Position numbers and translations under genes: made by a program
Shown: positions 1-64,000 of the stretch, in pieces
How positions within the stretch are numbered: the first letter of the stretch is position 1
How the letters are laid out: every line of letters begins with the position of its first letter
NCBI GenBank assembly: GCA_051531975.1
Contig: JAOPTT010000009.1
Span: 288,001-352,000, forward strand
DNA: 64,000 nucleotides
Direction: 5' to 3'
From: Spirochaetaceae bacterium
Lineage (GTDB): Bacteria > Spirochaetota > Spirochaetia > DSM-2461
Notes under the pieces: generated by a model
The model's database searches: none
Seen by the model: the letters and a program-made list of their open reading frames with translations, nothing else
Told to the model about the DNA's origin: nothing

Positions 1-470
1 GTATTGTTGAAAATATAAATATTAGTGTCCGTAGACACAGTCTTAAAGCAGGTATTTTTCTTAACAAAAAAACAGAAATAGATACTACTGATAAATTTAT
101 TAAAGCACTACGGATTAAAACACCTCATAGAGAACAAACTGTGGGTAGTCTTTCTGGGGGAAATCAGCAAAAGGTTATTTTAGCCCGTTGGTTAGCGGAA
201 GATGTTAAGGTTTTAATTATGGATGAACCAACTAGAGGAATCGATGTTGGTGCAAAAAGTGAAATATACCAGCTTATGTACAAATTGGCAGAAGAGGGTA
301 AATCAGTTATTTGCGTATCAAGTGACCTTCCGGAAGTTATGGGTGTGTCAGACCGTCTGCTTGTTATGAGGGAAGGTCAGATTGTATCTTCTTTTGATAA
401 AAAAGATTACTCCGAAGAAGCTATTCTGAGCAAAGCATTGCTTAATACAAAAGCTAGTGTTCAGTCTTAA
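1..470 (+). CDS. araG: Sugar ABC transporter ATP-binding protein (AraG-like), C-terminal part; 5' end lies outside the window
   Basis: LSGGNQQK signature and [13 protein letters not shown]alker B region; directly upstream of an AraH-like permease. Confidence 0.8.
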
Positions 471-495
471 TAAAAACAAAAAAAAGAGGATTATA

Positions 496-1476
496 ATGGA
501 AAATACAATAACATTAAAACAGGAGAATAAGTTTTTAAAACATTTTCATGGAATGTGGCAAAACTCAGGAATGATGGTAATATTTTTACTTTTATTTGTA
601 GGTTTATCTATATTTGTTCCATATTTTTTCACCTGGCGTAACTTGATAGGTTTAGGTCTATCTGTATCCATGGTGGGAATGGTTGCCTGTACTATGCTTT
701 TTGCCCTTGCATCAGGTGATTTTGATCTGTCTGTGGAGAATATTGTAGCATTTTCTGGAGTTACTGCAGCTGTAGTAACTAATTCTACAGGAAGTGTTGT
801 GTATGGAGTTATCGCTGGTGTTCTTGGTGGGGGAGTTATAGGGGTTGCTAATGGTACTATAATTGCCAAGTTTGGAATCAATGCACTTATTACTACCCTA
901 GCTATGTCACAAATTGTAAGAGGATTAGCATTTATAGTTTCAGGTGGAAGTGCTATTGGTGTTGCAAATACAAAATTCTTTGTTTTAGGTAACGGATCTC
1001 TGTTTGGTATTCCAAATCCTATAACTATAACAATAATTTGTTTTATTGTTTTTGGAATACTATTAAATAATACGTCTTTTGGTAAAAATACACTGGCTAT
1101 TGGTGGTAATATGGAAGCTACAAGGTTAGCCGGAGTCGCTGTAAGTAAAATAAGGATTCTTATTTTTACTCTTCAGGGTATGATGGCCGGGTTTGCTGGT
1201 GTTGTTCTTGCATCAAGAATGACAAGTGGACAACCTAATACTTCTCTGGGATTTTCCCTCGATGTTATATCTGCTTGTGTTCTTGGTGGAGTTTCTCTAT
1301 CAGGAGGTGTTGCCCCAATTCAAGGTGCTATAGTTGGTGTTCTAATTATGGGTACTGTTCAAAATGCAATGAACCTAATGAATATTCCTACTTTCTACCA
1401 GTATATGGTACGTGGTGTTATTCTGCTTATCGCTGTTCTGATAGATAAGTTCAAACAGAAAAATGCATTAAAATAG
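496..1476 (+). CDS. araH: Monosaccharide ABC transporter permease (AraH-like)
   Basis: Hydrophobic; motifs ASGDFDLSV, GGNMEATRLAGV, VISACVLGGVSLSGG; GAGGA RBS before ATG 496. Confidence 0.8.
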   Translation: MENTITLKQENKFLKHFHGMWQNSGMMVIFLLLFVGLSIFVPYFFTWRNLIGLGLSVSMVGMVACTMLFALASGDFDLSVENIVAFSGVTAAVVTNSTGSVVYGVIAGVLGGGVIGVANGTIIAKFGINALITTLAMSQIVRGLAFIVSGGSAIGVANTKFFVLGNGSLFGIPNPITITIICFIVFGILLNNTSFGKNTLAIGGNMEATRLAGVAVSKIRILIFTLQGMMAGFAGVVLASRMTSGQPNTSLGFSLDVISACVLGGVSLSGGVAPIQGAIVGVLIMGTVQNAMNLMNIPTFYQYMVRGVILLIAVLIDKFKQKNALK

Positions 1477-1555
1477 AATGTTGATATAGAGGGATACTGC
1501 TGTTTTATTCAGTATTTCTCTATGAACTTTGAGTCCATACTTAGGAGTCGATAAA

Positions 1556-3412
1556 ATGTCTATAAAAGCTAAATTAATGAGTCTGATCTCTATAATACTT
1601 TTTTCATTTTTTTTAATTATTGTTGGATATTTTTTGGCTATCTCTCCAATAAAAAAAATGGAAATTGAAACAGGTATTCTCGAATCTCTTAAAATTTCTT
1701 TATTAGAAGAGAAATCCCAAATAAATCTTATTTTAGGAGACTCTTCATATGTGCAAACTATTGAGGAATTTTATGAAGCAGCAGATAAAACAAGTACTGT
1801 TTTTGAAGATATAAATTCAATAGAGTATATACGTTCAAAAAATCCTGGTATTAGAAATTCTCTAATAATAATTTCTAAAGTTAATAAGCTTAAAATTGAA
1901 GAGCTTCAAAAGTTGAAAAAGACAGATTTAGAATTAAGAATAATTGTTGAAGATATTTTCATATTTCTAGACTCATTTAATATTGTAAAGATTTACAGTG
2001 CACCCCAGTATCTTAATAATACCGGGAAAGAAGAAAGCTTAATTTTTGACAATCAATTTAATAGTTTTCTGTCTCAACACTCTATATATCAGTTATCACT
2101 TAATAGTTCATCTGCTGTTTTAAATGAACAATTTGAAGCGATAGATAGAGAAGTTAACAACATAAAAGTAAAGATTAATATAACTATTGGAATAGTTATT
2201 TCTATTCTTCTTATCTCTGTTTTTATTGGAAGTATAATATTTGCTAATTCTATCGCAGTGAATATAAAAAAAATTGTAAGATCTATAAATCATTTAAAGG
2301 ATGGTGATTTAACTGTTGTTTCTATAATTGATTCAAAAGACGATCTGGGAAAACTTAATAATAATCTGAGTCACTTTCAGGAGAATATGAAAGGGCTTAT
2401 ACATAGAATAAAGGGTGTTTCCCATGAAAATATAAGTGTTCAGGAGAAGCTTATTATAGAGGTTAAAGATACTGAAAACTCAAGCTTATCAATATCTGAA
2501 AGTTCAGATGAAATAAAAAAAGATATTGAGAATCTAAATGAAACCGCCAGTTTATCTTATGCTTCTGTTGAGTTGATCTCCACTCAAATTGAAAACCTAA
2601 ATGCTTCTATAATGGAACAAACATCAATGATAGAGGAATCCACTGCAGCAGTTAATCAGATGATGGCATCTATTGTTAATGTTGAGCAGGTTACAATAAA
2701 TAAAATAGATAGCTTAAAATTAATGATGCAATCACTTGTTAATGGTAATAGTCAGCTTCAAAATACCTCTATTAGTATAGAGCGGATAGATAATAGTGTT
2801 GGTGTTATTCAAAATATGGTATCAATCATTGAAAATATATCATCTCAAACAAATCTTCTGGCTATGAATGCAGCTATAGAGGCAGCACATGCTGGAGAAT
2901 ATGGGAAGGGCTTTGCTGTAGTTGCAGATGAAATAAGAAAGCTGGCAGAAGCATCTACAAAGAATTCAAAAGAAGTTGCTGACTCATTAAAAGAGATTTT
3001 AGACAGTATAAAAGATGCAACTACATCAAGCAGAACCACACAACAAACATTCACAGGAATAATTTCCGATGTAGATGGACTTTTCAGCTCAATGAATGAG
3101 ATCAGTTTAAGTCTCATAGAACTAAAAACAGGTGGGGATCAGATACTTATAGCTATGAATTCCCTTCAAACTATGTCTATAGATGTTCAGGATAACTCTA
3201 CAAATATTACAGATCAATCACAGGCTGTATATAGTTCAGCCCAGAACGTTCAAAAAATATCAGGGAATGTACACAGTGGAATAAATCGGGTTTCTAATGA
3301 TATAGGGCGGATTTCTAAAACTATCAATGTTATTCAGAACCTAACCGATAATATAGGTTCTGTTGCAGAACGGATTGATACTGAGTTGGGTTTTTTTAAA
3401 ACTTCAATTTAA
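1556..3412 (+). CDS. Methyl-accepting chemotaxis protein
   Basis: Two TM segments, HAMP region, signalling hairpin [42 protein letters not shown] before ATG 1556. Confidence 0.95.
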
Positions 3413-3538
3413 CATATATCTAATCTTTAAAATGATCATAATGTATATGCTTTTGATTATCACCTCCATTTCTAAATGACAGTTCCTACTTTAAGATTAA
3501 TAATATAAGAGAATAACTACTTAAAGAGAGGAAAATAA

Positions 3539-4699
3539 ATGAAAATAACTGATGTAAAAGTCTGGCTTGTAGAAGGTATTAAATATAACTGGACAATGAT
3601 CAAAATATATACAGATGAAGGTTTGACGGGTGTTGGTGAAGCGACAAACTGGCCAGGAAGTCCAATTGTTGAAGCTGCAGCTATACATGCAGGGGAACGA
3701 ATAATTGGTATGGATCCATTAAGGACTGATTATATATGGACAAAACTATATCGGGATCTTAACTGGGTTGGTCCCTATGGGGCATCAATGTGTGCCATTT
3801 CAGGAATCGATATGGCTCTTTTGGATCTTAAAGGAAAAGCATTTGGAGTACCATGTTATGAGTTATTAGGTGGTGCATTCCGTACAGAGATTCCACTCTA
3901 TGCAAATTACTGGTTTACAGGTGGAGGGCATAATGTTGAAGACTATGCTAAACAGGCAAAGGTTGTACAAAAAGCTGGATTCAAGGGATTAAAATTTGAC
4001 CCATTTGCTCATACAAGTTACTTCTATGGAGATGACTTATCATCTAATCTTTCCCTAACAACAACACAGCAGGACTTAGCTTTTGATATCTGCGCCGGGG
4101 TTCGAGAAGCTACTGGCCCGGATATGATCATGTTAATAGAAACCCATGCTTTACTAAATACAAAAACAGCAATTACTATGGCTAACCGCCTAGCAGATCT
4201 AGATATTAGTTGGTACGAAGAACCTGTAGGTCCTGAAAATGCTAAAACTCTTAAAGCAGTCCGTGACCGTCTTGATCCCCGTGTTTCTATCTGTGTTGGT
4301 GAGAGACATTATACAAGGCATGGTATTCGGGATGTTCTTGAAAATCACACATGCGATATTCTTATGCCGGATATTACAAGGTGTGGTGGTCCTTCAGAAA
4401 TGAAACGTATGGCAACTATGATGGAAGCTTATAATGTACTTCTAGCACCACATAATCCTAATGGTCCGCTATCTACAATCGCTAGTGCACATGTTTGTGC
4501 TTCGGTACCTAATTTTTTCCGACAGGAATTTATGTTTAATGATGTCCCATGGAGAGATGAGGTTATAGATCATCCTATAGATATAAAAGATGGTAAACTT
4601 ATTTTATCCCGGCGTCCTGGTCTTGGAGTTGATCTAGTTGAAGAAGTTATGCAGTCTCATCCTGGAATACGAGAAGCAAGAGATGGCTTTTATGTATAA
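3539..4699 (+). CDS. Enolase-superfamily (mandelate racemase subgroup) sugar-acid dehydratase, DgoD-like
   Basis: AISGIDMALLDLKGK, KxD motif (LKFDP), metal ligands in IETH / WYEEP / VGER, APHN, C-terminal PGLG. Confidence 0.9.
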   Translation: MKITDVKVWLVEGIKYNWTMIKIYTDEGLTGVGEATNWPGSPIVEAAAIHAGERIIGMDPLRTDYIWTKLYRDLNWVGPYGASMCAISGIDMALLDLKGKAFGVPCYELLGGAFRTEIPLYANYWFTGGGHNVEDYAKQAKVVQKAGFKGLKFDPFAHTSYFYGDDLSSNLSLTTTQQDLAFDICAGVREATGPDMIMLIETHALLNTKTAITMANRLADLDISWYEEPVGPENAKTLKAVRDRLDPRVSICVGERHYTRHGIRDVLENHTCDILMPDITRCGGPSEMKRMATMMEAYNVLLAPHNPNGPLSTIASAHVCASVPNFFRQEFMFNDVPWRDEVIDHPIDIKDGKLILSRRPGLGVDLVEEVMQSHPGIREARDGFYV

Positions 4700-4710
4700 A
4701 GGGGATAAAA

Positions 4711-5499
4711 ATGAGTCTTGAAATAGATCTTAAAGGTAAAGTAGCTGTTGTTACAGGTGTCTCCCAGGGGTTAGGTCTAGGTGTTGCTAAGGTTCTTGCC
4801 AATGCAGGTTGTAATATAGCTGGTTGTGCATTTAGTAGTAAAGAATCTGATAAGGCACAGAATTTTCTTGAAATTATGAAGTTGGAAAATATTAAAGCAA
4901 ACTATTTTAGTGTTGATGTTACAAAATTAGAAGAACAGTCCCGTTTTATCGATTCGGTTATAAAAGAGTTTGGGCGGATAGATCTTGTTATATCCAATGC
5001 AGGTGTAAACGTATTTAAGGGAGTATTAGATTGCTCGGAGGAGGACTGGTCTTATAATGAGCAGTTGAATCTTTCTTCACACTGGCGTTTGGCTAAGCTG
5101 ACTTATCTCTATCTTTCAAAAAATGCAGATGGAGTTTTTATTGTCATGACTTCAAACCACTGCAACTCAACTATGTCAGGTTGTTTCCCCTACAATGTAA
5201 CTAAAACCGCTTTAAAGGGTTTAGTTCAATCAATGGCAATAGAGTGGGGTCCATTAATAAGAACAATTGGTATAGCTCCAGGATTTATTCAATCTCCAGC
5301 TAACAAACAATGGTTTGATGCCTATGATGAACCTAAGGATGAAGAGAAGAAAACAATAGACCTTCACCCTGTTGGTAGACTTGGAACTGTAGAGGATGTT
5401 GGGGCTTTATGTGCATTTTTAGCTAGTGGCTATGCTGGATTCATTAGTGGAACTACATATCTTATTGATGGTGGGCGTTCAGCTCTGATGCAGGATTAA
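4711..5499 (+). CDS. Short-chain dehydrogenase/reductase
   Basis: TGVSQGLG, SNAG, catalytic YNVTK, C-terminal IDGG. Confidence 0.92.
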   Translation: MSLEIDLKGKVAVVTGVSQGLGLGVAKVLANAGCNIAGCAFSSKESDKAQNFLEIMKLENIKANYFSVDVTKLEEQSRFIDSVIKEFGRIDLVISNAGVNVFKGVLDCSEEDWSYNEQLNLSSHWRLAKLTYLYLSKNADGVFIVMTSNHCNSTMSGCFPYNVTKTALKGLVQSMAIEWGPLIRTIGIAPGFIQSPANKQWFDAYDEPKDEEKKTIDLHPVGRLGTVEDVGALCAFLASGYAGFISGTTYLIDGGRSALMQD

Positions 5500-5501
5500 G
5501 T

Positions 5502-7109
5502 ATGATTGTACAGAAGCTTACAACAGAAATCTCTGGGCTTGGTGAGTGTCCACTTTGGAACGAGAAGGAACACAAGCTCTACTGGACAGATATTACAGGT
5601 AAAATGATATGGACATACTCTCCTGTTTCATCAAATGCAGAAGTTCATACCAAGTTTGATTTTATGGTTGGTGGATTTGCCTTCACTAAAAAAAATGAAT
5701 TGATATTATGTTCTGATAGTGGGATTTATATCTATAAAAAGAACGAGTTTGCACCGAAGTTATTATATAGTATCGACGTTGAAAAAAATGAAAGGTTCAA
5801 TGATGTCACTGTGGATCCTGTTGGTCGTATACTGGCTGGAACACTAAAAACAGGTTTCAAAAACGGGAATTTATATTTACTTGAAATGAATAAACCACCA
5901 CGAATAATTCTAAGAGATTTAGGTATTTCAAATGGTATGTGTTTTGATGAAAATAACAATCGTTTTTATCATACCGATTCATGTCATCGAACTATAAGTT
6001 ATTTTGATTATGATCGGAATAATGGAACTATTTCCAATAAAAAAGTTATATATAAGGGATTAGAATCTGATGGTTTTCCAGACGGTATAACAATGGATAA
6101 TGAAGGTTACATATGGGTAGCTTGCTGGGGTGCATCACAGATTATACGTATAGATAAAATTGATGGGACAATACTTCAGAGAGTAGACGTACCAGCCAGG
6201 CAGCCATCCAGTATCACTTTTGGTGCAGAAGACCTAAGTACTCTTTTCATTACGACCGCCGCGGAAGGAGCCATAGATTTAACTACCGGTAAAGATAAGG
6301 AAGGAAACTTTCTTGGTGGATATCTTTATTGTTTCAATCCCGGAGTAAAAGGGAAAAAAGAGTATTATGCAAATTTTAAAAATAAGATGAATCAGGAGAT
6401 AGTTATGAATAATTTATGGAATAGTGACGAGGAGTTATTTAACCTAGCAAAAGAAGAACTTTTTACAGCCGTTGTAGGAGATATAATGGATAAATTAGGT
6501 TATTATCATCAGTTTTTACCACCTAACATTAGACCCCTCGATGATAATATGGTGGTTATAGGTAGAGCTATGACAGTTCTTGAAGCTGACTGTTTTCAAG
6601 AGCTTAATCCCAATCATGTTAACGAGAGTAACGGTGTAATGAACAGACCTTTTGGTCTTATGTTAGAGGCTTTAGATGATATAAAAAAAGATGAAGTTTA
6701 TATCTGTACAGGATCATCACCACATTACGCATTATGGGGTGAGATTATGTCTACCCGGGTCAAATATTTAGGATCTGCTGGGGCAGTTGTTAATGGATAT
6801 AGCCGTGATACTAAAGGAATCTTAGAACTTGGGTTCCCCTGTTTTTCATATGGGCCATATGCCCAGGATCAGGCACCTAGAGGGCGTGTTATTGATTTTC
6901 GTTGTCCTATAGAAATTGAAGGTGTAAGAATAAATGATGGAGATATTATCTTTGGTGATATTGACGGTGTATGTATCATACCTAAAGAAATTGAAGAAGA
7001 GGTATTTATTGGTGCATTAGAAAAAGCAAGAGGTGAAAAAATTACTCAGGATGCAATACGAGGTGGAATGAGTGCTGTGGAAGCCTGGGAAAAGTATGGT
7101 ATTATGTAA
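5502..7109 (+). CDS. SMP-30/gluconolactonase domain fused in frame to an RraA-family (HMG-aldolase-like) domain
   Basis: N-terminal LGECPLW, RFNDVTVDP, SNG, PDG; C-terminal ALWGEIMS, GYSRD, GDIIFGDIDGV; internal RBS and ATG at 6405. Confidence 0.85.
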   Translation: MIVQKLTTEISGLGECPLWNEKEHKLYWTDITGKMIWTYSPVSSNAEVHTKFDFMVGGFAFTKKNELILCSDSGIYIYKKNEFAPKLLYSIDVEKNERFNDVTVDPVGRILAGTLKTGFKNGNLYLLEMNKPPRIILRDLGISNGMCFDENNNRFYHTDSCHRTISYFDYDRNNGTISNKKVIYKGLESDGFPDGITMDNEGYIWVACWGASQIIRIDKIDGTILQRVDVPARQPSSITFGAEDLSTLFITTAAEGAIDLTTGKDKEGNFLGGYLYCFNPGVKGKKEYYANFKNKMNQEIVMNNLWNSDEELFNLAKEELFTAVVGDIMDKLGYYHQFLPPNIRPLDDNMVVIGRAMTVLEADCFQELNPNHVNESNGVMNRPFGLMLEALDDIKKDEVYICTGSSPHYALWGEIMSTRVKYLGSAGAVVNGYSRDTKGILELGFPCFSYGPYAQDQAPRGRVIDFRCPIEIEGVRINDGDIIFGDIDGVCIIPKEIEEEVFIGALEKARGEKITQDAIRGGMSAVEAWEKYGIM

Positions 7110-7126
7110 CCGGAGATATAACAGGT

Positions 7127-7960
7127 ATGGAAATTGTAAAACATCGGTTTAAAAAGTATTTTCAACCGGTAAAAAGGGACCTTGATTGGGGAATCTATCT
7201 ATTAGGATGTGGAGATTATACAAGCCCTAATATAGAAATGCCTGAAGATGGGCGATATCTTAATGATTATGCTATTGTCTATTTTACTGAGGGAGAGGGT
7301 CTTTTTTATATAGATAAGGAAAACGCTATTCCCTGGTCTACCGGTGATGTTATTTTACTTTTCCCAGGTGTCTGGCATAAATATGTTTCAGAAAATAGTC
7401 AAAATTCAAAACAACTTTGGATTGTATTTAATGGTTCTTATGTCAGGCATCTTCAGAAAAATAATTTTCTTTCAACAAATAATTCTCTTATTCATATTGG
7501 ATTTGATACAGAATTACATAATCTGTTTAATAAAATAGAGACCCTGGCGGAAACTGAATCATTAACTTTCCAAATTGAATCTGGAGCGGAACTTATTAAG
7601 TTATTAGCACGAATTATAAAATTATCCGATAAAAACAAATCTGTACCAATACAACCTGTAATTTGTAAGTCTATAGATTATATTGAAGAAAACCCTGAAA
7701 AAGAGATAGATTTTGAGGACTTTTCAAAATCCAATGGAATAAGTTACATACATTTTCGCCGACAGTTTAAACAGAGTACAGGATTGGCTCCTCTACAGTA
7801 CCAGATGCAGGTCAAAATAAATAAAGCAAAAATACTTTTGGAAACCGATAAATCGGTAAAAGAAGTAGCTTTTGAACTAGGTTTTAAATGTCAGTACTAT
7901 TTCTCAAGAAAATTTAAAGAGAAGACTGGAATACCCCCATCTGAATGGACATATATATAG
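7127..7960 (+). CDS. AraC-family transcriptional regulator
   Basis: Cupin-like N-terminus; C-terminal SVKEVAFELGF..YYFSRKFKEKTGIPP. Confidence 0.92.
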   Translation: MEIVKHRFKKYFQPVKRDLDWGIYLLGCGDYTSPNIEMPEDGRYLNDYAIVYFTEGEGLFYIDKENAIPWSTGDVILLFPGVWHKYVSENSQNSKQLWIVFNGSYVRHLQKNNFLSTNNSLIHIGFDTELHNLFNKIETLAETESLTFQIESGAELIKLLARIIKLSDKNKSVPIQPVICKSIDYIEENPEKEIDFEDFSKSNGISYIHFRRQFKQSTGLAPLQYQMQVKINKAKILLETDKSVKEVAFELGFKCQYYFSRKFKEKTGIPPSEWTYI

Positions 7961-7961
7961 T

Positions 7962-8795
7962 TTAAACATTCTCTCCAATATTCATATTACGAAATTTTCC
8001 TGGAGACATTCCTATATATTTTTTAAACTGATTTGAAAATGCATATTGATCTTTATAACCAAGGTCTACCGATATAGCTTTTATAGATAAAGAAGGATTA
8101 TGCAGTAGTCTTTTTGCTTCATTTATACGTTTTAATACACGGTAATGATGCATACTAAATCCTGTTTCATTCTTAAACATCTTTCGGATACTTTCATAAC
8201 CCCCTGGTAGTGGACCTACTAGTTTCTTTAAATCCAGCTTTTTATCAAGATTATCACTAAGCTGTCTATACAATTCCTCCACTAGAGATTCCATGTTATC
8301 AAGGCTAATATTATTGCTTGCTAATTCATTTATAAATAGAATAAAAGATTGAACCTCTATAAGCAGTCTCTTGTAGTTTTTTTCGTTACTATTTTTAAAC
8401 CTGTTTAAAAGAGACTCACATCTTGTTAAGGTCTCGTGGCCAGGAACTGTATGTAATATTGGGGCGTCTGAAATAAAATTAATAGATGTTAAAGTTTTAT
8501 ACAGCTTTTTACCAAAACAGATATAAAATTCACGCCATGGTTCACCATCTTCAACTGTAGTTGTATGTATTACCCCAGGCCTTCTTTGAACAAAGTCTCC
8601 TTTTTGGATGATAGTTCTATTCCCTTCCTCATCAATGTATACACCTTTACCAGAGAGTATGAGGAAACCACCATAATAGTAAAAATAATGTCTCTTAATC
8701 TCCGGTTTTTTAGATAGGAATCCACAGGCAATAACTCCATCTATATGATCATTATTAATTGTTTTATATATCATATCGTAATTAGTTGATTTCAT
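7962..8795 (-). CDS. AraC-family transcriptional regulator, divergent from the UroD-like gene
   Basis: LSIKAISVDLGYKDQYAFSNQFKKYIGMSP; GGAG RBS supports start at 8795. Confidence 0.9.
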   Translation of the reverse strand: MKSTNYDMIYKTINNDHIDGVIACGFLSKKPEIKRHYFYYYGGFLILSGKGVYIDEEGNRTIIQKGDFVQRRPGVIHTTTVEDGEPWREFYICFGKKLYKTLTSINFISDAPILHTVPGHETLTRCESLLNRFKNSNEKNYKRLLIEVQSFILFINELASNNISLDNMESLVEELYRQLSDNLDKKLDLKKLVGPLPGGYESIRKMFKNETGFSMHHYRVLKRINEAKRLLHNPSLSIKAISVDLGYKDQYAFSNQFKKYIGMSPGKFRNMNIGENV

Positions 8796-8922
8796 TTTCT
8801 CTCCGATACCATTTATTACATTAAGAATACCATTATTGACATTTTTAACTGGCAATTTAGATTTATACTGATATCATATTGTACATCTAAATGTATAATA
8901 AATCATATAAAGAGGTTAAATA

Positions 8923-9990
8923 ATGAATAAAAGAGAGAACTTTCTATCAATGTTACGCCGACAGGGTTATGAATATGCACCTGTAGATCTGGTCCTTTGT
9001 CCTTCACTTCTTGAATCCTATGAAAAGGATATTTCTTCAACAAAGAATTTTGAAGACTATTTTGGATTACCATGGCGTGAAGTTGAAGATGGTAAGATTA
9101 TAGCTGTTGATGATAGCGTATATGAAGAATATTATAAAGATAAATTAAAAGAAGGTAGAACAATAGACTCTTGGGGAGTCGGGCATGAGCCTGGTAGTGA
9201 TGCATGTATGCATATGACATATATGCGACATCCTATGAAAGATTTAACAACAATTGAAGAGTTAGAAAATTATCCATATCCTGATTATTTGAACGGAGAT
9301 TTTAGCCATCAGAAGACACAGATTGACGCCATACATGAGAAAGGTTTAGCTTCATGTGGTAATATGCAGATAACTATATGGGAAGCTTCTTGGTACTTAA
9401 GAAGTATGGAACAGCTTATGATGGATATGATCATGGATAAAGAAAAGGCTGAACTCATAATAGATAAGGTTTTGGAATTGAGTATACATAGAGCTGTTCA
9501 ATATGCGAAAGCAGGTTGTGATATCCTATTTTTTGGTGATGATATTGGTATGCAGTCAAGTATAATGATGAGTGTTGAAATGTATGTTGAATGGTTTAAA
9601 CCAAGATTGACAAAACTGATAGATACAGTTAAAAAAGTTAATCCAAATATCATAATTTTTTATCATTCCTGCGGTTTTGTTGAACCTTTTATACCACATC
9701 TAATTGAGGCTGGAGTAGATGTTCTTAATCCTGTACAACCAGAATGTATGGATTTTGAGAAACTTCATGGGTTATATGGTGATAAAATCTCTTTCCATGG
9801 AACCATTGGAACTCAAACTACTATGCCATTTGGAACACCTGATGAGGTTCGAGAGCTTGTTATTAAAAACTTATCGATTGCAGGAAAAAAGGGTGGTCTA
9901 TTTTGCTCTCCTACACATATGTTAGAACCGGAAGTTCCCTGGGAAAATATTATGGCTTATATTGAAGCTTGTAAATCATTTAAGCCATAA
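8923..9990 (+). CDS. Uroporphyrinogen decarboxylase/MtaA-CmuA superfamily protein
   Basis: GDDIG, HSCG, LNPVQ, GTIGTQ..PFGTPDEV motifs. Confidence 0.88.
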   Translation: MNKRENFLSMLRRQGYEYAPVDLVLCPSLLESYEKDISSTKNFEDYFGLPWREVEDGKIIAVDDSVYEEYYKDKLKEGRTIDSWGVGHEPGSDACMHMTYMRHPMKDLTTIEELENYPYPDYLNGDFSHQKTQIDAIHEKGLASCGNMQITIWEASWYLRSMEQLMMDMIMDKEKAELIIDKVLELSIHRAVQYAKAGCDILFFGDDIGMQSSIMMSVEMYVEWFKPRLTKLIDTVKKVNPNIIIFYHSCGFVEPFIPHLIEAGVDVLNPVQPECMDFEKLHGLYGDKISFHGTIGTQTTMPFGTPDEVRELVIKNLSIAGKKGGLFCSPTHMLEPEVPWENIMAYIEACKSFKP

Positions 9991-10062
9991 TATAAAACTG
10001 TCTTTGTAGTGTTCATTGTAATAACATCGGTAATTCGATTAAAGATGTTATTACAAATAGAA

Positions 10063-10875
10063 TTACATCAGTTTTAGAGGTTTAAAATTAGAATCTCCAG
10101 GTCCAGGGTATCTGTATTTACCTTTTGATAATTTTCCAATGTTTATAGTCTTGGTTGGACAATGATTTATACATCTCATACATAAAAAACAGTTCTTATC
10201 AAATTTAACAAATTTTCCAGACACAGTAATATTATTAACAGGACAGATTTTTTCACAATGTCCACATCCTGTACAATCTTTACCTGCAGCTAACTTCTTA
10301 GATAATGATCTCTCAAATGGTCTCATTAAAAATGCAATAAAATTAAATAAAGCAGCAGAAAATTTATTGATATTTATTTGTGAATCCTTTGGTAATGTAT
10401 AATCTCCATTATCAATTTTTATTAAATCTTCAAAAATCAGTTCCACTTCAGGTATATTAGAGAAATCACGATTTAACATTTTTTTAACTATTTTAGAATC
10501 GGGACTTACAAAACTTAAACCATCAGAACCAGGCATTATTATTGACCTTCCACCTATAATGTTTCCATTGTTTTTCTTTATAGTTTTAGCTGTATTATAT
10601 AGTGCTGCGCCAGCAGAATATGCCATGGTAGTAAAGATATAAACCTCTTTCCCCTCTAAGTCCTGGGAAATTATCTGTTTTAATATTGATACTACATTCA
10701 AAGCATAAACTGGAAAGCCTAGATAAATTCTTGAGGAATCCTTAATTTGTGATTTATCATATTTCTCAAAAGGTATCATAGATATATCTTCATGTTTTGA
10801 CCTGATGTCATTAATGATCGATGCTATAAAGTGAGTATTTCCAGTTCCACTAAAATATAATATTGTTGATTTCAA
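10063..10875 (-). CDS. Flavodoxin-like plus 2x[4Fe-4S] ferredoxin protein (EFR1-like)
   Basis: YFSGTGNT flavodoxin motif; CTGCGHCEKICP and CFLCMRCINHCP. Confidence 0.9.
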   Translation of the reverse strand: MKSTILYFSGTGNTHFIASIINDIRSKHEDISMIPFEKYDKSQIKDSSRIYLGFPVYALNVVSILKQIISQDLEGKEVYIFTTMAYSAGAALYNTAKTIKKNNGNIIGGRSIIMPGSDGLSFVSPDSKIVKKMLNRDFSNIPEVELIFEDLIKIDNGDYTLPKDSQININKFSAALFNFIAFLMRPFERSLSKKLAAGKDCTGCGHCEKICPVNNITVSGKFVKFDKNCFLCMRCINHCPTKTINIGKLSKGKYRYPGPGDSNFKPLKLM

Positions 10876-10942
10876 TTTTTACCCCATAATATTTTAGAAA
10901 TTATTGTTTCTGTATAAGAATATAATGAAAAATTGGGAAATA

Positions 10943-10977
10943 AAAAAGCCACTGGTTCATATCATTTCCCAGTGGCT
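10943..10977 (-). terminator. Intrinsic terminator of rex-serC-serA
   Basis: agccactgg...ccagtggct stem followed by a T-run on the minus strand. Confidence 0.7.
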
Positions 10978-11002
10978 ATAAATTTTATAATGTTTGCTTA
11001 TT

Positions 11003-12160
11003 CTAGATTGCTCTAGCTACAACAACACCAGCTAAAGATTTAACATCGGCTTCTATAACTTTTGCATCTTTATCAGTATTAACAATAGCGTAAGTTAAAT
11101 TACCTCTTGTTTCAGTTATCATATCAGTATATGTGATCCCTGCTTTCTTAAGTGCTTCTGTCATTCCAAAAAGTAATTCTGAATTGTTTTTTGCACAAGC
11201 TGTAATTCTAGGACCATTAACGTCTAAGGTCACGTTAGGGAAGTTCACAGAGTTTAATACATTTCCAGTTTCTAAGTATAAAGAAACTTGGTTAACTACC
11301 ATTTTAGCACAATTCTCTTCAGATTCATTTGTGGAAGCACCTAAATGAGGAATAGGAATAATGTTATCTACATTTACCATTAAAGCATTAGGAAAGTCCG
11401 TAATATATTTTGCAACTTTACCAGATTTAACAGCAGCTACCATATCAACATCGTTAATTAGTCCACCTCTTGCAAAGTTAACAATTCTAACACCATCGAT
11501 ACACTTAGCTAAAAGCTCAGCATTAAACATTGCTTTTGTATCTGCATTTACAGGTAAGTGTAATGATAAATAATCAACCTCTGCAAAAATTGCATCCATA
11601 GAGTCTTTAATTACAATGTTTGATGATAGTTTTGCTTTTGCAGCATCAGAAATAAATGGGTCGTAACCAACAACTTCCATACCTAAAGCGTCACAAGCAT
11701 TGGCAACTAATCCACCAATTGCTCCTAAACCGATAACTCCCATTTTTTTACCAAGAATCTCAGGTCCACCAAAATTAGATTTACCTTTTTCTACCTGTGC
11801 AGGAACATCAGTATCACCATCTTTAAGCTCTTTAGCCCAAACAATAGATTCAAATACAGCACGGGATGACATAAATAGAGCAGTAATAACTAACTCTTTT
11901 ACAGCATTTGCATTTGCACCAGGTGCATTAAATACAACAATACCTTCTTCTGTACATCTGTCTGCTGGTACATTGTTAGTTCCAGCTCCAGCTCTACCAA
12001 TTGCCTTCATTGTTGATGGGAACTTAGTATCATGAAGTTTGTAACTTCTTAAAATGATTCCCTCAGCATCTGTATGGTTTTCATTTATATCGTATTTAGC
12101 TTTATCAAATAGAGATAAACCTTTATCAGAAATCTTATTATATGTCTGTATTTTGTACAT
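11003..12160 (-). CDS. serA: D-3-phosphoglycerate dehydrogenase
   Basis: GRAGAGTNN, GLGAIG, NFARG, PHLGAST, C-terminal ACT-like domain; follows serC. Confidence 0.92.
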   Translation of the reverse strand: MYKIQTYNKISDKGLSLFDKAKYDINENHTDAEGIILRSYKLHDTKFPSTMKAIGRAGAGTNNVPADRCTEEGIVVFNAPGANANAVKELVITALFMSSRAVFESIVWAKELKDGDTDVPAQVEKGKSNFGGPEILGKKMGVIGLGAIGGLVANACDALGMEVVGYDPFISDAAKAKLSSNIVIKDSMDAIFAEVDYLSLHLPVNADTKAMFNAELLAKCIDGVRIVNFARGGLINDVDMVAAVKSGKVAKYITDFPNALMVNVDNIIPIPHLGASTNESEENCAKMVVNQVSLYLETGNVLNSVNFPNVTLDVNGPRITACAKNNSELLFGMTEALKKAGITYTDMITETRGNLTYAIVNTDKDAKVIEADVKSLAGVVVARAI

Positions 12161-12192
12161 TATTGTCTTCTCCACTCAATATATATATGTTA

Positions 12193-13269
12193 TTAGCTAT
12201 TTGCTTTCTCAAAATCAGCCATAACTTTAACTAATTTCTCTACACCCTCTAATGGCATAGCGTTATAGATAGAAGCTCTCATTCCACCAACAGATCTGTG
12301 ACCTTTTAATGTCATTAAATCTTGGGAAGCAGCCTCTTTAATAAATTTAGCATCTAATTCATCGTTACCAGTTACAAAAGGGATATTCATTAAAGATCTA
12401 TCTTCAACTTTTGCAGTTCCTGAGAACATTTTACTGTTATCTAAATAGTTGTATAGTAGGTTAGCTTTAGTTAGGTTATTTTTATAAATACCATCTAATC
12501 CACCCTTAGATTTAATCCAACCTAAAACTTTACCTAAAATATAGATACCATAAGTAGGAGGTGTATTAAACATAGAAGCTGCATCAGCATGTGTTTTATA
12601 CTGCATCATTGTTGGTGTACCTTCAATGTGCTTACCAATTAGGTCATCTCTGATTATTACAAGTGTAACTCCAGCAGGTCCTAAGTTCTTCTGTGCACCA
12701 GCAAAGATAACACCGTAGTCACTTACATTTATAGGCTCTGACATAATGTTTGAAGACATATCTGCAATAATTGGAGTATCTCCAGTATTTGGTAGTTCTA
12801 CAAATCTTGTACCATAAATAGTATTGTTACTAGCAAGATATACATAATCAGCATCGTCTGAAAATTTAAGATCTTTTGGAATATATGAGAAAGTAGCATC
12901 TTCTGATGATGCAATAACATTAGCTTCACCAACTAGTTTAATTTCGGTTACAGCTTTTTTCGTCCAAGCACCTGTGTTAATAACGTCAACTTTACCAGTT
13001 TTGTTCATTAGGTTCATTGGAAGCATTGCAAACTGAGTAGAAGCTCCACCTTGTAAAAATAGCACTTTGTAGTTATCAGGTACGTCCATAACTTCTCTTA
13101 CAAGTTTTTCTGCATTATCATATATGGCTACAAACTCTTTGGATCTGTGACTCATCTCCATTACGGACATTCCCGAGCCTTGGTAATCTAGCATCTCTGA
13201 TGCTGCTTCTTGTAAGACTTCCTGAGGAAGCATTGCAGGTCCTGCGGAAAAATTGAAAACTCTTTTCAT
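12193..13269 (-). CDS. serC: Phosphoserine aminotransferase
   Basis: NFSAGPA, FLQGGA, AGAQKN, GHRSVGGMRASIYNA. Confidence 0.97.
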   Translation of the reverse strand: MKRVFNFSAGPAMLPQEVLQEAASEMLDYQGSGMSVMEMSHRSKEFVAIYDNAEKLVREVMDVPDNYKVLFLQGGASTQFAMLPMNLMNKTGKVDVINTGAWTKKAVTEIKLVGEANVIASSEDATFSYIPKDLKFSDDADYVYLASNNTIYGTRFVELPNTGDTPIIADMSSNIMSEPINVSDYGVIFAGAQKNLGPAGVTLVIIRDDLIGKHIEGTPTMMQYKTHADAASMFNTPPTYGIYILGKVLGWIKSKGGLDGIYKNNLTKANLLYNYLDNSKMFSGTAKVEDRSLMNIPFVTGNDELDAKFIKEAASQDLMTLKGHRSVGGMRASIYNAMPLEGVEKLVKVMADFEKANS

Positions 13270-13326
13270 AATTTTACTCTCCTTGGTTGCTTAGCTGAGC
13301 GGGATTGTATTAACAATCCGACCGGC

Positions 13327-13980
13327 TTAAGTTTGTTTGTTTTCATATTGTGATATCAACGCAGATAAAATATTAAATTCACCTGCTATAAATATATTTC
13401 GTATAAAAACATCATCTCTGTTTATCTCTATTAAAACAGGGCTGAAGTTAATAATTCCTTTAATTCCACATGCTATAAGGTCATTTGCGACTTTTCTTGC
13501 ACTGGCTTGTGGTACAGTTATCATACCAATTTTAATCTGTTCTTTTTCAATTATATCTTTCATTTTGTCCATAGGGTATATGGTCATATCTGTTCTATCG
13601 TTTATAAGTTTAGCATCATTATTATCAAACCCTGCAACTACTGTATATTCATTTGAATAAAATCCATTTTTAGTTGTAATTACCGTTCCTAATCTACCCA
13701 TTCCAACTATACACGCTTTTTTGTATTTATTGAAACCAAGATACTCTGCAATTATGTTTTTTAAGTTAATAATATCGTAACCATTACCGTTACCAGCTTG
13801 TCTTAAAAAGCTAATATCTTTTCTGATTGTATGGGAGGGAACTCCAAGAAGTTTACCAATTTCGGCTGAAAATATCCGTTCTTGTCCTTCCTTTTGTAGG
13901 TTTTCTAAAAGGACAAACAGAGTTGATAACCTAACAATAGTAGGTTTTGGTATGATAAGTCTGTCTAGCTCATTTTTCAT
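13327..13980 (-). CDS. rex: Redox-sensing repressor Rex (divergent)
   Basis: N-terminal wHTH (IPKPTIVRL, TIRKDIS, GY), Rossmann VGMGRLG, GIKGIINFSP; GGAG RBS before ATG 13980. Confidence 0.85.
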   Translation of the reverse strand: MKNELDRLIIPKPTIVRLSTLFVLLENLQKEGQERIFSAEIGKLLGVPSHTIRKDISFLRQAGNGNGYDIINLKNIIAEYLGFNKYKKACIVGMGRLGTVITTKNGFYSNEYTVVAGFDNNDAKLINDRTDMTIYPMDKMKDIIEKEQIKIGMITVPQASARKVANDLIACGIKGIINFSPVLIEINRDDVFIRNIFIAGEFNILSALISQYENKQT

Positions 13981-13988
13981 ATCAACTC

Positions 13989-14006
13989 CAGTGAATAATT
14001 TCACAT
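13989..14006. promoter_or_regulatory. Rex-type operator
   Basis: caGTGAA-taat-TTCACAt versus known consensus TTGTGAA-N4-TTCACAA; lies between a minus-strand TTGACA-18-TATTAT promoter (14042-14013) and the rex RBS. Confidence 0.75.
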
Positions 14007-14327
14007 TATTTAATAATATAAAAATATATCGATTCCTGTCAATTGCAAATATACAAATATAATATAAATGAATTTTTAGGACTAAAATAATGTTTTGTTA
14101 TAATAGGTATCGGCAGGGCTTTTAATTTTATTTTTCATGGAATTTTCAAAATTACGGGATAAATTATATTTATTTAGCAAATTATTAATGTTTTGATAAA
14201 CTCCTGTTTTATATGATTGGTCCATTTTTGAACTATTATATAAAGCACATAATTCTGGATATAATAGAGGGCATTCCTTGTTAATGAAGAGCCGATTTAC
14301 AAATAATTTCAGAAATATCCATATATC

Positions 14328-15212
14328 TTATTTATAAGCTTTGGATATCTCTGTTGCAATATTTTTTAAGTTTAAAAGGTAGTCCTGGTGTAGAGGGTTT
14401 AATGAAGTTACTCTTCCACCAATTGCGTCGGCTATAACCTTCGCACTTTTTATAGAGAACTCAGGTTGAACTACAATTATTTTAGCTCCATCTGCTATAG
14501 CTTCAGATATTATTCTTTCTAAACCTTTAGGTGTAGGTTCTTTTCCTCCGGTCTCTACGGCTTCCTGAATTAATCCAAACTCATCTAAGAAGTATCCAAA
14601 TGATGGGTGATAAACAAATACTACGTTTCCTTTGTATGGATCTAGAATCTGATGTAATTCCTCTGTTATAGAGTTTAGCTGTTTTATTAGTATATTAAAC
14701 CTAGAAGTATAATATTCTTCTCCTTCAGGATCAGATTTAATTAGATTTATTAATATGTTTTGAGCTATTATTTTTCCTAAAACTGGAGATAACCAAGTAT
14801 GTGGGTCTAATTCTTCATTTTCTGGGTGTTCCTCGACGGAGTGATTGTGACCTTCTACTATTTCCCTTTTTTTTATACCTATAGATGAATCTATGACCTT
14901 AAGATTTTTTAAAGTATTCAATATTTTACCTAAGTAGATATTTTCAAATGGAACACCAATAGTAAATAGTATATCGGCGGTACTAAGTTTAACTATTTGA
15001 TTTGGTGTTGGTTGATATGTTGCTGGATTTTTACCTGGTCCAACTAGAACACTGCAATCTACCCGCTCTCCACCAATCTGTTCCACAAAAAACTTCTGAG
15101 GAATAATGCTTGTAAATACTTTTAAACTATTTGATTCTTCTTCGATATTTGTTGTACCAAATAGTGAATATATTGAAATAACTGATAATATTAGATATGT
15201 AATTCGTTTCAT
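14328..15212 (-). CDS. Zn/Mn ABC transporter substrate-binding protein (ZnuA-like)
   Basis: His/Glu-rich loop, DPHTWLSP, YHPSFGY. Confidence 0.9.
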   Translation of the reverse strand: MKRITYLILSVISIYSLFGTTNIEEESNSLKVFTSIIPQKFFVEQIGGERVDCSVLVGPGKNPATYQPTPNQIVKLSTADILFTIGVPFENIYLGKILNTLKNLKVIDSSIGIKKREIVEGHNHSVEEHPENEELDPHTWLSPVLGKIIAQNILINLIKSDPEGEEYYTSRFNILIKQLNSITEELHQILDPYKGNVVFVYHPSFGYFLDEFGLIQEAVETGGKEPTPKGLERIISEAIADGAKIIVVQPEFSIKSAKVIADAIGGRVTSLNPLHQDYLLNLKNIATEISKAYK

Positions 15213-15315
15213 GATTTTAAAAGTAATATTTGTTTATTTAATAGTCAACGCTACATAAAGCTTTCATAAGTTATAAAAAGTTGCACCATGTGAAAGTCTG
15301 GACTATTATTATCTT

Positions 15316-18276
15316 ATGCTTAAAATTAATAGATTTAATAATATATATGGAAGAGATACAGAAAAAGAGATCTTAATAAAAACTTTTAAGAAGTCAATCA
15401 ATAATATGCTACAGATAATATATGTTTCAGGACCCATTGGCTCAGGAAAAACTTCAGTAGTTAATGATATACAGAAAGAGATACAAGAGTGTAATGGTAT
15501 TTTTTTAAAAGGACAGTACGATCAACATAATATAAATTTACCATTTAACAGTTTATCAAAAGCATTTTACAATTATTTTGATACAATTTTGGTAAGAGAT
15601 GAAGAGAAAGCAAAAGAAATTTGTAACTCTATAGAAGTTGAGCTTGGGGATAATCTTCAATTTGTTTTACAGGCATTCCCAGATATTGGAACCTTTTTTA
15701 AAAACAGAGATGCCTCAGTAGGTCTTCCTATAAAAGAACAGGAGAGTATATTAATATCAAGTTGTATAACTTTTTTTAAAATTATTGGAGATTTAGGTGG
15801 ACCTATATTTTTATTCTATGATAATTTTCAGTGGGCAGATAATAGCTCAATAGAGTTACTCCAGCTATTGTTTAAATCTATTGATCTAAAAAATATAACA
15901 ATTGTTTGCGCTTTCAGAGGGATCGAATCAAATGAAAAACTAAGTGCCCTAATCAATTCTAATAAGAACAGCAAAAATGTTACATCTTTACCAATTAGTC
16001 CAATAGATTCAGATACTATAATGAAGATTTTAATCGAAACGTTTGATAATGATAATCCAGAAATTAAACCGTTATCAGACTTTATAATGAGAAAAACTAG
16101 GGGGAATCCTCTTCAAATTCATAATATTTTAAGAATACTTGTTAAGGATAATTTAATTAAACAGTACATTAATGATAATTGGAATTGGTCTTTATCGGAT
16201 ATTGAAAAATATGATATTGGAAAGAGCTTAGAAGATAATTTTTATCATGATTTTGAAGATCTTTCAGATTCGAAAAAAAAGTGTTTAGAATACGCCGCTT
16301 GTATTGGGGACAGCTTTTCAATTCAGGAGTTATTTCTATTTGTCGATAAAAACTTAAGCTTAAGAGATGATCTGGTTGAATTGATGTCAGATGGTTATAT
16401 AGTCTCTAGTAATCTAAGTGCTAGACTATTAAGTTATCCTAATATTGAAGTTAATTGTATTGGAGCTGGGAAACCTGTAGTATTAAGTTTCCTGCATGAT
16501 TCTATTTATAAAACTTGTCTAGGATCTTTATCTAAGGAGACAAAACAAGAGGTTCATTTGAAGCTAGGACTTCATTACCTAGAAAAAAGTCTATTACAAA
16601 AATCTTTTAGTATTAAAAGTGCTCTTCAATTTATATTATGCGAAGAAACTATTCCTAAGAGTTATAAAAAGCAGCTCTTAGATTTATATCTTGTGGCCGG
16701 TTCCCAGTGTCTAAAGACAGGAGCTTATGATCTAGGATTAAAGCTATCCCTAGAAGCAAAAAAAATATTATCTAAAGACTTCTCTCTGTCGGAATATCCA
16801 GATATTGCTAGAGATGTATATTTGAACTTAATGAAATCATACTACTTAAAGGATGAGATCCAGTTAGCTGAAGAACTGTCAGTTTCCCTTGTTGATATGA
16901 GTATTGGGCAGATTAAAAAGGCAGAAATATATAAAGAGCAAATGTCATGTTATTTATATCTAGGAAAGTTAAAAGAGTGTTTATCAAAAGGTCATAAAGC
17001 ACTTTCTATATTAAATTATCATTTTGATACAGATCCATCTATGTTTAAATTTATTCAAAAACTAATTTGGACTAACATTAAATTAAAACCACTTAAGACT
17101 AGAGATCTTTTATACAATGTGTCTGGGAAAGATAAAAGAGTTGAGTTAATTATTAATATCCTTGGAGGATTTATTGCTCCAGCATTTATCGCAGGAGAGT
17201 CTTATCTATTTTCTGTGGCATCGTTAAGTCAGATTCTTTTAACACTTAAACATGGGAATTATAAGGAGTCCGGTTGTTCATATAGTAGTTATGCTCTTTT
17301 ATTAAGTGGTTTAGGGAATTATAAAAAAGCGGCGCACTATTCTGAACTAGCAATAAAACTAAATGAGACTGGAGGTTCCAGTTTCTGGACTCCCTTAATT
17401 GATTCTATTAATATGTTATTTGTTGCCCCATGGAATAAGAGGTGGGAAGAGTTACCAGATCTTTCAAAAAAAGCGATGACTTCTTCTAAGCAAATTGGAG
17501 AGAAGTTTATATTGGCTAATCATTATAGTTTTGTAAATCAGTGGAACCCACATATAACTTTGACAAATGCAATAAAAGAGGGTGATTCATATCTAGAACT
17601 AATTACTGACTTAAACCAAGAAGGTCCATATTGGGGAGCAAAAGTTGTATACCAACGATGGATGAATTTAACTGGTCAACTCTCAGATAATTTAACTTTA
17701 GACTCATATTCTTTTAATGCCAAAGAGGTTCTAAAAAAACTATCTGAGATTAATTATATTTCAGGAATTGCAGTTTATCATATACAGATGATGACAATAT
17801 TATATCATCGTGGGCAGTATGAAAAAGCATATGATTGTTTTTTAGATTGTAATAAGGTTGTTTCTACATTAGCCGGGTCGGCCTATATATTCGATTATAC
17901 ATTATATGGTTTTCTTTTAAATGCAGCACTATATAGACAAAGTTCAGACAGAAAAATAAAAAGAAGTAATTTTAAGAGTATGAACAAACTAAGTCGGCGT
18001 ATGGATAAATGGGCTAGTATTAACCCAGATAATTTTAACTATTATAAGATACTTTTTGATGCAGAACGATGTTTTTCTAAAGGTAAAACAAATAGAGCCC
18101 AAACTTTATATAAAGAAAGTCAGTATTTTGTAGAATCTAGTATAAATAATAGAGATAAAGGCATTGTTCTAGAAGCTGCTAGTAGATTTTATATGAATAT
18201 AAATCATGAAGATACTGCCACTAAATTAGAAATTGAATCTAAAGGATATTATAAAGAGTGGGGTTATATAAAATAG
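15316..18276 (+). CDS. Large STAND-like AAA ATPase with helical-repeat C-terminus
   Basis: Walker A GPIGSGKT, DNFQWAD, TRGNPL, FLHD; resembles the central module of STPK/AAA/GAF/HK sensor proteins. Confidence 0.8.
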   Translation: MLKINRFNNIYGRDTEKEILIKTFKKSINNMLQIIYVSGPIGSGKTSVVNDIQKEIQECNGIFLKGQYDQHNINLPFNSLSKAFYNYFDTILVRDEEKAKEICNSIEVELGDNLQFVLQAFPDIGTFFKNRDASVGLPIKEQESILISSCITFFKIIGDLGGPIFLFYDNFQWADNSSIELLQLLFKSIDLKNITIVCAFRGIESNEKLSALINSNKNSKNVTSLPISPIDSDTIMKILIETFDNDNPEIKPLSDFIMRKTRGNPLQIHNILRILVKDNLIKQYINDNWNWSLSDIEKYDIGKSLEDNFYHDFEDLSDSKKKCLEYAACIGDSFSIQELFLFVDKNLSLRDDLVELMSDGYIVSSNLSARLLSYPNIEVNCIGAGKPVVLSFLHDSIYKTCLGSLSKETKQEVHLKLGLHYLEKSLLQKSFSIKSALQFILCEETIPKSYKKQLLDLYLVAGSQCLKTGAYDLGLKLSLEAKKILSKDFSLSEYPDIARDVYLNLMKSYYLKDEIQLAEELSVSLVDMSIGQIKKAEIYKEQMSCYLYLGKLKECLSKGHKALSILNYHFDTDPSMFKFIQKLIWTNIKLKPLKTRDLLYNVSGKDKRVELIINILGGFIAPAFIAGESYLFSVASLSQILLTLKHGNYKESGCSYSSYALLLSGLGNYKKAAHYSELAIKLNETGGSSFWTPLIDSINMLFVAPWNKRWEELPDLSKKAMTSSKQIGEKFILANHYSFVNQWNPHITLTNAIKEGDSYLELITDLNQEGPYWGAKVVYQRWMNLTGQLSDNLTLDSYSFNAKEVLKKLSEINYISGIAVYHIQMMTILYHRGQYEKAYDCFLDCNKVVSTLAGSAYIFDYTLYGFLLNAALYRQSSDRKIKRSNFKSMNKLSRRMDKWASINPDNFNYYKILFDAERCFSKGKTNRAQTLYKESQYFVESSINNRDKGIVLEAASRFYMNINHEDTATKLEIESKGYYKEWGYIK

Positions 18277-18283
18277 TTAAAAT

Positions 18284-18305
18284 AAAGCCCCATATTATGG
18301 GGCTT
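18284..18305. terminator. Bidirectional terminator between the ATPase gene and aspS
   Basis: aagccccat-att-atggggctt inverted repeat. Confidence 0.7.
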
Positions 18306-18311
18306 ATATAT

Positions 18312-20090
18312 TTACTCTTTCTCGACTGGTAATTTAATCTGAAGGCTTAATTCTTCAACTTGTATAGGCTCAACTTCCGCAGGACTTTCATCCATAGGAG
18401 ACATGGCCATATTGTTTTTAGGGAAAGGAATAACCTCTCTAATTGAGTCTTCTCCAGCCATAATCATAACTAGTCTATCTAAACCTGGAGCAATTCCACC
18501 GTGGGGAGGAGCACCAAATTTAAATGATTCAAGTAGGAAACCAAACTTTGACATAGCTTCTTCTTCCTGGATTCCAACAATAGAGAATATTCTTTTTTGG
18601 ATCTCTGGGTCATGAACTCTAATAGAACCAGATGCTAACTCGTAACCGTTAAGAACTAAGTCGTATAGGTCACCTTTTACTTCACCAGGATTTTCTTCCA
18701 TTGTTTCTAAATATTGATTTTGTGGCATACTAAATAGGTGGTGACAAGCTTCCCAGTTTCCATCATCATTTTTTTCAAATAGTGGGAAATCTACAATCCA
18801 ACAGAAGTTAAAAGTTTTAGGATCAAATAGATTTCTATCAATACCTAATTGTTTTCTAACAGCACCTAAAGATGTTACTGAAGTTTTCCAATCAGAACCC
18901 ATTAGTAGGATTAAGTCATTCTCTTTTGCACCTAAGCCGTCAGTTATTTCAGTAAATTGGTTATTATAAAACTTTGAAACTCCACCATCAAAAGAATCGG
19001 CTTTAACTTTCATCCAAGCTAAACCTTTAGCTCCATGTTGTTTTGCAACTTCTTCTAACTGTGTTATTTTTTTTCTTGAATAATCAGGGGCAGCATCAGG
19101 TACAACGATTGCTCTAACTGCTCCATTTGTATCTAATACAGATTTAAATACTCCAAAGTCAGAACCTGGTACATAAGGTGCGAAATCTTGAAGTTTCATA
19201 TCGAATCTTAATTCTGGTTTATCAGAACCATAGGTATTCATTGCATCCATATAAGTTAATCTTTGGAACTGTGATGGTAGTGTTATTCCCATTGTTTTAT
19301 TAAATATAAAACCCATCATCTCTTCTGTCATTTTATAGATATCTTCAGCTGAAACAAAACTCTGTTCAATATCAATTTGTGTAAACTCTAATTGTCTATC
19401 ACCCCTTGCATCTTCATCACGGTAACATCTAGCAATCTGGAAGTATTTATCCATGTTAGAAACCATTAATATCTGCTTATATAACTGTGGTGATTGAGGT
19501 AGTGCAAAAAACTTTCCTGGGTGCACTCTAGAAGGTACTAAAAAGTCTCTAGCTCCCTCTGGAGTCGCTTTTATTAAAGTTGGAGTCTCAATCTCCATAA
19601 AACCTTGTCCATTTAAGAACTCTCTTGTTGCAAATGTTACGTCGGATCTAAGTTTCATTCTCTTTTGCATACCATCGGATCTTAAATCCAGGTATCTATA
19701 TTTTAATCTAAGTGTCTCGTTAGCTTTTGATTCATCTTCTATCATAAAAGGTAGAGTTTCACACTTATTTAGAATTGTAATAACTTTTGCAGACAGTTCA
19801 ATTTCACCTGTAGCCATGTCAGGATTAATCATGGAGTCAGGTCTTTTTCTTACTATACCTTTAATTGCAACACAGTATTCAAATTTTAGTTCAGAAGCTA
19901 CATCTAAAATATCCTGGTTAGCATCTTCATCTATAACAACCTGTGTTACACCATATTTATCTCTAAGGTTTATAAAGTGTACACCACCATGATTCCGGTT
20001 TTTATGTACCCAACCGTTTAATATAATCTCTTTACCATCGAATTCTTTTGTTAGTTCTCCGCATGTTACGGTTCTCTGCATCTCTTTCAT
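18312..20090 (-). CDS. aspS: Aspartate--tRNA ligase
   Basis: LRLKYRYLDLR, ALPQSPQLYKQ, CYRDED, EFTQID, GAPPHGGIAPGLDR. Confidence 0.98.
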   Translation of the reverse strand: MKEMQRTVTCGELTKEFDGKEIILNGWVHKNRNHGGVHFINLRDKYGVTQVVIDEDANQDILDVASELKFEYCVAIKGIVRKRPDSMINPDMATGEIELSAKVITILNKCETLPFMIEDESKANETLRLKYRYLDLRSDGMQKRMKLRSDVTFATREFLNGQGFMEIETPTLIKATPEGARDFLVPSRVHPGKFFALPQSPQLYKQILMVSNMDKYFQIARCYRDEDARGDRQLEFTQIDIEQSFVSAEDIYKMTEEMMGFIFNKTMGITLPSQFQRLTYMDAMNTYGSDKPELRFDMKLQDFAPYVPGSDFGVFKSVLDTNGAVRAIVVPDAAPDYSRKKITQLEEVAKQHGAKGLAWMKVKADSFDGGVSKFYNNQFTEITDGLGAKENDLILLMGSDWKTSVTSLGAVRKQLGIDRNLFDPKTFNFCWIVDFPLFEKNDDGNWEACHHLFSMPQNQYLETMEENPGEVKGDLYDLVLNGYELASGSIRVHDPEIQKRIFSIVGIQEEEAMSKFGFLLESFKFGAPPHGGIAPGLDRLVMIMAGEDSIREVIPFPKNNMAMSPMDESPAEVEPIQVEELSLQIKLPVEKE

Positions 20091-20200
20091 AAACAAGAGA
20101 ATAGCATTTTTAATTTAGTTTGTTAACTATTTATTCCTATAGGTATTAGTCAAACTTTAGTAAATAACAGATTTTTTTTATGTTTTTGTAATATATTTAG

Positions 20201-20270
20201 TTGTCATATCTATAAATAATTATTATTATGTCTTCATACAATACTAATTAGGACTAAATTAGTCCGAATT
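20201..20270 (+). promoter_or_regulatory. Sigma70-type promoter plus IscR/Rrf2-like palindrome upstream of nifS
   Basis: TTGTCA(20201)-17 bp-TATTAT(20224); AATTAGGACTA-AAT-TAGTCCGAATT at 20246-20270. Confidence 0.6.
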
Positions 20271-20282
20271 ACTTAGGAGTAG

Positions 20283-22419
<2,137 letters not shown>

Positions 22420-22425
22420 TAACAG

Positions 22426-22467
22426 ACCCTGCTTTTGCAGGGGTTATTTTTTTATAAGTATATTATT
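22426..22467 (+). repeat. Left direct repeat / terminator hairpin of the outer insertion
   Basis: 38/42 identical to 42892-42933; first 17 bp (accctgcttttgcaggg) identical. Confidence 0.85.
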
Positions 22468-22595
22468 TATTCAATTTCATATCTAATAATATCTTCCACT
22501 TTTGGAACTGTGTTGTATGTCTTCACCCAATTACCATTTTGTTTGACTTCATATATTTTAAAAACAAATGGTATTCCTTTTGCAATAATAGTGTT
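22467..22595 (-). pseudogene. Detached C-terminal 42 codons of the M23 peptidase whose N-terminal part is at 41485-42024
   Basis: Reads NTIIAKGIPFVFKIYEVKQNGNWVKTYNTVPKVEDIIRYEIE*; joins in frame to ...HLHMQFMNSD when the inner elements are removed. Confidence 0.8.
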
Positions 22596-22711
22596 GGAAG
22601 GTCTTATTTCATTATTATTTAAAGCTATCAACTTTAGTTTTAAATGGGCTTAAATAGTGAAAAATTCCATAAACAAAATCAGTCCCGTGTGTTAAATTTG
22701 GAGATATTGTT
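22596..22711 (+). repeat. Conserved non-coding element end R1
   Basis: About 10 differences in 117 aligned positions versus 24605-24721; first 21 bp identical. Confidence 0.95.
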
Positions 22712-22779
22712 TTTAGGAAGCTTTAAATAATCAAATATGTTAGTGTTCTACTTTGTATGTAGCAGTATTATCAATTATG

Positions 22780-23991
22780 TTATTTAACTTCAAATCTTAT
22801 ATTTTCTAGAAGAAAATCATATAGATTTATATGTGTGATACCATCTTTTGATAGATCAATTTTATCCATGGTAATCAAATATTTTGGATATTGATCATTT
22901 ATTTTTAGAAGTGCATTCATCTCCCTTGCATATGTTCTTTCATCTAAAGCCGTCAGACTAACCTGAAAATATAATCTTTTATCTCCTTTAATAGCAATAA
23001 AATCTACCTCGGATGACATGTTTTTCCCAACAGTTACTTCATAACCTAATCGAAGTAACTGAAGATATACAATATTTTCTATAACATGTCCTAAATTACC
23101 ACTGCGATATCCTATGAGCCTGTTTCTAAGACCTGTATCAACGACATAGTATTTACCATTAGTTTTAAGACGTTCTTTTCCCCTAATATCATATCTCTCA
23201 CATTGATAAAGCATATGGGCATCACACATTAACTGTAGATAATTATCTACTGTGTCTGAGGTGATTTTATGTCCATGAGATATCATTGTATTTTTGATTG
23301 CATTGGCAGATGTATTATTACCAATATTTTCAAAAACAAACTTTGCTACTTTATAGAAAGCTCCTTCATCTCGAATCCTACCTCTTAGAATAATATCTCT
23401 AGTAAATATTGAATCAAATAATCCTGAAAGAATTGCCTCTACCAGTTCCTGCCCATTAGCTAAACTAACAGCGGGAAAAGATCCTACTAGAAGATACTCG
23501 TTAAAATGCTTCTCAACATTTTGTTCACTATATGATTTAAATTCTAAAAACTCTTTAAATGATAAGGGCAGAACTTTAATCTCTATATACCTACCTGAAA
23601 GATATGTAAGATGCTCCCCTGAAAACATTCTTGAATTTGAGCCAGTAACATATATATCAGCATTAAAACTTACTCTTAAACTATTAATAACTTTCGCCCA
23701 ATCATAGAGCTCTTGTACTTCATCAATTAGTAAATAGATTCTACTACTATCTTTCACTTTACCTTTTATGTAGTCATGTATGGATTTCTCATCTTTTAAA
23801 TCATCATTTAGATATTTTTCATAATTTATTTCAATGATCTGGCTTTCTTCTACACTCTGATCTATAAGATATTCTTTAAACAGAACAAGTAGAGATGATT
23901 TCCCTGATCGTCTAACACCAGTTATCACTTTAACAAAATCATTATCTTTATACTGAACCAGTTTATCTGTATATCTTGATCTCTTAATCAT
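22780..23991 (-). CDS. AAA+ ATPase with C-terminal DUF4143/restriction-endonuclease-like domain
   Basis: GVRRSGKS, LIDEVQ, TGSNS, LSGR, KYYVVDTGLR, IENIVY, EVDF..YFQV. Confidence 0.9.
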   Translation of the reverse strand: MIKRSRYTDKLVQYKDNDFVKVITGVRRSGKSSLLVLFKEYLIDQSVEESQIIEINYEKYLNDDLKDEKSIHDYIKGKVKDSSRIYLLIDEVQELYDWAKVINSLRVSFNADIYVTGSNSRMFSGEHLTYLSGRYIEIKVLPLSFKEFLEFKSYSEQNVEKHFNEYLLVGSFPAVSLANGQELVEAILSGLFDSIFTRDIILRGRIRDEGAFYKVAKFVFENIGNNTSANAIKNTMISHGHKITSDTVDNYLQLMCDAHMLYQCERYDIRGKERLKTNGKYYVVDTGLRNRLIGYRSGNLGHVIENIVYLQLLRLGYEVTVGKNMSSEVDFIAIKGDKRLYFQVSLTALDERTYAREMNALLKINDQYPKYLITMDKIDLSKDGITHINLYDFLLENIRFEVK

Positions 23992-24206
23992 AAGTACCTC
24001 ATTATTCTAACTATAACTTCAAAATCGACAGAAATCAATTATATTACGATCAGTAGTCGTAAAAAGAAATAGTATTGTCGTTTTTCATAGTAAAAACTAA
24101 GTATTTAATAATAAGATTAAGCAATGTTCAGGCCCAAATATATGGATATATTGCTGTAACAGTATAACAACAGAATTTTATTGGTTAAACATTTGATACT
24201 TAATGT

Positions 24207-24236
24207 TGATAATCCCTTACTTATAAGGAATTATCA
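24207..24236 (-). terminator. Hairpin downstream of ssb copy B
   Basis: tgataatccctta-ctta-taaggaattatca; conserved at 41088-41119. Confidence 0.75.
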
Positions 24237-24246
24237 TTATTAAAAG

Positions 24247-24598
24247 CTATACAGCTACGTCGATAACCTCTTCTTCTTTTACCACTACAGGAATTGGTTT
24301 AAACTCCACATGTTCAGCTACAACTTTTATCCTTGAATGAGGATTCTCAGATTCATCCACCCACCTGTCCTGTTTTAATCTTCCAACAACTCTAACACCT
24401 CTACCCTTGCAAAGATGTTTAAGGCAGCTCTCGGCTATTGTCGACCAAACTTCTATATCAAAGTAGGATACCTCTTTTACATAATCATCATCTTTCTTAT
24501 AACTTCTGTTAACAGCTATAGTAAAGTTACAGATAATAGTATCCTGGGGGGGTTCTTCTCTCTACAGGGTCTTTAACTAAATTTCCCTCTAACAACAT
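24247..24598 (-). pseudogene. ssb: Single-stranded DNA-binding protein, 5'-truncated and frameshifted (copy B)
   Basis: MLLEGNLVKDP...EVSYFDIEVW...KGRGVRVVGRLKQDRW...VAEHVEF; 352 nt versus 351 nt for copy A because of one extra base in a G7 run at 24546-24552. Confidence 0.92.
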
Positions 24599-24604
24599 AG
24601 AGTC

Positions 24605-24721
24605 GGAAGGTCTTATTTCATTATTTTTTAGAAGCTATCAAATTTAGTAAAAAATGGGCTTAAATAGTGAAAATTTCCATAAACAAAATCAGTCCCGTCT
24701 TTTTAATTTGGAGATATTGTT
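24605..24721 (+). repeat. Conserved non-coding element end R2
   Basis: Direct repeat of 22596-22711. Confidence 0.95.
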
Positions 24722-24973
24722 GCAATTTAAATATTATGCAATTGTCAGTCCCCAAACACTCCTACAAATAGTAGTTATTACAACATATTGATTATGAAAT
24801 ATTTTCATAAATAGATCTCCATATTATTTTTTATATATTAATTCAAAAAGGTGTATTTGATACGTCTGTACAGTTAGTAATATTTTACATTTTATTATTC
24901 CTGTTCCATATAATTAAAGAATCTATTGTGAATAACATATCATAAATATGTCCAGTAAACTGGTGGAATTCCG

Positions 24974-25866
24974 TTATATAAGTTTTTTCAACTCTTCTAT
25001 AGAAAAACCAGTGACTTTAGAAACAAAATCTAGTTCAGATCCTGCATTTAGAAGATTTCTAGCGATTTATTCCTTACCTTGATCTCTAGCATACTCCAAA
25101 GCTCACCTATCAGAAGCCACATCTTCTAAATATTTATTATATGCTCTCTGCTCTTTTGGAGTCATGGATATGTAGTCCAGCTTTTCACTCATCTCTTTTA
25201 TTCCCTTGGATTCAAATTCGTCCTCGACTCTGTGATTCTTTATGGAATAGATCCACTCATCTAAGGAGTCTTTTACCCTATTGTTAAAAATAGAGATGGA
25301 TATAACAAAGTACTCAGGAAAGATATTAATCTAATCTCTACTATTATTATAACCAACTAAGAAGTTACTGTCTATATTTATAGGTTCTCTACTGTGTAAT
25401 CTAGGCTGCATAGGCGAGCAGTAAACTTGTTTACGACCAGCTCAGAGAATTCTGTTTTACCATGATAGACATAATCTGAATGGGAATTACTACTTTTAGC
25501 TTCTACATCAAAATAGATTAGGCTTACAGAGTAGACTTTATTAACATAGGAATAATCCTCTCCAGATTTTATATTATCTGAAATATCCTTACTTGTTCCA
25601 AATAGTAACCTTTTAAAGTAGTTTTTTTCAGGAGCATACTGTATCTCTATTATCACATGTTCCCCTGAAGAGTTTTCTGCAATTAGATCTACCCTGTTAT
25701 ACTTAATATCCCGAGCATCCTGATTCCCCTCGCTCTCTAGAATATTAACAACTTTTATTTCTTCACCTAAAAGTGCTAATAAAAATCCTTCCAGTACTAC
25801 ATAGTTTACTTTATCCCTCAGGATATACTTTATTGCCCAATCAAAACTTACAATTTCTCTACTCAT
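24974..25866 (-). pseudogene. Rpn-family recombination-promoting nuclease / PD-(D/E)XK putative transposase, disrupted
   Basis: SFDWAIK, NRVD..IIEIQ; continues out of frame as NIFPEY..LDEWIY..IARNLL..VSKVTGFSIEEL with in-frame stops and frameshifts. Confidence 0.88.
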
Positions 25867-26059
25867 ACTAGGTTTATAGTGGTTCGTATCATATAAATTC
25901 AATTTAAAATCGATATATCTGGCTAAATTGATAACTAATTATATATCTTCAGAAAGCTGTATGTATGAAATTCAGTGCGTAATAATGGTTATTTGACTAA
26001 AGAACATTGGAATACTATTATACTGGATGGAACCCTGGAAGACGATCTTGTAAAAAGAC

Positions 26060-28489
26060 TTATTTAACGATTAACTCAATTTTTTTACCACAAAACACTA
26101 TTGTATTTTTAATTTTATTATTCATTACCACGTCTATTTTTATACTCATAGGCATTCCATTAAAGTCACCATTTCTATCATCAATTATTAAAGTACTACT
26201 TTTGTCATTCCATAAAATTCTGGTTATTGAATATCTATCTTTTTCATAATCATTACTCTTACCATCATCTTCATACATTAAAAATTCACCATCTGCATTT
26301 GGATAAATATGAATTTCATACCCTTCATTGGCCCTTTCATCTGCAAATTGGATTCCAGGTCTCATAGGAATTATTGATCCAGCTTTAATAAATATGGGCA
26401 TAACATCAATAGGTGTATCTACAACTAATTCGATTCCGCCTTTATAGTATTTATTTGTATAAAAATCATACCATCCACAACCTTCAGGAAGGTAGCAACT
26501 TATCTGCTTCTTAGTTGCTATTTCTACTCCACCAATGTCAAAATACATTGGTTTTGTTATTGGACAAACCATAATTGATTCACCCATCATAAATTGACTT
26601 TTTATAGTCCTGGCCTTTTCATCATGACTAAAATCAAATAGTAAGCTTCTCATTATGGTTTTATTAAAAAGTCTTACACTTCCGGCTATTGAATATATAT
26701 ATGGAATTAGTTTGTATCTGATATCTATGAATCTTTTAATAGAGTCATAAAACATATCTCCTTCCTCGCCAAAATTCCAAATTTCTCTTGGAGTATCAGT
26801 CCCGTGGGATCTAAACATAGGTAAAAAAGCACCCATTTGAATCCATCGCACATAAAGCTCACAATAGGCCGGATCGTCTATACCGTCTTCATAATCCCCT
26901 TTCCAAAACCAAAATTTATCAGAATTATCAGAACATTTACAACCTCTATTTCTCCAATTTTCTTTAACAACAAAGAAACCACCGATATCTAGAGTCCAAT
27001 ATGGATAACCTGAAAGTCCCATATTTAAACCTTCAACTATCTGTTTTTTCATGGTGTCATAGGTTGCAGTAATATCACCTGACCATAAAAAAGCTGAATA
27101 CTTTTGTGATGACGCATATCCGGAACGTGTTAGATTAACAACACGATTATTTTTAAAATCTTCAATTTGATTATTATATATACCCATTGAATGTACTAAT
27201 GGATATAAATTAGCCTGTTCACTTTTGAGATACTTTTTATGTTCTGTTCCAACAAGATAATATCTTTCCCGTGGCTTCCTTAATTGTGAACCGGTCCAGT
27301 CCGGACTACTAAATGGTTCTACAGAATCACACCACCATGAATCAAAACCTACATCGTATAACCCTTCTTTTGCCTGTTTCCAATATATTTTCCTAGCTTC
27401 TTTATCAAAAGCATCATACGTTGCATAATCAAATAATAGTTGGTCGTTTTTTATAAATTCATCATGATTTTCACAACCGGCGTTCATATTTGGCCAGATA
27501 GAAACCATGGTATGTGCATTCATTTTATGAATATTATCAATACACTCTTTTATATCCCCATAACGAGATTTATCAAGTATTTTATTCCCCCACTTACCAT
27601 CTTCCCAAGTATTCCAATCCTGTACTACACAATCTATAGGAACATTAAGCTCACGGTGTTTTGTAACAATATCTTCTAATTCTTTTGCAGAATAGTACTG
27701 TTCTTTTGATTGAATATAGCCAAAAACCCAACGTGGAAACATTGTAGCTTGACCTGTTAACTTTCTAAAACCATCAATTACATTATCTGGCTTTTCACCT
27801 GCAACAAAATAGTATTCCAAGTGTGGTATTGAATCACAAAACATATATGAATATGGTTTAGAATCATTAAAAATCATTAACGAGCCACAATCAAATAGCA
27901 TTCCATAGCCTGAATCAGATAAAAACATCGGCATTGGAATTCTCATATTATGTTGATATAAATACTGTGTTGTTCCTCTATAATTATATATACCCTCTTC
28001 ACCTTGTCCCAATCCATAAATACCCTCACCATCTTCAAACTCAAAATGAAGCTTTCCACTAAAAGCTTTATGTGTAATTTGTGGAATTAGGTTTCCTACA
28101 AAATTCCGTTCTCCATCTGGTGTTTTCACACGGTTTATAATTGGTTTATCACCGCCTGTGGAATATTCTAATATATCAATTTCATGTAATTCTCTCGATC
28201 CTTCTCTTAATAAACACTTACCATTTTCATCAAAATAACTAAGTTTTTTTGTATTCTTATTAAAAGAAACACTGAGTTCAGACATTTTAACAACAAGGTC
28301 AAATTCTGATTCAATAACATCAAAATCAACATTTATAAAACTATTATGATCAATAATTATGGATTCAGATTCACCAACTCTTTTTTTACTATATATAATT
28401 CGTATAATTTTTTTATTAACAGGTTGAACTTTTAAAATACCATGTTTCAAATAAATTGAAACTCCATTTTTTTCAACTTTATAATTCAT
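26060..28489 (-). CDS. GH31 glycoside hydrolase (alpha-xylosidase-like)
   Basis: YGLGQ, VVQDW, nucleophile region WWCDSVEP, WSGD, DIGGF, FRSHGTD. Confidence 0.92.
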   Translation of the reverse strand: MNYKVEKNGVSIYLKHGILKVQPVNKKIIRIIYSKKRVGESESIIIDHNSFINVDFDVIESEFDLVVKMSELSVSFNKNTKKLSYFDENGKCLLREGSRELHEIDILEYSTGGDKPIINRVKTPDGERNFVGNLIPQITHKAFSGKLHFEFEDGEGIYGLGQGEEGIYNYRGTTQYLYQHNMRIPMPMFLSDSGYGMLFDCGSLMIFNDSKPYSYMFCDSIPHLEYYFVAGEKPDNVIDGFRKLTGQATMFPRWVFGYIQSKEQYYSAKELEDIVTKHRELNVPIDCVVQDWNTWEDGKWGNKILDKSRYGDIKECIDNIHKMNAHTMVSIWPNMNAGCENHDEFIKNDQLLFDYATYDAFDKEARKIYWKQAKEGLYDVGFDSWWCDSVEPFSSPDWTGSQLRKPRERYYLVGTEHKKYLKSEQANLYPLVHSMGIYNNQIEDFKNNRVVNLTRSGYASSQKYSAFLWSGDITATYDTMKKQIVEGLNMGLSGYPYWTLDIGGFFVVKENWRNRGCKCSDNSDKFWFWKGDYEDGIDDPAYCELYVRWIQMGAFLPMFRSHGTDTPREIWNFGEEGDMFYDSIKRFIDIRYKLIPYIYSIAGSVRLFNKTIMRSLLFDFSHDEKARTIKSQFMMGESIMVCPITKPMYFDIGGVEIATKKQISCYLPEGCGWYDFYTNKYYKGGIELVVDTPIDVMPIFIKAGSIIPMRPGIQFADERANEGYEIHIYPNADGEFLMYEDDGKSNDYEKDRYSITRILWNDKSSTLIIDDRNGDFNGMPMSIKIDVVMNNKIKNTIVFCGKKIELIVK

Positions 28490-28536
28490 ATAATTAATCC
28501 CTTAATAACGACCTTATTCTTAATAATTAGTCTGTT

Positions 28537-28940
28537 TTATAAATCTTTCAAATATGGACTTCGATCTTCAACCAAAGTGAGCAAATTACTGACCTCTGAC
28601 CAACAGCTCCCATTGAACACACCACCAACACTACTTAATGTTTCCCAGGAGTATACCGGTCTTTCATCTGTAGACATATACTGGCTGATAGTCGAAGAAA
28701 TTTCCTTATACAGTTCAAGATACAAGACCTGCATCAACAAGGGCAGCGCTTGTTGATCCACCGACTCTAATATTTCCAGTTCCGGTATCTACAAACTGTC
28801 CGATTTGACCATACCGGCTGAATATATCTACAAACTCATCGACGCATTTTTTAGCTCCATAAATTCAAAATGTTTGAAGTGGGTAATAAAAACTAGAAAC
28901 TGCTTTTATATAAGGCTACAAGGTTAATTCCCAGTGACAT
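28537..28940 (-). pseudogene. Multiply deleted paralogue of the 33180-34964 gene
   Basis: Colinear blocks matching ~33200-33299, ~33400-33481 and ~33900-34032; probable RBS and ATG at 28940. Confidence 0.85.
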
Positions 28941-28959
28941 TATTTTCCTTATATAACCT

Positions 28960-30219
28960 CTATTTATCCCCGTTGAATTCTTTTACAGCATCTATAGCTG
29001 CAACAATGTTTTCAAGTGGGGTCTTTGCCTGTATATTATGTATGGCATTAAACACATAACCACCTTCTTTAGCAAATATTTCACATCTCTCCAGAACCTG
29101 GGTTCTAACCTGTTCAGGGGTTCCAAAAGGGAGAATGTTTTGTGTATCAACACCACCGCCCCAGAACACTACATCCTTTCCAAATTCACCTTTTAAAGCA
29201 TTTGCATCCATTCCTGTTGCAGACAGTTGTACGGGATTTAATATATCAAAGCCACTATCAATTAGATCCGGAACAAAAGATGCAATTGCCCCACAGCAGT
29301 GCTTAAAGGTTTTCCAGTTTGTATTGGCATGTATCCAGTCATTAATCTTTTTATAATGTGGTTTCCATAACTCCCTATATGTATCTATAGAACAGAATGT
29401 TCCATTTTGAGTTCCAAAATCTGTTCCACATACAAAAAATGCATCGATTTTATCACCAATTGCATTGTGAATCTTTTCGTAGTTTTTAATTCCAATTTCA
29501 GTCTGTTTTTCAAATAGTTCATAGATATATTCCGGTCTTAATGCTGTAGACATATACCACTCGGTTATATCCCTTATGCCTTTAGGGTTTTTTAACTGGG
29601 GTGCCGGCACACAGGCTATATCCCCCAATGATGTACCGGAGAAATTCCCAATTACACCTTTTCCTGTTGCAGAGGCTCTATCAGCTTCATTAATTAAAAA
29701 TTGTAAATCCTTATCACTTATAGGGCCGAACTCTTCAAGATTATCCTGAACATTCAGATTATCCTCATCAATTGGTTCCTGCCTGATTATCTCATCAAAA
29801 AAATGTCCACTTTTAGGCATTCTTCCACTTGGTCTGGCTGTTAAATCCCCCTGGGGATATAAAAGAGTATCCCCTTTATCATCTATTGTATAATTAAAAT
29901 CTTTTGAAACCAAAACTTTTAACCCATCATTCATAGTCCACTCTTTCCATGCTGTATTTGGAAAACCGAACCATGTATTTCTGGAATTTACTGCTGTAAC
30001 ATCAACACCTATAGCTTCCTGAAGATCCTCTTCCACTAATCCCAAACATTGATAAGGTTCGTAAACTTTTACAAGTTTTTTTTCCAGGCCATAATAATCC
30101 CTTAATTCTGCAACTATACTGGCATGAATACCTGTTACGGCAGTTCCTCCAAAGTCTATTGGAACTTTATCCGGTTGTTTATGGTTAAGACACGCTTGTA
30201 ATCTCTCTTTTGAATTCAC
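28960..30219 (-). CDS. Uroporphyrinogen decarboxylase/MtaA-CmuA superfamily protein
   Basis: GTDFGTQ, HCCG, LNPVQ, FWGGGVDTQ..PFGTPEQV, AIHNIQ. Confidence 0.88.
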   Translation of the reverse strand: MNSKERLQACLNHKQPDKVPIDFGGTAVTGIHASIVAELRDYYGLEKKLVKVYEPYQCLGLVEEDLQEAIGVDVTAVNSRNTWFGFPNTAWKEWTMNDGLKVLVSKDFNYTIDDKGDTLLYPQGDLTARPSGRMPKSGHFFDEIIRQEPIDEDNLNVQDNLEEFGPISDKDLQFLINEADRASATGKGVIGNFSGTSLGDIACVPAPQLKNPKGIRDITEWYMSTALRPEYIYELFEKQTEIGIKNYEKIHNAIGDKIDAFFVCGTDFGTQNGTFCSIDTYRELWKPHYKKINDWIHANTNWKTFKHCCGAIASFVPDLIDSGFDILNPVQLSATGMDANALKGEFGKDVVFWGGGVDTQNILPFGTPEQVRTQVLERCEIFAKEGGYVFNAIHNIQAKTPLENIVAAIDAVKEFNGDK

Positions 30220-30276
30220 TTTAATCTCCTTCTTATATTGTTAACATTTTGAAGTCACATCTATATTCTGCAGTCT

Positions 30277-33168
30277 TTACAACTTTCTCCTATAAGCTTC
30301 TATTTTACTTATTGAAAATCTTTCTAAACCAAATGCGAATGTCTGAACAATTCCAAAATACCTTATCTCAGATAAGGGGACATTAATAGTATTAACACCT
30401 TCATGGCCTTTTTGTGAGACTACCGGTCCAATCCATTTTCCGTTTTCGCTCGATATATATACCTCGTATTCTTTCGGGAAACCTTCATTGCAAACAAATA
30501 TTATCTCGTCAATCAAACTATCCGATCCAATATCAGTTACCAGCCACTGCCCCGGTAATTGATAACCATTAAATTCCCACGTTGTATCATCAAGTCCATC
30601 AACTGCTAAAGAAGGTATTCCTGCAATATGAGGATTTGTATGGTTATCTAAAGCTGTAAAACCAGAAGTCACCAGCCATTTATTCCGGGTAAAATTTTTG
30701 TTACCCAAATCAAAATGCTCATTTACAACTGTATTTGTTTGGAAATTTGTATTATATATTTCAAGGTTATTTATAGCCCACCATAATGAAGTTTCATCAG
30801 CTGTAATTACAAATTTAATATACCTCATAAACACTTTGGGAAAGCTGACTTCATATTTACCATTATTAAAATTTACTTCAATTAGTAATTTCCCCCATTT
30901 TATTTTATCTTCAGAAACATAAATGTCGAACTTCCCGGGATAGTTTTTGTCGCAATACAGCTCAAGTCTATTAAATGATTGACTGCACCCCATATCTGCC
31001 AAAAACCACTGGCCGGAAAGCTGAGGTTTACCTGAAGTCCATCTGGTATAGGAATTCCCATCAATTGTATTTTTAGCAATATTTTTATACCAACTGTCAA
31101 ATGCTTCAAATTTCCACTCTTTCGGATTTAACATACCCAGTTTTAATTCACTTTTACTGAATGGAAAATCATCTTTAAGTCCAATAGAGTCTACTGGTAT
31201 ATCTGTAAATCCTGATTCATAGGCAGGAGAATTTTCACTCAACTTAAAATCTCCATTCTCTGTATTTACAAATAATGGATCACTAATCAATGAATTATTA
31301 TCAAAACCAGTTGTCTTATTCCAATCATTCAGATTAGTAACATCTTCAATTCTGGAGAATTTGTAGTTATTATTGCTATTATAAAATATATTATCATCTG
31401 ATTCTTTTATATTTTCATAGGAACAATTTGCAAAATCATAGATCGTGTCACCTGAATTATAAATAATGTTATTTTTGATTGTTACCAAATCTAATTCCAT
31501 CAAACTGAATGCTTGATGCGTGAGGTTGTTTACCATAACATTATTTTGTATTACGTTATTAGTACCTTTTATACACATACAGCATGCATTGTTTATATTG
31601 TATAAAATATTATTCGTAACGCTAAAATAACTAGCACCATCATCGAGATATATACCTAATCCAGTTCCCATTGGTGTACCACTATCGTGAACTAAATTAT
31701 TATGTATAATATTTCCTTTCCCTGCAGCCCAGGCTTCAATAGGTCCAGAGTCCTGTGAATCCTTATTTGCCCCGGATACATCATTAAAAGCAATATAGTT
31801 ATCTCTTGAATGAATAAAATCCCAATGATTTTCCCAAGTGACTGGAATATCTTCAATATACTTTCCTTCCATCCTGTTATACTGTAATCCCTTTAAGGAA
31901 ATGCAATATCTTGGAAAGTCATAAACTCTATTATTAGTGATTATATTATTACCACTTTGATTTATTTGAATTCCAGAACCATGTCCAACGGTTTTTCCAC
32001 CACTTCTAATGAGATTATTTGAAATGATATTTTCTTTGTTCACATCAATTGTACCAATATTATGGCCAAGTAAATATATACAATTGTAACCAGTATCTTC
32101 TATTAAACTTCCATAAATCGTATTATTCTGCGCGTAATTATTAAAGATAACACCACAATAGCCACCATTGCTAATTCTACAAAATCTAAAAACATTGTTA
32201 TAGGCATTCTCTAAGCTGATGACCCCTAATCTGTTTTCCTCAAGCTCATAGGCTTCAAAGTACACACCTCTATGTTCTATTGGATTTCTATGTTCTCTTC
32301 CAGAATCAGTTATAGTAAATGTAATACCTTCGAACTCTATATTTTCAACTAAATTGCAGCTGCTGCTACCCTTTAACTTTATGATTTCTTTTATAGTAGG
32401 AGCAATAATTTCTTGATTTTCTAACGAGTTATTACGTGACCAGTAGTAGAGATATCCTGTCTTACGATCAAGGTAAAATTCTCCAGGAGAATCCAGGAAT
32501 TCATAAGCACCCTGCAAGAAATACCTAGCACCTTTATTCATTGGATACCGGGTTTCATTCTTAAAAGTAATAACACTATTATTCCAGTCAATATCATCAA
32601 TAATATGTGTTTCACTAAACCAGTTCCAATCAGCATCACCAGGCCACATATAAATTGTTGCATTACTGTAATCAAATTGATTAATTTCCATTAAATCAAA
32701 CACAATTTTCTTTTGCTGCTCATCTTCTACTTTATCGGTTACTCGCAGATATCCTTCATTTGGAATCCTTGCAAGAGTTTGTCTTTCGCCATTTTCAAAA
32801 AGAGAATTAAATCGTAAATCTCCAACATAAGCTTTTTTAATTGGTCCGGAATGTTCTTCCCAATTATCTATCAACCTTCCACCAATTAGCTCAGGTTGTT
32901 CTCCTGTAAAATTCTTATATTTGATTTTATAGCCATTCTTACCTGAATCTTCTTCATCAAATATAATTGTATTTTCAAGATAGTACTTCCCACCTCTAAT
33001 AAACACATCTCTATCGTATTCCATACCATTAATAGTTTGCCGTCTTATTACTTCTTTCGCTCTATTTATTGAGGCAAAAGGCATGTCCTGTGTACCGGGA
33101 TGCAAGTCATTTCCTGTCGTAGAAACGTAATACTCTTTTTTTAATTTGTCTGCTTGTTCCAAAAACAT
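30277..33168 (-). CDS. Right-handed beta-helix carbohydrate enzyme (GH141-like) with two C-terminal discoidin/CBM32-like domains
   Basis: YYVSTTGND..PFASI, LDSPGEFYLD, GIYLDDG, Asn-rich coils; IDGN..TRW and VDGL..TTW motifs; no signal peptide seen. Confidence 0.75.
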   Translation of the reverse strand: MFLEQADKLKKEYYVSTTGNDLHPGTQDMPFASINRAKEVIRRQTINGMEYDRDVFIRGGKYYLENTIIFDEEDSGKNGYKIKYKNFTGEQPELIGGRLIDNWEEHSGPIKKAYVGDLRFNSLFENGERQTLARIPNEGYLRVTDKVEDEQQKKIVFDLMEINQFDYSNATIYMWPGDADWNWFSETHIIDDIDWNNSVITFKNETRYPMNKGARYFLQGAYEFLDSPGEFYLDRKTGYLYYWSRNNSLENQEIIAPTIKEIIKLKGSSSCNLVENIEFEGITFTITDSGREHRNPIEHRGVYFEAYELEENRLGVISLENAYNNVFRFCRISNGGYCGVIFNNYAQNNTIYGSLIEDTGYNCIYLLGHNIGTIDVNKENIISNNLIRSGGKTVGHGSGIQINQSGNNIITNNRVYDFPRYCISLKGLQYNRMEGKYIEDIPVTWENHWDFIHSRDNYIAFNDVSGANKDSQDSGPIEAWAAGKGNIIHNNLVHDSGTPMGTGLGIYLDDGASYFSVTNNILYNINNACCMCIKGTNNVIQNNVMVNNLTHQAFSLMELDLVTIKNNIIYNSGDTIYDFANCSYENIKESDDNIFYNSNNNYKFSRIEDVTNLNDWNKTTGFDNNSLISDPLFVNTENGDFKLSENSPAYESGFTDIPVDSIGLKDDFPFSKSELKLGMLNPKEWKFEAFDSWYKNIAKNTIDGNSYTRWTSGKPQLSGQWFLADMGCSQSFNRLELYCDKNYPGKFDIYVSEDKIKWGKLLIEVNFNNGKYEVSFPKVFMRYIKFVITADETSLWWAINNLEIYNTNFQTNTVVNEHFDLGNKNFTRNKWLVTSGFTALDNHTNPHIAGIPSLAVDGLDDTTWEFNGYQLPGQWLVTDIGSDSLIDEIIFVCNEGFPKEYEVYISSENGKWIGPVVSQKGHEGVNTINVPLSEIRYFGIVQTFAFGLERFSISKIEAYRRKL

Positions 33169-33179
33169 ATAAATTCCCT

Positions 33180-34964
33180 TTACAACTGACTGTCAATATT
33201 TCTATGTGGATTTCTATTTTCAGCCAAAGTAAGCATATTACTGACCTCTGCCCAACAACTTCCATTGAACACACCACCAACACACCTTGATGTTTCCCAA
33301 TCAGATAAGTTGACACGTTCACATATAAATCCCTGGGGTAATTTCTCTCTGGGTACTTTTATACCGCTACTTCCATGAACGGTAGCGTCTTTGGGCACAT
33401 CCCATGAGTAAATAGGTCTCTCATCTGTGGACATATACTGGCTGATAGTCGAAGAAATTTCCTTATACAGTTCAAAATACATTTCCTCTCCAGTGAATTC
33501 ATACAACTTAATGAGACTGTCACCTGACAAAGTACATATACCTGGTGCAGAGTGTTTATTTTGCACATTGGCAAACACAGAACCGGTGCTTTTCATATCA
33601 AGCCTGATAAATTCAGAACCTTCAGGAAATTTATAGTTATAAGTAACCACCCAACTGCTGCAAAGATGTGCTGCACTCTGTGCATAAGATAACCATTTTG
33701 CTTCTCCTGTTACATCATATAATTCAACATAACTCTCCAACAATGCAAAGGCGCTTTCACTATCAGGACACTGAAGTATCTCAGCAGGACCACCTGTTGT
33801 AAAACCTTTGGACAAGTATGTTGTATAATAGCCATCTGCAACTAATTTTGCAGTCTCCAGATACTTTTCATCACCAAAGTATTGATAGGCACTAGCGAGG
33901 CCTGCACCAACCAGGGCACCGCTTGTTGATCCTCCGACTCTAATCTCTCCCGTTTCCACATCAACATACTGTCCAATTTGACCATACCGATTAAAAACAT
34001 CTACAAACGCGTCGGCGCATTTTCTTGCACCTTCAATGAATGCATCAGGAATCTCTTCCATAATACTGAAGTGTTTAAAAAGGAAATAAAGTACATCGGC
34101 AGATCGTCTAGTCAGAGTAAATCCATCCGTACCTTCAACACCAAACCCATCGTGAACCACCGAACCATCTTCCGTTGTATTTGCGTAGAAAAAACCACTT
34201 TTACCCTGATTCTCGAAAACATGTTCCAAGGTTTTTATACCTCTTTCATATTCAAGTTTCCCACCTAATTTCATCATTGCATAACTGGATATTGCACCTC
34301 CAGTCCAGCCACTTTGCCATGATAACAGTGTCGAACCTGGAACATCAACTCCGTAAAATCCTTTTTCCTCATACCAGTTCATGGTATTATACTTATCAAG
34401 TTGAATTCTGATCTGTTCATTTCTCGGAAGAACATTAGGTAGTTCATCATCTAATCCCATAAGCTTTCTATTCTTGAAAAATATAGCAAAGAACTCCACT
34501 ATTGAATGACACTCTTCATTTATGACTTTATAGGGTATTTCCGCTTCTTTATCATGCCATTCATCATTATTTACAACCATCTTAGGCCAGACATACTTGT
34601 ACTTTCTCATAGCTGGGTAACTTAGTTGTATGCAGCCTTTTTCATAGGCTATACCTAGATTTTCTCCATCTATTTCCTGTACTGTAAAAACAAACAAACA
34701 TCTGTTATTGGACGGAGTCCATATACCAACGCAAGGTACTGAGACATCCCCTGTGGTCACTTCTATTACCCCACTTCCATCCATATTCAACCTTGGAACA
34801 TCTGTAATAAATGCAGGCATTACAATTTTTTGCTCATCCTGGTTGTACATTGGTGGATAGTTTTTCTTTAATGCTTCAAATTTATTACCATTATAACAAC
34901 ATGCAGGAAATAAAACATATTCATTGCTGTCGTACTCTTCGACATCTATTTTCACTATACTCAA
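33180..34964 (-). CDS. Uncharacterised protein, probable (alpha/alpha)-barrel carbohydrate-active enzyme
   Basis: Repeated 'L..AY..GDEKYL..A' and 'LYDVTGEAKWL' helical-hairpin motifs; operonic with the ABC importer. Confidence 0.6.
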   Translation of the reverse strand: MSIVKIDVEEYDSNEYVLFPACCYNGNKFEALKKNYPPMYNQDEQKIVMPAFITDVPRLNMDGSGVIEVTTGDVSVPCVGIWTPSNNRCLFVFTVQEIDGENLGIAYEKGCIQLSYPAMRKYKYVWPKMVVNNDEWHDKEAEIPYKVINEECHSIVEFFAIFFKNRKLMGLDDELPNVLPRNEQIRIQLDKYNTMNWYEEKGFYGVDVPGSTLLSWQSGWTGGAISSYAMMKLGGKLEYERGIKTLEHVFENQGKSGFFYANTTEDGSVVHDGFGVEGTDGFTLTRRSADVLYFLFKHFSIMEEIPDAFIEGARKCADAFVDVFNRYGQIGQYVDVETGEIRVGGSTSGALVGAGLASAYQYFGDEKYLETAKLVADGYYTTYLSKGFTTGGPAEILQCPDSESAFALLESYVELYDVTGEAKWLSYAQSAAHLCSSWVVTYNYKFPEGSEFIRLDMKSTGSVFANVQNKHSAPGICTLSGDSLIKLYEFTGEEMYFELYKEISSTISQYMSTDERPIYSWDVPKDATVHGSSGIKVPREKLPQGFICERVNLSDWETSRCVGGVFNGSCWAEVSNMLTLAENRNPHRNIDSQL

Positions 34965-35037
34965 GTTATTCTTCCTTTATTGATATAACTGAAATAATTC
35001 TTAAAAGAGGTTTCCCTCTTTTAAGGCTGTTAATTAC

Positions 35038-36573
35038 TTAATTTGAATAGAATGCATCGATCTGCTGCTGTGCCTCTTTTACAATAGCATCACCACCTGA
35101 TTTTCTAATTTTATCCAGAAACGTTTTTAATTCCGCTTCAGTATTCTCCAGGAAAATACCACACTCAAAAGCTGCGGAATATTCATCTATAATTGTACTT
35201 ACTGCGGACATTTCTGCTTTGACCGGATTTGAATCAAATGTAAATCCCAAAACAGAAGATGGGGTTGCAGAATCATTAAGTTCAGCTATAGCAGGACGCG
35301 TAAGTTTAGATTCGCCTTCCATTAAGTATGATTCCATATTTCCCGGTCCATATACCCATCTAACATCCGGATTATATCTATCAGTACCAACTTGAGTTTT
35401 TACAATAGTATTATCTCCAGCCATATTGTAATGAACACCTTCTATACCATAATTGATCAGGTTAAGAAAATCCTTATCACTGTAAAGAAGTTCAAAAAAC
35501 TGAATTGCTTTTTCAGGGTTTTTAGACGTCCGACTGATAGCAGTCAATGTTGCTGTTGATGAACTAGTCATAATAGTAGGATTATTAGGAGCTTTAAACA
35601 TCTCACTGTAGGTTCGGCTACCGTTGGATTCTGCAAGCGTAAGAGAGCCAGGGTGAGGATAGAAATTCCCATCCAACATCATTCCCACTTTACCTAAACC
35701 ATATAAATCACCTATGCCTGGCAATGCTATGGCATCTTCTTGTATATATCCTTTTTGCGCCCAATCAGCCATTAATAATACATAGTTCCTGAACTCATCG
35801 GATTTAAACTGATTCACTACTGTTCTAGTGTTATCTGCCAGTCTTACATAACCTGGAGCAGTCCTGCCTACAACATCATCAAATCCATTTGTCACCAACA
35901 ATTTATTCCAGTTAGCAAATCCAGGTTCACCACCGGCAGCTCCCCAGGCATAAACTTCCGGGTATTCACTTTTTACAAACTCAAGATAAGGTTCAAAATC
36001 TTTCAGACTACTGATTTTATTTATGTCAAAATCAATCTTTTCTATAGCTTTATCCATAATAGAAGCTGGAGCTCTCCACGCATTGGCCATATAGTTCATC
36101 TGCCAATTTAACATTCCATAAGTTTTCCCTTTAATTTTTGCTACATTTCTAAATTTCTGAGGTACAGTATCCGCGTATGCAGGTGCATATTTAGAAATTA
36201 AATCGTCTAGAGGTAAAAAAGCCCCTTTATCAACGTTTCCAGAGTAACTATTAGACCAGTTTCCAGTCCATGCCAAATCGTAAGGTTCTCCCGAAGCTGT
36301 AACCACCTGCATTTTTTGATCATAATCTCCCCATCCAATGTGAACAATTTTAAGCGTAGCTCCGATTTTTTCAGATAGAATAGAATTAATTTTATCCTCT
36401 ACAAGTCCCTGATCCAACTGCTCTCCGGGACCAATATGGTAGTACACCAATTCTACTAAATCGTCTTTTGTACTCTCAGTTTCACCACTAGCCCAACCCA
36501 TTGCCGGTAATAACAGAATTAATAACACTGCCAATACCATTTTGAAATTCATTCCTTCTTTGTTTTTAATCAC
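35038..36573 (-). CDS. Oligosaccharide ABC transporter substrate-binding protein (LplA/DUF3502-like)
   Basis: Signal peptide, SGEPYDL, NYGIEGVHY, LGFTFD; GGAGG RBS before GTG 36573. Confidence 0.9.
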   Translation of the reverse strand: MIKNKEGMNFKMVLAVLLILLLPAMGWASGETESTKDDLVELVYYHIGPGEQLDQGLVEDKINSILSEKIGATLKIVHIGWGDYDQKMQVVTASGEPYDLAWTGNWSNSYSGNVDKGAFLPLDDLISKYAPAYADTVPQKFRNVAKIKGKTYGMLNWQMNYMANAWRAPASIMDKAIEKIDFDINKISSLKDFEPYLEFVKSEYPEVYAWGAAGGEPGFANWNKLLVTNGFDDVVGRTAPGYVRLADNTRTVVNQFKSDEFRNYVLLMADWAQKGYIQEDAIALPGIGDLYGLGKVGMMLDGNFYPHPGSLTLAESNGSRTYSEMFKAPNNPTIMTSSSTATLTAISRTSKNPEKAIQFFELLYSDKDFLNLINYGIEGVHYNMAGDNTIVKTQVGTDRYNPDVRWVYGPGNMESYLMEGESKLTRPAIAELNDSATPSSVLGFTFDSNPVKAEMSAVSTIIDEYSAAFECGIFLENTEAELKTFLDKIRKSGGDAIVKEAQQQIDAFYSN

Positions 36574-36624
36574 AAAGTCCTCCAAATTAAATTATATTTT
36601 AACAGATTTTTACAAAATCTGTTA

Positions 36625-37539
36625 TTATCCTTTTACCGAGCCCATAGTTAATCCTTTAACAAAATATTTTTGAAAAAATGGAAATATAACTAACATAGGA
36701 GCCACTGCAGTAAGGCACATTGCCATACGGGCAGATTCTGTTGGGATACTGTCTGCTGATACAGAAGCACCCATCATGATCATTTTTTTAAGCGCATCAA
36801 TATTTGCCAACATACTTTGCAGCATGTGGGGTAACGTTATTAACATCCGGTCATCTATAAAGAGCATTCCAGTCCACCAGGTATCATTCCAGTATCGTAA
36901 AACCTGAAATAGTCCCAATGTTGCTATTGCAGGCTTGGAAAGAGGAATTACAAGAGAAAACAGTATTCTTATTTCCGATGCACCATCAATGTAAGCGGAT
37001 TCGGAAAGTTCCTTTGGTATCTGCTGAAAGAAGGTTTTTATAAGTAAGATATTAAATGCTTGAAGAGCATATGGAATGATATGCGCCCATATTGTATTTT
37101 TTAAATGCAGATAATTTACCATCAACATATATGTAGGTACTAATCCTCCGTTAAACAGCATTGTAAAGAATACAAAAAAAGAGAAAAAACGCCGGTATCG
37201 AAATGTAGGTAGGGATAGTGGATAAGCTATAAGTATGGATAGTATTAGGGAGATTACAGTACCTAAAACTGTTACAACCATAGAAACTATATAACTATCA
37301 ATTATCCGCTCTGGTGATTTAAATATATAACTAAAGGCTTCTAAATTAAATTGTCTTGGTATTATCTTATAGCCATGTTCATATATATAAGAATCTGATG
37401 AAAATGAGATTGAAATAACAGCTATTAACGGAATTATACATAACAGTGATATAGCTAGAAGTACTATATTCACAATCATCCTTGATAATGGTGATATACT
37501 ATTTAGTTTTCTTTTTTGGTTTACTTTAAAATAACGCAC
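36625..37539 (-). CDS. Carbohydrate ABC permease (LplC-like)
   Basis: FNGGLVPTY, ESAYIDGAS (EAA loop), FQKYFVKGLT. Confidence 0.93.
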   Translation of the reverse strand: MRYFKVNQKRKLNSISPLSRMIVNIVLLAISLLCIIPLIAVISISFSSDSYIYEHGYKIIPRQFNLEAFSYIFKSPERIIDSYIVSMVVTVLGTVISLILSILIAYPLSLPTFRYRRFFSFFVFFTMLFNGGLVPTYMLMVNYLHLKNTIWAHIIPYALQAFNILLIKTFFQQIPKELSESAYIDGASEIRILFSLVIPLSKPAIATLGLFQVLRYWNDTWWTGMLFIDDRMLITLPHMLQSMLANIDALKKMIMMGASVSADSIPTESARMAMCLTAVAPMLVIFPFFQKYFVKGLTMGSVKG

Positions 37540-38443
37540 TGTCTTTCTCCCATTTATTAACTACACCATTAGCTATCAGAATCGTTATAAGTCCGACAAT
37601 AGACTGATATAAACCAGCAGCTGTTGCCATTCCTAAATCTCCGGTAACTTTTAAAGAACGATAAACATATGTGTCCATGACATCAGTCGTCTTATACAAT
37701 ATTCCAAGATTTCTGGGCACATTATAGAAAAGACCAAAGTCAGCATAAAATATGCGGCCAATACTGAGTAAAACCATAATAGTAATAAGAGGGCGTATGT
37801 GTGGTAAAGAGATGTATATTGTTTGCTTCCATCGACCTACACCATCAATTGCAGCAGCTTCATAAAGTTGTTTGTCTACCGATATAAGTCCGGCGTAAAA
37901 GATAATGCACCAGTAGCCTATGTTTTTCCAGGTATTAAAAAAGATAAGAATCATTGGCCAGGATTTTGGATTTGTGTACCAGTTTACAGAATCGATATTA
38001 AAAAACAGTAATAACTGATTTAAAATTCCATAACGGGAACTTAAAAAACTATAAGCCATATAACTGACAACTACCCATGAGATATAGTATGGAAGAAACA
38101 AAGCTGTCTGATAAAATTTAATTGCTTTTTTACTAATTACTTCATTTAGTAATAAAGCCAGTGCCACACCACCTACTGTATTGCATATAATAAACAAAAC
38201 ATTATATCCAATAGTGTTTCGGGTAATTCTTAAGGCTGTATCTGTTTTGAAAAAGAATTCAAAGTTTTTGAATCCTACCCAGGGGCTTTTCAAAAATCCC
38301 AGATCGTAACGAAAATCCTTAAATGCCAGAAAAATACCAGCCATTGGTAGATAGTTATATACCAACATAACTGTGAATGGAATAATAAGGATTAAGAGTA
38401 ATTGTTTGTCTTGGGCTCTCCCAATTAGTTTTTTCTTATTCAT
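37526..38443 (-). CDS. Carbohydrate ABC permease (LplB-like)
   Basis: SPWVGFKNF, YEAAAIDG, DVMDTYVY. Confidence 0.93.
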   Translation of the reverse strand: MNKKKLIGRAQDKQLLLILIIPFTVMLVYNYLPMAGIFLAFKDFRYDLGFLKSPWVGFKNFEFFFKTDTALRITRNTIGYNVLFIICNTVGGVALALLLNEVISKKAIKFYQTALFLPYYISWVVVSYMAYSFLSSRYGILNQLLLFFNIDSVNWYTNPKSWPMILIFFNTWKNIGYWCIIFYAGLISVDKQLYEAAAIDGVGRWKQTIYISLPHIRPLITIMVLLSIGRIFYADFGLFYNVPRNLGILYKTTDVMDTYVYRSLKVTGDLGMATAAGLYQSIVGLITILIANGVVNKWEKDSALF

Positions 38444-38609
38444 GTAATAATTGTATGGCTGGCAAACTTAAACGGACAAGAGCCAAAATGCAGTGTTTTA
38501 TGTCAAAAAACTCATAATGTAAAAGTTTAAAAGTATCAAAAAGCAAAGATGCAGGATAATAATTAAAGATTCTCTTTGCCTGCAGTATTTCTTGATCTAT
38601 GATTAAAAT

Positions 38610-40892
38610 ATGCCTGTAAGAAATCAAAGTTATATGTTTAAACTCTTTTTCTCATTTGTGAGTCTAGTGACATTTATAGTACTTGTTAATTCTATTACTC
38701 AACTATTTCTATCAATAACAGAAGCAGAAAAAATAATGCATAATGCTGAACAACATAAAATGGAATTGATAAGTTACAGTGTTGACTATATGAATCAATC
38801 CACCAGGACTCTTATTCAAAATATGTTTTCAGATAATAATGTAAAGTTTTTACTGTCAACCAATGACCATGATTATTTAAAAGTACATAATTTTTTCAAG
38901 AATACTAAAAAAATTATAGCCAGCAGCCCCGAAGTACATTCTATATATCTATATAACTCAGTTCTTGATAACTACTATTCTACAACAAAGGATTTTTCCA
39001 GTACATCTGAAGATTTTTTTGATGAAGAAATTAATACATATATGAATCCTGGGAACACAATATTTTTAAAACCAATTTTCCGCAGACTCGCTGGTGGATT
39101 AGAAGTTTACTCATACATTTTATATGTTGATGTTTTTGAAAATATTAAATCCAGTGCAATTATTATAAATATTAAAGCTGATTATATAAAAAATATTATA
39201 GGTGGAATGCACTCAACCCTCTCATTAAATACTAAAATAATAATGACTAATAAAGAAGGTTATTTAATGGGGCCTGGAGAGAAATTGGAAGATATCACAT
39301 TTATAAAAAGGATTTTGGAAAGTAATAAAAAAAAGTCATACTTTATTGACACTTATCAGAATAAAAAAACATTAATAAGTTATATTTTAAAAGAAGATAC
39401 GGAATGGTTTTTTATATCACTGACCCCCTATAAGAGCATCACCGACTCTTTTAAAGTATTAAAAGTATTAATTTCACTTTCAGGGTTATTAATCCTTATT
39501 ATTGGTACTTTTTTTTCTGCACTTCTGGCAAAAAAGTTATATCTTCCATTAAAGGTTATTACAGAAACAGTAAGTGCTATAACTGGAAAAAATAGGTCAG
39601 GAAAAGATGAATTCACTTTAATAAAAGAGACCCTATCCGATTCTACAGCAAGGGCTGCACTTTTTGATTCATATAAACAAAAAAATAGCCAAACTCTTCA
39701 GACAGAGCTAATGAGAAAGCTTTTGAATCATACTGTGTCTGTTTCCGATGAAGTTATTAAGAAATGGGATGATTTAGAAATAGAGCTTGATTCCGAAAAA
39801 CCTTTTCATTTAATTCTAATTAATATAGATGATTTTTATGATCTTTCTTATAAACTAAGTTTTAATGATATGAACCTGTTATGGTTTTCTATAAATTCCC
39901 GATTTAGACAGGATCTAAGTTTCGATTTTAAATCACTATTTGTAAATATGAATGAAAGAGTATCCTGTATTATCGTCCAGAACAATAGTGAACCAAATAA
40001 CGGTGTTGAGGTTAAGTTAAGAAAGTTCCTCTCACTAATTCAAAATAAAATTTCAGAGGAGTTAGGTGTATCCATTACCATTACTATTTCAGATATTGGT
40101 CAAAGTTTATTATCACTGCCAAAGCTTTATTCTGAAACTTTGAATATGGCTGAATATCGATTATTAATAGGGCAGGGAAGCATAATAGAAAAAAAAGATA
40201 AAACTTTACAGACAACAGGATATCGTTTCCCTATTGAAGAGATACATAATTTAAATAAATTTATAAAAAACAGAGACTTTATTAATGCAAAAAAATCATA
40301 TTTATATATTGAAGAGAAATTAATAAATAATGAACCTTTTCAAATCCGTGTCGATTTAATACGTGTGATATCTTCTCTGTTTGATACAATTAAAACTTTG
40401 GAAATAAACAGCATTCTGGAATTTAATCTGGATTTCCCACAATTTATTGATGACTTAAACCGTCTGGATACAATGGGTCAAATTAGAAGCCTGTTTAATA
40501 ACTTTTTTGATAATATTGAGAATAAGTTTAATATTATTAAATTATCTAAAGTGGATGAGAATGTTGAAAAGATAAAAAAAATAATTGAACATGAATATTC
40601 AGATAAAGAGTTATCTACAAAAAGCATAGCTGACAAATTAAACATGTCTACCGGGTATATACGTCAACTATTTAAAGAATTTATGGGTGTTTCTATTTCA
40701 GAATATATTTTCTCAATAAGATTAGAAAAATCAGCAGAACTTATATCTATGCATAAACAATCATTTAAAGATGCAATGTACAGTGTTGGAGGGGATAATT
40801 ACCGGTATTTCTTAAGACGTTTTAAGGAGTATTTCGGACTGACTCCTAATGAATATCTTAAAAAAAATAATCAGGAATTTGTAGATAGATGA
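38610..40892 (+). CDS. Membrane-anchored AraC-family regulator (YesS-like)
   Basis: Two TM segments around a sensor domain, C-terminal AraC HTH; divergent from the ABC operon. Confidence 0.85.
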   Translation: MPVRNQSYMFKLFFSFVSLVTFIVLVNSITQLFLSITEAEKIMHNAEQHKMELISYSVDYMNQSTRTLIQNMFSDNNVKFLLSTNDHDYLKVHNFFKNTKKIIASSPEVHSIYLYNSVLDNYYSTTKDFSSTSEDFFDEEINTYMNPGNTIFLKPIFRRLAGGLEVYSYILYVDVFENIKSSAIIINIKADYIKNIIGGMHSTLSLNTKIIMTNKEGYLMGPGEKLEDITFIKRILESNKKKSYFIDTYQNKKTLISYILKEDTEWFFISLTPYKSITDSFKVLKVLISLSGLLILIIGTFFSALLAKKLYLPLKVITETVSAITGKNRSGKDEFTLIKETLSDSTARAALFDSYKQKNSQTLQTELMRKLLNHTVSVSDEVIKKWDDLEIELDSEKPFHLILINIDDFYDLSYKLSFNDMNLLWFSINSRFRQDLSFDFKSLFVNMNERVSCIIVQNNSEPNNGVEVKLRKFLSLIQNKISEELGVSITITISDIGQSLLSLPKLYSETLNMAEYRLLIGQGSIIEKKDKTLQTTGYRFPIEEIHNLNKFIKNRDFINAKKSYLYIEEKLINNEPFQIRVDLIRVISSLFDTIKTLEINSILEFNLDFPQFIDDLNRLDTMGQIRSLFNNFFDNIENKFNIIKLSKVDENVEKIKKIIEHEYSDKELSTKSIADKLNMSTGYIRQLFKEFMGVSISEYIFSIRLEKSAELISMHKQSFKDAMYSVGGDNYRYFLRRFKEYFGLTPNEYLKKNNQEFVDR

Positions 40893-41087
40893 ATCTCCGA
40901 ACTGACAATAAATTACCGCCAAAAAATATTTCAGTAATTTCATATTCTTTTAACATACCGATTCTGTATGTATGCTACTTCTAAAATCATTGCTTAATCT
41001 AATCGAGTTCACTCTCTCTTATCTCATCAACAGGAATTAAATTATTGCAAAGATTGTACTAATCTGACAAGAAAATCAGACTTGAAA

Positions 41088-41119
41088 TTGATAATCCCTT
41101 ACATATAAGGAATTATCAA
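41088..41119 (-). terminator. Hairpin downstream of ssb copy A
   Basis: ttgataatccctta-cata-taaggaattatcaa. Confidence 0.75.
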
Positions 41120-41127
41120 TTTAAAAA

Positions 41128-41478
41128 TTATACTGCTACGTCGAGAACCTCTTCCTCTTTTACAGTATTTGCTAAGGTTTTAAACTCCACATGTTCCGTA
41201 ACTACTTTTATCCTAGAGTGTGGATTCTCGATTTCATCTACCCACCTATCCTGTTTAAGCCTTCCAACAACTCTAAACCCTCTACCCTTACAAAGATGTT
41301 TAAGACAACTTTCAGCTATTGTGGACCAGACTTCTATATTAAAGTAGGATACCTCTTTTACATAATAATCATCTTTTTTATAACTTCTGTTAAAAGCAAT
41401 TGTGAAATTACAGATAATTGTATCCTGGGGAGTTCTTCTCTCTACAGGGTCTTTAACTAAATTTCCCTCTAACAACAT
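41128..41478 (-). pseudogene. ssb: Single-stranded DNA-binding protein, 5'-truncated (copy A), in frame with the upstream M23 fragment
   Basis: OB-fold SSB motifs; about 50 differences in 351 nt versus copy B; no RBS of its own. Confidence 0.85.
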
Positions 41479-42024
41479 ATCGTTATCACTATTCATAAAT
41501 TGCATATGCAAATGTGGCATTGTTGAATTCCCCGAATGCCCTAACTGTCCTATTGCATCATGTACTTTTATCTGCTGCCCAACTTTTACATTTACAGAAC
41601 CTTTTCTTAAGTGTTCTAATAATGCATATAGATTTTCTTGCACCTTTATCATTACATAATTACCGGTTACTAATTCTGGTGGTATACTATTTTTCATAAA
41701 ACCTTTGGTAACTTTTATGGTATTGATGAGATCTTTAAATATATTTACAGGATTCCTTTCGTTATTATCATTTTCTATGCGAATAACTTCACCATTAACT
41801 GGAGAATAAATGGTTTGGCCCCATCCATAGAAATCATCTAATTCCAATCCTTTTATTAAATACTGGAAGAAACTTTTACGATATGGCTTTTTGTTATTTT
41901 GTATCATCGCGAAGTCTATCGCATATTCTTCGCCAAACTTTGATGTCCCATGACTTGGAACTTTTGATCCAGGTGTGTTTGGTGATATATAAATCCCTTG
42001 TAAGGGAAAAGAAACAATGAGCAT
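41128..42024 (-). CDS. Chimeric ORF: M23 peptidase N-terminal 180 aa fused to SSB (298 aa)
   Basis: PNTPG..VPSHGT, YAIDF, GNYV, EHL, GHSGNSTMPHLH, then MLLEGNLVKDP; likely start ATG 42024. Confidence 0.8.
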   Translation of the reverse strand: MLIVSFPLQGIYISPNTPGSKVPSHGTSKFGEEYAIDFAMIQNNKKPYRKSFFQYLIKGLELDDFYGWGQTIYSPVNGEVIRIENDNNERNPVNIFKDLINTIKVTKGFMKNSIPPELVTGNYVMIKVQENLYALLEHLRKGSVNVKVGQQIKVHDAIGQLGHSGNSTMPHLHMQFMNSDNDMLLEGNLVKDPVERRTPQDTIICNFTIAFNRSYKKDDYYVKEVSYFNIEVWSTIAESCLKHLCKGRGFRVVGRLKQDRWVDEIENPHSRIKVVTEHVEFKTLANTVKEEEVLDVAV

Positions 42025-42184
42025 ATTTATACCTATATCCTTTTCATCTGATAATACTTTACTATATTTAAGATCTCTGCAGTAAGAACACAGTATTTCG
42101 TAGTTTGTTGAGTTTTTTGTCATTGTACACTTGTATTAGAAAACACGTTAACTTCATTACTTTATAAACAAGAGAGGAACAAAT

Positions 42185-42787
42185 ATGAACAGAAAGATAG
42201 GGATATATAGCTCGATTATTAATGCGTTGTCTGTTACTGCATTTTTATTTTTTTTAATCATTGGAAATGATTTTGGAAGTTATTTAGTATGTATGTTCAT
42301 CGCTTTTAGTTTTATTCCAATGATGTGCACATATAGTTTTTATTCTAGCCCTGATAAGAAGGTTGCGGGATATATTGCTATGGTATTTTCTTCAGTATAT
42401 GCAGTATTAATCTTATTAGTATACTTTGCACAAGTTACAGCAGTATCTCTTGATGGATTGAATGAACAAGCGACACAAATAATTGATTATTCTAAATATG
42501 GATTATTTTTTAGTTATGATTTACTTGGCTATGGAATTATGGCTCTTTCGACTTTTTTTGTAGGATTAACAATTGATGTAAAGTCAAAGAGAGATAAGTG
42601 GTTAAAGTGGCTTCTGATTATTCATGGAATTTTCTTTATTAGCTGCTTTATTATGCCCATGCTTGGTTTATTTAGCCCTAATATGGAGGGATCTGATTGG
42701 GTTGGTGTTGCAGTACTTGGGTTTTGGTGTGTTTATTTTATTCCAATTGGAGTCTTATCAGCTTTATACTTTAAGCAGAAGGAATAA
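42185..42787 (+). CDS. Multi-pass membrane protein of unknown function
   Basis: About six hydrophobic segments; GAGG RBS. Confidence 0.8.
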   Translation: MNRKIGIYSSIINALSVTAFLFFLIIGNDFGSYLVCMFIAFSFIPMMCTYSFYSSPDKKVAGYIAMVFSSVYAVLILLVYFAQVTAVSLDGLNEQATQIIDYSKYGLFFSYDLLGYGIMALSTFFVGLTIDVKSKRDKWLKWLLIIHGIFFISCFIMPMLGLFSPNMEGSDWVGVAVLGFWCVYFIPIGVLSALYFKQKE

Positions 42788-42891
42788 ATACTGGACTATT
42801 CTTTAAGGGATCGGTACTTTTCATGTACAACATCACATAACACTCTATCTCTAGTAGAAAGTAGAATACGAGGATAACTTATAAAAAACTA

Positions 42892-42933
42892 ACCCTGCTT
42901 TTGCAGGGTCTATTATTTTATAAGTAAATTATT
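42892..42933 (+). repeat. Right direct repeat / terminator hairpin, overlapping the purA 3' end
   Basis: 38/42 identical to 22426-22467. Confidence 0.85.
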
Positions 42934-44180
42934 GCATCTCTATTTGAACCTACAGATACATATTTAATTTTAAAACCAATTAGTTCCTGAACTCTATTAA
43001 TATATGTTTTTGCACCTAATGGTAAATCATCAAACTTTCTAATATTAGAAATATCACACTTCCAACCTTTTAAAGTTTCATAGACAGGTTCTGCTATTTC
43101 TAACTCAGGGTTTGTAGGGAAGGTCGTTATAACTTCTGAATCTATCTTATATCCAGTGCAAATTTTAATCTCATCTAGGTAACCAAGAACATCTAATAGT
43201 GATAGGACTACATCAGTCGTTCCCTGAAGTTCACAACCATATTTACTAGCTACAACATCAAACCATCCAACTCTCCTATCTCTACCAGTTGTAGCACCAA
43301 ATTCTCCACCATTTAATCTAAGTGTTTTAGCTTCTGTTCCAGATAATTCAGATACAAATGGTCCAGCACCTACAGCACTAGAATAAGCTTTAACAACAGT
43401 AACTACACGAGTTAATTTAGCTGCTGGTATACCACAACTTACAGGAGCAAAAGAAGCCAAAGGGCTAGATGATGTTGTCATTGGATATATTCCGTGATCA
43501 GGGTCTTTTAGTGCACCTAGCTGTCCTTCCATTAAAATATTTCCATCGATATTGTTTGTTAATAACAGTTTTGTATCGGTTATATACTCTTTAATAAGTT
43601 TCCCTTGTTCTAATAGATCTAATGTAATCTGTTTTGCATCTAGTTTAGGATGATTATATAGATTTTCTAACAGTATATTTTTCTTCTCTATATTTCTTTC
43701 TACTTTTTTTAATAGTGATTCTTCATTAAACAGATCGGCTATTTGAATCCCAATTTTCAGATACTTATCTGAATAAAATGGTGCCATCCCAGACTGTGTG
43801 GAACCAAACTGCTCTTTACCTAATCTTTGTTCTTCTAGTTTATCTAGTAGTATGTGGTGTTTTAATACTACCTGTGCTCTGTGGCTAATAACAATATTAG
43901 GTTTTGGGACACCTCTAGAAATTAACTCATTATACTCAGATAAAAATGCCTCTATATTTACTGCAACTCCAGTTGCTAAAACATTAATAGTATTAGAATT
44001 AAAAACCCCAGAAGGTAGTAGGTGTAGCTGAAACTTACCATATTCATTTACAATGGTATGTCCTGCATTGTTTCCACCCTGGAATCGTACAACAAAATCT
44101 GAATCTTTTGCTAATAGGTCGGTAATTTTACCTTTCCCTTCATCTCCCCAATTTGCTCCTACAACTGCTGTAATTCCCAT
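42918..44180 (-). CDS. purA: Adenylosuccinate synthetase
   Basis: WGDEGKGK, GGNNAGHT, EFGATTGRDRRVGWFD. Confidence 0.96.
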   Translation of the reverse strand: MGITAVVGANWGDEGKGKITDLLAKDSDFVVRFQGGNNAGHTIVNEYGKFQLHLLPSGVFNSNTINVLATGVAVNIEAFLSEYNELISRGVPKPNIVISHRAQVVLKHHILLDKLEEQRLGKEQFGSTQSGMAPFYSDKYLKIGIQIADLFNEESLLKKVERNIEKKNILLENLYNHPKLDAKQITLDLLEQGKLIKEYITDTKLLLTNNIDGNILMEGQLGALKDPDHGIYPMTTSSSPLASFAPVSCGIPAAKLTRVVTVVKAYSSAVGAGPFVSELSGTEAKTLRLNGGEFGATTGRDRRVGWFDVVASKYGCELQGTTDVVLSLLDVLGYLDEIKICTGYKIDSEVITTFPTNPELEIAEPVYETLKGWKCDISNIRKFDDLPLGAKTYINRVQELIGFKIKYVSVGSNRDAIIYL

Positions 44181-44276
44181 ATTATCTCCTATTTACTGCT
44201 GATAAATCTAATAGTATAATAAGTTTATACATAAGTATAATTGATTAAATTTATGCATGACATAAGGTGTAGTTAT

Positions 44277-45161
44277 ATGGATTTGAATTTTGAATGGTAT
44301 AAAGTTTTTTATTATGTAGCAAAAGAGGGACAGATCTCTAAAGCTGCAAAAAAGCTATTTATAACCCAACCAGCTGTAAGCCAATCAATAAAACAGCTTG
44401 AAAAGAGTTTAGGTGGAGTTCTCTTTATTCGTAAACCTAAGGGTGTTATCTTAACATCGGAGGGTAGGCAGTTATTAAGCTATATAGAGAAAGCATTTAA
44501 TTATATCTCTGATGGAGAATTAAAATTTAAACAACTAAAAAATCTTGAATCTGGGGAGATTCGAATAGGGGCTAGTGATACACTGTGTAGTCACTATTTA
44601 ATAGATTATTTAGAGAAATTTCATACGGAATATTCTAGGGTTAAAATTCATGTTTATAATAAAACTTCCTATGAAATAATAGACTTATTAAAGAGTGGAG
44701 AAATAGATCTAGGTTTTATTAATATGCCTATAAATTTAGATAAATCCTTAGATATTATTAATGTTAAAAATCTTCAGGACTGTTTTATATGTAGCGATAA
44801 GTTCAGTGAATTAATCGCTAAGAAAGTTACACTGGAACAACTTAGTAAATACCCTCTTCTGTTATTAGAGCAGGGTAGTAACATGAGAAAGTTTGTGGAT
44901 CGGTATTTTGATAATAATGGAATTATTTATACCCCAGAGTTGGAATTAGGAAGTATTGATCTATTAACCAAGTTTGCCAGTGTAGGATTTGGTGTCTCTT
45001 TTGTAACTAAGGACTTTGTAAAAGAAGAGATTAAAAATAGTGATGTTTTCGTAATTGATATCCAAGAAGAAATTCCTAAAAGGTCTATTGGGATGGTTAA
45101 AGTTAAGGATAGACCTTTTAGTCATGCAGCCAAAGTATTTTATGACTATTTCACTAATTAA
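44277..45161 (+). CDS. LysR-family regulator divergent from purA
   Basis: ISKAAKKLFITQPAVSQSIKQLE HTH. Confidence 0.95.
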   Translation: MDLNFEWYKVFYYVAKEGQISKAAKKLFITQPAVSQSIKQLEKSLGGVLFIRKPKGVILTSEGRQLLSYIEKAFNYISDGELKFKQLKNLESGEIRIGASDTLCSHYLIDYLEKFHTEYSRVKIHVYNKTSYEIIDLLKSGEIDLGFINMPINLDKSLDIINVKNLQDCFICSDKFSELIAKKVTLEQLSKYPLLLLEQGSNMRKFVDRYFDNNGIIYTPELELGSIDLLTKFASVGFGVSFVTKDFVKEEIKNSDVFVIDIQEEIPKRSIGMVKVKDRPFSHAAKVFYDYFTN

Positions 45162-46066
45162 ATATCTGTAGGGTGTATCGGTTCTGATTTTAAGGATCTT
45201 TGACTTAAAATTACACCAAATAGTATAACAATCGCGGATATAATCTGTATTACATTTAAGCCCTCACCTAAAATTAACCAACCAGTAATAATTGCCATTA
45301 CTGGGACTAAATTTATATAGGATGAAGCCTTAGATGCGGAAACTTTGCTAATTCCCCAATTATACAAACCAAATGCTCCTAAAGAGACAAATACTCCAAG
45401 GTATAACAGTATTGATATTAACTGTATTGTCCAATTGATATCGTTATTAACTAACTTAAATAGACCAGGTATAAAAAACATTGTTCCGGCTAATACCTGC
45501 ATAAAAGTTAATGTCCATGGATTATATCTTTTTGATAGTTTTTTAATTATTAACATATTACCTGCAGCAAATATCATGGCCGTAAATTCTAATATATTAC
45601 CTAAGACAGGATTTTCAGCAATACTATTAGATCCCTGGCTTCTTGTTAAAAAAACAACTCCAATCACTGATAAGGTTAGACCTAATATAGTTTTTATATT
45701 TATCTTTTCTGATAAAAATATCCAAGCCCCTAGGGTAACCAATATTGGTACAGTTGCAGATATTACACCAGCTTGAGATGATGTTGTTAACAGCAGAGCA
45801 TTAGATTCTAGTAGAAAGTATAAACAAGGTTGCATAAGAACCATTGGTAGAAGTAGTTTCCAATCACCTGGTAGATAATTATTAGGAAACAGTTTTTTAG
45901 AGAAAGGAAGTACTACAATTAATGCGGTTACCATTCTTATCCAGATAACAGAAAGTGGATGTAAACTTCTTAGTGATATTCTCATACCAACAAATGAACA
46001 GCCCCATAATATAACAGCGGCTATAATTGCTAAAATTGGAATTATGTTTTTAATTGTTCTATTCAT
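45158..46066 (-). CDS. DMT/EamA-family transporter
   Basis: About 10 TM segments, LWG..F, LSEK and LGE repeat motifs. Confidence 0.92.
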   Translation of the reverse strand: MNRTIKNIIPILAIIAAVILWGCSFVGMRISLRSLHPLSVIWIRMVTALIVVLPFSKKLFPNNYLPGDWKLLLPMVLMQPCLYFLLESNALLLTTSSQAGVISATVPILVTLGAWIFLSEKINIKTILGLTLSVIGVVFLTRSQGSNSIAENPVLGNILEFTAMIFAAGNMLIIKKLSKRYNPWTLTFMQVLAGTMFFIPGLFKLVNNDINWTIQLISILLYLGVFVSLGAFGLYNWGISKVSASKASSYINLVPVMAIITGWLILGEGLNVIQIISAIVILFGVILSQRSLKSEPIHPTDI

Positions 46067-46089
46067 AAAATAAATATTATACAGATTGG

Positions 46090-46917
46090 TTAATTATGTA
46101 TTGTAAAATATTGCTTAGGTGTTGCTCCAGTATATTCACGAAACTTATTAGATAGATGACTCTGATCTGAAAATCCTGTTTCAAGTGCAATCTGAATCAG
46201 AGGTTTACCTTCTAATAGATGAACCTTAGCTTTCTCTATTCGTTTTTGCATCCTATATATATGTGGAGATGTACCTGTATTTTTCTTAAAAACCCGAAGG
46301 AAATGGTATTTACTTAAGCCTACCACATTAGATATCTCTTCTAATGATATTTTTTGATCTAGATTTTCCCTTAGTAGATCCGTCCCTATTTTAATTATGT
46401 TAGGCTCATGTTTTGAAACTACAGCACTGTTTTCTGATGTATATTTTGTTAGTTCTCCAACAAATTGTAAGAGATTACTCTCTTTTTCTAACAGATCAGC
46501 TTCTGATTGTATTGAATTATACAGATTCATAAACTCTATAGAACTTGATAGGTTTTTAATAACTACCTTCTCAAACTCAGGATTTATATCTTTGTCCTTA
46601 AAAATATCTTTAAATGATGCTGAAATAAGATCTTTTTCAATGTAGATCATTTTATAAGTCGAACTGTTATCTTTATATGGTGATCCTGAATGTAGAACTC
46701 CAGGGTTTATCATCGCTATATTTCCTGGTTTTACTAGAGAATTCTTTTTCTCTTTTTCTGTCCAGTAACTACCACCGGATTCCATTAAACTAAAAGCGTA
46801 TATGTTGTCATGAAAGTGTTTTGGAAAGCAGTGGTTACTATCTTTAACATCACAAAGTTCTATTCCTTTAAAATGTGGATCTCTTTTAAAATTTATAATG
46901 TTATTGGCTTTCATCAA
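46090..46917 (-). CDS. AraC-family regulator
   Basis: HCFPKHFH cupin; IALETGFSDQSH. Confidence 0.93.
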   Translation of the reverse strand: MMKANNIINFKRDPHFKGIELCDVKDSNHCFPKHFHDNIYAFSLMESGGSYWTEKEKKNSLVKPGNIAMINPGVLHSGSPYKDNSSTYKMIYIEKDLISASFKDIFKDKDINPEFEKVVIKNLSSSIEFMNLYNSIQSEADLLEKESNLLQFVGELTKYTSENSAVVSKHEPNIIKIGTDLLRENLDQKISLEEISNVVGLSKYHFLRVFKKNTGTSPHIYRMQKRIEKAKVHLLEGKPLIQIALETGFSDQSHLSNKFREYTGATPKQYFTIHN

Positions 46918-47068
46918 ATTAATATAACACTTTTATTTTTAATCATCAAATATCGGTTTTAATAAAACCTTAACTTCTGGTGTCCATTCTTTTATTTTCC
47001 TTGACAATAACACTTTATATCAAATATTATCAGTCTAAATATATTATTAAATAGATAAGGAATAATAA

Positions 47069-47650
47069 ATGAAAAAGATTGTTTTAATAGCAACATTGTT
47101 AGTTTTTGCTGGATTTACAGCATCTGCTCAGATTGGTTATGGAGTTAAAGTTGGATTACCATCATATATTGGAGAAGATGCAGAGGACTTAATAGCTGAT
47201 ACAGCAATTGGTTTTGGTGTGTTTTTAGATGTTGAAATACCTCTAGGTAGTTTGCTCTCTATACAGGGTGATGGTGGTTATTATTACGACGTACTAATGT
47301 TTGAGGATGGTTTCGATACTTTAACTACATCATGGATAAGTACACAGCTTAGACTTTTTGGTAAGCTTAAGTTACCACTTGGTCCTATTACTCCATTTGT
47401 TAAAGGTGGAATGGTTGTGACTTATATTGGTATGGGTACAGCTAGTGATGGATATAACTCCGCTGAGATAACGGTAGATAATAACATGTTATATGGTTAT
47501 GCAGTTGAAGCTGGTTTTGGATTTAAAAACTTAGCAGGAAAGACAGTTGAACTCGCTGCATTTTACCAAGAACATATAACCTCCTATGATTTCGAAGATG
47601 ATATTTCATTAGGTAGTATGGGTGTAAGTATTACTACTAAACTCTGGTAG
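47069..47650 (+). CDS. Probable outer-membrane beta-barrel protein
   Basis: Signal peptide ending ASA, alternating hydrophobic strands, terminal Trp. Confidence 0.65.
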   Translation: MKKIVLIATLLVFAGFTASAQIGYGVKVGLPSYIGEDAEDLIADTAIGFGVFLDVEIPLGSLLSIQGDGGYYYDVLMFEDGFDTLTTSWISTQLRLFGKLKLPLGPITPFVKGGMVVTYIGMGTASDGYNSAEITVDNNMLYGYAVEAGFGFKNLAGKTVELAAFYQEHITSYDFEDDISLGSMGVSITTKLW

Positions 47651-47665
47651 AAAGTCAATATAAAT

Positions 47666-47698
47666 AAAAAAGCCACCAAAATATTGGTGGCTTTTTTT
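47666..47698 (+). terminator. Intrinsic terminator
   Basis: aaaaaagccaccaa-aata-ttggtggctttttt. Confidence 0.85.
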
Positions 47699-47744
47699 AT
47701 GTAGTATATAATAGAGATGTTAATATAAAACATAAGGGATTTCC

Positions 47745-48776
47745 ATGGCAACAATTAAAGAACTGGCAGAAGCTGCAGGTGTTTCGGTTGGTACAGTAGA
47801 TAGAATATTACATAATAGAGGACGATTTTCGGCAAAGACAGCTGAAAAGGTTTTCGCTCTTGTTAAAGAGATGGGTTATACACCAAATCTTCATGCTAGA
47901 GGTTTAAAAAAGTCTTCTAAACACTCTTTTTCTGTTGTTATGCCTAATATTGACCAGGATGATGGCTACTGGGGTCTTATTTTAGAGGGAATTAACAGTA
48001 GCTTATTAGAATTATCCCCACTTGGAACTGAGTTAAATATTTATCACTTTGATAGATACTCCTCTAGTTCGTGTATTTCAGCTTTTGAAAAAGCTTTTAG
48101 TGACTCTTCTATTGGTGTTTTAGCTATTCCAGTAAGACCTCTGGATATTAAACATATTTTAGTTGATCAGAAAAAGCCTTATCTATTCATAGACTCTGAC
48201 ATCCCTGAAGTTGAAGAAAAAATAACATATATTGGTCAGGATTCATTTCAAAGTGGAGTTTTATCTGCAAAATTAATGTCTTTATTAATAAAAGGAAAAG
48301 AAAAATCAAATATACTAATCATTGGTCCATATGGTGATGATATCCACCTTCAGAATAGGATTGATGGATTTGAGACATCTATTAAAAACTTAATCTCATC
48401 ATTAAATATAACTACAATAAAAAATAGTATAGATACTAAAACTGATATTAAGGTTATAGAGACATTAAATGATTCTAATAACCTTCCTGATGGAATATTT
48501 GTTGCAAATTCTATGGTTTATACAATTGCTAATTATCTAAATAATAAGGGTGAAAAATATAAAAATATTCCACTTATAGGATACGATATTATACCTAAAA
48601 GCATTGAACTTATTTCTAATGGAATTATTGATTTTATTATTACTCAGCAGCCAACAGAGCAGGGTTATAGAGGTATAAAAACATTGTATGATAAACTTAT
48701 ATTAAAGCAGAACGTCGACTCTCAAATCATAATTCCTATGAATATTATTACAAAGGAAAATTTAGAAACATTTTAA
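47745..48776 (+). CDS. LacI-family transcriptional regulator
   Basis: TIKELAEAAGVSVGTVDR HTH, YTPNLHAR hinge. Confidence 0.95.
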   Translation: MATIKELAEAAGVSVGTVDRILHNRGRFSAKTAEKVFALVKEMGYTPNLHARGLKKSSKHSFSVVMPNIDQDDGYWGLILEGINSSLLELSPLGTELNIYHFDRYSSSSCISAFEKAFSDSSIGVLAIPVRPLDIKHILVDQKKPYLFIDSDIPEVEEKITYIGQDSFQSGVLSAKLMSLLIKGKEKSNILIIGPYGDDIHLQNRIDGFETSIKNLISSLNITTIKNSIDTKTDIKVIETLNDSNNLPDGIFVANSMVYTIANYLNNKGEKYKNIPLIGYDIIPKSIELISNGIIDFIITQQPTEQGYRGIKTLYDKLILKQNVDSQIIIPMNIITKENLETF

Positions 48777-48852
48777 TAAAGATTTATGGACAGCTATGTT
48801 AGAGGTTTGACCATATTTGGAAAAAGCTCTGGGAAGTATAATACTATTAGAT

Positions 48853-51096
48853 TTATTTATTACTGACTTTTCGTGTCAATAATAGATCAACTATTCTAAA
48901 CGGTTCCCCTCCACTGTTTTTAAAACATACTTTAATTTCATCCTTTCCCATGATGCTGCTTTTAGGCAATATAAGTTGTTTATCCAAATAATCTAAACCT
49001 TTAGAGGCTGTATTCTTAACTTCCGATACAATTACATTATCGACAATTACATTAAAACTAAAAATTCCACTCAAGGAGTATTTAAACTCCAGATAATTAT
49101 CCAATTCAGGATTAACCCTTAATAAATAACTTAATTCTCCATTTGGTAAAATCTCCCGATGCCTGTAACCATCCCTGGTATCAGAAATAGTGTTTTCACC
49201 ATAAATATTATGTTCTAATTCATACTGATCGTTACCAAGGGGAATCTTATCGATAATGGAGCATTCAAAAAGGGCTTTCTGCCTATGTCTTTTCTGATAT
49301 TTTTTTAATTCAGAACTATCTTTTTCTATTAATCTCCAATAAATTCCATATCTCTCTTTATACTGTAAATAGTGAGGTATAAATTTATACTCATTATTTT
49401 CATCACTAATGTAATATTCTGGTATTTCCCCAGATACAGGTTTTACTGTTACTGTTTTTTTAATCCAATCTTCAATGTTATTTACAATAAAAAAATCATC
49501 AATTTCAATGTTCTTAGTTGGAATAGTTACATCAACACCTGTTTTGGATATTTCCATATTATCTCTACCTAAACATGCACTTAACAGATTAGGCCCGTAT
49601 TTAAATGCATAAGTATTTGGACTATCACATAAGTTATGCAGTGTTAACTCCATAGGGAAATCTACTTCAATTTCTATACAACCACTAACTATTCCACTAA
49701 GTTCTAAAAAATCTTGGGATATTCTACTGCTTAAAGAACTGCGTCCTAAGACGACATTCCCTTTAACCCAACTTGGAATATGAAATTTTAAATTTACATA
49801 ACTCTCTTTTACATCTTTAAATGTTTCTAAAATAACTTTAAATTTTGACTTCTTTAAAAATTCAACATCAAGGGATAAAGAGATAGATTTATCATGCCAT
49901 TTATAATCAAATGACGCATAACGTGCAATGATTAACTCTTCCTCATTAAAATACAAAATACCATCGTTTAATTTTGTAAAGTTCTCCATACCACTACCAG
50001 TACAACACCAGAAGTTTTCAAAAGGTTCTCCAAATGTTTTAAAATACCCAGTAGCCATAGGTTGAAAATACATAGTCATTCCAGTCTCTGGATTCTGAGA
50101 TGGTAAAATTGCATTATTAAATGTATTTTCATAATAGTTAAGGTATTTTGACTTACCAGTTAACATAAATAGACCTTTAGATAACTTTAACATATTATAT
50201 GTATTACAAGTCTCACATGTACAGTTACTTCTCTCGGAATCCAAAATATCAGCTTCGCCAAAATGCTCCCATTCACTATTTCCACCTGTTATATATGTAT
50301 GGTGATTGATGACTATATCCCAAAAATTTTCTGCTGCCTCTAAATAAAAGTCCGTGTCATCTGTAACCATTACACGTTTCATTGCTCCAATAAATTTAGG
50401 AATTGTAGTATTTGCGTGTAAATTATTTAAAATATCATCTTTATTTGCAAGTGACTTAAAAAGTGAAAGCTCATCAAATTGATGTGCAGCTTTTAAGTGA
50501 TTTTTATTCTTCGTAATTAAGAACGTTTCATATAAGCAGTCATTCATTCCACCGTATTCAACGGCTAATACACGTTTTTGGATCTCATCTGACCAATTAT
50601 TTACACGGTTACTAATCCAGTTTGCTAGTTTAGTAATTATATGGAATGATTTCAGATCTTTCTTTAAATAATATACTGAAATTAATCCTGATAGAATTTT
50701 ATGCATAGTATACCAGGGAACCCAGGCTGGTTCTTTATTCTCCAATCTATCAAATAGAACTTCATTAAATGCTGATAAATAACCACTTTTATGCTGGCAT
50801 ATAGATAACTCATTAATTATATATTCAATTTTTTTACCTAAATCAGTGTCAGAGGAAAGTAAAAAAGCCTGGGATAGGGCAGTTAAGTAGTGTCCAAGGG
50901 TATGCCCCTGAATCTCACTTGATTCCCAACCTTCATATTGCTCTGCCTTTGCAGTTAAACCCTTCGTTGTGTAAAACCCAGATACTAAGCGATCGACATC
51001 TAATGATTTCAGGTAACGAACTTCTTGATAAAAAGCATTTATTAGAAAAGAATCTTTCAAAGAAACCTGATCCAATGCCACACTATTATATTTCAT
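48853..51096 (-). CDS. Beta-L-arabinofuranosidase-like glycoside hydrolase (GH127/GH146 type)
   Basis: GHTLGHYLTA, PWYTMHK, EYGGMN, LHANT, ETCNTYNMLK, FWCCTGSGME. Confidence 0.85.
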   Translation of the reverse strand: MKYNSVALDQVSLKDSFLINAFYQEVRYLKSLDVDRLVSGFYTTKGLTAKAEQYEGWESSEIQGHTLGHYLTALSQAFLLSSDTDLGKKIEYIINELSICQHKSGYLSAFNEVLFDRLENKEPAWVPWYTMHKILSGLISVYYLKKDLKSFHIITKLANWISNRVNNWSDEIQKRVLAVEYGGMNDCLYETFLITKNKNHLKAAHQFDELSLFKSLANKDDILNNLHANTTIPKFIGAMKRVMVTDDTDFYLEAAENFWDIVINHHTYITGGNSEWEHFGEADILDSERSNCTCETCNTYNMLKLSKGLFMLTGKSKYLNYYENTFNNAILPSQNPETGMTMYFQPMATGYFKTFGEPFENFWCCTGSGMENFTKLNDGILYFNEEELIIARYASFDYKWHDKSISLSLDVEFLKKSKFKVILETFKDVKESYVNLKFHIPSWVKGNVVLGRSSLSSRISQDFLELSGIVSGCIEIEVDFPMELTLHNLCDSPNTYAFKYGPNLLSACLGRDNMEISKTGVDVTIPTKNIEIDDFFIVNNIEDWIKKTVTVKPVSGEIPEYYISDENNEYKFIPHYLQYKERYGIYWRLIEKDSSELKKYQKRHRQKALFECSIIDKIPLGNDQYELEHNIYGENTISDTRDGYRHREILPNGELSYLLRVNPELDNYLEFKYSLSGIFSFNVIVDNVIVSEVKNTASKGLDYLDKQLILPKSSIMGKDEIKVCFKNSGGEPFRIVDLLLTRKVSNK

Positions 51097-51192
51097 CAAT
51101 ACCACCTTAAACAGAATTATATTAGCAATAGAAAATTTAGAAATGTTTTAAGAAACTCCCGGGTGGAGATAACCCGGAAGTAATAAAATAAT

Positions 51193-52365
51193 TTATTTTG
51201 TTCGTTTTTTTGAATAGACATCAAATGCTACAGCTGATAGTAAAACCAAACCTTTAATAGCCTGTTGCCAGTCAATACTTACACCCATTATAGACATTCC
51301 ATTATTTAAAACACCCATAATAAGTCCACCTATAATTGCACCAATAATAGTTCCAATTCCACCTGTAGCAGATGCTCCACCAATGTAACAAGCTGCTATA
51401 GCATCAAGTTCAAATAAGTTACCTGCTTTAGGTGTTGCAGCATTTAATCTACCTGAGAATATAATACCTGCTAACGCTGCTAAAACTGCCATATTTACAT
51501 AAACACCAAATAGAACTTTATTGGTTTTAACACCTGATAATCTTGCAGCTTTTTCATTACCACCAAAGGCATAAATATGTCTACCAATTATTGTTTTGTT
51601 TGTCATAAAGGAATAAATCAGAACAAGAGATGCTAATAAAACTAGAACATTAGGAATACCTTTATATAGAGCTAACCATATAGTAAATAGGTTTATTACT
51701 ATTACCATAGCACTAGTAGATAATATAAAACTTAAAGGTGATGATATCTCAAACTTAAACTGTTTTTTCCCTAATCTTTTTTTATACATAAAAAATATGT
51801 ATAAAAGAGAGCAAATTATTCCTATAACAATGGTTGTTAAATGTAAACCTTTTCCATCACCTAGAATATCTGGAATAAAACCAGAAGCTATTTTTTGATA
51901 TGACTTTGGAAATGGAGCCAATGTTCGACCTTTAAGTAGTACCATAGTCAGACCTCTAAATACCAACATACCTGCTAAAGTTGCAATAAATGCTGGAATC
52001 CTGACGTAAGCAATCCAATACCCTTGCCATACTCCAACTAGCGCTCCTATTAGCAGAGAAATTATAATTGTTGGCAGTGTTGGTAGACCAAAAGTAACAG
52101 ATAAAGTTGCAGATACTGCTCCAACAAAAGCGGCAACAGATCCAACCGAAAGGTCAATATTTCCACCGGATAAAATGCATAACAACATACCAATTGCTAA
52201 AACCAAAATATAACTGTTTTGTAAAATAAGGTTTGTAACATTTAATGGTTTTAATAAAATTCCATTTGTAGTTATTTGGAACAGTATAATAATTGAAACT
52301 AGAGCAATTATCATTGCATTTTGTTTCATATGTCCTTTAAATTTATTTTTTATATCTATACTCAT
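51193..52365 (-). CDS. gguB: Multiple-monosaccharide ABC permease (GguB/MmsB)
   Basis: [28 protein letters not shown]. Confidence 0.88.
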
Positions 52366-53903
52366 CTGTTCTCCCTCTTATTTTGCATAATGCATCTCAT
52401 AATACTTTCCTGGGATGCATCTTCACGATTTTGTTCTCCAACAATATACCCTTCATTCATTACATAGATCCTGTCACACATTCCTAATATTTCTGAAAGT
52501 TCTGAAGATATCATGATTATCGATTTACCTTGGGCTACTAGTTCATTTATAATTGTATAAATTTCATATTTAGCCCCGACATCAATACCTCTTGTTGGTT
52601 CATCAAGAATAAGTAGATCTGGTTCTGAAAATATCCACTTACTTAATACAACTTTTTGTTGATTACCACCGGATAAATTACCGGTTGTCTGAAGAATACT
52701 AGATGATTTAATATTCATTTTTTTTCGAAAGTCCTCAGCAACAATTACTTCTTGGTTTAAATCAAGAACACCGTTTTTACTGATCTCTTTTAGATTAGCT
52801 AAAGATATATTTCTTTTTATATCGTCAATTAGGATTAATCCGGCACTTTTTCTGTCTTCTGTTACATATGCAATATTGTGTTTAATTGCATCAGGGACAT
52901 CTTTAATATGAATCTCTTTTCCATCTTTAATAACTGAGCCAGTAATTTTACTACCAAAAGTTTTACCAAAGACACTCATTGCAAATTCTGTTCGACCAGC
53001 ACCCATTAAGCCTGCAATACCTACAACTTCTCCACGTTTAACATTTACATTTATATCAGTAAGAACCTTTTTATCTATGTTATCGGTATCATAAACATTC
53101 CAGTCTTTAACTTCAAAAAACGTCTCACCAATATTCTTTTCATTACGTATTGGATATCTATCAGTTAATTCACGACCTACCATGCCCTGAATTATTCTAT
53201 CTTCTGTAATTTCATCAACACCTTTCACAAGTGTTTCTATAGTACTACCATCCCGTATTACTGTAATTTCATCAGCAACTTTCGTAATCTCATTTAATTT
53301 ATGGGAGATAATAATTGATGTTACACCATGATTTTTTAACTCTAACAAAAGGTCTAATAACCTTTCAGAGTCATCATCATTTAGTGCTGCAGTTGGCTCG
53401 TCTAATATTAGAAGTTTAACATCTTTTGCCAATGCTTTTACAATTTCAATTAATTGCTGTTTCCCAACACCTATGCTATTTATATGTGTATTAGGGTTAT
53501 CAGTTAACCCAACCTTTTTTAATAACTCTATGGTTTTCGATAAGGTTTTATCCCAATGAATAATTCCTTTGTTTGCTTGTTCATTACCTAAAAAAATATT
53601 CTCTGCTATTGATAAATAAGGAATAAGGGCTAACTCTTGGTGTATTATTACAATCCCTTGTTTTTCACTATCTGTTATCTCTTTAAACTCACAATTTGTT
53701 CCATTATAGATAATATCTCCGGTATAGTTTCCATGGGAATAAACCCCACTTAAAACATTCATTAACGTTGATTTTCCGGCTCCGTTTTCACCAACTAATG
53801 CATGGATTTGGTGCTCTTTTACTTTTAAGTTTACATTATCTAAAGCTTTAACTCCTGGAAATAACTTTGTTATGTTTCTCATTTCTAAAATAATTTCAGA
53901 CAC
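52362..53903 (-). CDS. gguA: Multiple-monosaccharide ABC ATP-binding protein (GguA/MmsA)
   Basis: GENGAGKS, two ABC domains, LSGGNQQK. Confidence 0.9.
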
Positions 53904-53926
53904 TTAAACTCCTTATATAAAGATGA

Positions 53927-53952
53927 TTAACCGGCTAATTAATAGCCGGTTA
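53927..53952 (-). terminator. Stem-loop after chvE (terminator or mRNA stabiliser)
   Basis: taaccggcta-attaa-tagccggtta. Confidence 0.65.
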
Positions 53953-53964
53953 TTAAAATAAAGT

Positions 53965-55044
53965 TTATTGTAATTGATCCATTGTATAATAAGCAGAATC
54001 ATCGATTAGAACTTTTTTATAGTTTGTAATATCTACAGAAATTGGTTCACATAAATATGAAGGAACAACAATCTTTCCGTTAAAATATGTTGTAGTATCG
54101 TTAATTTCAGGTTCGCTTCCAGTTAATAAAGCCTGTACCATAGTTACTGCAACAGATGCTAAAGTTCTAGTATCTTTAAATACTGTGTGAGTTTGCTCGC
54201 CTGCAATAATTGATTTCATTGAAGCAACTTCTGCATCCTGACCAGTAATTATTGGTAAAGGAAGGTCATCGCTACCATAACCAATGTTTTTAACTGAAGA
54301 TAAAACACCAATTGAGATACCATCATAAGGTGATAAAATTGCATCTACTGTTTGTCCGTCTGCATAAAAAGCTGTTAAGATATTATCCATTCTTGTCTGA
54401 GCAGTTGCACCGTCCCATCTAAGAGTAGCACATTTATCCATTCCTTCTTGTTTAGACTGAATTACTAAGTTTCCTTCTAATATGTACTCTTCTAATACAC
54501 TTAAAGCACCATCGTAGAAAAAGTATGCATTGTTATCATCTGGAGAACCACCAAATAACTCAATATTAAATGGACCTTTCTCTCCTTTATCAAGACCTAA
54601 TGTTTCAACAATAAATGAACCTTGCTGAACACCAACTTTAAAGTTATCAAATGTTGCATAATATGATACATAATCTGAGTTTTTGATTAGTCTGTCATAA
54701 GCTATAACAGGAATTTCTTGCTCAGCAGCTTTCTCTAAAACACTAGTTAAAGCTTCACCGTCGATAGATGCAATAACAAGAGCATCAACACCCTTAGTTA
54801 TCATGTTCTCAATTTGAGATACCTGGTTTTCAACAACATCTTCAGCATATTGTAAGTCTACTTTATACCCTAAAGATTCAAGTTGTGACTTCATGTTATT
54901 ACCATCATCTACCCATCTTTCTGATGATTGAGTTGGCATTGCTACACCAATGTATTTAGCTCCATCATCTTCTTTGTTTCCAGTAGCAAATACTACACCA
55001 CATGTAACCAACAACATTAAAATAATGTTTAAACCTTTCTTCAT
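53965..55044 (-). CDS. chvE: Multiple-monosaccharide binding protein (ChvE-like)
   Basis: [33 protein letters not shown]. Confidence 0.9.
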
Positions 55045-55062
55045 TTATGACTCCTATAGTTT

Positions 55063-55080
55063 TGCGTTGTCGTTAACGCA
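55063..55080. promoter_or_regulatory. LacI-type operator 1, downstream of the chvE promoter
   Basis: Minus strand TGCGTTAACGACAACGCA; promoter TTGACA-17-TAGTAT at 55117-55089 (minus). Confidence 0.75.
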
Positions 55081-55198
55081 TCTAACTCATACTAGAGTCA
55101 TTTGCTTAGCTTGTCAAATTAATTATTGAAATATTTTAACAATTAATTATCTTTTATTTGAAATCTTTATTTGACATACTGAATCTTAGAGTGTAATA

Positions 55199-55216
55199 TG
55201 CGTTAACGAGCACGCA
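55199..55216. promoter_or_regulatory. LacI-type operator 2, at the araB promoter
   Basis: TGCGTTAACGAGCACGCA, 16/18 identical to operator 1; promoter TTGACA(55171)-17-TAATAT. Confidence 0.75.
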
Positions 55217-55244
55217 CTAGCGATATTAAAATTAAGGAGACATA

Positions 55245-56927
55245 ATGAGTGAAAACTATGTTATTGGGTTGGACTATGGAAGTGACTCAGTTAGAGCTAT
55301 AATTGTTAATACAACAGATGGGAAACAGTTAAGTGAATCTGTTTTTAATTACCCTAGGTGGGGGAAAGGGCTTTATTCAATACCTGAACAAAATCAGTTC
55401 AGACAACACCCTTTAGATTACCTAGAAGGACTTGAACATACAATTAAAGAATCTATTCTAAAAGCCGGAGCGGATGTAGCAAAAAATATAAAAGCAATAG
55501 CTTTAGATACTACAGGTTCTACACCTTGTGCAGTAAATAAAGAAGGTATACCACTTTCTTTATTACCAGAATATAAAGAAAACCCAAATGCTATGTTTAT
55601 TTTATGGAAAGACCATACTGCAATCAAAGAAGCAGCTGAGATAAATGACTTTGCACATAATAGTTCAGATATAGATTATACAAAATATGTTGGTGGAATA
55701 TACTCTTCGGAATGGTTATGGGCTAAGATTCTTCATACTATAAGAGTAGATGAAGATGTAAGACGAGATGCATTCTCATGGGTAGAACATACAGATTGGA
55801 TTCCAGCTGTTTTAACAGGAAATACTAACCCGTTAACTATGGATCGGTTTCGATGTGCAGCTGGACATAAAGGTATGTGGAATGAAGAGTTTGGTGGGCT
55901 ACCTTCAAATAAATTTCTAAGCAGTATAGACCCTCTATTATATGGTTTAAGAGATAGAATGGGATCTAATACTGTTACTGCAGAGAAATCAAGTGGAACA
56001 CTTTGTAAAGAGTGGGCAGAAAAACTTGGGCTTTCTACTGACGTTGTAATTGGTGGGGCAGCATTTGATTGTCATTTTGGTGCAGTAGGTGGCGGAATCG
56101 AAGCCTACGACATGGTTAAAGTTATTGGAACTAGCACCTGCGATATAGTTGTAGCTCCAAAAGATGATTTTGGGGATAAACTAATTAGTGGAATATGTGG
56201 TCAGGTTGATGGATCTGTTATTCCTAACATGATTGGCTTAGAAGCGGGGCAGTCCGCATTTGGTGATGCATATGCATGGTTTAAAAATGTAATTTTAGAT
56301 CCTTCTATTAAAATCATTACAGAGAGTCCTACATTCACTGACGAAACAAAACAAATACTGCTTAAAGAGTTATCAGAATCTCTGATTCCAACTCTTAGCA
56401 GAGAAGCTGGGAAGTTACCAATAAAAAGTAGTGTCGTAGCTCTAGACTGGATAAATGGTCGTAGAACTCCAGATGCAAACCAAGAATTAAAAGCTGGCTT
56501 TATTGGACTAAATATTGGAACAACTGTATATCAGATGTTTAAAGCCGTAGTTGATGCAACTGCTTTTGGTGCCCGAAGTATACAGGATCGGTTCACTGAA
56601 CAGGGGGTAGAGATTAGGCGTGTTATTGCAATTGGTGGAATCTCTAGGAAGTCACCTCTTGTTATGCAAACATTAGCAGATGTTCTAAACAGAGAAATTA
56701 TTGTTAGTACTTCTGATCAGGCTTGTGCCTTAGGTGCATGTATGTTTGCAGCTGTTGCCGGTGGGGTATATAAGACCATTGAAGAAGCTCAAAAACATAT
56801 GAACAGTGGGTATGATTTAACATATACACCAATCCCAGAAAATGTAGTTGAATACGATAAACTATATGAAAAATATAGAACATTTGGATCTTTTGTTGAG
56901 TCAATTACAGGAGATAATAATGAATAA
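55245..56927 (+). CDS. araB: L-ribulokinase
   Basis: GLDYGSDSVRA, LWKDHTA, GIYSSEW, DWINGRRTP. Confidence 0.95.
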   Translation: MSENYVIGLDYGSDSVRAIIVNTTDGKQLSESVFNYPRWGKGLYSIPEQNQFRQHPLDYLEGLEHTIKESILKAGADVAKNIKAIALDTTGSTPCAVNKEGIPLSLLPEYKENPNAMFILWKDHTAIKEAAEINDFAHNSSDIDYTKYVGGIYSSEWLWAKILHTIRVDEDVRRDAFSWVEHTDWIPAVLTGNTNPLTMDRFRCAAGHKGMWNEEFGGLPSNKFLSSIDPLLYGLRDRMGSNTVTAEKSSGTLCKEWAEKLGLSTDVVIGGAAFDCHFGAVGGGIEAYDMVKVIGTSTCDIVVAPKDDFGDKLISGICGQVDGSVIPNMIGLEAGQSAFGDAYAWFKNVILDPSIKIITESPTFTDETKQILLKELSESLIPTLSREAGKLPIKSSVVALDWINGRRTPDANQELKAGFIGLNIGTTVYQMFKAVVDATAFGARSIQDRFTEQGVEIRRVIAIGGISRKSPLVMQTLADVLNREIIVSTSDQACALGACMFAAVAGGVYKTIEEAQKHMNSGYDLTYTPIPENVVEYDKLYEKYRTFGSFVESITGDNNE

Positions 56928-57624
56928 TTATAAAGAACTTAAAGATATATGTTATGAAGCCAATATGGAAATTCCTAAAAGAAAATTAGCTATCTATACT
57001 TTTGGTAATGTAAGTGCATTTGATAAAAGTTCAGGTGTTTTTGCTATAAAGCCAAGCGGTGTTCCATACAGTAATTTAAAACCAGAGGATATGGTTTTGG
57101 TTGATTTAGAGGGTAAAATAGTTGAAGGGAAAATGAATCCATCCTCGGATACCAAAACCCATGTTGTTTTATATAAAACATTTCCAGAGTTAGGTGGAAT
57201 TGTTCATACTCACTCAACGTATTCTGTTGCATGGTCCCAGGCTTGTAGGGCGGTTCCTATCTATGGGACAACTCATGCAGATCATGTTGCAGGTAATATA
57301 CCAATAACAGAAATAATGTCAGATGAAATGATTAAAGGAAATTATGAGGAGCAAACAGGATACCAAATTCTGAATGTCTTAAAAAATAATGATCTGAGTC
57401 CAGCTGAAGTCCAGATGGTTTTAGTTGCATGTCATGGTCCTTTTACCTGGGGGGCAACTCCTGAAAAAGCTGTATATAACGCAGCCGTTTTAGAAGAGCT
57501 TTGTAAAATGGCATACCTAACAGAGGGAATCAATGCAAAAATAAATCCAATGAAAGATAGTTTAGTAAATAAACATTATCAGAGAAAACATGGTAAAGAT
57601 GCCTATTATGGTCAAAAGCGTTAA
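56920..57624 (+). CDS. araD: L-ribulose-5-phosphate 4-epimerase
   Basis: GNVS, IKPSG, PSSDTKTH, HTHS, GTTHAD, KHGKDAYYGQ; GGAG RBS before ATG 56920. Confidence 0.96.
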   Translation: MNNYKELKDICYEANMEIPKRKLAIYTFGNVSAFDKSSGVFAIKPSGVPYSNLKPEDMVLVDLEGKIVEGKMNPSSDTKTHVVLYKTFPELGGIVHTHSTYSVAWSQACRAVPIYGTTHADHVAGNIPITEIMSDEMIKGNYEEQTGYQILNVLKNNDLSPAEVQMVLVACHGPFTWGATPEKAVYNAAVLEELCKMAYLTEGINAKINPMKDSLVNKHYQRKHGKDAYYGQKR

Positions 57625-57634
57625 CAAGGACGCA
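57617..57634. promoter_or_regulatory. Probable third LacI-type operator between araD and araA
   Basis: AGCGTTAACAAGGACGCA, 15/18 identical to operator 2. Confidence 0.55.
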
Positions 57635-57649
57635 AGAGGAGAAGATAAA

Positions 57650-59170
57650 ATGAAAGTTTATAATAAAATGAAAATATGGATGGTCTCAGGTAGTCAACAT
57701 CTATATGGAGAAGAGACTCTAAAACAGGTTAAATCTAATACAAAAGAAATATCAGACTATCTTGATACCCAAGACAATGTTTCTGCAAATGTTGAGTATA
57801 AAGGTATTTTAACAACTCAGGATGAAATTACAGATTTTTGCATAAAAGCAAGTGCTGATAAAAATTGTGGTGGTGTCATATTATGGATGCATACATTCTC
57901 TCCATCAAAAATGTGGATTAATGGACTTAAGTCTATGACAAAACCAATGTTACATCTACACACTCAGTTTGGAAAAAATATACCCTGGGATTCTATCGAT
58001 ATGGATTTTATGAATCTTAATCAGTCTGCTCACGGTGGTAGAGAGCATGGTTTTATTAATACCCGAATGAAAATAGATAGAAAAGTTGTTGTTGGATACT
58101 GGAAAGAGTCTGATGTTATTAAACAAGTAGACTCATGGATTAGAGCAGCAGCAGCTCATTTTGATATGAAAACAGGTAAAATTTGTCGTTTTGGTGACAA
58201 TATGAGAAATGTTGCAGTAACTGAAGGGGACAAAGTCGCAGCCCACATTAACTTCGGTTATAACGTTTTAGGTTATGGTGTTAGCGATCTTGCAAAAGTT
58301 ATTGAAACAATTAGTGAATCTCAGATAGACAGTTTAATTAGTGAATATCTATTAAACTACAAAGTTAGCCCTGAATTACAAGAAGATGGTTCAAGACATT
58401 CGTCTCTAAGAGATGCAGCTAGACTTGAATTAGGAATGGAAAGATTTCTTACAGATGGAGATTTTTGTGCATTTACAACAACATTTGAAGATCTTACAGG
58501 ATTGTGTCAACTACCAGGATTAGCCTGTCAGAGACTAATGGAAAAAGGTTATGGTTTTGCTGGGGAAGGAGACTGGAAAACTGCGGCATTAGTTAGAGCC
58601 ATGAAGGTCATGGGGAAAGGCAAACTTGGTGGGACTTCATTTATGGAAGACTATACATATCATATGGATTCAGATAATCCTATGGTTTTAGGTTCCCATA
58701 TGTTAGAAGTTTGCCCTACAATTTCAGGTGATAATCCTGTAAAACTAGAAGTTCATAAACTTGGTATTGGTGGAAAAGAAGATCCTGTTAGAATGGTTTT
58801 TAATGCTTCTGGTGGTGCATCTCTAAATGCATCGTTAATGGATATGGGAAACAGATTTAGACTTTTAATTAACGAAGTAGATACTTTAGATGCTATAGAG
58901 GATCTACCTAAACTACCTGTTGCAAGAGCTGTTTGGAAGCCACAGCCAGACTTTAAAACAGCAGCAGTAAGTTGGATATTGTCCGGGGGTGCACACCATA
59001 CAAGTTATAGTAAAGATGTTACATCAGAAATGTTAATAGATTATGCTGAAATATGTGGAATAGAGACAATCATAATAGATAAAGATACAACAATCCCAAA
59101 TCTTAAAAATGAATTAAAGTGGAATGACTTATATTATACAATGAAAGGTTTTGCTGGTGGGATCTCGTGA
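57650..59170 (+). CDS. araA: L-arabinose isomerase
   Basis: GSQHLYG, WMHTFSP, NQSAHG, GEGDWK, GGAHH. Confidence 0.97.
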   Translation: MKVYNKMKIWMVSGSQHLYGEETLKQVKSNTKEISDYLDTQDNVSANVEYKGILTTQDEITDFCIKASADKNCGGVILWMHTFSPSKMWINGLKSMTKPMLHLHTQFGKNIPWDSIDMDFMNLNQSAHGGREHGFINTRMKIDRKVVVGYWKESDVIKQVDSWIRAAAAHFDMKTGKICRFGDNMRNVAVTEGDKVAAHINFGYNVLGYGVSDLAKVIETISESQIDSLISEYLLNYKVSPELQEDGSRHSSLRDAARLELGMERFLTDGDFCAFTTTFEDLTGLCQLPGLACQRLMEKGYGFAGEGDWKTAALVRAMKVMGKGKLGGTSFMEDYTYHMDSDNPMVLGSHMLEVCPTISGDNPVKLEVHKLGIGGKEDPVRMVFNASGGASLNASLMDMGNRFRLLINEVDTLDAIEDLPKLPVARAVWKPQPDFKTAAVSWILSGGAHHTSYSKDVTSEMLIDYAEICGIETIIIDKDTTIPNLKNELKWNDLYYTMKGFAGGIS

Positions 59171-61230
59171 ATTTAAATCCAGAAAACATAAAAAAATTAG
59201 GAGATTATCTACGATATCTTTCTACAATGGGTATCCAAAGAGCAAACTCTGGTCACCCAGGTCTACCCCTAGGATGTGCTGATATTGCTATCTCTTTATA
59301 TGGGAATATAATGAAGGGTACATCATCAAATCCAGAATGGATGAATAGGGATAGGTTTATTTTATCTGCAGGCCACGGTTCTATGTTAGTTTATGCGTTA
59401 AATTATATATTTGGTTATGATTTTTCTATTGGAGATTTAGCTAACTTTAGACAACTTAACTCTAAAACTGCAGGTCATCCAGAATATGAACATGAATTAG
59501 GAATAGAGACAACTACAGGTCCTTTAGGACAAGGGTTTGCAAATGCTGTTGGAGTTGCTATTGAAGCAAAAATGATGGCAGCTAGATTTAATACAATGGA
59601 CTTTACTCTGTTTAACTATAAAACTTATGTATTAATGGGTGATGGTTGTACTATGGAAGGTATGACTAACGAAGCAGCATCCATAGCAGGTTCTCTTGGC
59701 TTAGACAATTTAATAGCAATTTATGATGATAACAGTGTGACAATTGATGAATCTTCTATGGACCTTTTTAGAGAGGATGTTAAAGCAAGATATGAGGCTT
59801 TAGGCTGGGAAGTTTTAGAATCCCCAATAGGTACAGATCTAAAAGATTTAAATGATAAATTAGATACATTAAGAGACTCAAATTCTGGGAAACCAAAGCT
59901 ATTAATTGTTAAAACTAAAATAGGAGAAGGTCTAGATACTTTAAAGGGCCGACATAAAGCTCATGGTGCCCCTGTTGGAGTTAAAGAGATAGCTTATTTA
60001 GTTGAAAACTCTGACCTTAAAAATATTGCTAGAACCAATAACCAAGTAGAAGCACAGGAATTACTTGAAAAGCAGCTATTAACTGGTGACTTTTTCAATA
60101 TGTCAAACTTCAAAGATATTATAGCTGATGTTTTAGAAACAAGAGAGAGCTATAATGATGAGTGGGAAGCTCTACTTATCGGATATAAAATTAAACATCC
60201 AGATAAATATGCTAATTTATTAAAGCATAAAACAAATGGAATTACTAAAGAACTTAGAGATGAGTTATTAAATTATGTCGGAGAAGCTGATGCAACAAGA
60301 AATACTTCTGCAGATGTACTACAGATTGTTGCTAAGTTTACAGATAAAATAATTGGTGGTTGTGCAGACCTAGTAGCATCCACTAAAGCAACTATTAAAG
60401 GTGCAGATTATATTACTAGGTCAGACTTCTCTGGTAGAAATATAGCATTTGGAGTTAGGGAAGCTGCAATGGGTGGAATAGGAAATGGACTTGCTTTAAG
60501 TCGTGACTTTATCCCTTTTACATCAACATTTTTTACTTTTATAGACTATATGAAGCCAGCAGTTAGACTTGCATCTTTAATGAAAATAAATCATCTTTTT
60601 ATTTTTACCCATGACTCGATATATGTAGGGGAAGATGGGCCCACACATGAGCCTATTGAACATTTAGGAGCCACAAGACTTATCCCAGGACTTTATACTT
60701 ACAGACCTGCAAATGATATGGAGATGGGTTTTGCATATCTTGAGTTTATGGAAACAGAAGGGCCAGCTGTTATTTTAGGAACAAGACAGGTTTTAAACGA
60801 GAAGCTTTTTGGTTTAATAGCGGATAGAGAGAAGGCTTATGAGAGTTTTAAAAAAGGTGCATATGTTTTATTTGATACCAATGGTAAGGCCGATGTTACA
60901 TTAGCTGGCTCAGGTTCAGAAGTTAGTACTTTATTAGAAGCTAAAGATATTTTAGAGGCTAAGGGTAAAAAAGTTCGTTTAGTATCAATTCCATGTTTAG
61001 AGAAGTTTGAAGAACAGGGTAGGGGTTATGCTTTAGAGATATTAGGTGATGCACCAATCTATTTTATGGAGACTGCATCCCATAGAGGTAATAAAGTATT
61101 TTACAATGATAATATTTTGGTTCGAGATATTACAACTTTTGGTTGCTCAGGAAATTATAAAGATGTTGCTAAACATTTTGGTTTTGTAGGTGACGCTGCA
61201 GCTAAAGAAATATTAGACTTTATTCTATAA
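59167..61230 (+). CDS. tkt: Transketolase
   Basis: SGHPG, GHPE, TTGPLGQG, GDG..EG, THDS..GEDGPTH. Confidence 0.95.
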   Translation: MNLNPENIKKLGDYLRYLSTMGIQRANSGHPGLPLGCADIAISLYGNIMKGTSSNPEWMNRDRFILSAGHGSMLVYALNYIFGYDFSIGDLANFRQLNSKTAGHPEYEHELGIETTTGPLGQGFANAVGVAIEAKMMAARFNTMDFTLFNYKTYVLMGDGCTMEGMTNEAASIAGSLGLDNLIAIYDDNSVTIDESSMDLFREDVKARYEALGWEVLESPIGTDLKDLNDKLDTLRDSNSGKPKLLIVKTKIGEGLDTLKGRHKAHGAPVGVKEIAYLVENSDLKNIARTNNQVEAQELLEKQLLTGDFFNMSNFKDIIADVLETRESYNDEWEALLIGYKIKHPDKYANLLKHKTNGITKELRDELLNYVGEADATRNTSADVLQIVAKFTDKIIGGCADLVASTKATIKGADYITRSDFSGRNIAFGVREAAMGGIGNGLALSRDFIPFTSTFFTFIDYMKPAVRLASLMKINHLFIFTHDSIYVGEDGPTHEPIEHLGATRLIPGLYTYRPANDMEMGFAYLEFMETEGPAVILGTRQVLNEKLFGLIADREKAYESFKKGAYVLFDTNGKADVTLAGSGSEVSTLLEAKDILEAKGKKVRLVSIPCLEKFEEQGRGYALEILGDAPIYFMETASHRGNKVFYNDNILVRDITTFGCSGNYKDVAKHFGFVGDAAAKEILDFIL

Positions 61231-61238
61231 GTTAATGT

Positions 61239-61272
61239 AAAAACCAGATTGTATAATATCAATCTGGTTTTT
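61239..61272. terminator. Bidirectional terminator between tkt and the GH43 gene
   Basis: aaaaaccagattg...caatctggttttt. Confidence 0.8.
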
Positions 61273-61287
61273 TATTATGTTATGAAA

Positions 61288-62205
61288 TTAATAATCCATA
61301 TTAAATTTTACAACTTTGGTATGGCGATTTATATCATGAAGAGGATCACCTATAATCTCTTCATAATCTCTAGCATGGTATACCATTATTGGTGTTTTAT
61401 TGTCTTCTGCATAGGTGAAACAATTATGTCCTGGTCCAAACTCACTTATCTCACTATCAGACTTTCTTATTGGATTATTGTGTTTAATCCAGGACTCCTT
61501 GAGCATTAGATCATCATCTTCATTTGCAATAAGAACTCCCATTGCATAGTTAGCATCTGTTGCACTTCCAGAATAGGATAAAATAATACTACTATTTTGT
61601 TTTAAAATATAAGGTCCTTCATTTACTTTGTATCCAATTGTTTCCCATGGTAATTCTGGTTTTGTCAACATTACCTGCTTGCCCTCAATCTCAGAAGGGG
61701 ACTTCATTTTAGCAATGTAGATATTTGAGTTCCCATCTATCTGTGAATCCTTCTGAGCCCATAATAAGTATCTCTGACCATTGTTTTCAAATGTTGTAGC
61801 ATCTAAAGAGAATGATTCCCAGTTAGTTTTAACCTGACCAAGTTCCTTCCAGTTATTAGTTAATGGGTTAGTGTCCGTGCATTCAATTACATAGATCTTG
61901 TGGGCATTACCATCAAAATGATTTAAGGATACAGTATCTCTTGCAGCAAAATATATATACCATGCATCATCAATAAAGTGAATTTCTGGTGCCCATATAT
62001 AACTACTCATTTCACCTTTGTCATGTTTAAGCCAAATATCTACTTCTTTTGCTTTAGATAATCCTGAAATAGTTTTTGATCTTCTTAATATTATTTTATC
62101 ATATTCAGGAACTGTGGCTGTGAAATAATAAAATCCGTCCCCATGTTTATATATATGGGGATCTGCTCTATGCTCTATAATTACTGATGCTTCATCATAA
62201 TTCAT
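61288..62205 (-). CDS. GH43 alpha-L-arabinofuranosidase-like
   Basis: RADP, IWAPE, SLDAT, VNEGP, GPGHN. Confidence 0.9.
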   Translation of the reverse strand: MNYDEASVIIEHRADPHIYKHGDGFYYFTATVPEYDKIILRRSKTISGLSKAKEVDIWLKHDKGEMSSYIWAPEIHFIDDAWYIYFAARDTVSLNHFDGNAHKIYVIECTDTNPLTNNWKELGQVKTNWESFSLDATTFENNGQRYLLWAQKDSQIDGNSNIYIAKMKSPSEIEGKQVMLTKPELPWETIGYKVNEGPYILKQNSSIILSYSGSATDANYAMGVLIANEDDDLMLKESWIKHNNPIRKSDSEISEFGPGHNCFTYAEDNKTPIMVYHARDYEEIIGDPLHDINRHTKVVKFNMDY

Positions 62206-62289
62206 TTTATCTCCTCCTTTAACATTATTTGGGCGTAGCTCACCCGTAAAAAGTTTTAATTTTAATTTTTATATATTATTTATTTGATT

Positions 62290-63303
62290 CTATTTAAGGT
62301 AAGGCCAACCCTCTTCGTCCCAGTTTATATAATCTATTCTAAGAGTTGCGACTCCATTATTCTCATTATCATAAGCGTGGTAAATTAATATTGATTCATT
62401 ATCATATTTATATACAGCATTATGACCTGGCCCCTTCCATCTCTCATCAGCTTTTTTGATAACAGTTCCACCACCATTCAACATCGATTTACCACTTTTG
62501 TCAAAATACTCACCATCGATACTAAAAGATCTTCCAACAGCTATTTTGTAAGTACTTCTAACACCTTTGCAGCATGAATCAAAGGATACAAACAGGTAAT
62601 AATATCCATTGTTATAGATAATAAATGGAGCTTCTACTGCAGTTGAGCTGGGTCTTGATGCAATAGAGATTAAGGAACTTCCTTCTTTTGGTTTTAGACT
62701 CTTTTTATCTAATTTTACTAATTTAAGTCCACCCCAAAAAGAACCAAAACTTAACCATGTTTCACCTTCTTGATCAACGATAAAGTTAGGATCAATACAG
62801 TTGTAATTATCAGATATTGTTGAACCCACTACTAAACCCATATCGTGCCACTTATAATCTGGAGACTTCTTATCCAATGTTTTATTTGTTAATAGACCAA
62901 TAACAGATCTATTCTTCCCAAATGTTGAGACAGAATAAAATAGATTATATCTTCCATTGTAATAAGAAATGTCTGGTGCCCATATATTGGATGTAGATCC
63001 AGGAACTAAATCTTTAGCCCATTGTGGTGTTTTTTTTATTACCTGCCCATAGTGAGACCAGTTTTTCCCATCTTTTGAGCTTTTCATTTTCATGCCACTA
63101 CCAGTATAAAAAGCATACCAGGTGTCTTTTTGTCGAATAACTACTGGATCGTGGGCTGATAAATCTCCAGTTAGTTCCCAATCTATCTCATTTAAATTTA
63201 TTTTTTCTGATTTATCTCTATTACCATAACTGATACAACTTACAGTAAAAAGATTAATAATGGTAACGAAGGAAATTACCATTATTGATCTAATTATTTT
63301 CAC
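62290..63303 (-). CDS. GH43 endo-1,5-alpha-L-arabinanase-like, probable lipoprotein
   Basis: HDP, WAPD, NCIDP, FGSFWGG, EAPF, CCKG, GPGH; TVSC lipobox-like. Confidence 0.9.
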   Translation of the reverse strand: MKIIRSIMVISFVTIINLFTVSCISYGNRDKSEKINLNEIDWELTGDLSAHDPVVIRQKDTWYAFYTGSGMKMKSSKDGKNWSHYGQVIKKTPQWAKDLVPGSTSNIWAPDISYYNGRYNLFYSVSTFGKNRSVIGLLTNKTLDKKSPDYKWHDMGLVVGSTISDNYNCIDPNFIVDQEGETWLSFGSFWGGLKLVKLDKKSLKPKEGSSLISIASRPSSTAVEAPFIIYNNGYYYLFVSFDSCCKGVRSTYKIAVGRSFSIDGEYFDKSGKSMLNGGGTVIKKADERWKGPGHNAVYKYDNESILIYHAYDNENNGVATLRIDYINWDEEGWPYLK

Positions 63304-64000
63304 TGTTTCTTAATCCTTATACAGTTCCAACTTAGATTTTTTAGTGATCCAGAAAGTTTACCGTTATCAAGTTTTAAACCTTCTCCCATACTAGGCACAA
63401 CTTCATTAGGTTTATCTTTAGTATTAACAGCTTTAATATCTGAATGTACCATAACGACATGCTCTTCTAGGATATAATCCTCAAACCCTCCAAGATTAAT
63501 TTCTACTGATAAGTCATCTAGAACAGATCTATTTATAATGAAAAGTGTTAATTCATCTTTATCCTCATTATATACAGCAGTAGAATCAATATATGGTACA
63601 GTTCCAAATTTTGTATTTTCATAAGTCGGAGATAATATTGACAGATCCAATACCTTTCCACGACCATATTTTGATGCATAATAAACTGGATAAAAAATCG
63701 TTTGCCTCCACGTTGGGCCACCATTTTCAGTCATAATAGGTGCTATGACATTTACTAACTGAGCAAGACAACCTATTTTAACCCTATCAGCATGTCGAAG
63801 AAGTGAATTTAACATTCCTCCAACAACAAGTGCATCTTCAAAATTATAACAATCTTCTAAAAGTGCAGGGCCAATCTTCCATGGAGTCTCTTTGTATATA
63901 TCCTCGTCTTGCTCATTCGAGTGGTACCAAACATTCCACTCATCAAAAGAGATATTAATTGTTTTTTTACTTCTTTTTTTTGCTTTTACAAAATCACATG
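63300..64000 (-). CDS. abfA: GH51 alpha-L-arabinofuranosidase, C-terminal part; 5' end lies outside the window
   Basis: SFDEWNVWYH..LLED..FEDAL, HADRVKIGCLAQLVNVIAPIMT, WRQTIFYP. Confidence 0.92.
   Translation of the reverse strand, partial: CDFVKAKKRSKKTINISFDEWNVWYHSNEQDEDIYKETPWKIGPALLEDCYNFEDALVVGGMLNSLLRHADRVKIGCLAQLVNVIAPIMTENGGPTWRQTIFYPVYYASKYGRGKVLDLSILSPTYENTKFGTVPYIDSTAVYNEDKDELTLFIINRSVLDDLSVEINLGGFEDYILEEHVVMVHSDIKAVNTKDKPNEVVPSMGEGLKLDNGKLSGSLKNLSWNCIRIKKQ

Follow-up and report, generated by a model that had tools for sequence, protein, structure and literature searches.

The window, the whole stretch of 64,000 nt analysed here, holds two tandem non-autonomous integrative elements, A of 2.0 kb and B of 16.9 kb, lodged in an M23 peptidase gene. 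We consider it fairly probable that they are islands without a recombinase, headed by a truncated ssb gene and inserted at sites resembling the start of ssb, and that the spacers at their junctions are the variable middle of the joining site.

Layout of the two elements

Each element consists of an ssb paralog without its first six codons (ssb'), followed by cargo and by a conserved non-coding end of approximately 125 bp, which on the ssb coding strand closes in AAATAAGACCTTCC followed by NNNN and CT. On that strand, the minus strand of the window, the order is M23-5' / ssb'B–cargo B–end B / ssb'A–cargo A–end A / M23-3'. The features are as follows.

22467..22590, minus: 3' part of the M23 gene, approximately 41 open codons (IIAKGIPFVFKIYEV...YEIE), with the stop at 22464-22466
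22588..22595, minus: junction 8-mer AACACTAT from the end of A to the M23 3' part, containing gtgtt (22591-22595)
22596..22725, minus: L-end of A, conserved and non-coding (repeat comparison)
22780..23991, minus: cargo of A, an AAA_14 and DUF4143 ATPase of 403 aa (Pfam)
24241..24598, minus: ssb'A, a pseudogene at the right end of A, 86% identical to ssb'B (alignment and translation)
24597..24604, minus: middle junction 8-mer GACTCTAT, containing gagtc (24600-24604)
24605..24725, minus: L-end of B, conserved and non-coding, with the closing motif given above
24726..41081, minus: cargo of B, a glycan-use cluster without a recombinase (ORF list and Pfam), comprising the next eight entries
25378-25902, minus: PDDEXK_2 fragment (Pfam)
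26060-28489, minus: GH31 (Pfam)
28960-30219, minus: URO-D-like ORF (Pfam)
30277-33168, minus: beta-helix/F5_F8 type C protein (Pfam)
33180-34964, minus: GH127-like ORF (Pfam)
35038-36585, minus: ABC sugar-binding protein (Pfam)
36625-38443, minus: two ABC-permease-like ORFs (by eye, outside the Pfam set)
38610-40892, plus: AraC-HTH regulator (Pfam)
41082..41125, no strand: palindrome with 20-bp arms directly downstream of ssb'B (comparison of inverted and direct repeats)
41128..41478, minus: ssb'B, an intact paralog without its first six codons, at the right end of B (Pfam SSB, 1.3e-20; TIGR00621)
41477..41484, minus: right junction 8-mer AACGATAT from the M23 5' part to ssb'B, containing tcgtt (41480-41484)
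41480..42123, minus: 5' part of the M23 gene, 213 aa, with the spacer tcgtt (Pfam)

The ssb'B gene starts at the ATG that corresponds to codon 7 of the native genes, and the M23 5' part runs into it in frame, forming a chimeric ORF of 331 aa (41128-42123) with Peptidase_M23 at residues 152-213 and SSB at residues 214-314 according to Pfam. The ssb'A gene is frameshifted by an extra C inside the C-run after codon 17. The right ends of the two elements were 98% alike at their tips (24547-24599 and 41427-41479) and 87% alike further inside (24298-24549 and 41179-41430), and the left ends were 89% alike (22615-22711 and 24625-24721). The L-end of B, which had no significant fold and no Rfam family, shared 91% identity with the end of A and 88% with that of a third copy on another contig (C1) of this genome. 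The palindrome is kept in all three copies, its counterpart in element A lying at 24198-24245, and 36 nt of the palindrome region match the intergenic region at the native ssb locus of a relative (G021), where the same ssb–ATPase order is found and similarity to element A is 84% over 1859 nt. From its sequence, the palindrome looks like a terminator-like hairpin of the ssb' gene. An Rfam search of 22000-42500 gave one sub-threshold miRNA-type match and nothing else, and a scan of 22400-25400 for promoters and terminators stayed at shuffle level except for a hairpin in the flank at 22427-22442.

For the order of A and B we depend on the original assembly, and an identical tip of 48 nt is common to both right ends. 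Public unitigs begin 30 nt ahead of both the middle and the right junction; an arrangement with A alone in the M23 gene and B as a circle thus stays compatible with the unitigs. One sequencing run contains the flank and is the likely source; its contigs, compared with 22300-41800, included neither a joint of 22590 to 41485 nor a circle joint, a result that is uninformative on excision because contigs drop rare forms. A single joint in these contigs that appeared to go back was rejected as arising from the repeated flank hairpin.

The third copy lies at C1:218163-220323 and has the same ends, another cargo and another host gene; its cargo comprises ORFs of 72 and 140 aa that were judged HicA/HicB-like by eye only. 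A matching junction, AAATAAGCCCTTCC followed by AATACT and ssb' from codon 7, was found in a genome of another genus (G005, C141:882-915), in which another ssb copy is followed, 8.7 kb further downstream, by a pseudogene copy. The middle L-end/ssb' junction of the window and this foreign junction share the form that would be expected of attP. These three copies and one foreign junction are the whole evidence base, from which the exact exchange point is not fixable. The end motif was present in 2 of 38 family genomes, without an adjoining integrase, and the 136-nt end used as a DNA query matched none of 37 family relatives. Samples of 401 class-level and 401 phylum-level genomes, each including the present one, gave no true match to the end and junction motifs, the only queries used there, which an integrase-bearing relative with other ends would escape. 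Exact searches with the end 17-mer in genome_contigs returned 72 matches, about the chance number by our own reckoning and none with wider end or ssb similarity, and a 20-mer search of metagenome_contigs gave three chance matches.

Target genes and ssb paralogs

An intact ortholog of the interrupted M23 gene (G011:C2) is 68% identical to it, and the C-terminus of this ortholog could be aligned with the M23 3' part. The two M23 halves joined through one junction 8-mer gave an in-frame gene equal in length to the intact ortholog; the insertion was therefore conservative, with target bases neither gained nor lost. The rejoined product has ten residues between HLHMQF and GIPF, as has the ortholog; MNSDND is the M23 gene's own sequence, and the ortholog has MDTDDF at that place. 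One codon of the rejoined gene may be read as D or T, and the ortholog is too distant to decide between them.

The targets are the M23 gene in the window and a CPBP-like gene on contig C1. Both look like the beginning of the native ssb coding sequence, with ATGAATA 18 nt before the junction and AT at the junction. When the rebuilt empty sites were compared in fixed register with the native ssb 36-mer, the first 36 nt of that paralog in the family, the M23 site agreed at 20/36 positions and the C1 site at 17-18/36, the genome-wide chance of such likeness being 6-9e-4 and 0.5-1.8e-2, respectively. The CPBP-like target had no close ortholog in 37 relatives, and hence no empty site was readable for it. 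The native ssb sites of this genome, on contigs C2 and C6, are unoccupied.

The motif (M/V)NxLNS precedes the break point at 29/29 native loci of relatives and, among the 120 best public proteins, in 118. Of the public proteins, P0020 has an N-terminus resembling the element end in its reading, P0099 begins at codon 7, and P0001 is full-length with 87% identity. The ssb' copies of the elements form a group of their own, 86-89% alike among themselves and 71-76% to the natives, and two of them are disabled, ssb'A by its frameshift and the C1 copy by a stop. A search for longer fusions returned three proteins, namely the chimera of the window, an ORF whose IS-type transposase domain continues as a truncated ssb, and a further long ORF call.

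Junction sequences

The original prediction described three different 5-bp spacers in place of a target-site duplication. Direct reading of the sequence confirmed the strings gtgtt, gagtc and tcgtt at the positions listed above, in the contexts aataata[gtgtt]ggaag, caacata[gagtc]ggaag and caacata[tcgtt]atcac; they all differ, no target-site duplication is present, and the strings are junctions of site-specific insertions. The "ata" said to precede each spacer held at the three junctions of the window but not at the right junction of the C1 copy, caacatt[gtaat], leaving only "at" common to the 5/5 junctions of the window and the C1 copy. The length of 5 bp was a boundary drawn by eye, because at 3/3 left-end junctions "a" follows "at" and "g" is the first spacer base; the bases that vary beside ggaagg number four (tgtt, agtc and tagt). 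A variable stretch of 4-6 bp was seen at 5/5 junctions, and the 5-mers fall within an 8-bp crossover region of the form NNNN-CT-AT. Three related insertions, not chance, account for this pattern.

The 8-mers at the two ends of the M23 insertion were identical at 6 of 8 positions, as were those at the two ends of the C1 copy. Ends that are alike but non-identical are the expected product of recombination between non-identical cores, which supports this part of the original prediction. Neither element of the window contains a tyrosine integrase or any other recombinase. The comparison with a further copy, which had been suggested as a check, yielded similar rather than identical ends. On the ssb coding strand, the hexamers at the L-end junctions were AACACT, GACTCT and ACTACT in this genome and AATACT in G005. 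CT closes the hexamer at 4/4 conserved-end junctions and is followed by AT, but by GT in G005, and the hexamers read like codons 5-6 of ssb (NT, DS, TT and NT, versus NS in the natives). Such mutual similarity and likeness to ssb codons are unexpected for records of arbitrary earlier sites, and the proposal that the spacers record previous insertions is not supported by them. Directly beside the four variable bases, the terminal 17 nt of the conserved end were identical in 3/3 copies. The variable bases themselves agreed in 4/12 pairwise comparisons, whereas the third positions of ssb' codons are approximately 73% identical (chance approximately 0.02 by our own arithmetic), a low agreement that leans towards turnover as a coupling-sequence model predicts.

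Search for a recombinase

Pfam detected no recombinase family in the nine larger ORFs of A and B, a set exclusive of the permease-like ORFs at 36625-38443, and no integrase was found in or adjoining any copy, the C1 copy comprising two small ORFs that were read by eye. Six recombinases were found in the genome, none with a site matching the junctions. Four genes exceeded the Pfam cut-off for Phage_integrase: two on contig C17, 2.5 kb apart in Xer-like contexts, an IntI gene on C8 (386 bits against a cut-off of 265), and an integrase gene beside ssrA on C6; the genome also has two small serine recombinases. All four tyrosine recombinases are otherwise explained, and neither a trio of adjacent tyrosine recombinases nor an IS110-type or Y1 transposase was found in the genome. 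IntI exceeded the cut-off in 24/38 family genomes and relatives of the ssrA-side integrase occurred in 19/38; the presence of these enzymes thus does not track the elements. Among 54 ORFs flanking native ssb at the loci of 27 relatives, together with the 254-aa neighbour on C2, Pfam found no recombinase except one truncated integrase fragment, in G019.

Proposed mechanism and alternative explanations

Considering these results, we propose that a site-specific recombinase supplied in trans would dock circles, normally at the 5' end of an ssb paralog. The promoter already in place, together with the first six codons, would pass to the incoming ssb', while the displaced ssb' copy would fall silent and then decay, with which the pseudogene state of both ssb'A and the downstream copy in G005 fits. 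The 5-bp spacers would be unconstrained inner bases of a crossover region of approximately 8 bp, with strand exchange effectively in the shared AT and each spacer belonging to the left partner, that is, AACGA to M23, GACTC to the end of B and AACAC to the end of A. We regard an exchange within this AT as the simplest reading: both datable insertions show a pattern that fits it, with the hexamer staying with the left partner, and a coupling sequence is then unnecessary. The likeness of the hexamers to codons 5-6 of ssb would be explained equally well if the strands had been exchanged at the hexamer's left edge. A tyrosine recombinase is the probable enzyme, and it may be tolerant of mismatches in the crossover region. 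A more speculative extension, which we hold only tentatively, is a cassette-like system in marine spirochetes, in which circles without a recombinase would stack at the 5' end of ssb, or at sites that look like it, through an enzyme that acts in trans and is possibly encoded by the host; each arrival would gain the promoter and six initial codons, and the ssb' before it would decay.

A heterology-tolerant tyrosine recombinase of the Tn916/CTnDOT/GInt type, cutting 6-8 bp apart and leaving some spacers as records of an earlier flank, is a possible explanation but a clearly less probable one. It would account for 8-mers that, in each of the two datable insertions, are alike except at 2 of 8 positions, and for inner bases more variable than the third codon positions of ssb'; moreover, GInts often lie at ssb, finish in a short AT-rich 3' region and alter their att through 6-nt staggered cuts (PMC5385486). 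However, the genome offers neither an integrase with any copy nor the trio, and the similarity among L-end hexamers extends to another genus. Furthermore, the consensus-like hexamer lies on the conserved-end side in both datable insertions, which exchange in the AT predicts, whereas a random split of a heteroduplex would predict it with a chance of only one half per event.

That an enzyme of the host moves the elements, either the C8 integron integrase acting on odd cassettes or XerC/D acting on IMEX-like elements, seems improbable to us. The junction region was unfolded (z = 0.65 and −0.76), the attC repeats of this genome are hairpin-type sites of approximately 108 nt with GTTAT cores, the G/TT exchange point is absent at the M23 3' junction and in G005, and elements occur in only 2 of the 38 genomes of a family in which IntI is common. 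The best dif-like site (C5:299916), obtained with a degenerate consensus, has only TATGTT in common with the junction, which by eye is without such a left arm. In favour of a host enzyme are the presence of IntI and two Xer-like genes in the genome and the occurrence of elements without a recombinase, in tandem at a promoter-proximal site and with a promoterless first ORF. Least credible of all is a DDE transposon, for which the spacers or 8-mers would be decayed target-site duplications or AT a 2-bp duplication. An 8-bp duplication would also predict that a single 8-mer restores the M23 frame, and AT flanks every element, but mismatches occupy 2-3 of the 8 positions of the 8-mers, which adjoin 17 invariant end nucleotides and halves of a host gene that are still open. 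A decayed target duplication is very unlikely. Terminal inverted repeats are lacking beyond a weak GA(G/A)GG match, the elements contain no transposase, the genome search gave none of the IS110 or Y1 type, and the imitation of one 36-nt site by both targets is a recombinase-like specificity.

If the preferred reading, islands headed by truncated ssb at ssb-start-like sites, is true, a 17-kb glycan-use cluster, a putative toxin–antitoxin pair recognized by eye and an ATPase gene have each moved as a module that needs only a 125-bp end and a truncated ssb of its own, a cheap way of shuffling large gene sets among marine spirochetes. A conserved gene start would then serve as a landing pad, the gene being restored by the incoming element. 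The L-end/ssb' junction and the ssb start provide a concrete pair of sites for fishing out the recombinase. On the narrower point raised by the original prediction, the case shows that an insertion can have different bases at its two ends without these being coupling sequences.

Comparison with known systems

According to Bardaji et al. (2017, PMC5385486), GInts are site-specific genomic islands with three integrases and 2.5-70 kb of cargo, defined by a ginABCD operon at the 5' end that encodes three tyrosine recombinases and a small protein. Several unrelated GInts sit at the end or the beginning of ssb; their flanking repeats are imperfect, and their attachment site shifts by a few bases on excision, changing in approximately half of excisions through 6-nt staggered cuts (PMC5385486). 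The present elements resemble GInts in their variable cargo, the AT-rich conserved end of 125 bp, the ssb-start-like targets and the G005 junction that abuts ssb', but differ in having no ginABCD or any integrase, a truncated ssb as the 5' end, and repeats of only approximately 8 bp. A full-text literature search returned no report of ssb-capped elements without a recombinase, which is not proof of absence.

Elements of the CTnDOT, NBU1 and Tn916 type carry genes for an integrase and for excision proteins, and arbitrary former flanks are the source of their coupling sequences. The elements of the window share with them the absence of a target duplication, a variable stretch by the conserved end and tolerance of non-identical cores, but they have no integrase, and their variable bases are alike and resemble codons 5-6 of ssb. 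Cis-mobilizable elements (CIMEs), which are recombinase-less DNA between att sites of an integrative family, stack in tandem through site-specific recombination, as in tandem accretion beside ICEs, and depend on a helper. The conserved ends in three copies, the absence of a recombinase and the tandem array are CIME-like, whereas no cognate autonomous element was found in the genome, the four junctions seen have no adjoining integrase, and insertion takes place at a gene's 5' end, the element bringing a replacement for the body of that gene. IMEX elements use XerC/D at dif, with an attP in which XerC and XerD arms surround a centre of 6-7 bp as in the host dif; they too have no recombinase of their own, form tandem arrays and tolerate a central mismatch, but the junctions described here do not resemble dif, and what the targets imitate is the ssb start. 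Integron cassettes are similar in being promoterless units with a site that enter next to a resident promoter and form arrays with silent older units, the enzyme being encoded elsewhere. The attC site of such cassettes forms an imperfect hairpin with R''/R' boxes. The present units differ in having no attC hairpin and no G/TT exchange point, in reaching 17 kb with regulators of their own, and in each repeating the same ssb'. The cassette-like reading, if true, would thus represent an integron-like logic, so far undescribed, that operates on different sites and perhaps through a different enzyme.

Two tandem elements in an M23 peptidase gene

Three 5-bp spacers, gtgtt (22591-22595), gagtc (24600-24604) and tcgtt (41480-41484), lie exactly where the original prediction placed them, each preceded by 'ata', and ggaaggtcttatttcat directly follows the first two of the three. 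A repeat finder recognized left-end repeats at 22588-22711 and 24597-24721 (89-91% alike) and right-end repeats at 24198-24599 and 41080-41479 (85-98% alike, piecewise), and these two repeat classes thus delimit two tandem units, elements A and B. The right-end repeat is a minus-strand ssb gene (Pfam SSB, 1.3e-20; TIGR00621) without its first six codons, here called ssb'; the opposite terminus is a non-coding conserved end.

Features of the tandem elements and the interrupted gene
22467-22590, remainder of the M23 gene, 19 kb distant from the 5' part, no internal stop
22596-24599, element A, 2.0 kb, with left- and right-end repeats
24598, minus strand, ATG of ssb'A (the copy in element A), +1 frameshift after codon 17
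24605-41479, element B, 16.9 kb, with left- and right-end repeats
41478, minus strand, ATG of ssb'B (the copy in element B), intact
41128-42123, minus strand, chimeric ORF of 331 aa, Peptidase_M23 at residues 152-213 and SSB at residues 214-314 (Pfam)

Because the M23 gene is fused to ssb in the chimera and its remaining part lies 19 kb off, the parts run M23-5' / ssb'B-cargo B-end B / ssb'A-cargo A-end A / M23-3' when read along the ssb coding strand (window minus). Cargo A encodes an AAA_14/DUF4143 ATPase (Pfam), and cargo B is a glycan-use cluster with GH31, URO-D-like, beta-helix/F5_F8 and GH127-like proteins, an ABC binding protein and an AraC-type regulator, together with two ABC-permease-like ORFs (read by eye) and a PDDEXK_2 protein fragment. 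None of the nine scanned ORFs of elements A and B matched a recombinase family in Pfam.

Within element B, 3' pieces of the 594-aa GH127-like gene (33204-34037) recur downstream of the URO-D-like gene (28552-28864, 80-91% alike) and look like the leftover fragment of a paralog. At a native ssb locus of the same-genus genome G021 (L040, C1:2645500-2647400), an AAA_14/DUF4143 ATPase gene also follows ssb; the locus is 84% alike to element A over 1859 nt, the ssb part alone just 76%, and no conserved end follows the ATPase there.

The flank was found in one public sequencing run, which is probably the source of the assembly. Among the run contigs placed on 22300-41800, one piece spans 22300-24429, across the left junction, and the pieces with the middle and right junctions start 30 nt before them, the contigs breaking there because the two right ends do not differ over their last 48 nt. 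Each junction sequence was present at flank depth (41-46). The linkage of A to B rests on the original assembly; the run contigs also permit a resolution with A alone in the M23 gene and B as a circle. The sole joint that 'goes back' in the contig placement is caused by a terminator-like hairpin (86% alike) that separates convergent genes on either outer side of the interrupted M23 locus (22418-22467 and 42884-42933).

Further copies and relatives

In the source genome, G000 (5.46 Mb, 29 contigs), a CPBP-like membrane protease gene on C1 is interrupted by a third copy (C1:218163-220323). Its ends are 84-88% alike to those of A and B, its cargo differs from theirs (two small ORFs, by eye a HicA/HicB-like pair), and its ssb' has one stop and one frameshift. 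Its two junctions are tttcata[gtagt]ggaagg and caacatt[gtaat]agc. All five junctions thus share no more than 'at', and in the three that involve a conserved end, 'at' and 'ag' are followed by four variable bases. Some 85 nt ahead of the junction, the CPBP-like gene (G000:C1:218040-218160) additionally requires a change of frame, and would be either twice broken or affected by a sequencing error.

At the DNA level, the 136-nt conserved end was matched in none of 37 relatives from the family. One more terminal motif joined to ssb' was found in G005, a relative of another genus, as AAATAAGCCCTTCC + AATACT + GTAATTCTCGAGGG, where the ssb' is a pseudogene and another copy of ssb lies 8.7 kb upstream of it. 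Pattern searches at class level and at phylum level, over 401 genomes apiece (G000 counted in both), gave no further true junctions, and two collection scans for the element end gave chance matches only. Of the top 120 public relatives of ssb'B, 118 begin (M/V)NxLNS; the first residue of the public protein P0099 corresponds to codon 7. Another, P0020, has the N-terminus MFYELRVSST, similar to the ssb-frame translation of the element end ((N/Y)EIRPS.. for G000, EISPSNT for G005), and its protein sequence probably reflects one further junction in a public metagenome.

Other 5'-truncated ssb remnants, L046 (G006:C210), L047 (G005:C141, copy 1) and L042 (G021:C1:274554), have differing break points at about codons 12, 24 and 45. 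One such remnant adjoins, at a contig end, what we guess by eye, from its likeness to IS66-type ends, to be a transposase C-terminus.

Target site and nature of the spacers

An ssb paralog of this type is present in 38/38 family genomes, and at 29/29 relatives' loci the native product starts (M/V)NxLNS, then (I/V/M)(I/L)(L/V)EGN. The element copies begin precisely at codon 7 of the native gene, and ATGAATA stands 18 nt upstream of the junction in both recipient host sites, as in the native gene. In fixed register, the rebuilt empty sites matched the native 36-mer at 20/36 (M23) and 17-18/36 (C1) positions, scores reached by fractions of 6-9e-4 and 0.5-1.8e-2, respectively, of 10.9 million positions genome-wide. 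The intact M23 ortholog of the relative G011 reads HLHMQF-MDTDDFKIAR-GIPF, and the G000 counterpart HLHMQF-MNSDN(D/T)IIAK-GIPF, the interval being ten residues both in G011 and in G000 keeping one junction 8-mer. Since the intact G011 gene reads alike, the resemblance to the ssb start is a property of the host genes. The insertions were thus conservative and site-specific, and landed at ssb-start look-alikes.

Junction 8-mers on the ssb coding strand
M23-5' / ssb'B: AACGATAT
end B / ssb'A: GACTCTAT
end A / M23-3': AACACTAT
C1 copy: ATTACAAT, ACTACTAT
G005: AATACTGT

A decayed target duplication is very unlikely, because the 8-mers differ at 2-3/8 positions beside a conserved end whose last 17 nt are identical in 3/3 copies, and the host gene halves remain open. 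Two readings remain, both compatible with the three copies and one foreign junction. Exchange may occur within the shared AT, in which case the hexamer would be part of the left partner; in favour of this reading, the conserved-end hexamers AACACT, GACTCT, ACTACT and AATACT are mutually similar and 4/4 end in CT, including the one from another genus, whereas the host-side hexamers AACGAT and ATTACA (n=2) are without the terminal CT. The second reading, in line with the original prediction, has staggered cuts flanking 6-8 bp with mismatches tolerated. Consistent with such cuts, both ends of each insertion match at 6/8 positions, like partner-site cores; the four inner bases agree in just 4/12 pairwise comparisons, ssb' third codon positions are 71-76% identical, and by our own arithmetic the chance of zero conserved columns among four neutral ones is about 0.02. 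The hexamers also resemble ssb codons 5-6 (NT, DS, TT and NT versus native NS), consistent with a homology requirement in the overlap region, and that of G005 is one base off the native AATTCT of that genome. The least supported part of the staggered-cut model is that the spacers record arbitrary earlier sites. Site-specific insertion with non-identical cores and no duplication was thus borne out, but not coupling sequences carried over from earlier sites.

Search for the recombinase

G000 encodes two Xer-like genes in housekeeping contexts, two serine recombinases of about 198 aa, an integron integrase (IntI) on C8 and, on C6, an integrase next to the gene for tmRNA; no IS110-type transposase above cut-off, Y1 transposase or large-serine-recombinase domain was found in this genome. 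The integron integrase (C8:31741-32976, minus strand; TIGR02249, 386 bits versus a cut-off of 265) is followed by cassettes with its own ~108-nt attC-like repeats with GTTAT cores (C8:~34575-34680 and ~37195-37300, outside the window). At C6:591850-593457, also outside the window, a 374-aa integrase directly follows the tmRNA gene; about 40 kb downstream (C6:626000-634000) lie mobile-element-type genes (ArdC-, ParB- and RadC-like by eye) with a full-length ssb paralog, and a similar gene set occurs in G021.

The junction shows no attC-like fold (z = 0.65 and -0.76), the G|TT point is missing at two junctions, and only TATGTT is in common with the best dif-like site. The latter, a 28-nt near-palindrome recovered on both strands (C5:299916-299943, outside the window), is the best candidate for the chromosomal dif. 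IntI is above cut-off in 24/38 genomes of the family and the integrase next to ssrA has relatives in 19/38, and therefore neither tracks the two element-bearing genomes. The helper enzyme may be absent from G000. In G019, of another genus, a truncated tyrosine recombinase (L030, C324; 171 aa, Phage_int_SAM_4 and Phage_integrase) precedes the native ssb paralog by about 340 nt.

Comparison with known systems

Considering these results, the feature is a non-autonomous, site-specific integrative element, inserted at ssb-start look-alikes and stacked in tandem. A helper encoded by the host, or a wide distribution, would make it more significant. A tandem, recombinase-less state like that of A and B is known from cis-mobilizable and IMEX elements, and integrons likewise stack units promoter-proximally while older ones decay. 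No account of elements with a 5'-truncated ssb as their cap turned up in a limited search of the full-text literature. The nearest described system is the GInts, which are defined by ginABCD (PMC5385486), missing from A and B. These islands vary in cargo, have a short AT-rich 3' end and imperfect flanking repeats, and frequently insert at the end or beginning of an ssb gene; staggered cuts of 6 nt rewrite their attachment site in roughly half the circles that were recovered (PMC5385486).

Follow-up and report, generated by a model that had tools for sequence, protein, structure and literature searches.

An M23 peptidase gene in the analysed window (the whole stretch of 64,000 nucleotides, G000:C9:288001-352000, G000 being the source genome) is split by a tandem array of two integrase-less units, each of which begins with the downstream part of an ssb gene (ssb′) and ends with a non-coding segment, R. 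The sequence of their junctions makes it very probable that these are serine-integrase att sites with a 2-bp core. The units themselves are best read, on comparative sequence evidence that we find reasonably persuasive, as CIME-like, cis-mobilised cassettes left after the precise excision of a helper. The cassettes were probably carried in by a helper with an ssb-targeting large serine recombinase (LSR), which later excised itself.

The gene order on the minus strand is M23 5′ part, ssb′ A with hairpin, glycan cluster, Rpn pseudogene, R2, ssb′ B with hairpin, AAA_14/DUF4143 gene, R1 and M23 3′ part; open reading frames (ORFs), repeats and Pfam matches confirmed this order as the initial annotation had given it. 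Its two units were likewise retained, with the array borders corrected to 22590-41478, and with core-to-core lengths of 16,880 bp for unit 1 and 2,009 bp for unit 2 in place of 16,875 and 2,004 bp. The M23 5′ part and ssb′ A constitute one 331-aa fusion ORF. As had been proposed, the units carry no recombinase, transposase or relaxase: none of these Pfam families was detected in the 10 long ORFs that the units contain or in the 16 short ORFs within or adjoining them, and Rfam yielded no match within 21000-44500.

Table 1. Features of the array, listed in minus-strand order with window positions.
Feature	Position	Strand	Basis or remark
M23 peptidase gene, 5′ part	41479..42123	-	PF01551, homologues; last 18 nt are the left arm of the pseudo-attB; ATGAA at -18, a position shared with the ssb start
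Crossover core AT, left junction M23/ssb′ A	41477..41478	-	2 bp, junction table
ssb′ A, second ssb gene (foreign allele) from codon 7 to the stop	41128..41478	-	Open, in frame with M23
Terminator-like hairpin 3′ of ssb′ A	41082..41125	-	Self-match
rve-type transposase gene remnant, 5′ end	40890..41078	+	Common to unit 1 and the C1 unit
Glycan cargo	26060..40892	-	Pfam: ABC transporter, GH127-like, F5/8-beta-helix, URO-D-like and GH31 genes; AraC regulator on the + strand
YjbR/MmcQ gene remnant	25991..26066		Common to unit 1 and the C1 unit
Rpn (PD-(D/E)XK) pseudogene	24975..25902	-	PF12784; TIGR01784 below cut-off; frameshifts
R2, non-coding right end of unit 1	24599..24921	-	Terminal 24 nt are the putative P-type arm
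Core AT, internal R2/ssb′ B junction, putative attR-type site	24597..24598	-	2 bp, junction table
ssb′ B	24248..24598	-	Frameshifted after nt 46; hairpin 24200-24245 next
AAA_14/DUF4143 ATPase gene	22780..23991	-	PADLOC candidate family PDC-S01
R1, non-coding right end of unit 2, putative P-type arm	22590..22711	-	Alignment with other R copies
Core AT, right junction R1/M23 3′ part	22588..22589	-	2 bp, junction table
M23 gene, 3′ part, last 40 codons	22467..22589	-	Matches 116/119 homologues

Contigs from run X1, which is possibly the source of the assembly and hence not independent, showed a flat depth of 42-53 outside repeats. Their pieces span the R1/M23 and R2/ssb′ junctions and extend 29 letters beyond the M23/ssb′ junction; neither a circle nor an empty-site joint was seen among these contigs, which cannot show absence. 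Given that three genus-mates contain no intact close M23 orthologue and have different nifU/purA neighbours, no empty site can be read as DNA.

A third unit of the same family, 2,167 bp in length, was identified at G000:C1:220323-218156, where ssb′, a hairpin, a HicAB-like pair and R split a CPBP/Rce1-like gene on the opposite strand. Its cargo overlaps that of unit 1 in the rve-transposase and YjbR remnants; the cargo of the family is variable, as first described, and not wholly unrelated. Together with a genome of the same family (G028) in which an R-end motif precedes a truncated ssb, this unit confirmed the expectation that more units bounded by R and ssb′ would exist.

Aligned on ssb codon 7, the five junctions (three in the window and two on contig C1) have in common an AT core (5/5), which corresponds to the first two bases of that codon. 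At every junction, the bases to the left of AT match the left partner and the bases to the right match the right partner, and the three R ends and three ssb′ starts all break at one identical base, in agreement with the sharp common break point noted initially. The terminal part of R forms an inverted repeat with ssb codons 8-11, with the core AT as the best dyad centre in 7/9 arm combinations (up to 10/15 pairs). No target duplication was observed, the AT core being common to both partners. Moreover, the rejoined M23 gene is consistent with its homologues, as predicted: its 3′ piece aligns with nearly all of them (Table 1), and the spacing across the join equals theirs in 109/109 matched by pattern (10/119 were unmatched), indicating that no bases were duplicated or lost. 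Serine recombinase sites consist of a 2-bp core flanked by dyad arms. The same pattern is described in the A118/LI integrase model (PMC3783163).

The two interrupted genes resemble the ssb start to different degrees. Both the M23 and the CPBP sites start with ATGAAT 18 nt before the core, as does ssb. Among 1.23 million AT-core 38-mers ranked with a PWM from six native ssb2 starts, PWM and core having been picked after the data were seen, the empty M23 site came 334th and the CPBP site 5,721st, the latter being a modest look-alike of the ssb start whose score is equalled by thousands of sites. Collectively, the junctions and the array bear out the earlier description of a non-autonomous, cargo-variable family with precise, site-specific ends and tandem stacking.

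The left end of the units is the downstream arm of an integration target, namely the spirochaete second, short ssb gene from codon 7 to the stop; a truncated ssb had been recognised initially, and this end is not an arbitrary one. The ssb′ and hairpin segments of A and B are 86.1% identical over 403 bp, and of the mismatches between them in the first 300 nt, 7, 1 and 26 lie at codon positions 1, 2 and 3, respectively, reproducing the approximate 86% and the predominance of third positions reported from hand alignment. The three ssb′ copies show 89-91% mutual identity (ssb′ A: 89% with the other two) and form one clade apart from the native alleles (support 0.995). They share 73-77% identity with the ssb2 of G000 itself (ssb′ A: 73%), and the nearest native allele is that of G001, at 77-79% (ssb′ A: 79%). 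This single clade, distant from the host's own gene and nearest to G001, points to an origin in another species of the same genus. At the native ssb2 locus of G001, ssb and a hairpin are followed by the same ATPase gene as in unit 2, the ssb′, hairpin and ATPase segment of which is 84% identical to that locus over 1,856 bp; neither R nor a left-over ssb′ was found there.

The ssb2 of G000 (C2:331975-331589) is intact and empty, and has CT, not AT, at the core position, whereas codon 7 of native ssb2 genes begins with AT in 133/154 and with CT in 7/154. The genome has a further ssb2 copy, at C6:632906, which is also empty despite an AT core and a good left arm. Among 163 ssb matches in L123-L276, eight lack the usual start, and truncations are confined to L130 and L189.

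At the opposite end, R1 and R2 are 90.4-90.8% identical over 120-125 bp, close to the 91% first estimated. R is non-coding, as annotated; its length of about 116 bp was too short, since the segment continues 6 nt further, to the AT core, and measures about 320 bp in units 1 and 3, with the last 123 bp common to all three units. We consider R a likely phage-type (P) arm of an LSR half-site, so that the units would be bounded by such half-sites. The 5-nt motif ATGAA lies at -23 in R compared to -18 in the target and is not mirrored on the right arm; a 5-bp shift of the distal motif between LSR attP and attB is described in PMC3783163.

BLASTN with R matched only this genome among the 61 searched. 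Alone, the 15-mer R motif occurred at chance level (8 matches vs 9 in the reversed control); three of its five matches outside G000 were not beside ssb and were dismissed as chance, as were 72 stretches from a 17-mer scan of the genome contig collection, which displayed no extended R similarity. The combined R/ssb′ junction pattern was present in 2/401 class genomes, G000 and G028, and absent from the viral contig collection (0 matches); two matches in the genome contig collection were not at ssb and were likewise discarded. R did not match the C8 attC repeat family, with only 12-59-nt AT-rich matches to the C8 array region, and for the two small resolvases of G000 the likeness was limited to their own gene region, with no R.

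Comparison with LSR loci suggests, with fair assurance, that ssb codon 7 is the natural target of the LSR whose half-sites would bound the units. In G075, a class-mate from another family, ssb is split at codon 7 by a 39-kb prophage that has terminase, portal and a 516-aa LSR encoded at L412:1483-3033; the ssb 5′ stub there was the only one found adjoining an LSR among the 34 loci scanned. In fixed register, the right end of this prophage scores 48/72 against the three R arms; 145 of the 10.9 million 24-mers in G000 and 0/154 native ssb2 starts (maximum 37) attain this value. The likeness is limited to the terminal 24 nt. The left arm of the prophage is not ssb and has no significant match in G000. 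No close relative of the LSR was detected in 10 other genomes of its family or in the viral contig collection; its best phage records are about 25% identical, and five proteins without gene context reach 36-48%.

Two further LSR lineages split the same ssb gene at codons 8-10. In G061 (L130), the split lies at codon 8 and is due to a 32-kb element whose LSR has 498 aa, and a family of 336-aa LSRs with a 176-bp right end occurs in Sphaerochaeta/Pleomorphochaeta-titled records and in G333. Across the 41 loci of this Sphaerochaeta group, some of them redundant, 31 right-end junctions were obtained, of which 14 continue into ssb, 16 into the left end of the next element and 1 elsewhere. The G061 and Sphaerochaeta ends do not match the R arms (22/72 and 18/72). 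G000 encodes no LSR (PF07508, 0/1; a profile search yields only the two small resolvases), none was found in G001, G024 or G028, and a G075-like LSR was detected in 0/37 family genomes; consequently, the cognate enzyme of the units was not found in the genomes searched. SSB genes are a listed LSR target class, with 7 target clusters vs 0 in the background (p 0.013, FDR 0.065), in a survey (PMC10083194) whose supplements, in the portion examined, contain no entry for Spirochaet- or Sphaerochaeta names.

Integrase-less units of similar plan were observed elsewhere. G028 carries an intact ssb, 2.7 kb of cargo and then the R motif directly before ssb′ codon 7; on another of its contigs, an ssb′ remnant is followed by 8.5 kb of cargo and again by the R motif joined to ssb′. 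These motifs score 58/72 and 59/72 against the three R arms, and the ssb′ copies of G028 are 92-97% identical to the host gene. In G024 and G062, truncated ssb copies follow cargo with the R motif displaced or absent; the G024 motif is shifted by 1 nt and scores at background. The Sphaerochaeta record L359 reads intact LSR, R/ssb′, HipBA, short R/ssb′ and trxA, so that an integrase-bearing element is immediately followed by a 2.9-kb integrase-less unit with the same layout, with a different LSR lineage, a different R and a different crossover. Tandem arrays are present in G028, G333 and L359 as well, the one in G028 being interrupted by IS66.

Because the left arm of G075 is not ssb, the R/ssb′ joint would be an attR-type site, and each unit would have a host arm at its start and a phage arm at its end. 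We propose that a helper, an LSR prophage or element, would have resided at ssb in tandem with a cassette, and that recombination of attL with the distal attR would have excised both as one circle containing an internal attR. This composite circle could then have entered G000 and integrated by attP × pseudo-attB recombination, and a later attL × internal attR reaction would have removed the helper precisely, leaving the left part of the interrupted gene, ssb′, cargo, R and the right part. The joint of the left part with ssb′ again resembles attB, as the ssb start does, so arrays would grow at the left and unit 1 would have been stacked before unit 2; in the array, ssb′ A has an open frame and the displaced ssb′ B has decayed. 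Applied to a native ssb, these steps would yield an intact donor-type gene, cargo and a truncated host copy, the layout of G028, with G001 representing that layout after loss of the right end. CT at the core of the host's own ssb2 would block ligation, which may explain why the cassettes lie at pseudo-sites. The core-mismatch idea leaves the empty AT-core copy on C6 unexplained.

Other explanations of the array have to be weighed against this helper route. With the same LSR chemistry, the units might move in trans, as inferred initially, and be dedicated gene-restoring cassettes, the R/ssb′ circle being a working attP in which the first ~46 nt of ssb′ had turned into a P′ arm, or on which integrase directionality was relaxed. 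We regard this as unlikely, although it is kept alive by the near-invariance of those 46 nt, in which the three copies show 0-1 differences vs 26-34 in the next 255 (p 0.001-0.04); the recurrence of helper-less units in G000 and G028, and the separation of the three ssb′ from native alleles as one clade, also agree with it. Conversely, the distal motif is missing from the P position of ssb′, and G075 has a separate left arm. Owing to the attR-type ends of the units, a single-unit circle must perform attR × attB, whereas the helper route needs standard reactions only; according to PMC2475636, attB × attR, a reaction with 3:1 arms, was nearly unproductive even when a hyperactive phiC31 integrase was used. 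A more far-reaching form, which we hold to be similarly doubtful, would be an integron-like cassette system on serine-integrase chemistry in spirochaetes: the whole ssb body would be a working arm, each insertion would rebuild gene and landing site, any ssb-targeting phage integrase would shuffle cassettes in trans as attR-type circles, and the AT-to-CT core change would immunise the native site and divert cassettes to look-alike genes.

Sites of the dif type comprise 11-bp inverted arms spaced 6 bp apart. The arms at the junctions have this geometry, and four tyrosine recombinases, one of them an integron integrase, exceed the cut-off in G000; a tyrosine recombinase acting in an Xer- or Tn916-like manner, tolerant of mismatched coupling sequences in a 6-bp spacer (candidates being XerC/D, the C6 integrase and the integron integrase), is nevertheless improbable, given that the spacer is split at its centre at 5/5 junctions and not inherited whole, that the right junctions lack G/TT and R is unlike the C8 attC repeats, and that the sole recombinase found attached to the arm motif is an LSR. 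Hardly any more credible is the derivation of the units from a relative's chromosome, with homologous or illegitimate recombination having duplicated or inserted ssb and its neighbours and with R incidental. The match of unit 2 to the G001 native locus without R, the 92-99% identity of the extra ssb′ copies in G028 and G333 to the host's own gene, and other cargo blocks in the genus flanked by duplicated host terminators all speak for such an origin, and the tandem itself might be a product of homologous recombination. This origin is already largely refuted where the two pseudo-site insertions are concerned: the M23 and CPBP insertions overlap by only 2-3 nt with no base loss, and all R ends and ssb′ starts share a single break point. 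Repeat mis-assembly is the least credible of all; short-read-style contigs do end inside the ssb′ repeats, but the copies are merely 86-91% identical, depth is flat, and the M23 halves flank the array in correct order and frame.

The initial annotation did not recognise the architecture from integrons, IS composites or named ICE/IMEs, but the cis-mobilised cassettes that we favour are not without precedent: CIMEs and site-specific tandem accretion are described in PMC5704250 and PMC7563491, and SSB genes, as stated above, are among LSR targets (PMC10083194). Like CIMEs, the units have no integrase or transfer genes, keep att-type ends, carry 2-17 kb of cargo including carbohydrate genes, stack in tandem and would be expected to transfer only as a composite with a helper. 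CIMEs, in those accounts, derive from ICEs/IMEs and retain attL and attR, whereas the left end of the units consists of target-gene sequence, about 350 bp long, and not of an element-type left arm as in G075; in addition, the sites here are of the serine-integrase type, the only helper seen with an R arm is a prophage, and the array occupies pseudo-sites with no helper adjoining. The units thus behave as in CIME accretion and cis-mobilisation but fail the definition of an ICE/IME deletion derivative. With LSR prophages in genes, as described in PMC3783163 and PMC10083194, they share the 2-bp core, dyad arms and use of pseudo-attB; they differ in lacking an integrase and a P′ arm, and insertion at the native site would restore the gene rather than disrupt it.

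Integron cassettes are similarly integrase-less, cargo-variable and stackable, and G000 has an integron integrase, whereas the units lack an attC structure and the G/TT crossover and are multi-gene, up to 17 kb. Unlike composite transposons or IS elements, they end in ssb′ and R, with no IS copies, terminal inverted repeats or target duplication. SCC and ccr-less pseudo-SCC of staphylococci are LSR-type systems with composite arrays, regenerated targets and recombinase-less members, in which the recombinases are ccr genes and insertion is at rlmH. The target of the present units is ssb-like, no ccr cluster was found, G000 has no PF07508 gene, and the repeat is a whole gene body as opposed to a short direct repeat. 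We found no description of ssb-targeted cassettes in spirochaetes in a literature of mostly non-subscription papers; site databases or preprint supplements may list them.

Directionality and core-mismatch immunity could readily be tested on the natural att pairs and pseudo-sites, and the LSRs of G075 and of the Sphaerochaeta group may serve as integration tools in a phylum for which few exist. Furthermore, the start of the second ssb gene emerges as a common landing pad for at least three LSR lineages across Spirochaetia. Since the delivered cassettes lack mobility genes, island finders that depend on an integrase miss them; in this manner a 15-kb glycan-use cluster, a candidate defence ATPase and toxin-antitoxin pairs would be deliverable and stackable as integrase-less cassettes, with the mobility genes gone.

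Insertion of the cassette array created an open M23-SSB fusion ORF of 331 aa, which is catalogued as a single protein and is probably a by-product of in-frame crossover. Between purA and nifU, a terminator-like 50-bp direct repeat (86% identity between copies) encloses a block made up of the array, the M23 gene and a gene of 200 aa with no Pfam family. The M23 gene may be an inserted block in its own right; no empty site for the block was found in genus-mates. Within the glycan cluster of the larger cassette, three repeats of 80-91% identity between two segments show that part of the GH127-like gene is present in a second, decayed copy.

Coordinates of the loci described
Feature	Location
50-bp direct repeat	window 22418-22467 and 42884-42933
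M23-SSB fusion ORF	window 41128-42123 (-)
GH127-like repeats	window 28552-28864 vs 33204-34037
Integron integrase and attC-like array (L441)	G000:C8:31741-32976 and downstream
comM-like locus	G000:C6:150725-157843
Tyrosine-integrase island	G000:C6:592333-633268
Small resolvase genes	G000:C1:52969-53559 and C10:276604-277194
Duplicated porin terminator (G001)	L114:4538-5473
ssb2 pair (G273)	L341:7735-13832
LSR gene at recQ	L396 (G025:C30)
Sphaerochaeta LSR family	L359, L361, L365: 6913 onward

Elsewhere in the source genome, an integron integrase (TIGR02249, 386 bits) is followed downstream by an array of attC-like repeats of about 110-135 bp. The comM-like locus is a further gene-restoring insertion, in which the 3' part of the gene is duplicated (858 bp) and cargo and rve transposase remnants lie between the copies. 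A tyrosine-integrase island on the same contig carries genes for restriction as well as ArdC/ParB-like genes, and has a complete ssb2 copy of its own, whose target sequence is good and empty. Two small resolvase genes (87% identical), each adjoining a run of unrelated cargo genes, are unrelated to the right end R.

Among the compared genomes, an LSR gene lies immediately 3' of the 5' part of recQ in G025, and just upstream of ssb2 in G001 an 89-bp porin terminator is duplicated around a TA-like pair. In G273, TA cargo lies between two full-length ssb2 copies that have 52 upstream bases in common, and the R motif is absent at this pair. In the Sphaerochaeta LSR family, the split ssb receives a new in-frame start from the right end of the element, which is an alternative route of ssb gene rescue.

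Follow-up and report, generated by a model that had tools for sequence, protein, structure and literature searches.

Tandem recombinase-less islands in a spirochaete peptidase gene probably target codon 7 of a short ssb gene and carry its replacement

Why should two copies of an ssb gene, both lacking their first codons, be found inside a peptidase gene of a marine spirochaete, and which gene is the proper target of the element that brought them there? The window considered here is the whole stretch of 64,000 nt that was analysed (positions 288,001 to 352,000 of contig JAOPTT010000009.1, Spirochaetaceae bacterium, assembly GCA_051531975.1); the genome is 98.5% complete and consists of 29 contigs. 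Along the minus strand, the 5' part of an M23 peptidase gene (42123–41479) is followed by unit A (41478–24599, 16.9 kb), unit B (24598–22590, 2.0 kb) and the last 40 codons of M23, both units being stacked inside this gene. Each unit starts with a short ssb paralogue minus six codons (in the following ssb'), followed by a hairpin, and ends with a non-coding arm, R. We consider it probable that these are islands without a recombinase, bounded by ssb' and R, that their preferred site of insertion is an AT dinucleotide within codon 7 of the short ssb gene, and that the interrupted gene is rebuilt from the carried copy of 116 codons.

The left flank, M23 positions 41479–42123 (minus strand), is a secondary target and is joined in frame to the ssb' of unit A (41128–41478, minus strand; codons 7 to end, 116 aa), the left end or P' arm of the element. 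The AT crossover dinucleotide of this attL-like junction lies at 41477–41478. The hairpin 3' of ssb' (41080–41127, minus strand) is common to all three units of the genome, the third of which is described below. The cargo of unit A (25378–40892) is a sugar-use cluster with an Rpn/PD-(D/E)XK fragment, GH31, URO-D-like, beta-helix/F5-F8 and GH127-like genes, a sugar ABC transporter and an AraC regulator. Its right end, the P arm R1 (24599–24921, minus strand), has about 125 bp in common with R2 and about 320 bp with the copy on contig C1. At the middle junction, with AT at 24597–24598, R1 meets the ssb' of unit B (24247–24598, minus strand) in an attP-like sequence. This second ssb' is in frame for only 16–17 codons, owing to an apparent +1 frameshift where seven G stand in a row (24546–24552). 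The only gene of unit B encodes an AAA_14/DUF4143 ATPase (22780–23991, minus strand). Unit B is closed by R2 (22588–22711, minus strand), which terminates in the AT core (22588–22589, attR-like) and is followed by the displaced M23 3' part of about 40 codons (22467–22587, minus strand), matched by 116 of 119 M23 homologues.

In a preliminary description of this DNA both ssb copies were said to begin abruptly. They do start at the same ssb base, and the codons for D-S precede the middle copy, but the left copy (from 41478) is fused in frame to M23 and the middle copy (from 24598) is the one frameshifted at the G run. The fusion is an ORF of 331 aa with PF01551 at 152–213 and PF00436 at 214–314, and is the sole longer ssb relative found in the homologue comparison. 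The block nearest the junction (24552–24599 = 41432–41479) is identical over exactly 48 bp, as reported, and beyond it 50 of 305 bases differ, again in line with the earlier count of about 50. R supplies no in-frame start, although its first in-frame stop is 13 codons out rather than 11; likewise, the identical block of 21 bp in R exists, but it begins at a distance of 8 bp from the core, and two bases on the junction side of it differ. That about six ssb codons are missing also holds, since the native paralogue and those of three congeners all start with M-N-S-L-N-S.

A search of the genome with an R profile found exactly three copies. The third belongs to another unit with ssb' and R at its ends (C1:220323–218155, 2.2 kb), which lies antisense within a CAAX-protease gene and carries a HicAB-like pair, named from the sequence; a stop and a frameshift interrupt its ssb'. 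When AT is counted once, the frame of both target genes is restored and, in M23, the six-residue spacing of the homologues across the break is recovered. This AT dinucleotide is the only sequence common to all five of five junctions; there is no longer duplication. We conclude that the M23/ssb' boundary is genuinely that of a mobile element. Of the two units, B was probably the first to enter M23, and A would then have gone into the M23/ssb' junction made by B. In the circular form R would be joined to ssb', as seen at the middle junction; among the joints listed for contigs of four runs, which drop rare variants, no att-site joint of a circle or an excision is present. Runs with small word shares are left out of this evidence.

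Two other kinds of element were considered for this locus. An insertion sequence or composite transposon was rejected, as the ends lack a transposase and nothing longer than AT is duplicated; an integron cassette array or CALIN platform was rejected as well, as the internal repeats have weak folds and correspond to the end of a protein gene on C5, not to attC. These pieces (24915–24972 and 25990–26065) are short, match the final part of a 120-aa gene on C5 (66614–66976) and are repeated in the C1 unit and on C5. A non-coding module of about 100–190 bp (40890–41078) has six copies in the genome, including one in the C1 unit, three on C6 and one on C2, and some of these are near transposase remnants. 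Furthermore, a terminator-like hairpin present in duplicate (22418–22467 and 42884–42933, 86%) brackets the M23 gene together with a gene for a 200-aa membrane protein, between nifU and purA, which suggests that the M23 target gene is itself an earlier insertion.

The M23 site had been said to match the ssb side of the crossover at 13 of 22 positions. The match is 10/22, a value at chance level which about 6% of AT sites reach, and the real signal lies upstream of the crossover instead. At –18 to –12 from the core the sequence ATGAATA is present in both secondary targets and in native ssb, where this is the position of the start codon. In that register it occurs at 325 of 1,230,830 genomic AT sites (2.6e-4). 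The motif of the M23 site even extends to nine bases: this B-arm mimic, ATGAATAGT at –18 to –10 (within 41479–41496, minus strand), is in the register of the native ssb start codon, and the same 9-mer is found in this register at 9 of 1.23 million AT sites. The left arm of M23 matches four native ssb 5' ends at 11–12 of 18 positions. In a ranking by a profile which was built solely from these four 5' ends, with the targets excluded, the left arms of the M23 and CAAX targets fall within the highest 0.15% and 0.23% of sites, with a joint value of about 3.5e-6; the right arms do not stand out in the same ranking (3.4% and 22.5%). Because the element does not contain the ssb 5' end, the likeness of its targets to that end is independent evidence, and the ranking of the left arms appears to be the strongest support for ssb codon 7 as the likely primary attB. 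As both secondary targets have ATGAATA at the register of the native start, ssb codon 7 is likely the true attB. Thus, the two earlier suggestions that the crossover lies inside codon 7 and that M23 is a secondary site gain support from the common register of the start motif in the M23 and CAAX targets and from a third unit with the same ends. Taken as a claim of its own, the use of ssb codon 7 as primary target with replacement of the 3' part seems to us likely.

The short ssb is a second paralogue in addition to a longer ssb (C6:571194), and close matches to it exist in 293 of 401 genomes of the class. The native copy of this genome (C2:331975–331589) is intact, has no island and shows CT at the core position. 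Having CT in place of AT would block a serine recombinase with a 2-bp core, and the units may have gone to look-alike sites for that reason. This immunity argument is weakened by a further complete ssb copy (C6:632906–633268) on a tmRNA-integrated element (ICE), which has the full start motif and the AT core and yet is empty. Among 33 close homologues (P0001–P0034) position 7 is Ile in 14, Val in 12, Leu in 5 and Met in 2; with Leu or Val in 17 of the 33, about half would be without the AT core.

On insertion into a native ssb, ssb' would be fused to the promoter, RBS and first six codons of the host gene, which would give an intact gene marked by Met7. The idea of a replacement 3' gene, already part of the preliminary description, is supported by purifying selection on ssb', by nearest relatives which are full-length with Met7, and by relics at the native ssb of a congener. 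In the dN/dS comparison the three ssb' copies have pairwise values of 0.02–0.07, with dS of 0.55–0.68. Such a ratio at a dS of about 0.6 means that the copies diverged as functional genes and broke only recently; off target, ssb' would decay, as with the frameshift in B and the stop and frameshift on C1. An extra conservation of the junction-proximal part, which had also been noted, is significant over the first 15 codons for the A-B pair (Fisher p=0.017), but not in comparisons with the C1 copy (p=0.17–0.18); the junction-proximal half of ssb' is the less diverged one. As to a native start at MLLEGN, the two best of 120 listed homologues (87% and 83%; P0001 and P0002) are full-length proteins with Met7; of 117 proteins scorable at this position, 3 have Met. 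A tree from which residue 7 was omitted groups this pair beside the three units, with weak support (0.32). Two further public proteins, P0243 and P0244, begin at the same Met as ssb', with starts that may be gene-caller choices, and one of them has the C-terminus of unit B. A full-length query gave 202 matches across the class, and within the best 150 of them truncated copies occur only in this genome. Scans for loci related to ssb returned three viral and five genome loci, and the two viral and two genus loci inspected have full-length starts.

A different reading takes ssb' as a vestigial arm, captured once via aberrant excision, of an element that is promiscuous in its sites and does not restore ssb. 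The selection values just given stand against it, as the copies diverged like working genes and their frame breaks are recent; so do the full-length Met7 relatives and the fact that the targets still track an ssb 5' sequence which is absent from the element. For it speak the occupied sites of this genome, which are all non-ssb genes, and that an R-ended island at ssb was found nowhere. Further support comes from the congener G001, the DNA of whose ssb is hardly nearer to ssb' (77–79% identity) than other host ssb of its kind are to each other (74–77%). On balance we hold the vestigial-arm reading to be unlikely and return to target repair, for which the same congener is instructive.

The native ssb of G001 has Met7 (its protein is listed under Thiospirochaeta perfilievii). 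Behind it follow a spacer of the element type, an ATPase, a RimK/GNAT pair and then the conserved downstream gene. This ATPase is 94% identical in amino acids and 91% in nucleotides to that of unit B; the neighbouring host genes of the two genomes are 43–94% identical, most of them 60–83%. The RimK/GNAT pair is absent from the genome studied here, and the G001 ssb locus contains neither R nor a displaced ssb 3' part. The locus is best read as the decayed relic of an island, which is not proof. An insertion of the ATPase without R could also be explained by homologous recombination through ssb', for instance in natural transformation, combined with chance illegitimate junctions and no dedicated recombinase, and the lower divergence of the junction-proximal ssb' half would fit as well. 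Such a process cannot yield base-exact AT junctions in two genes without extended homology and is contradicted for the junctions in the window, which makes it a very improbable source of the units. Just upstream of the G001 ssb, a toxin-antitoxin-like pair lies between an outer-membrane gene and its terminator (L002, G001:C1:2644746–2645302).

The preliminary description had asked for an intact ssb followed by an island ending in R and would have taken its absence from all relatives as a refutation. None was found, neither in the three existing congeners, a thin sample in which two genomes are 71–81% complete, nor through R, which is in none of 400 other genomes. BLAST with R in 60 relatives was negative, and an R pattern gave nine matches with 1–2 mismatches in 400 genomes outside the present one (G000), equal to the nine for a backwards control and hence at chance level. 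There was no real match among 102 pattern hits in metagenomes nor among at least 120 in viral sequences, and R was not found in plasmids and phages.

Elements which repair the gene they enter are known. Those in icd, e14 and phage 21, carry a copy of the 3' end of the target and displace the native one. In islands of this type the replaced part is a short tail and the enzymes are tyrosine integrases, whereas the units in the window would replace about 95% of the gene. Tandem stacks of units without recombinase, as in the window, are familiar from SCCmec and pseudo-SCC. Islands with a dusA-associated integrase also bring a replacement on insertion, according to the available portion of their description, but they supply a short 5' end, have repeats of about 21 bp and encode the integrase (PMC4482086). 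By this comparison the window units differ in that they bring 116 of 122 codons as a long 3' part and leave promoter and start to the host. With regard to ssb itself, insertion into ssbB is described for prophage phiB6 of Streptococcus mitis B6, which thereby disrupts the gene (PMC2828477), and a review mentions prophages of S. pneumoniae that insert into ssbB as well (PMC12378983). From what these texts contain, prophages of the phiB6 type share with our units an attachment site near the 5' end of a short second ssb paralogue, but phiB6 has prophage genes, its own integrase and a 9-bp core and disrupts its target, whereas the window units have a 2-bp core, neither phage genes nor integrase, and a near-complete replacement gene. 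The note on the TIGER resource (PMC12424338) names no target genes, and ssb is not mentioned in the available part of PMC12884075. At the level of titles and abstracts, no spirochaete ssb islands and no near-whole-gene replacement were found; catalogues of att sites may already list ssb. Targeting of the ssb 5' end is therefore already known from the streptococcal precedent, while replacement of nearly the whole gene was not found in print.

Which enzyme could have made these junctions? No recombinase is present in any of the three units. PF07508, the domain of large serine recombinases (LSR), is found in none of the four genomes of the genus and in 3 of 38 genomes of the family. Nor are there R-like flanks at 20 tyrosine and 8 serine recombinase loci. 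For the same reason we rejected as the enzyme the tyrosine recombinases of the genome (two Xer-like ones by context in relatives, an integron integrase and the integrase of a tmRNA island) and its two small serine recombinases of 196 aa. The latter are part of a group of small serine recombinases of 196–198 aa in accessory regions (G000:C1:52969–53559, C10:276604–277194, C1:59134–59310 and L163 in G001:C2). A conserved arm of about 140 bp precedes each of them, and copies of this arm without the gene exist (C3:106569–106700, C3:111458–111516 and C10:282915–282971).

In the sites themselves, R and ssb' show partial dyad symmetry about AT, which amounts to 8 of 12 positions for R2 (p about 0.003) and 6 of 12 for R1 and R3 (about 0.05). 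In the B arm the last base of the start motif is at position 19, and in R the motif returns with its end at position 24 (five identical bases; 0.2% of sites); the shifted motif is confined to the left arms, the right arms being without it. For serine integrases of the A118/LI type the available part of one study gives the zinc-domain motif at 11–19 in attB and 16–24 in attP, i.e. a shift of 5 bp (PMC3783163). Measured against this account, the units of the window resemble the att systems of large serine integrases in their 2-bp crossover and may do so in an imperfectly pseudo-palindromic site and a 5-bp motif shift, the last in left arms only; they deviate in that no LSR was found in the genome and the shifted motif is one-sided. 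Core, partial dyad and left-arm shift together point to a serine recombinase. A large serine recombinase may have been supplied in trans, or its gene may since have been deleted just upstream of R; we regard a serine recombinase acting in trans as more probable than not.

That serine recombinases do use the 5' end of this gene in spirochaetes follows from the junctions of a second family of islands, in another spirochaete family (f13), which came to light when 13 genomes having at least two ssb matches were screened. In one of these, G332, a displaced ssb copy lies 20.8 kb behind the intact one, and an AAA_14 ATPase follows ssb. The f13 islands occur in nine genomes of four genera (G332, G498, G482, G473, G342, G439, G048, G429 and G459). 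Their recombinase is a Resolvase+Recombinase protein (336 aa in G498) which lacks a Pfam zinc-ribbon match; its gene sits just upstream of an R-like arm and ends about 175 bp before the core. The core is GA in codon 10 of the short ssb, and tandem stacks form at the gene 5' end. Thirty loci were fetched for the recombinase and 16 junctions found in them: eight continue into the host ssb 3' part (8 genomes, 4 genera), seven into the left arm of the element itself (tandem stacks) and one into a short ssb-like stretch; G473 is the ninth genome with such a junction. Left junctions that cut ssb after nine codons were seen in G498, G488 and G332. The f13 islands split ssb and add no more than a few 5' codons in frame; their arm terminates in frame, with codons which mimic the lost strand. 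The loci of this family (L426 at G498:C2:2684000–2703999, L427, L428, L429, L430 and L361–L363) offer intact recombinases of 336 aa as well as exact att sites. Sister clades of the recombinase (45–62% identity) are followed by radC-like 3' parts (L432, L434, L435, L436, L437 and L376, from translations), and one recombinase clade hence covers two target genes of the DNA-repair or competence type. These ssb-splitting islands are apparently undescribed in print. In G488 (L430) and G332 (L361) the split copy is preceded by an extra intact ssb whose upstream sequence is the same or similar, which is possibly a repair by duplication.

The f13 islands share with the units of the window the 5' end of a short ssb paralogue as target, the tandem stacks and a long conserved arm before a 2-bp core; they differ in their GA core in codon 10 and in having their own LSR, where the window units have AT in codon 7 and none. 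The islands of G332 were accordingly rejected as members of the window family, on account of the crossover at codon 10. A profile comparison of the f13 ssb arm with R gave no match either way, but the arms of the sister radC clades likewise fail against the f13 ssb arm, and the f13 LSR as query gave no match in the four genomes of the genus. By core and arm sequence, the island family of f13 is distinct from that of the window. As the f13 LSR ends upstream of its arm, we also dropped the notion that R contains the RBS of a deleted inward-facing integrase.

The f13 arms bear as well on the possibility that target and replacement are as proposed while the reaction is carried out by a tyrosine integrase of relaxed overlap homology, R holding its arm-type sites. 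R is conserved over 125–320 bp, beyond a minimal serine att half-site, but the arms of the f13 LSR family are equally long and conserved. Bases –6 to –3 of R vary, each R resembling its own target at 3–4 of 6 positions, and congeners have many tyrosine recombinases. No likeness to R exists near the 20 tyrosine-recombinase loci, no repeated arm-type motifs were found in R, and the crossover is at the dyad centre in both independent targets. A tyrosine enzyme seems improbable to us on these grounds, and a serine recombinase remains our preferred choice.

These islands add a protein-gene attachment site to those of spirochaetes and would take target repair to an extreme, with nearly the whole gene on the island and only promoter and six codons left to the host. 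They also indicate that the primary target of an island without recombinase may be read from its off-target sites. The f13 side finding is directly testable, with an intact 336-aa serine recombinase and base-exact attB and attP. Both bear on the question why mobile elements choose genes of DNA uptake and recombination (ssbB, radC, comM). As a speculation that goes well beyond the rest and is doubtful, the short ssb may be a transformation gene whose 5' end is contested by two independent families of serine-recombinase islands, of which one splits the gene at codon 10 and the other ships 95% of it and swaps the host allele. Hosts would escape through a change of the codon-7 core, and the islands would be diverted elsewhere and leave chimeric ORFs such as M23-SSB.

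Some further second copies of ssb were noticed. Two are truncated at the 5' end, cut at about codons 12 and 28 (L153 in G024:C210 and L155 in G028:C141), and match neither island family. At a native locus in another genome (L364, G272:C127:24734–30831), two complete ssb lie 5.6 kb apart, and genes for transposase and toxin-antitoxin occupy the space between them and the region behind.
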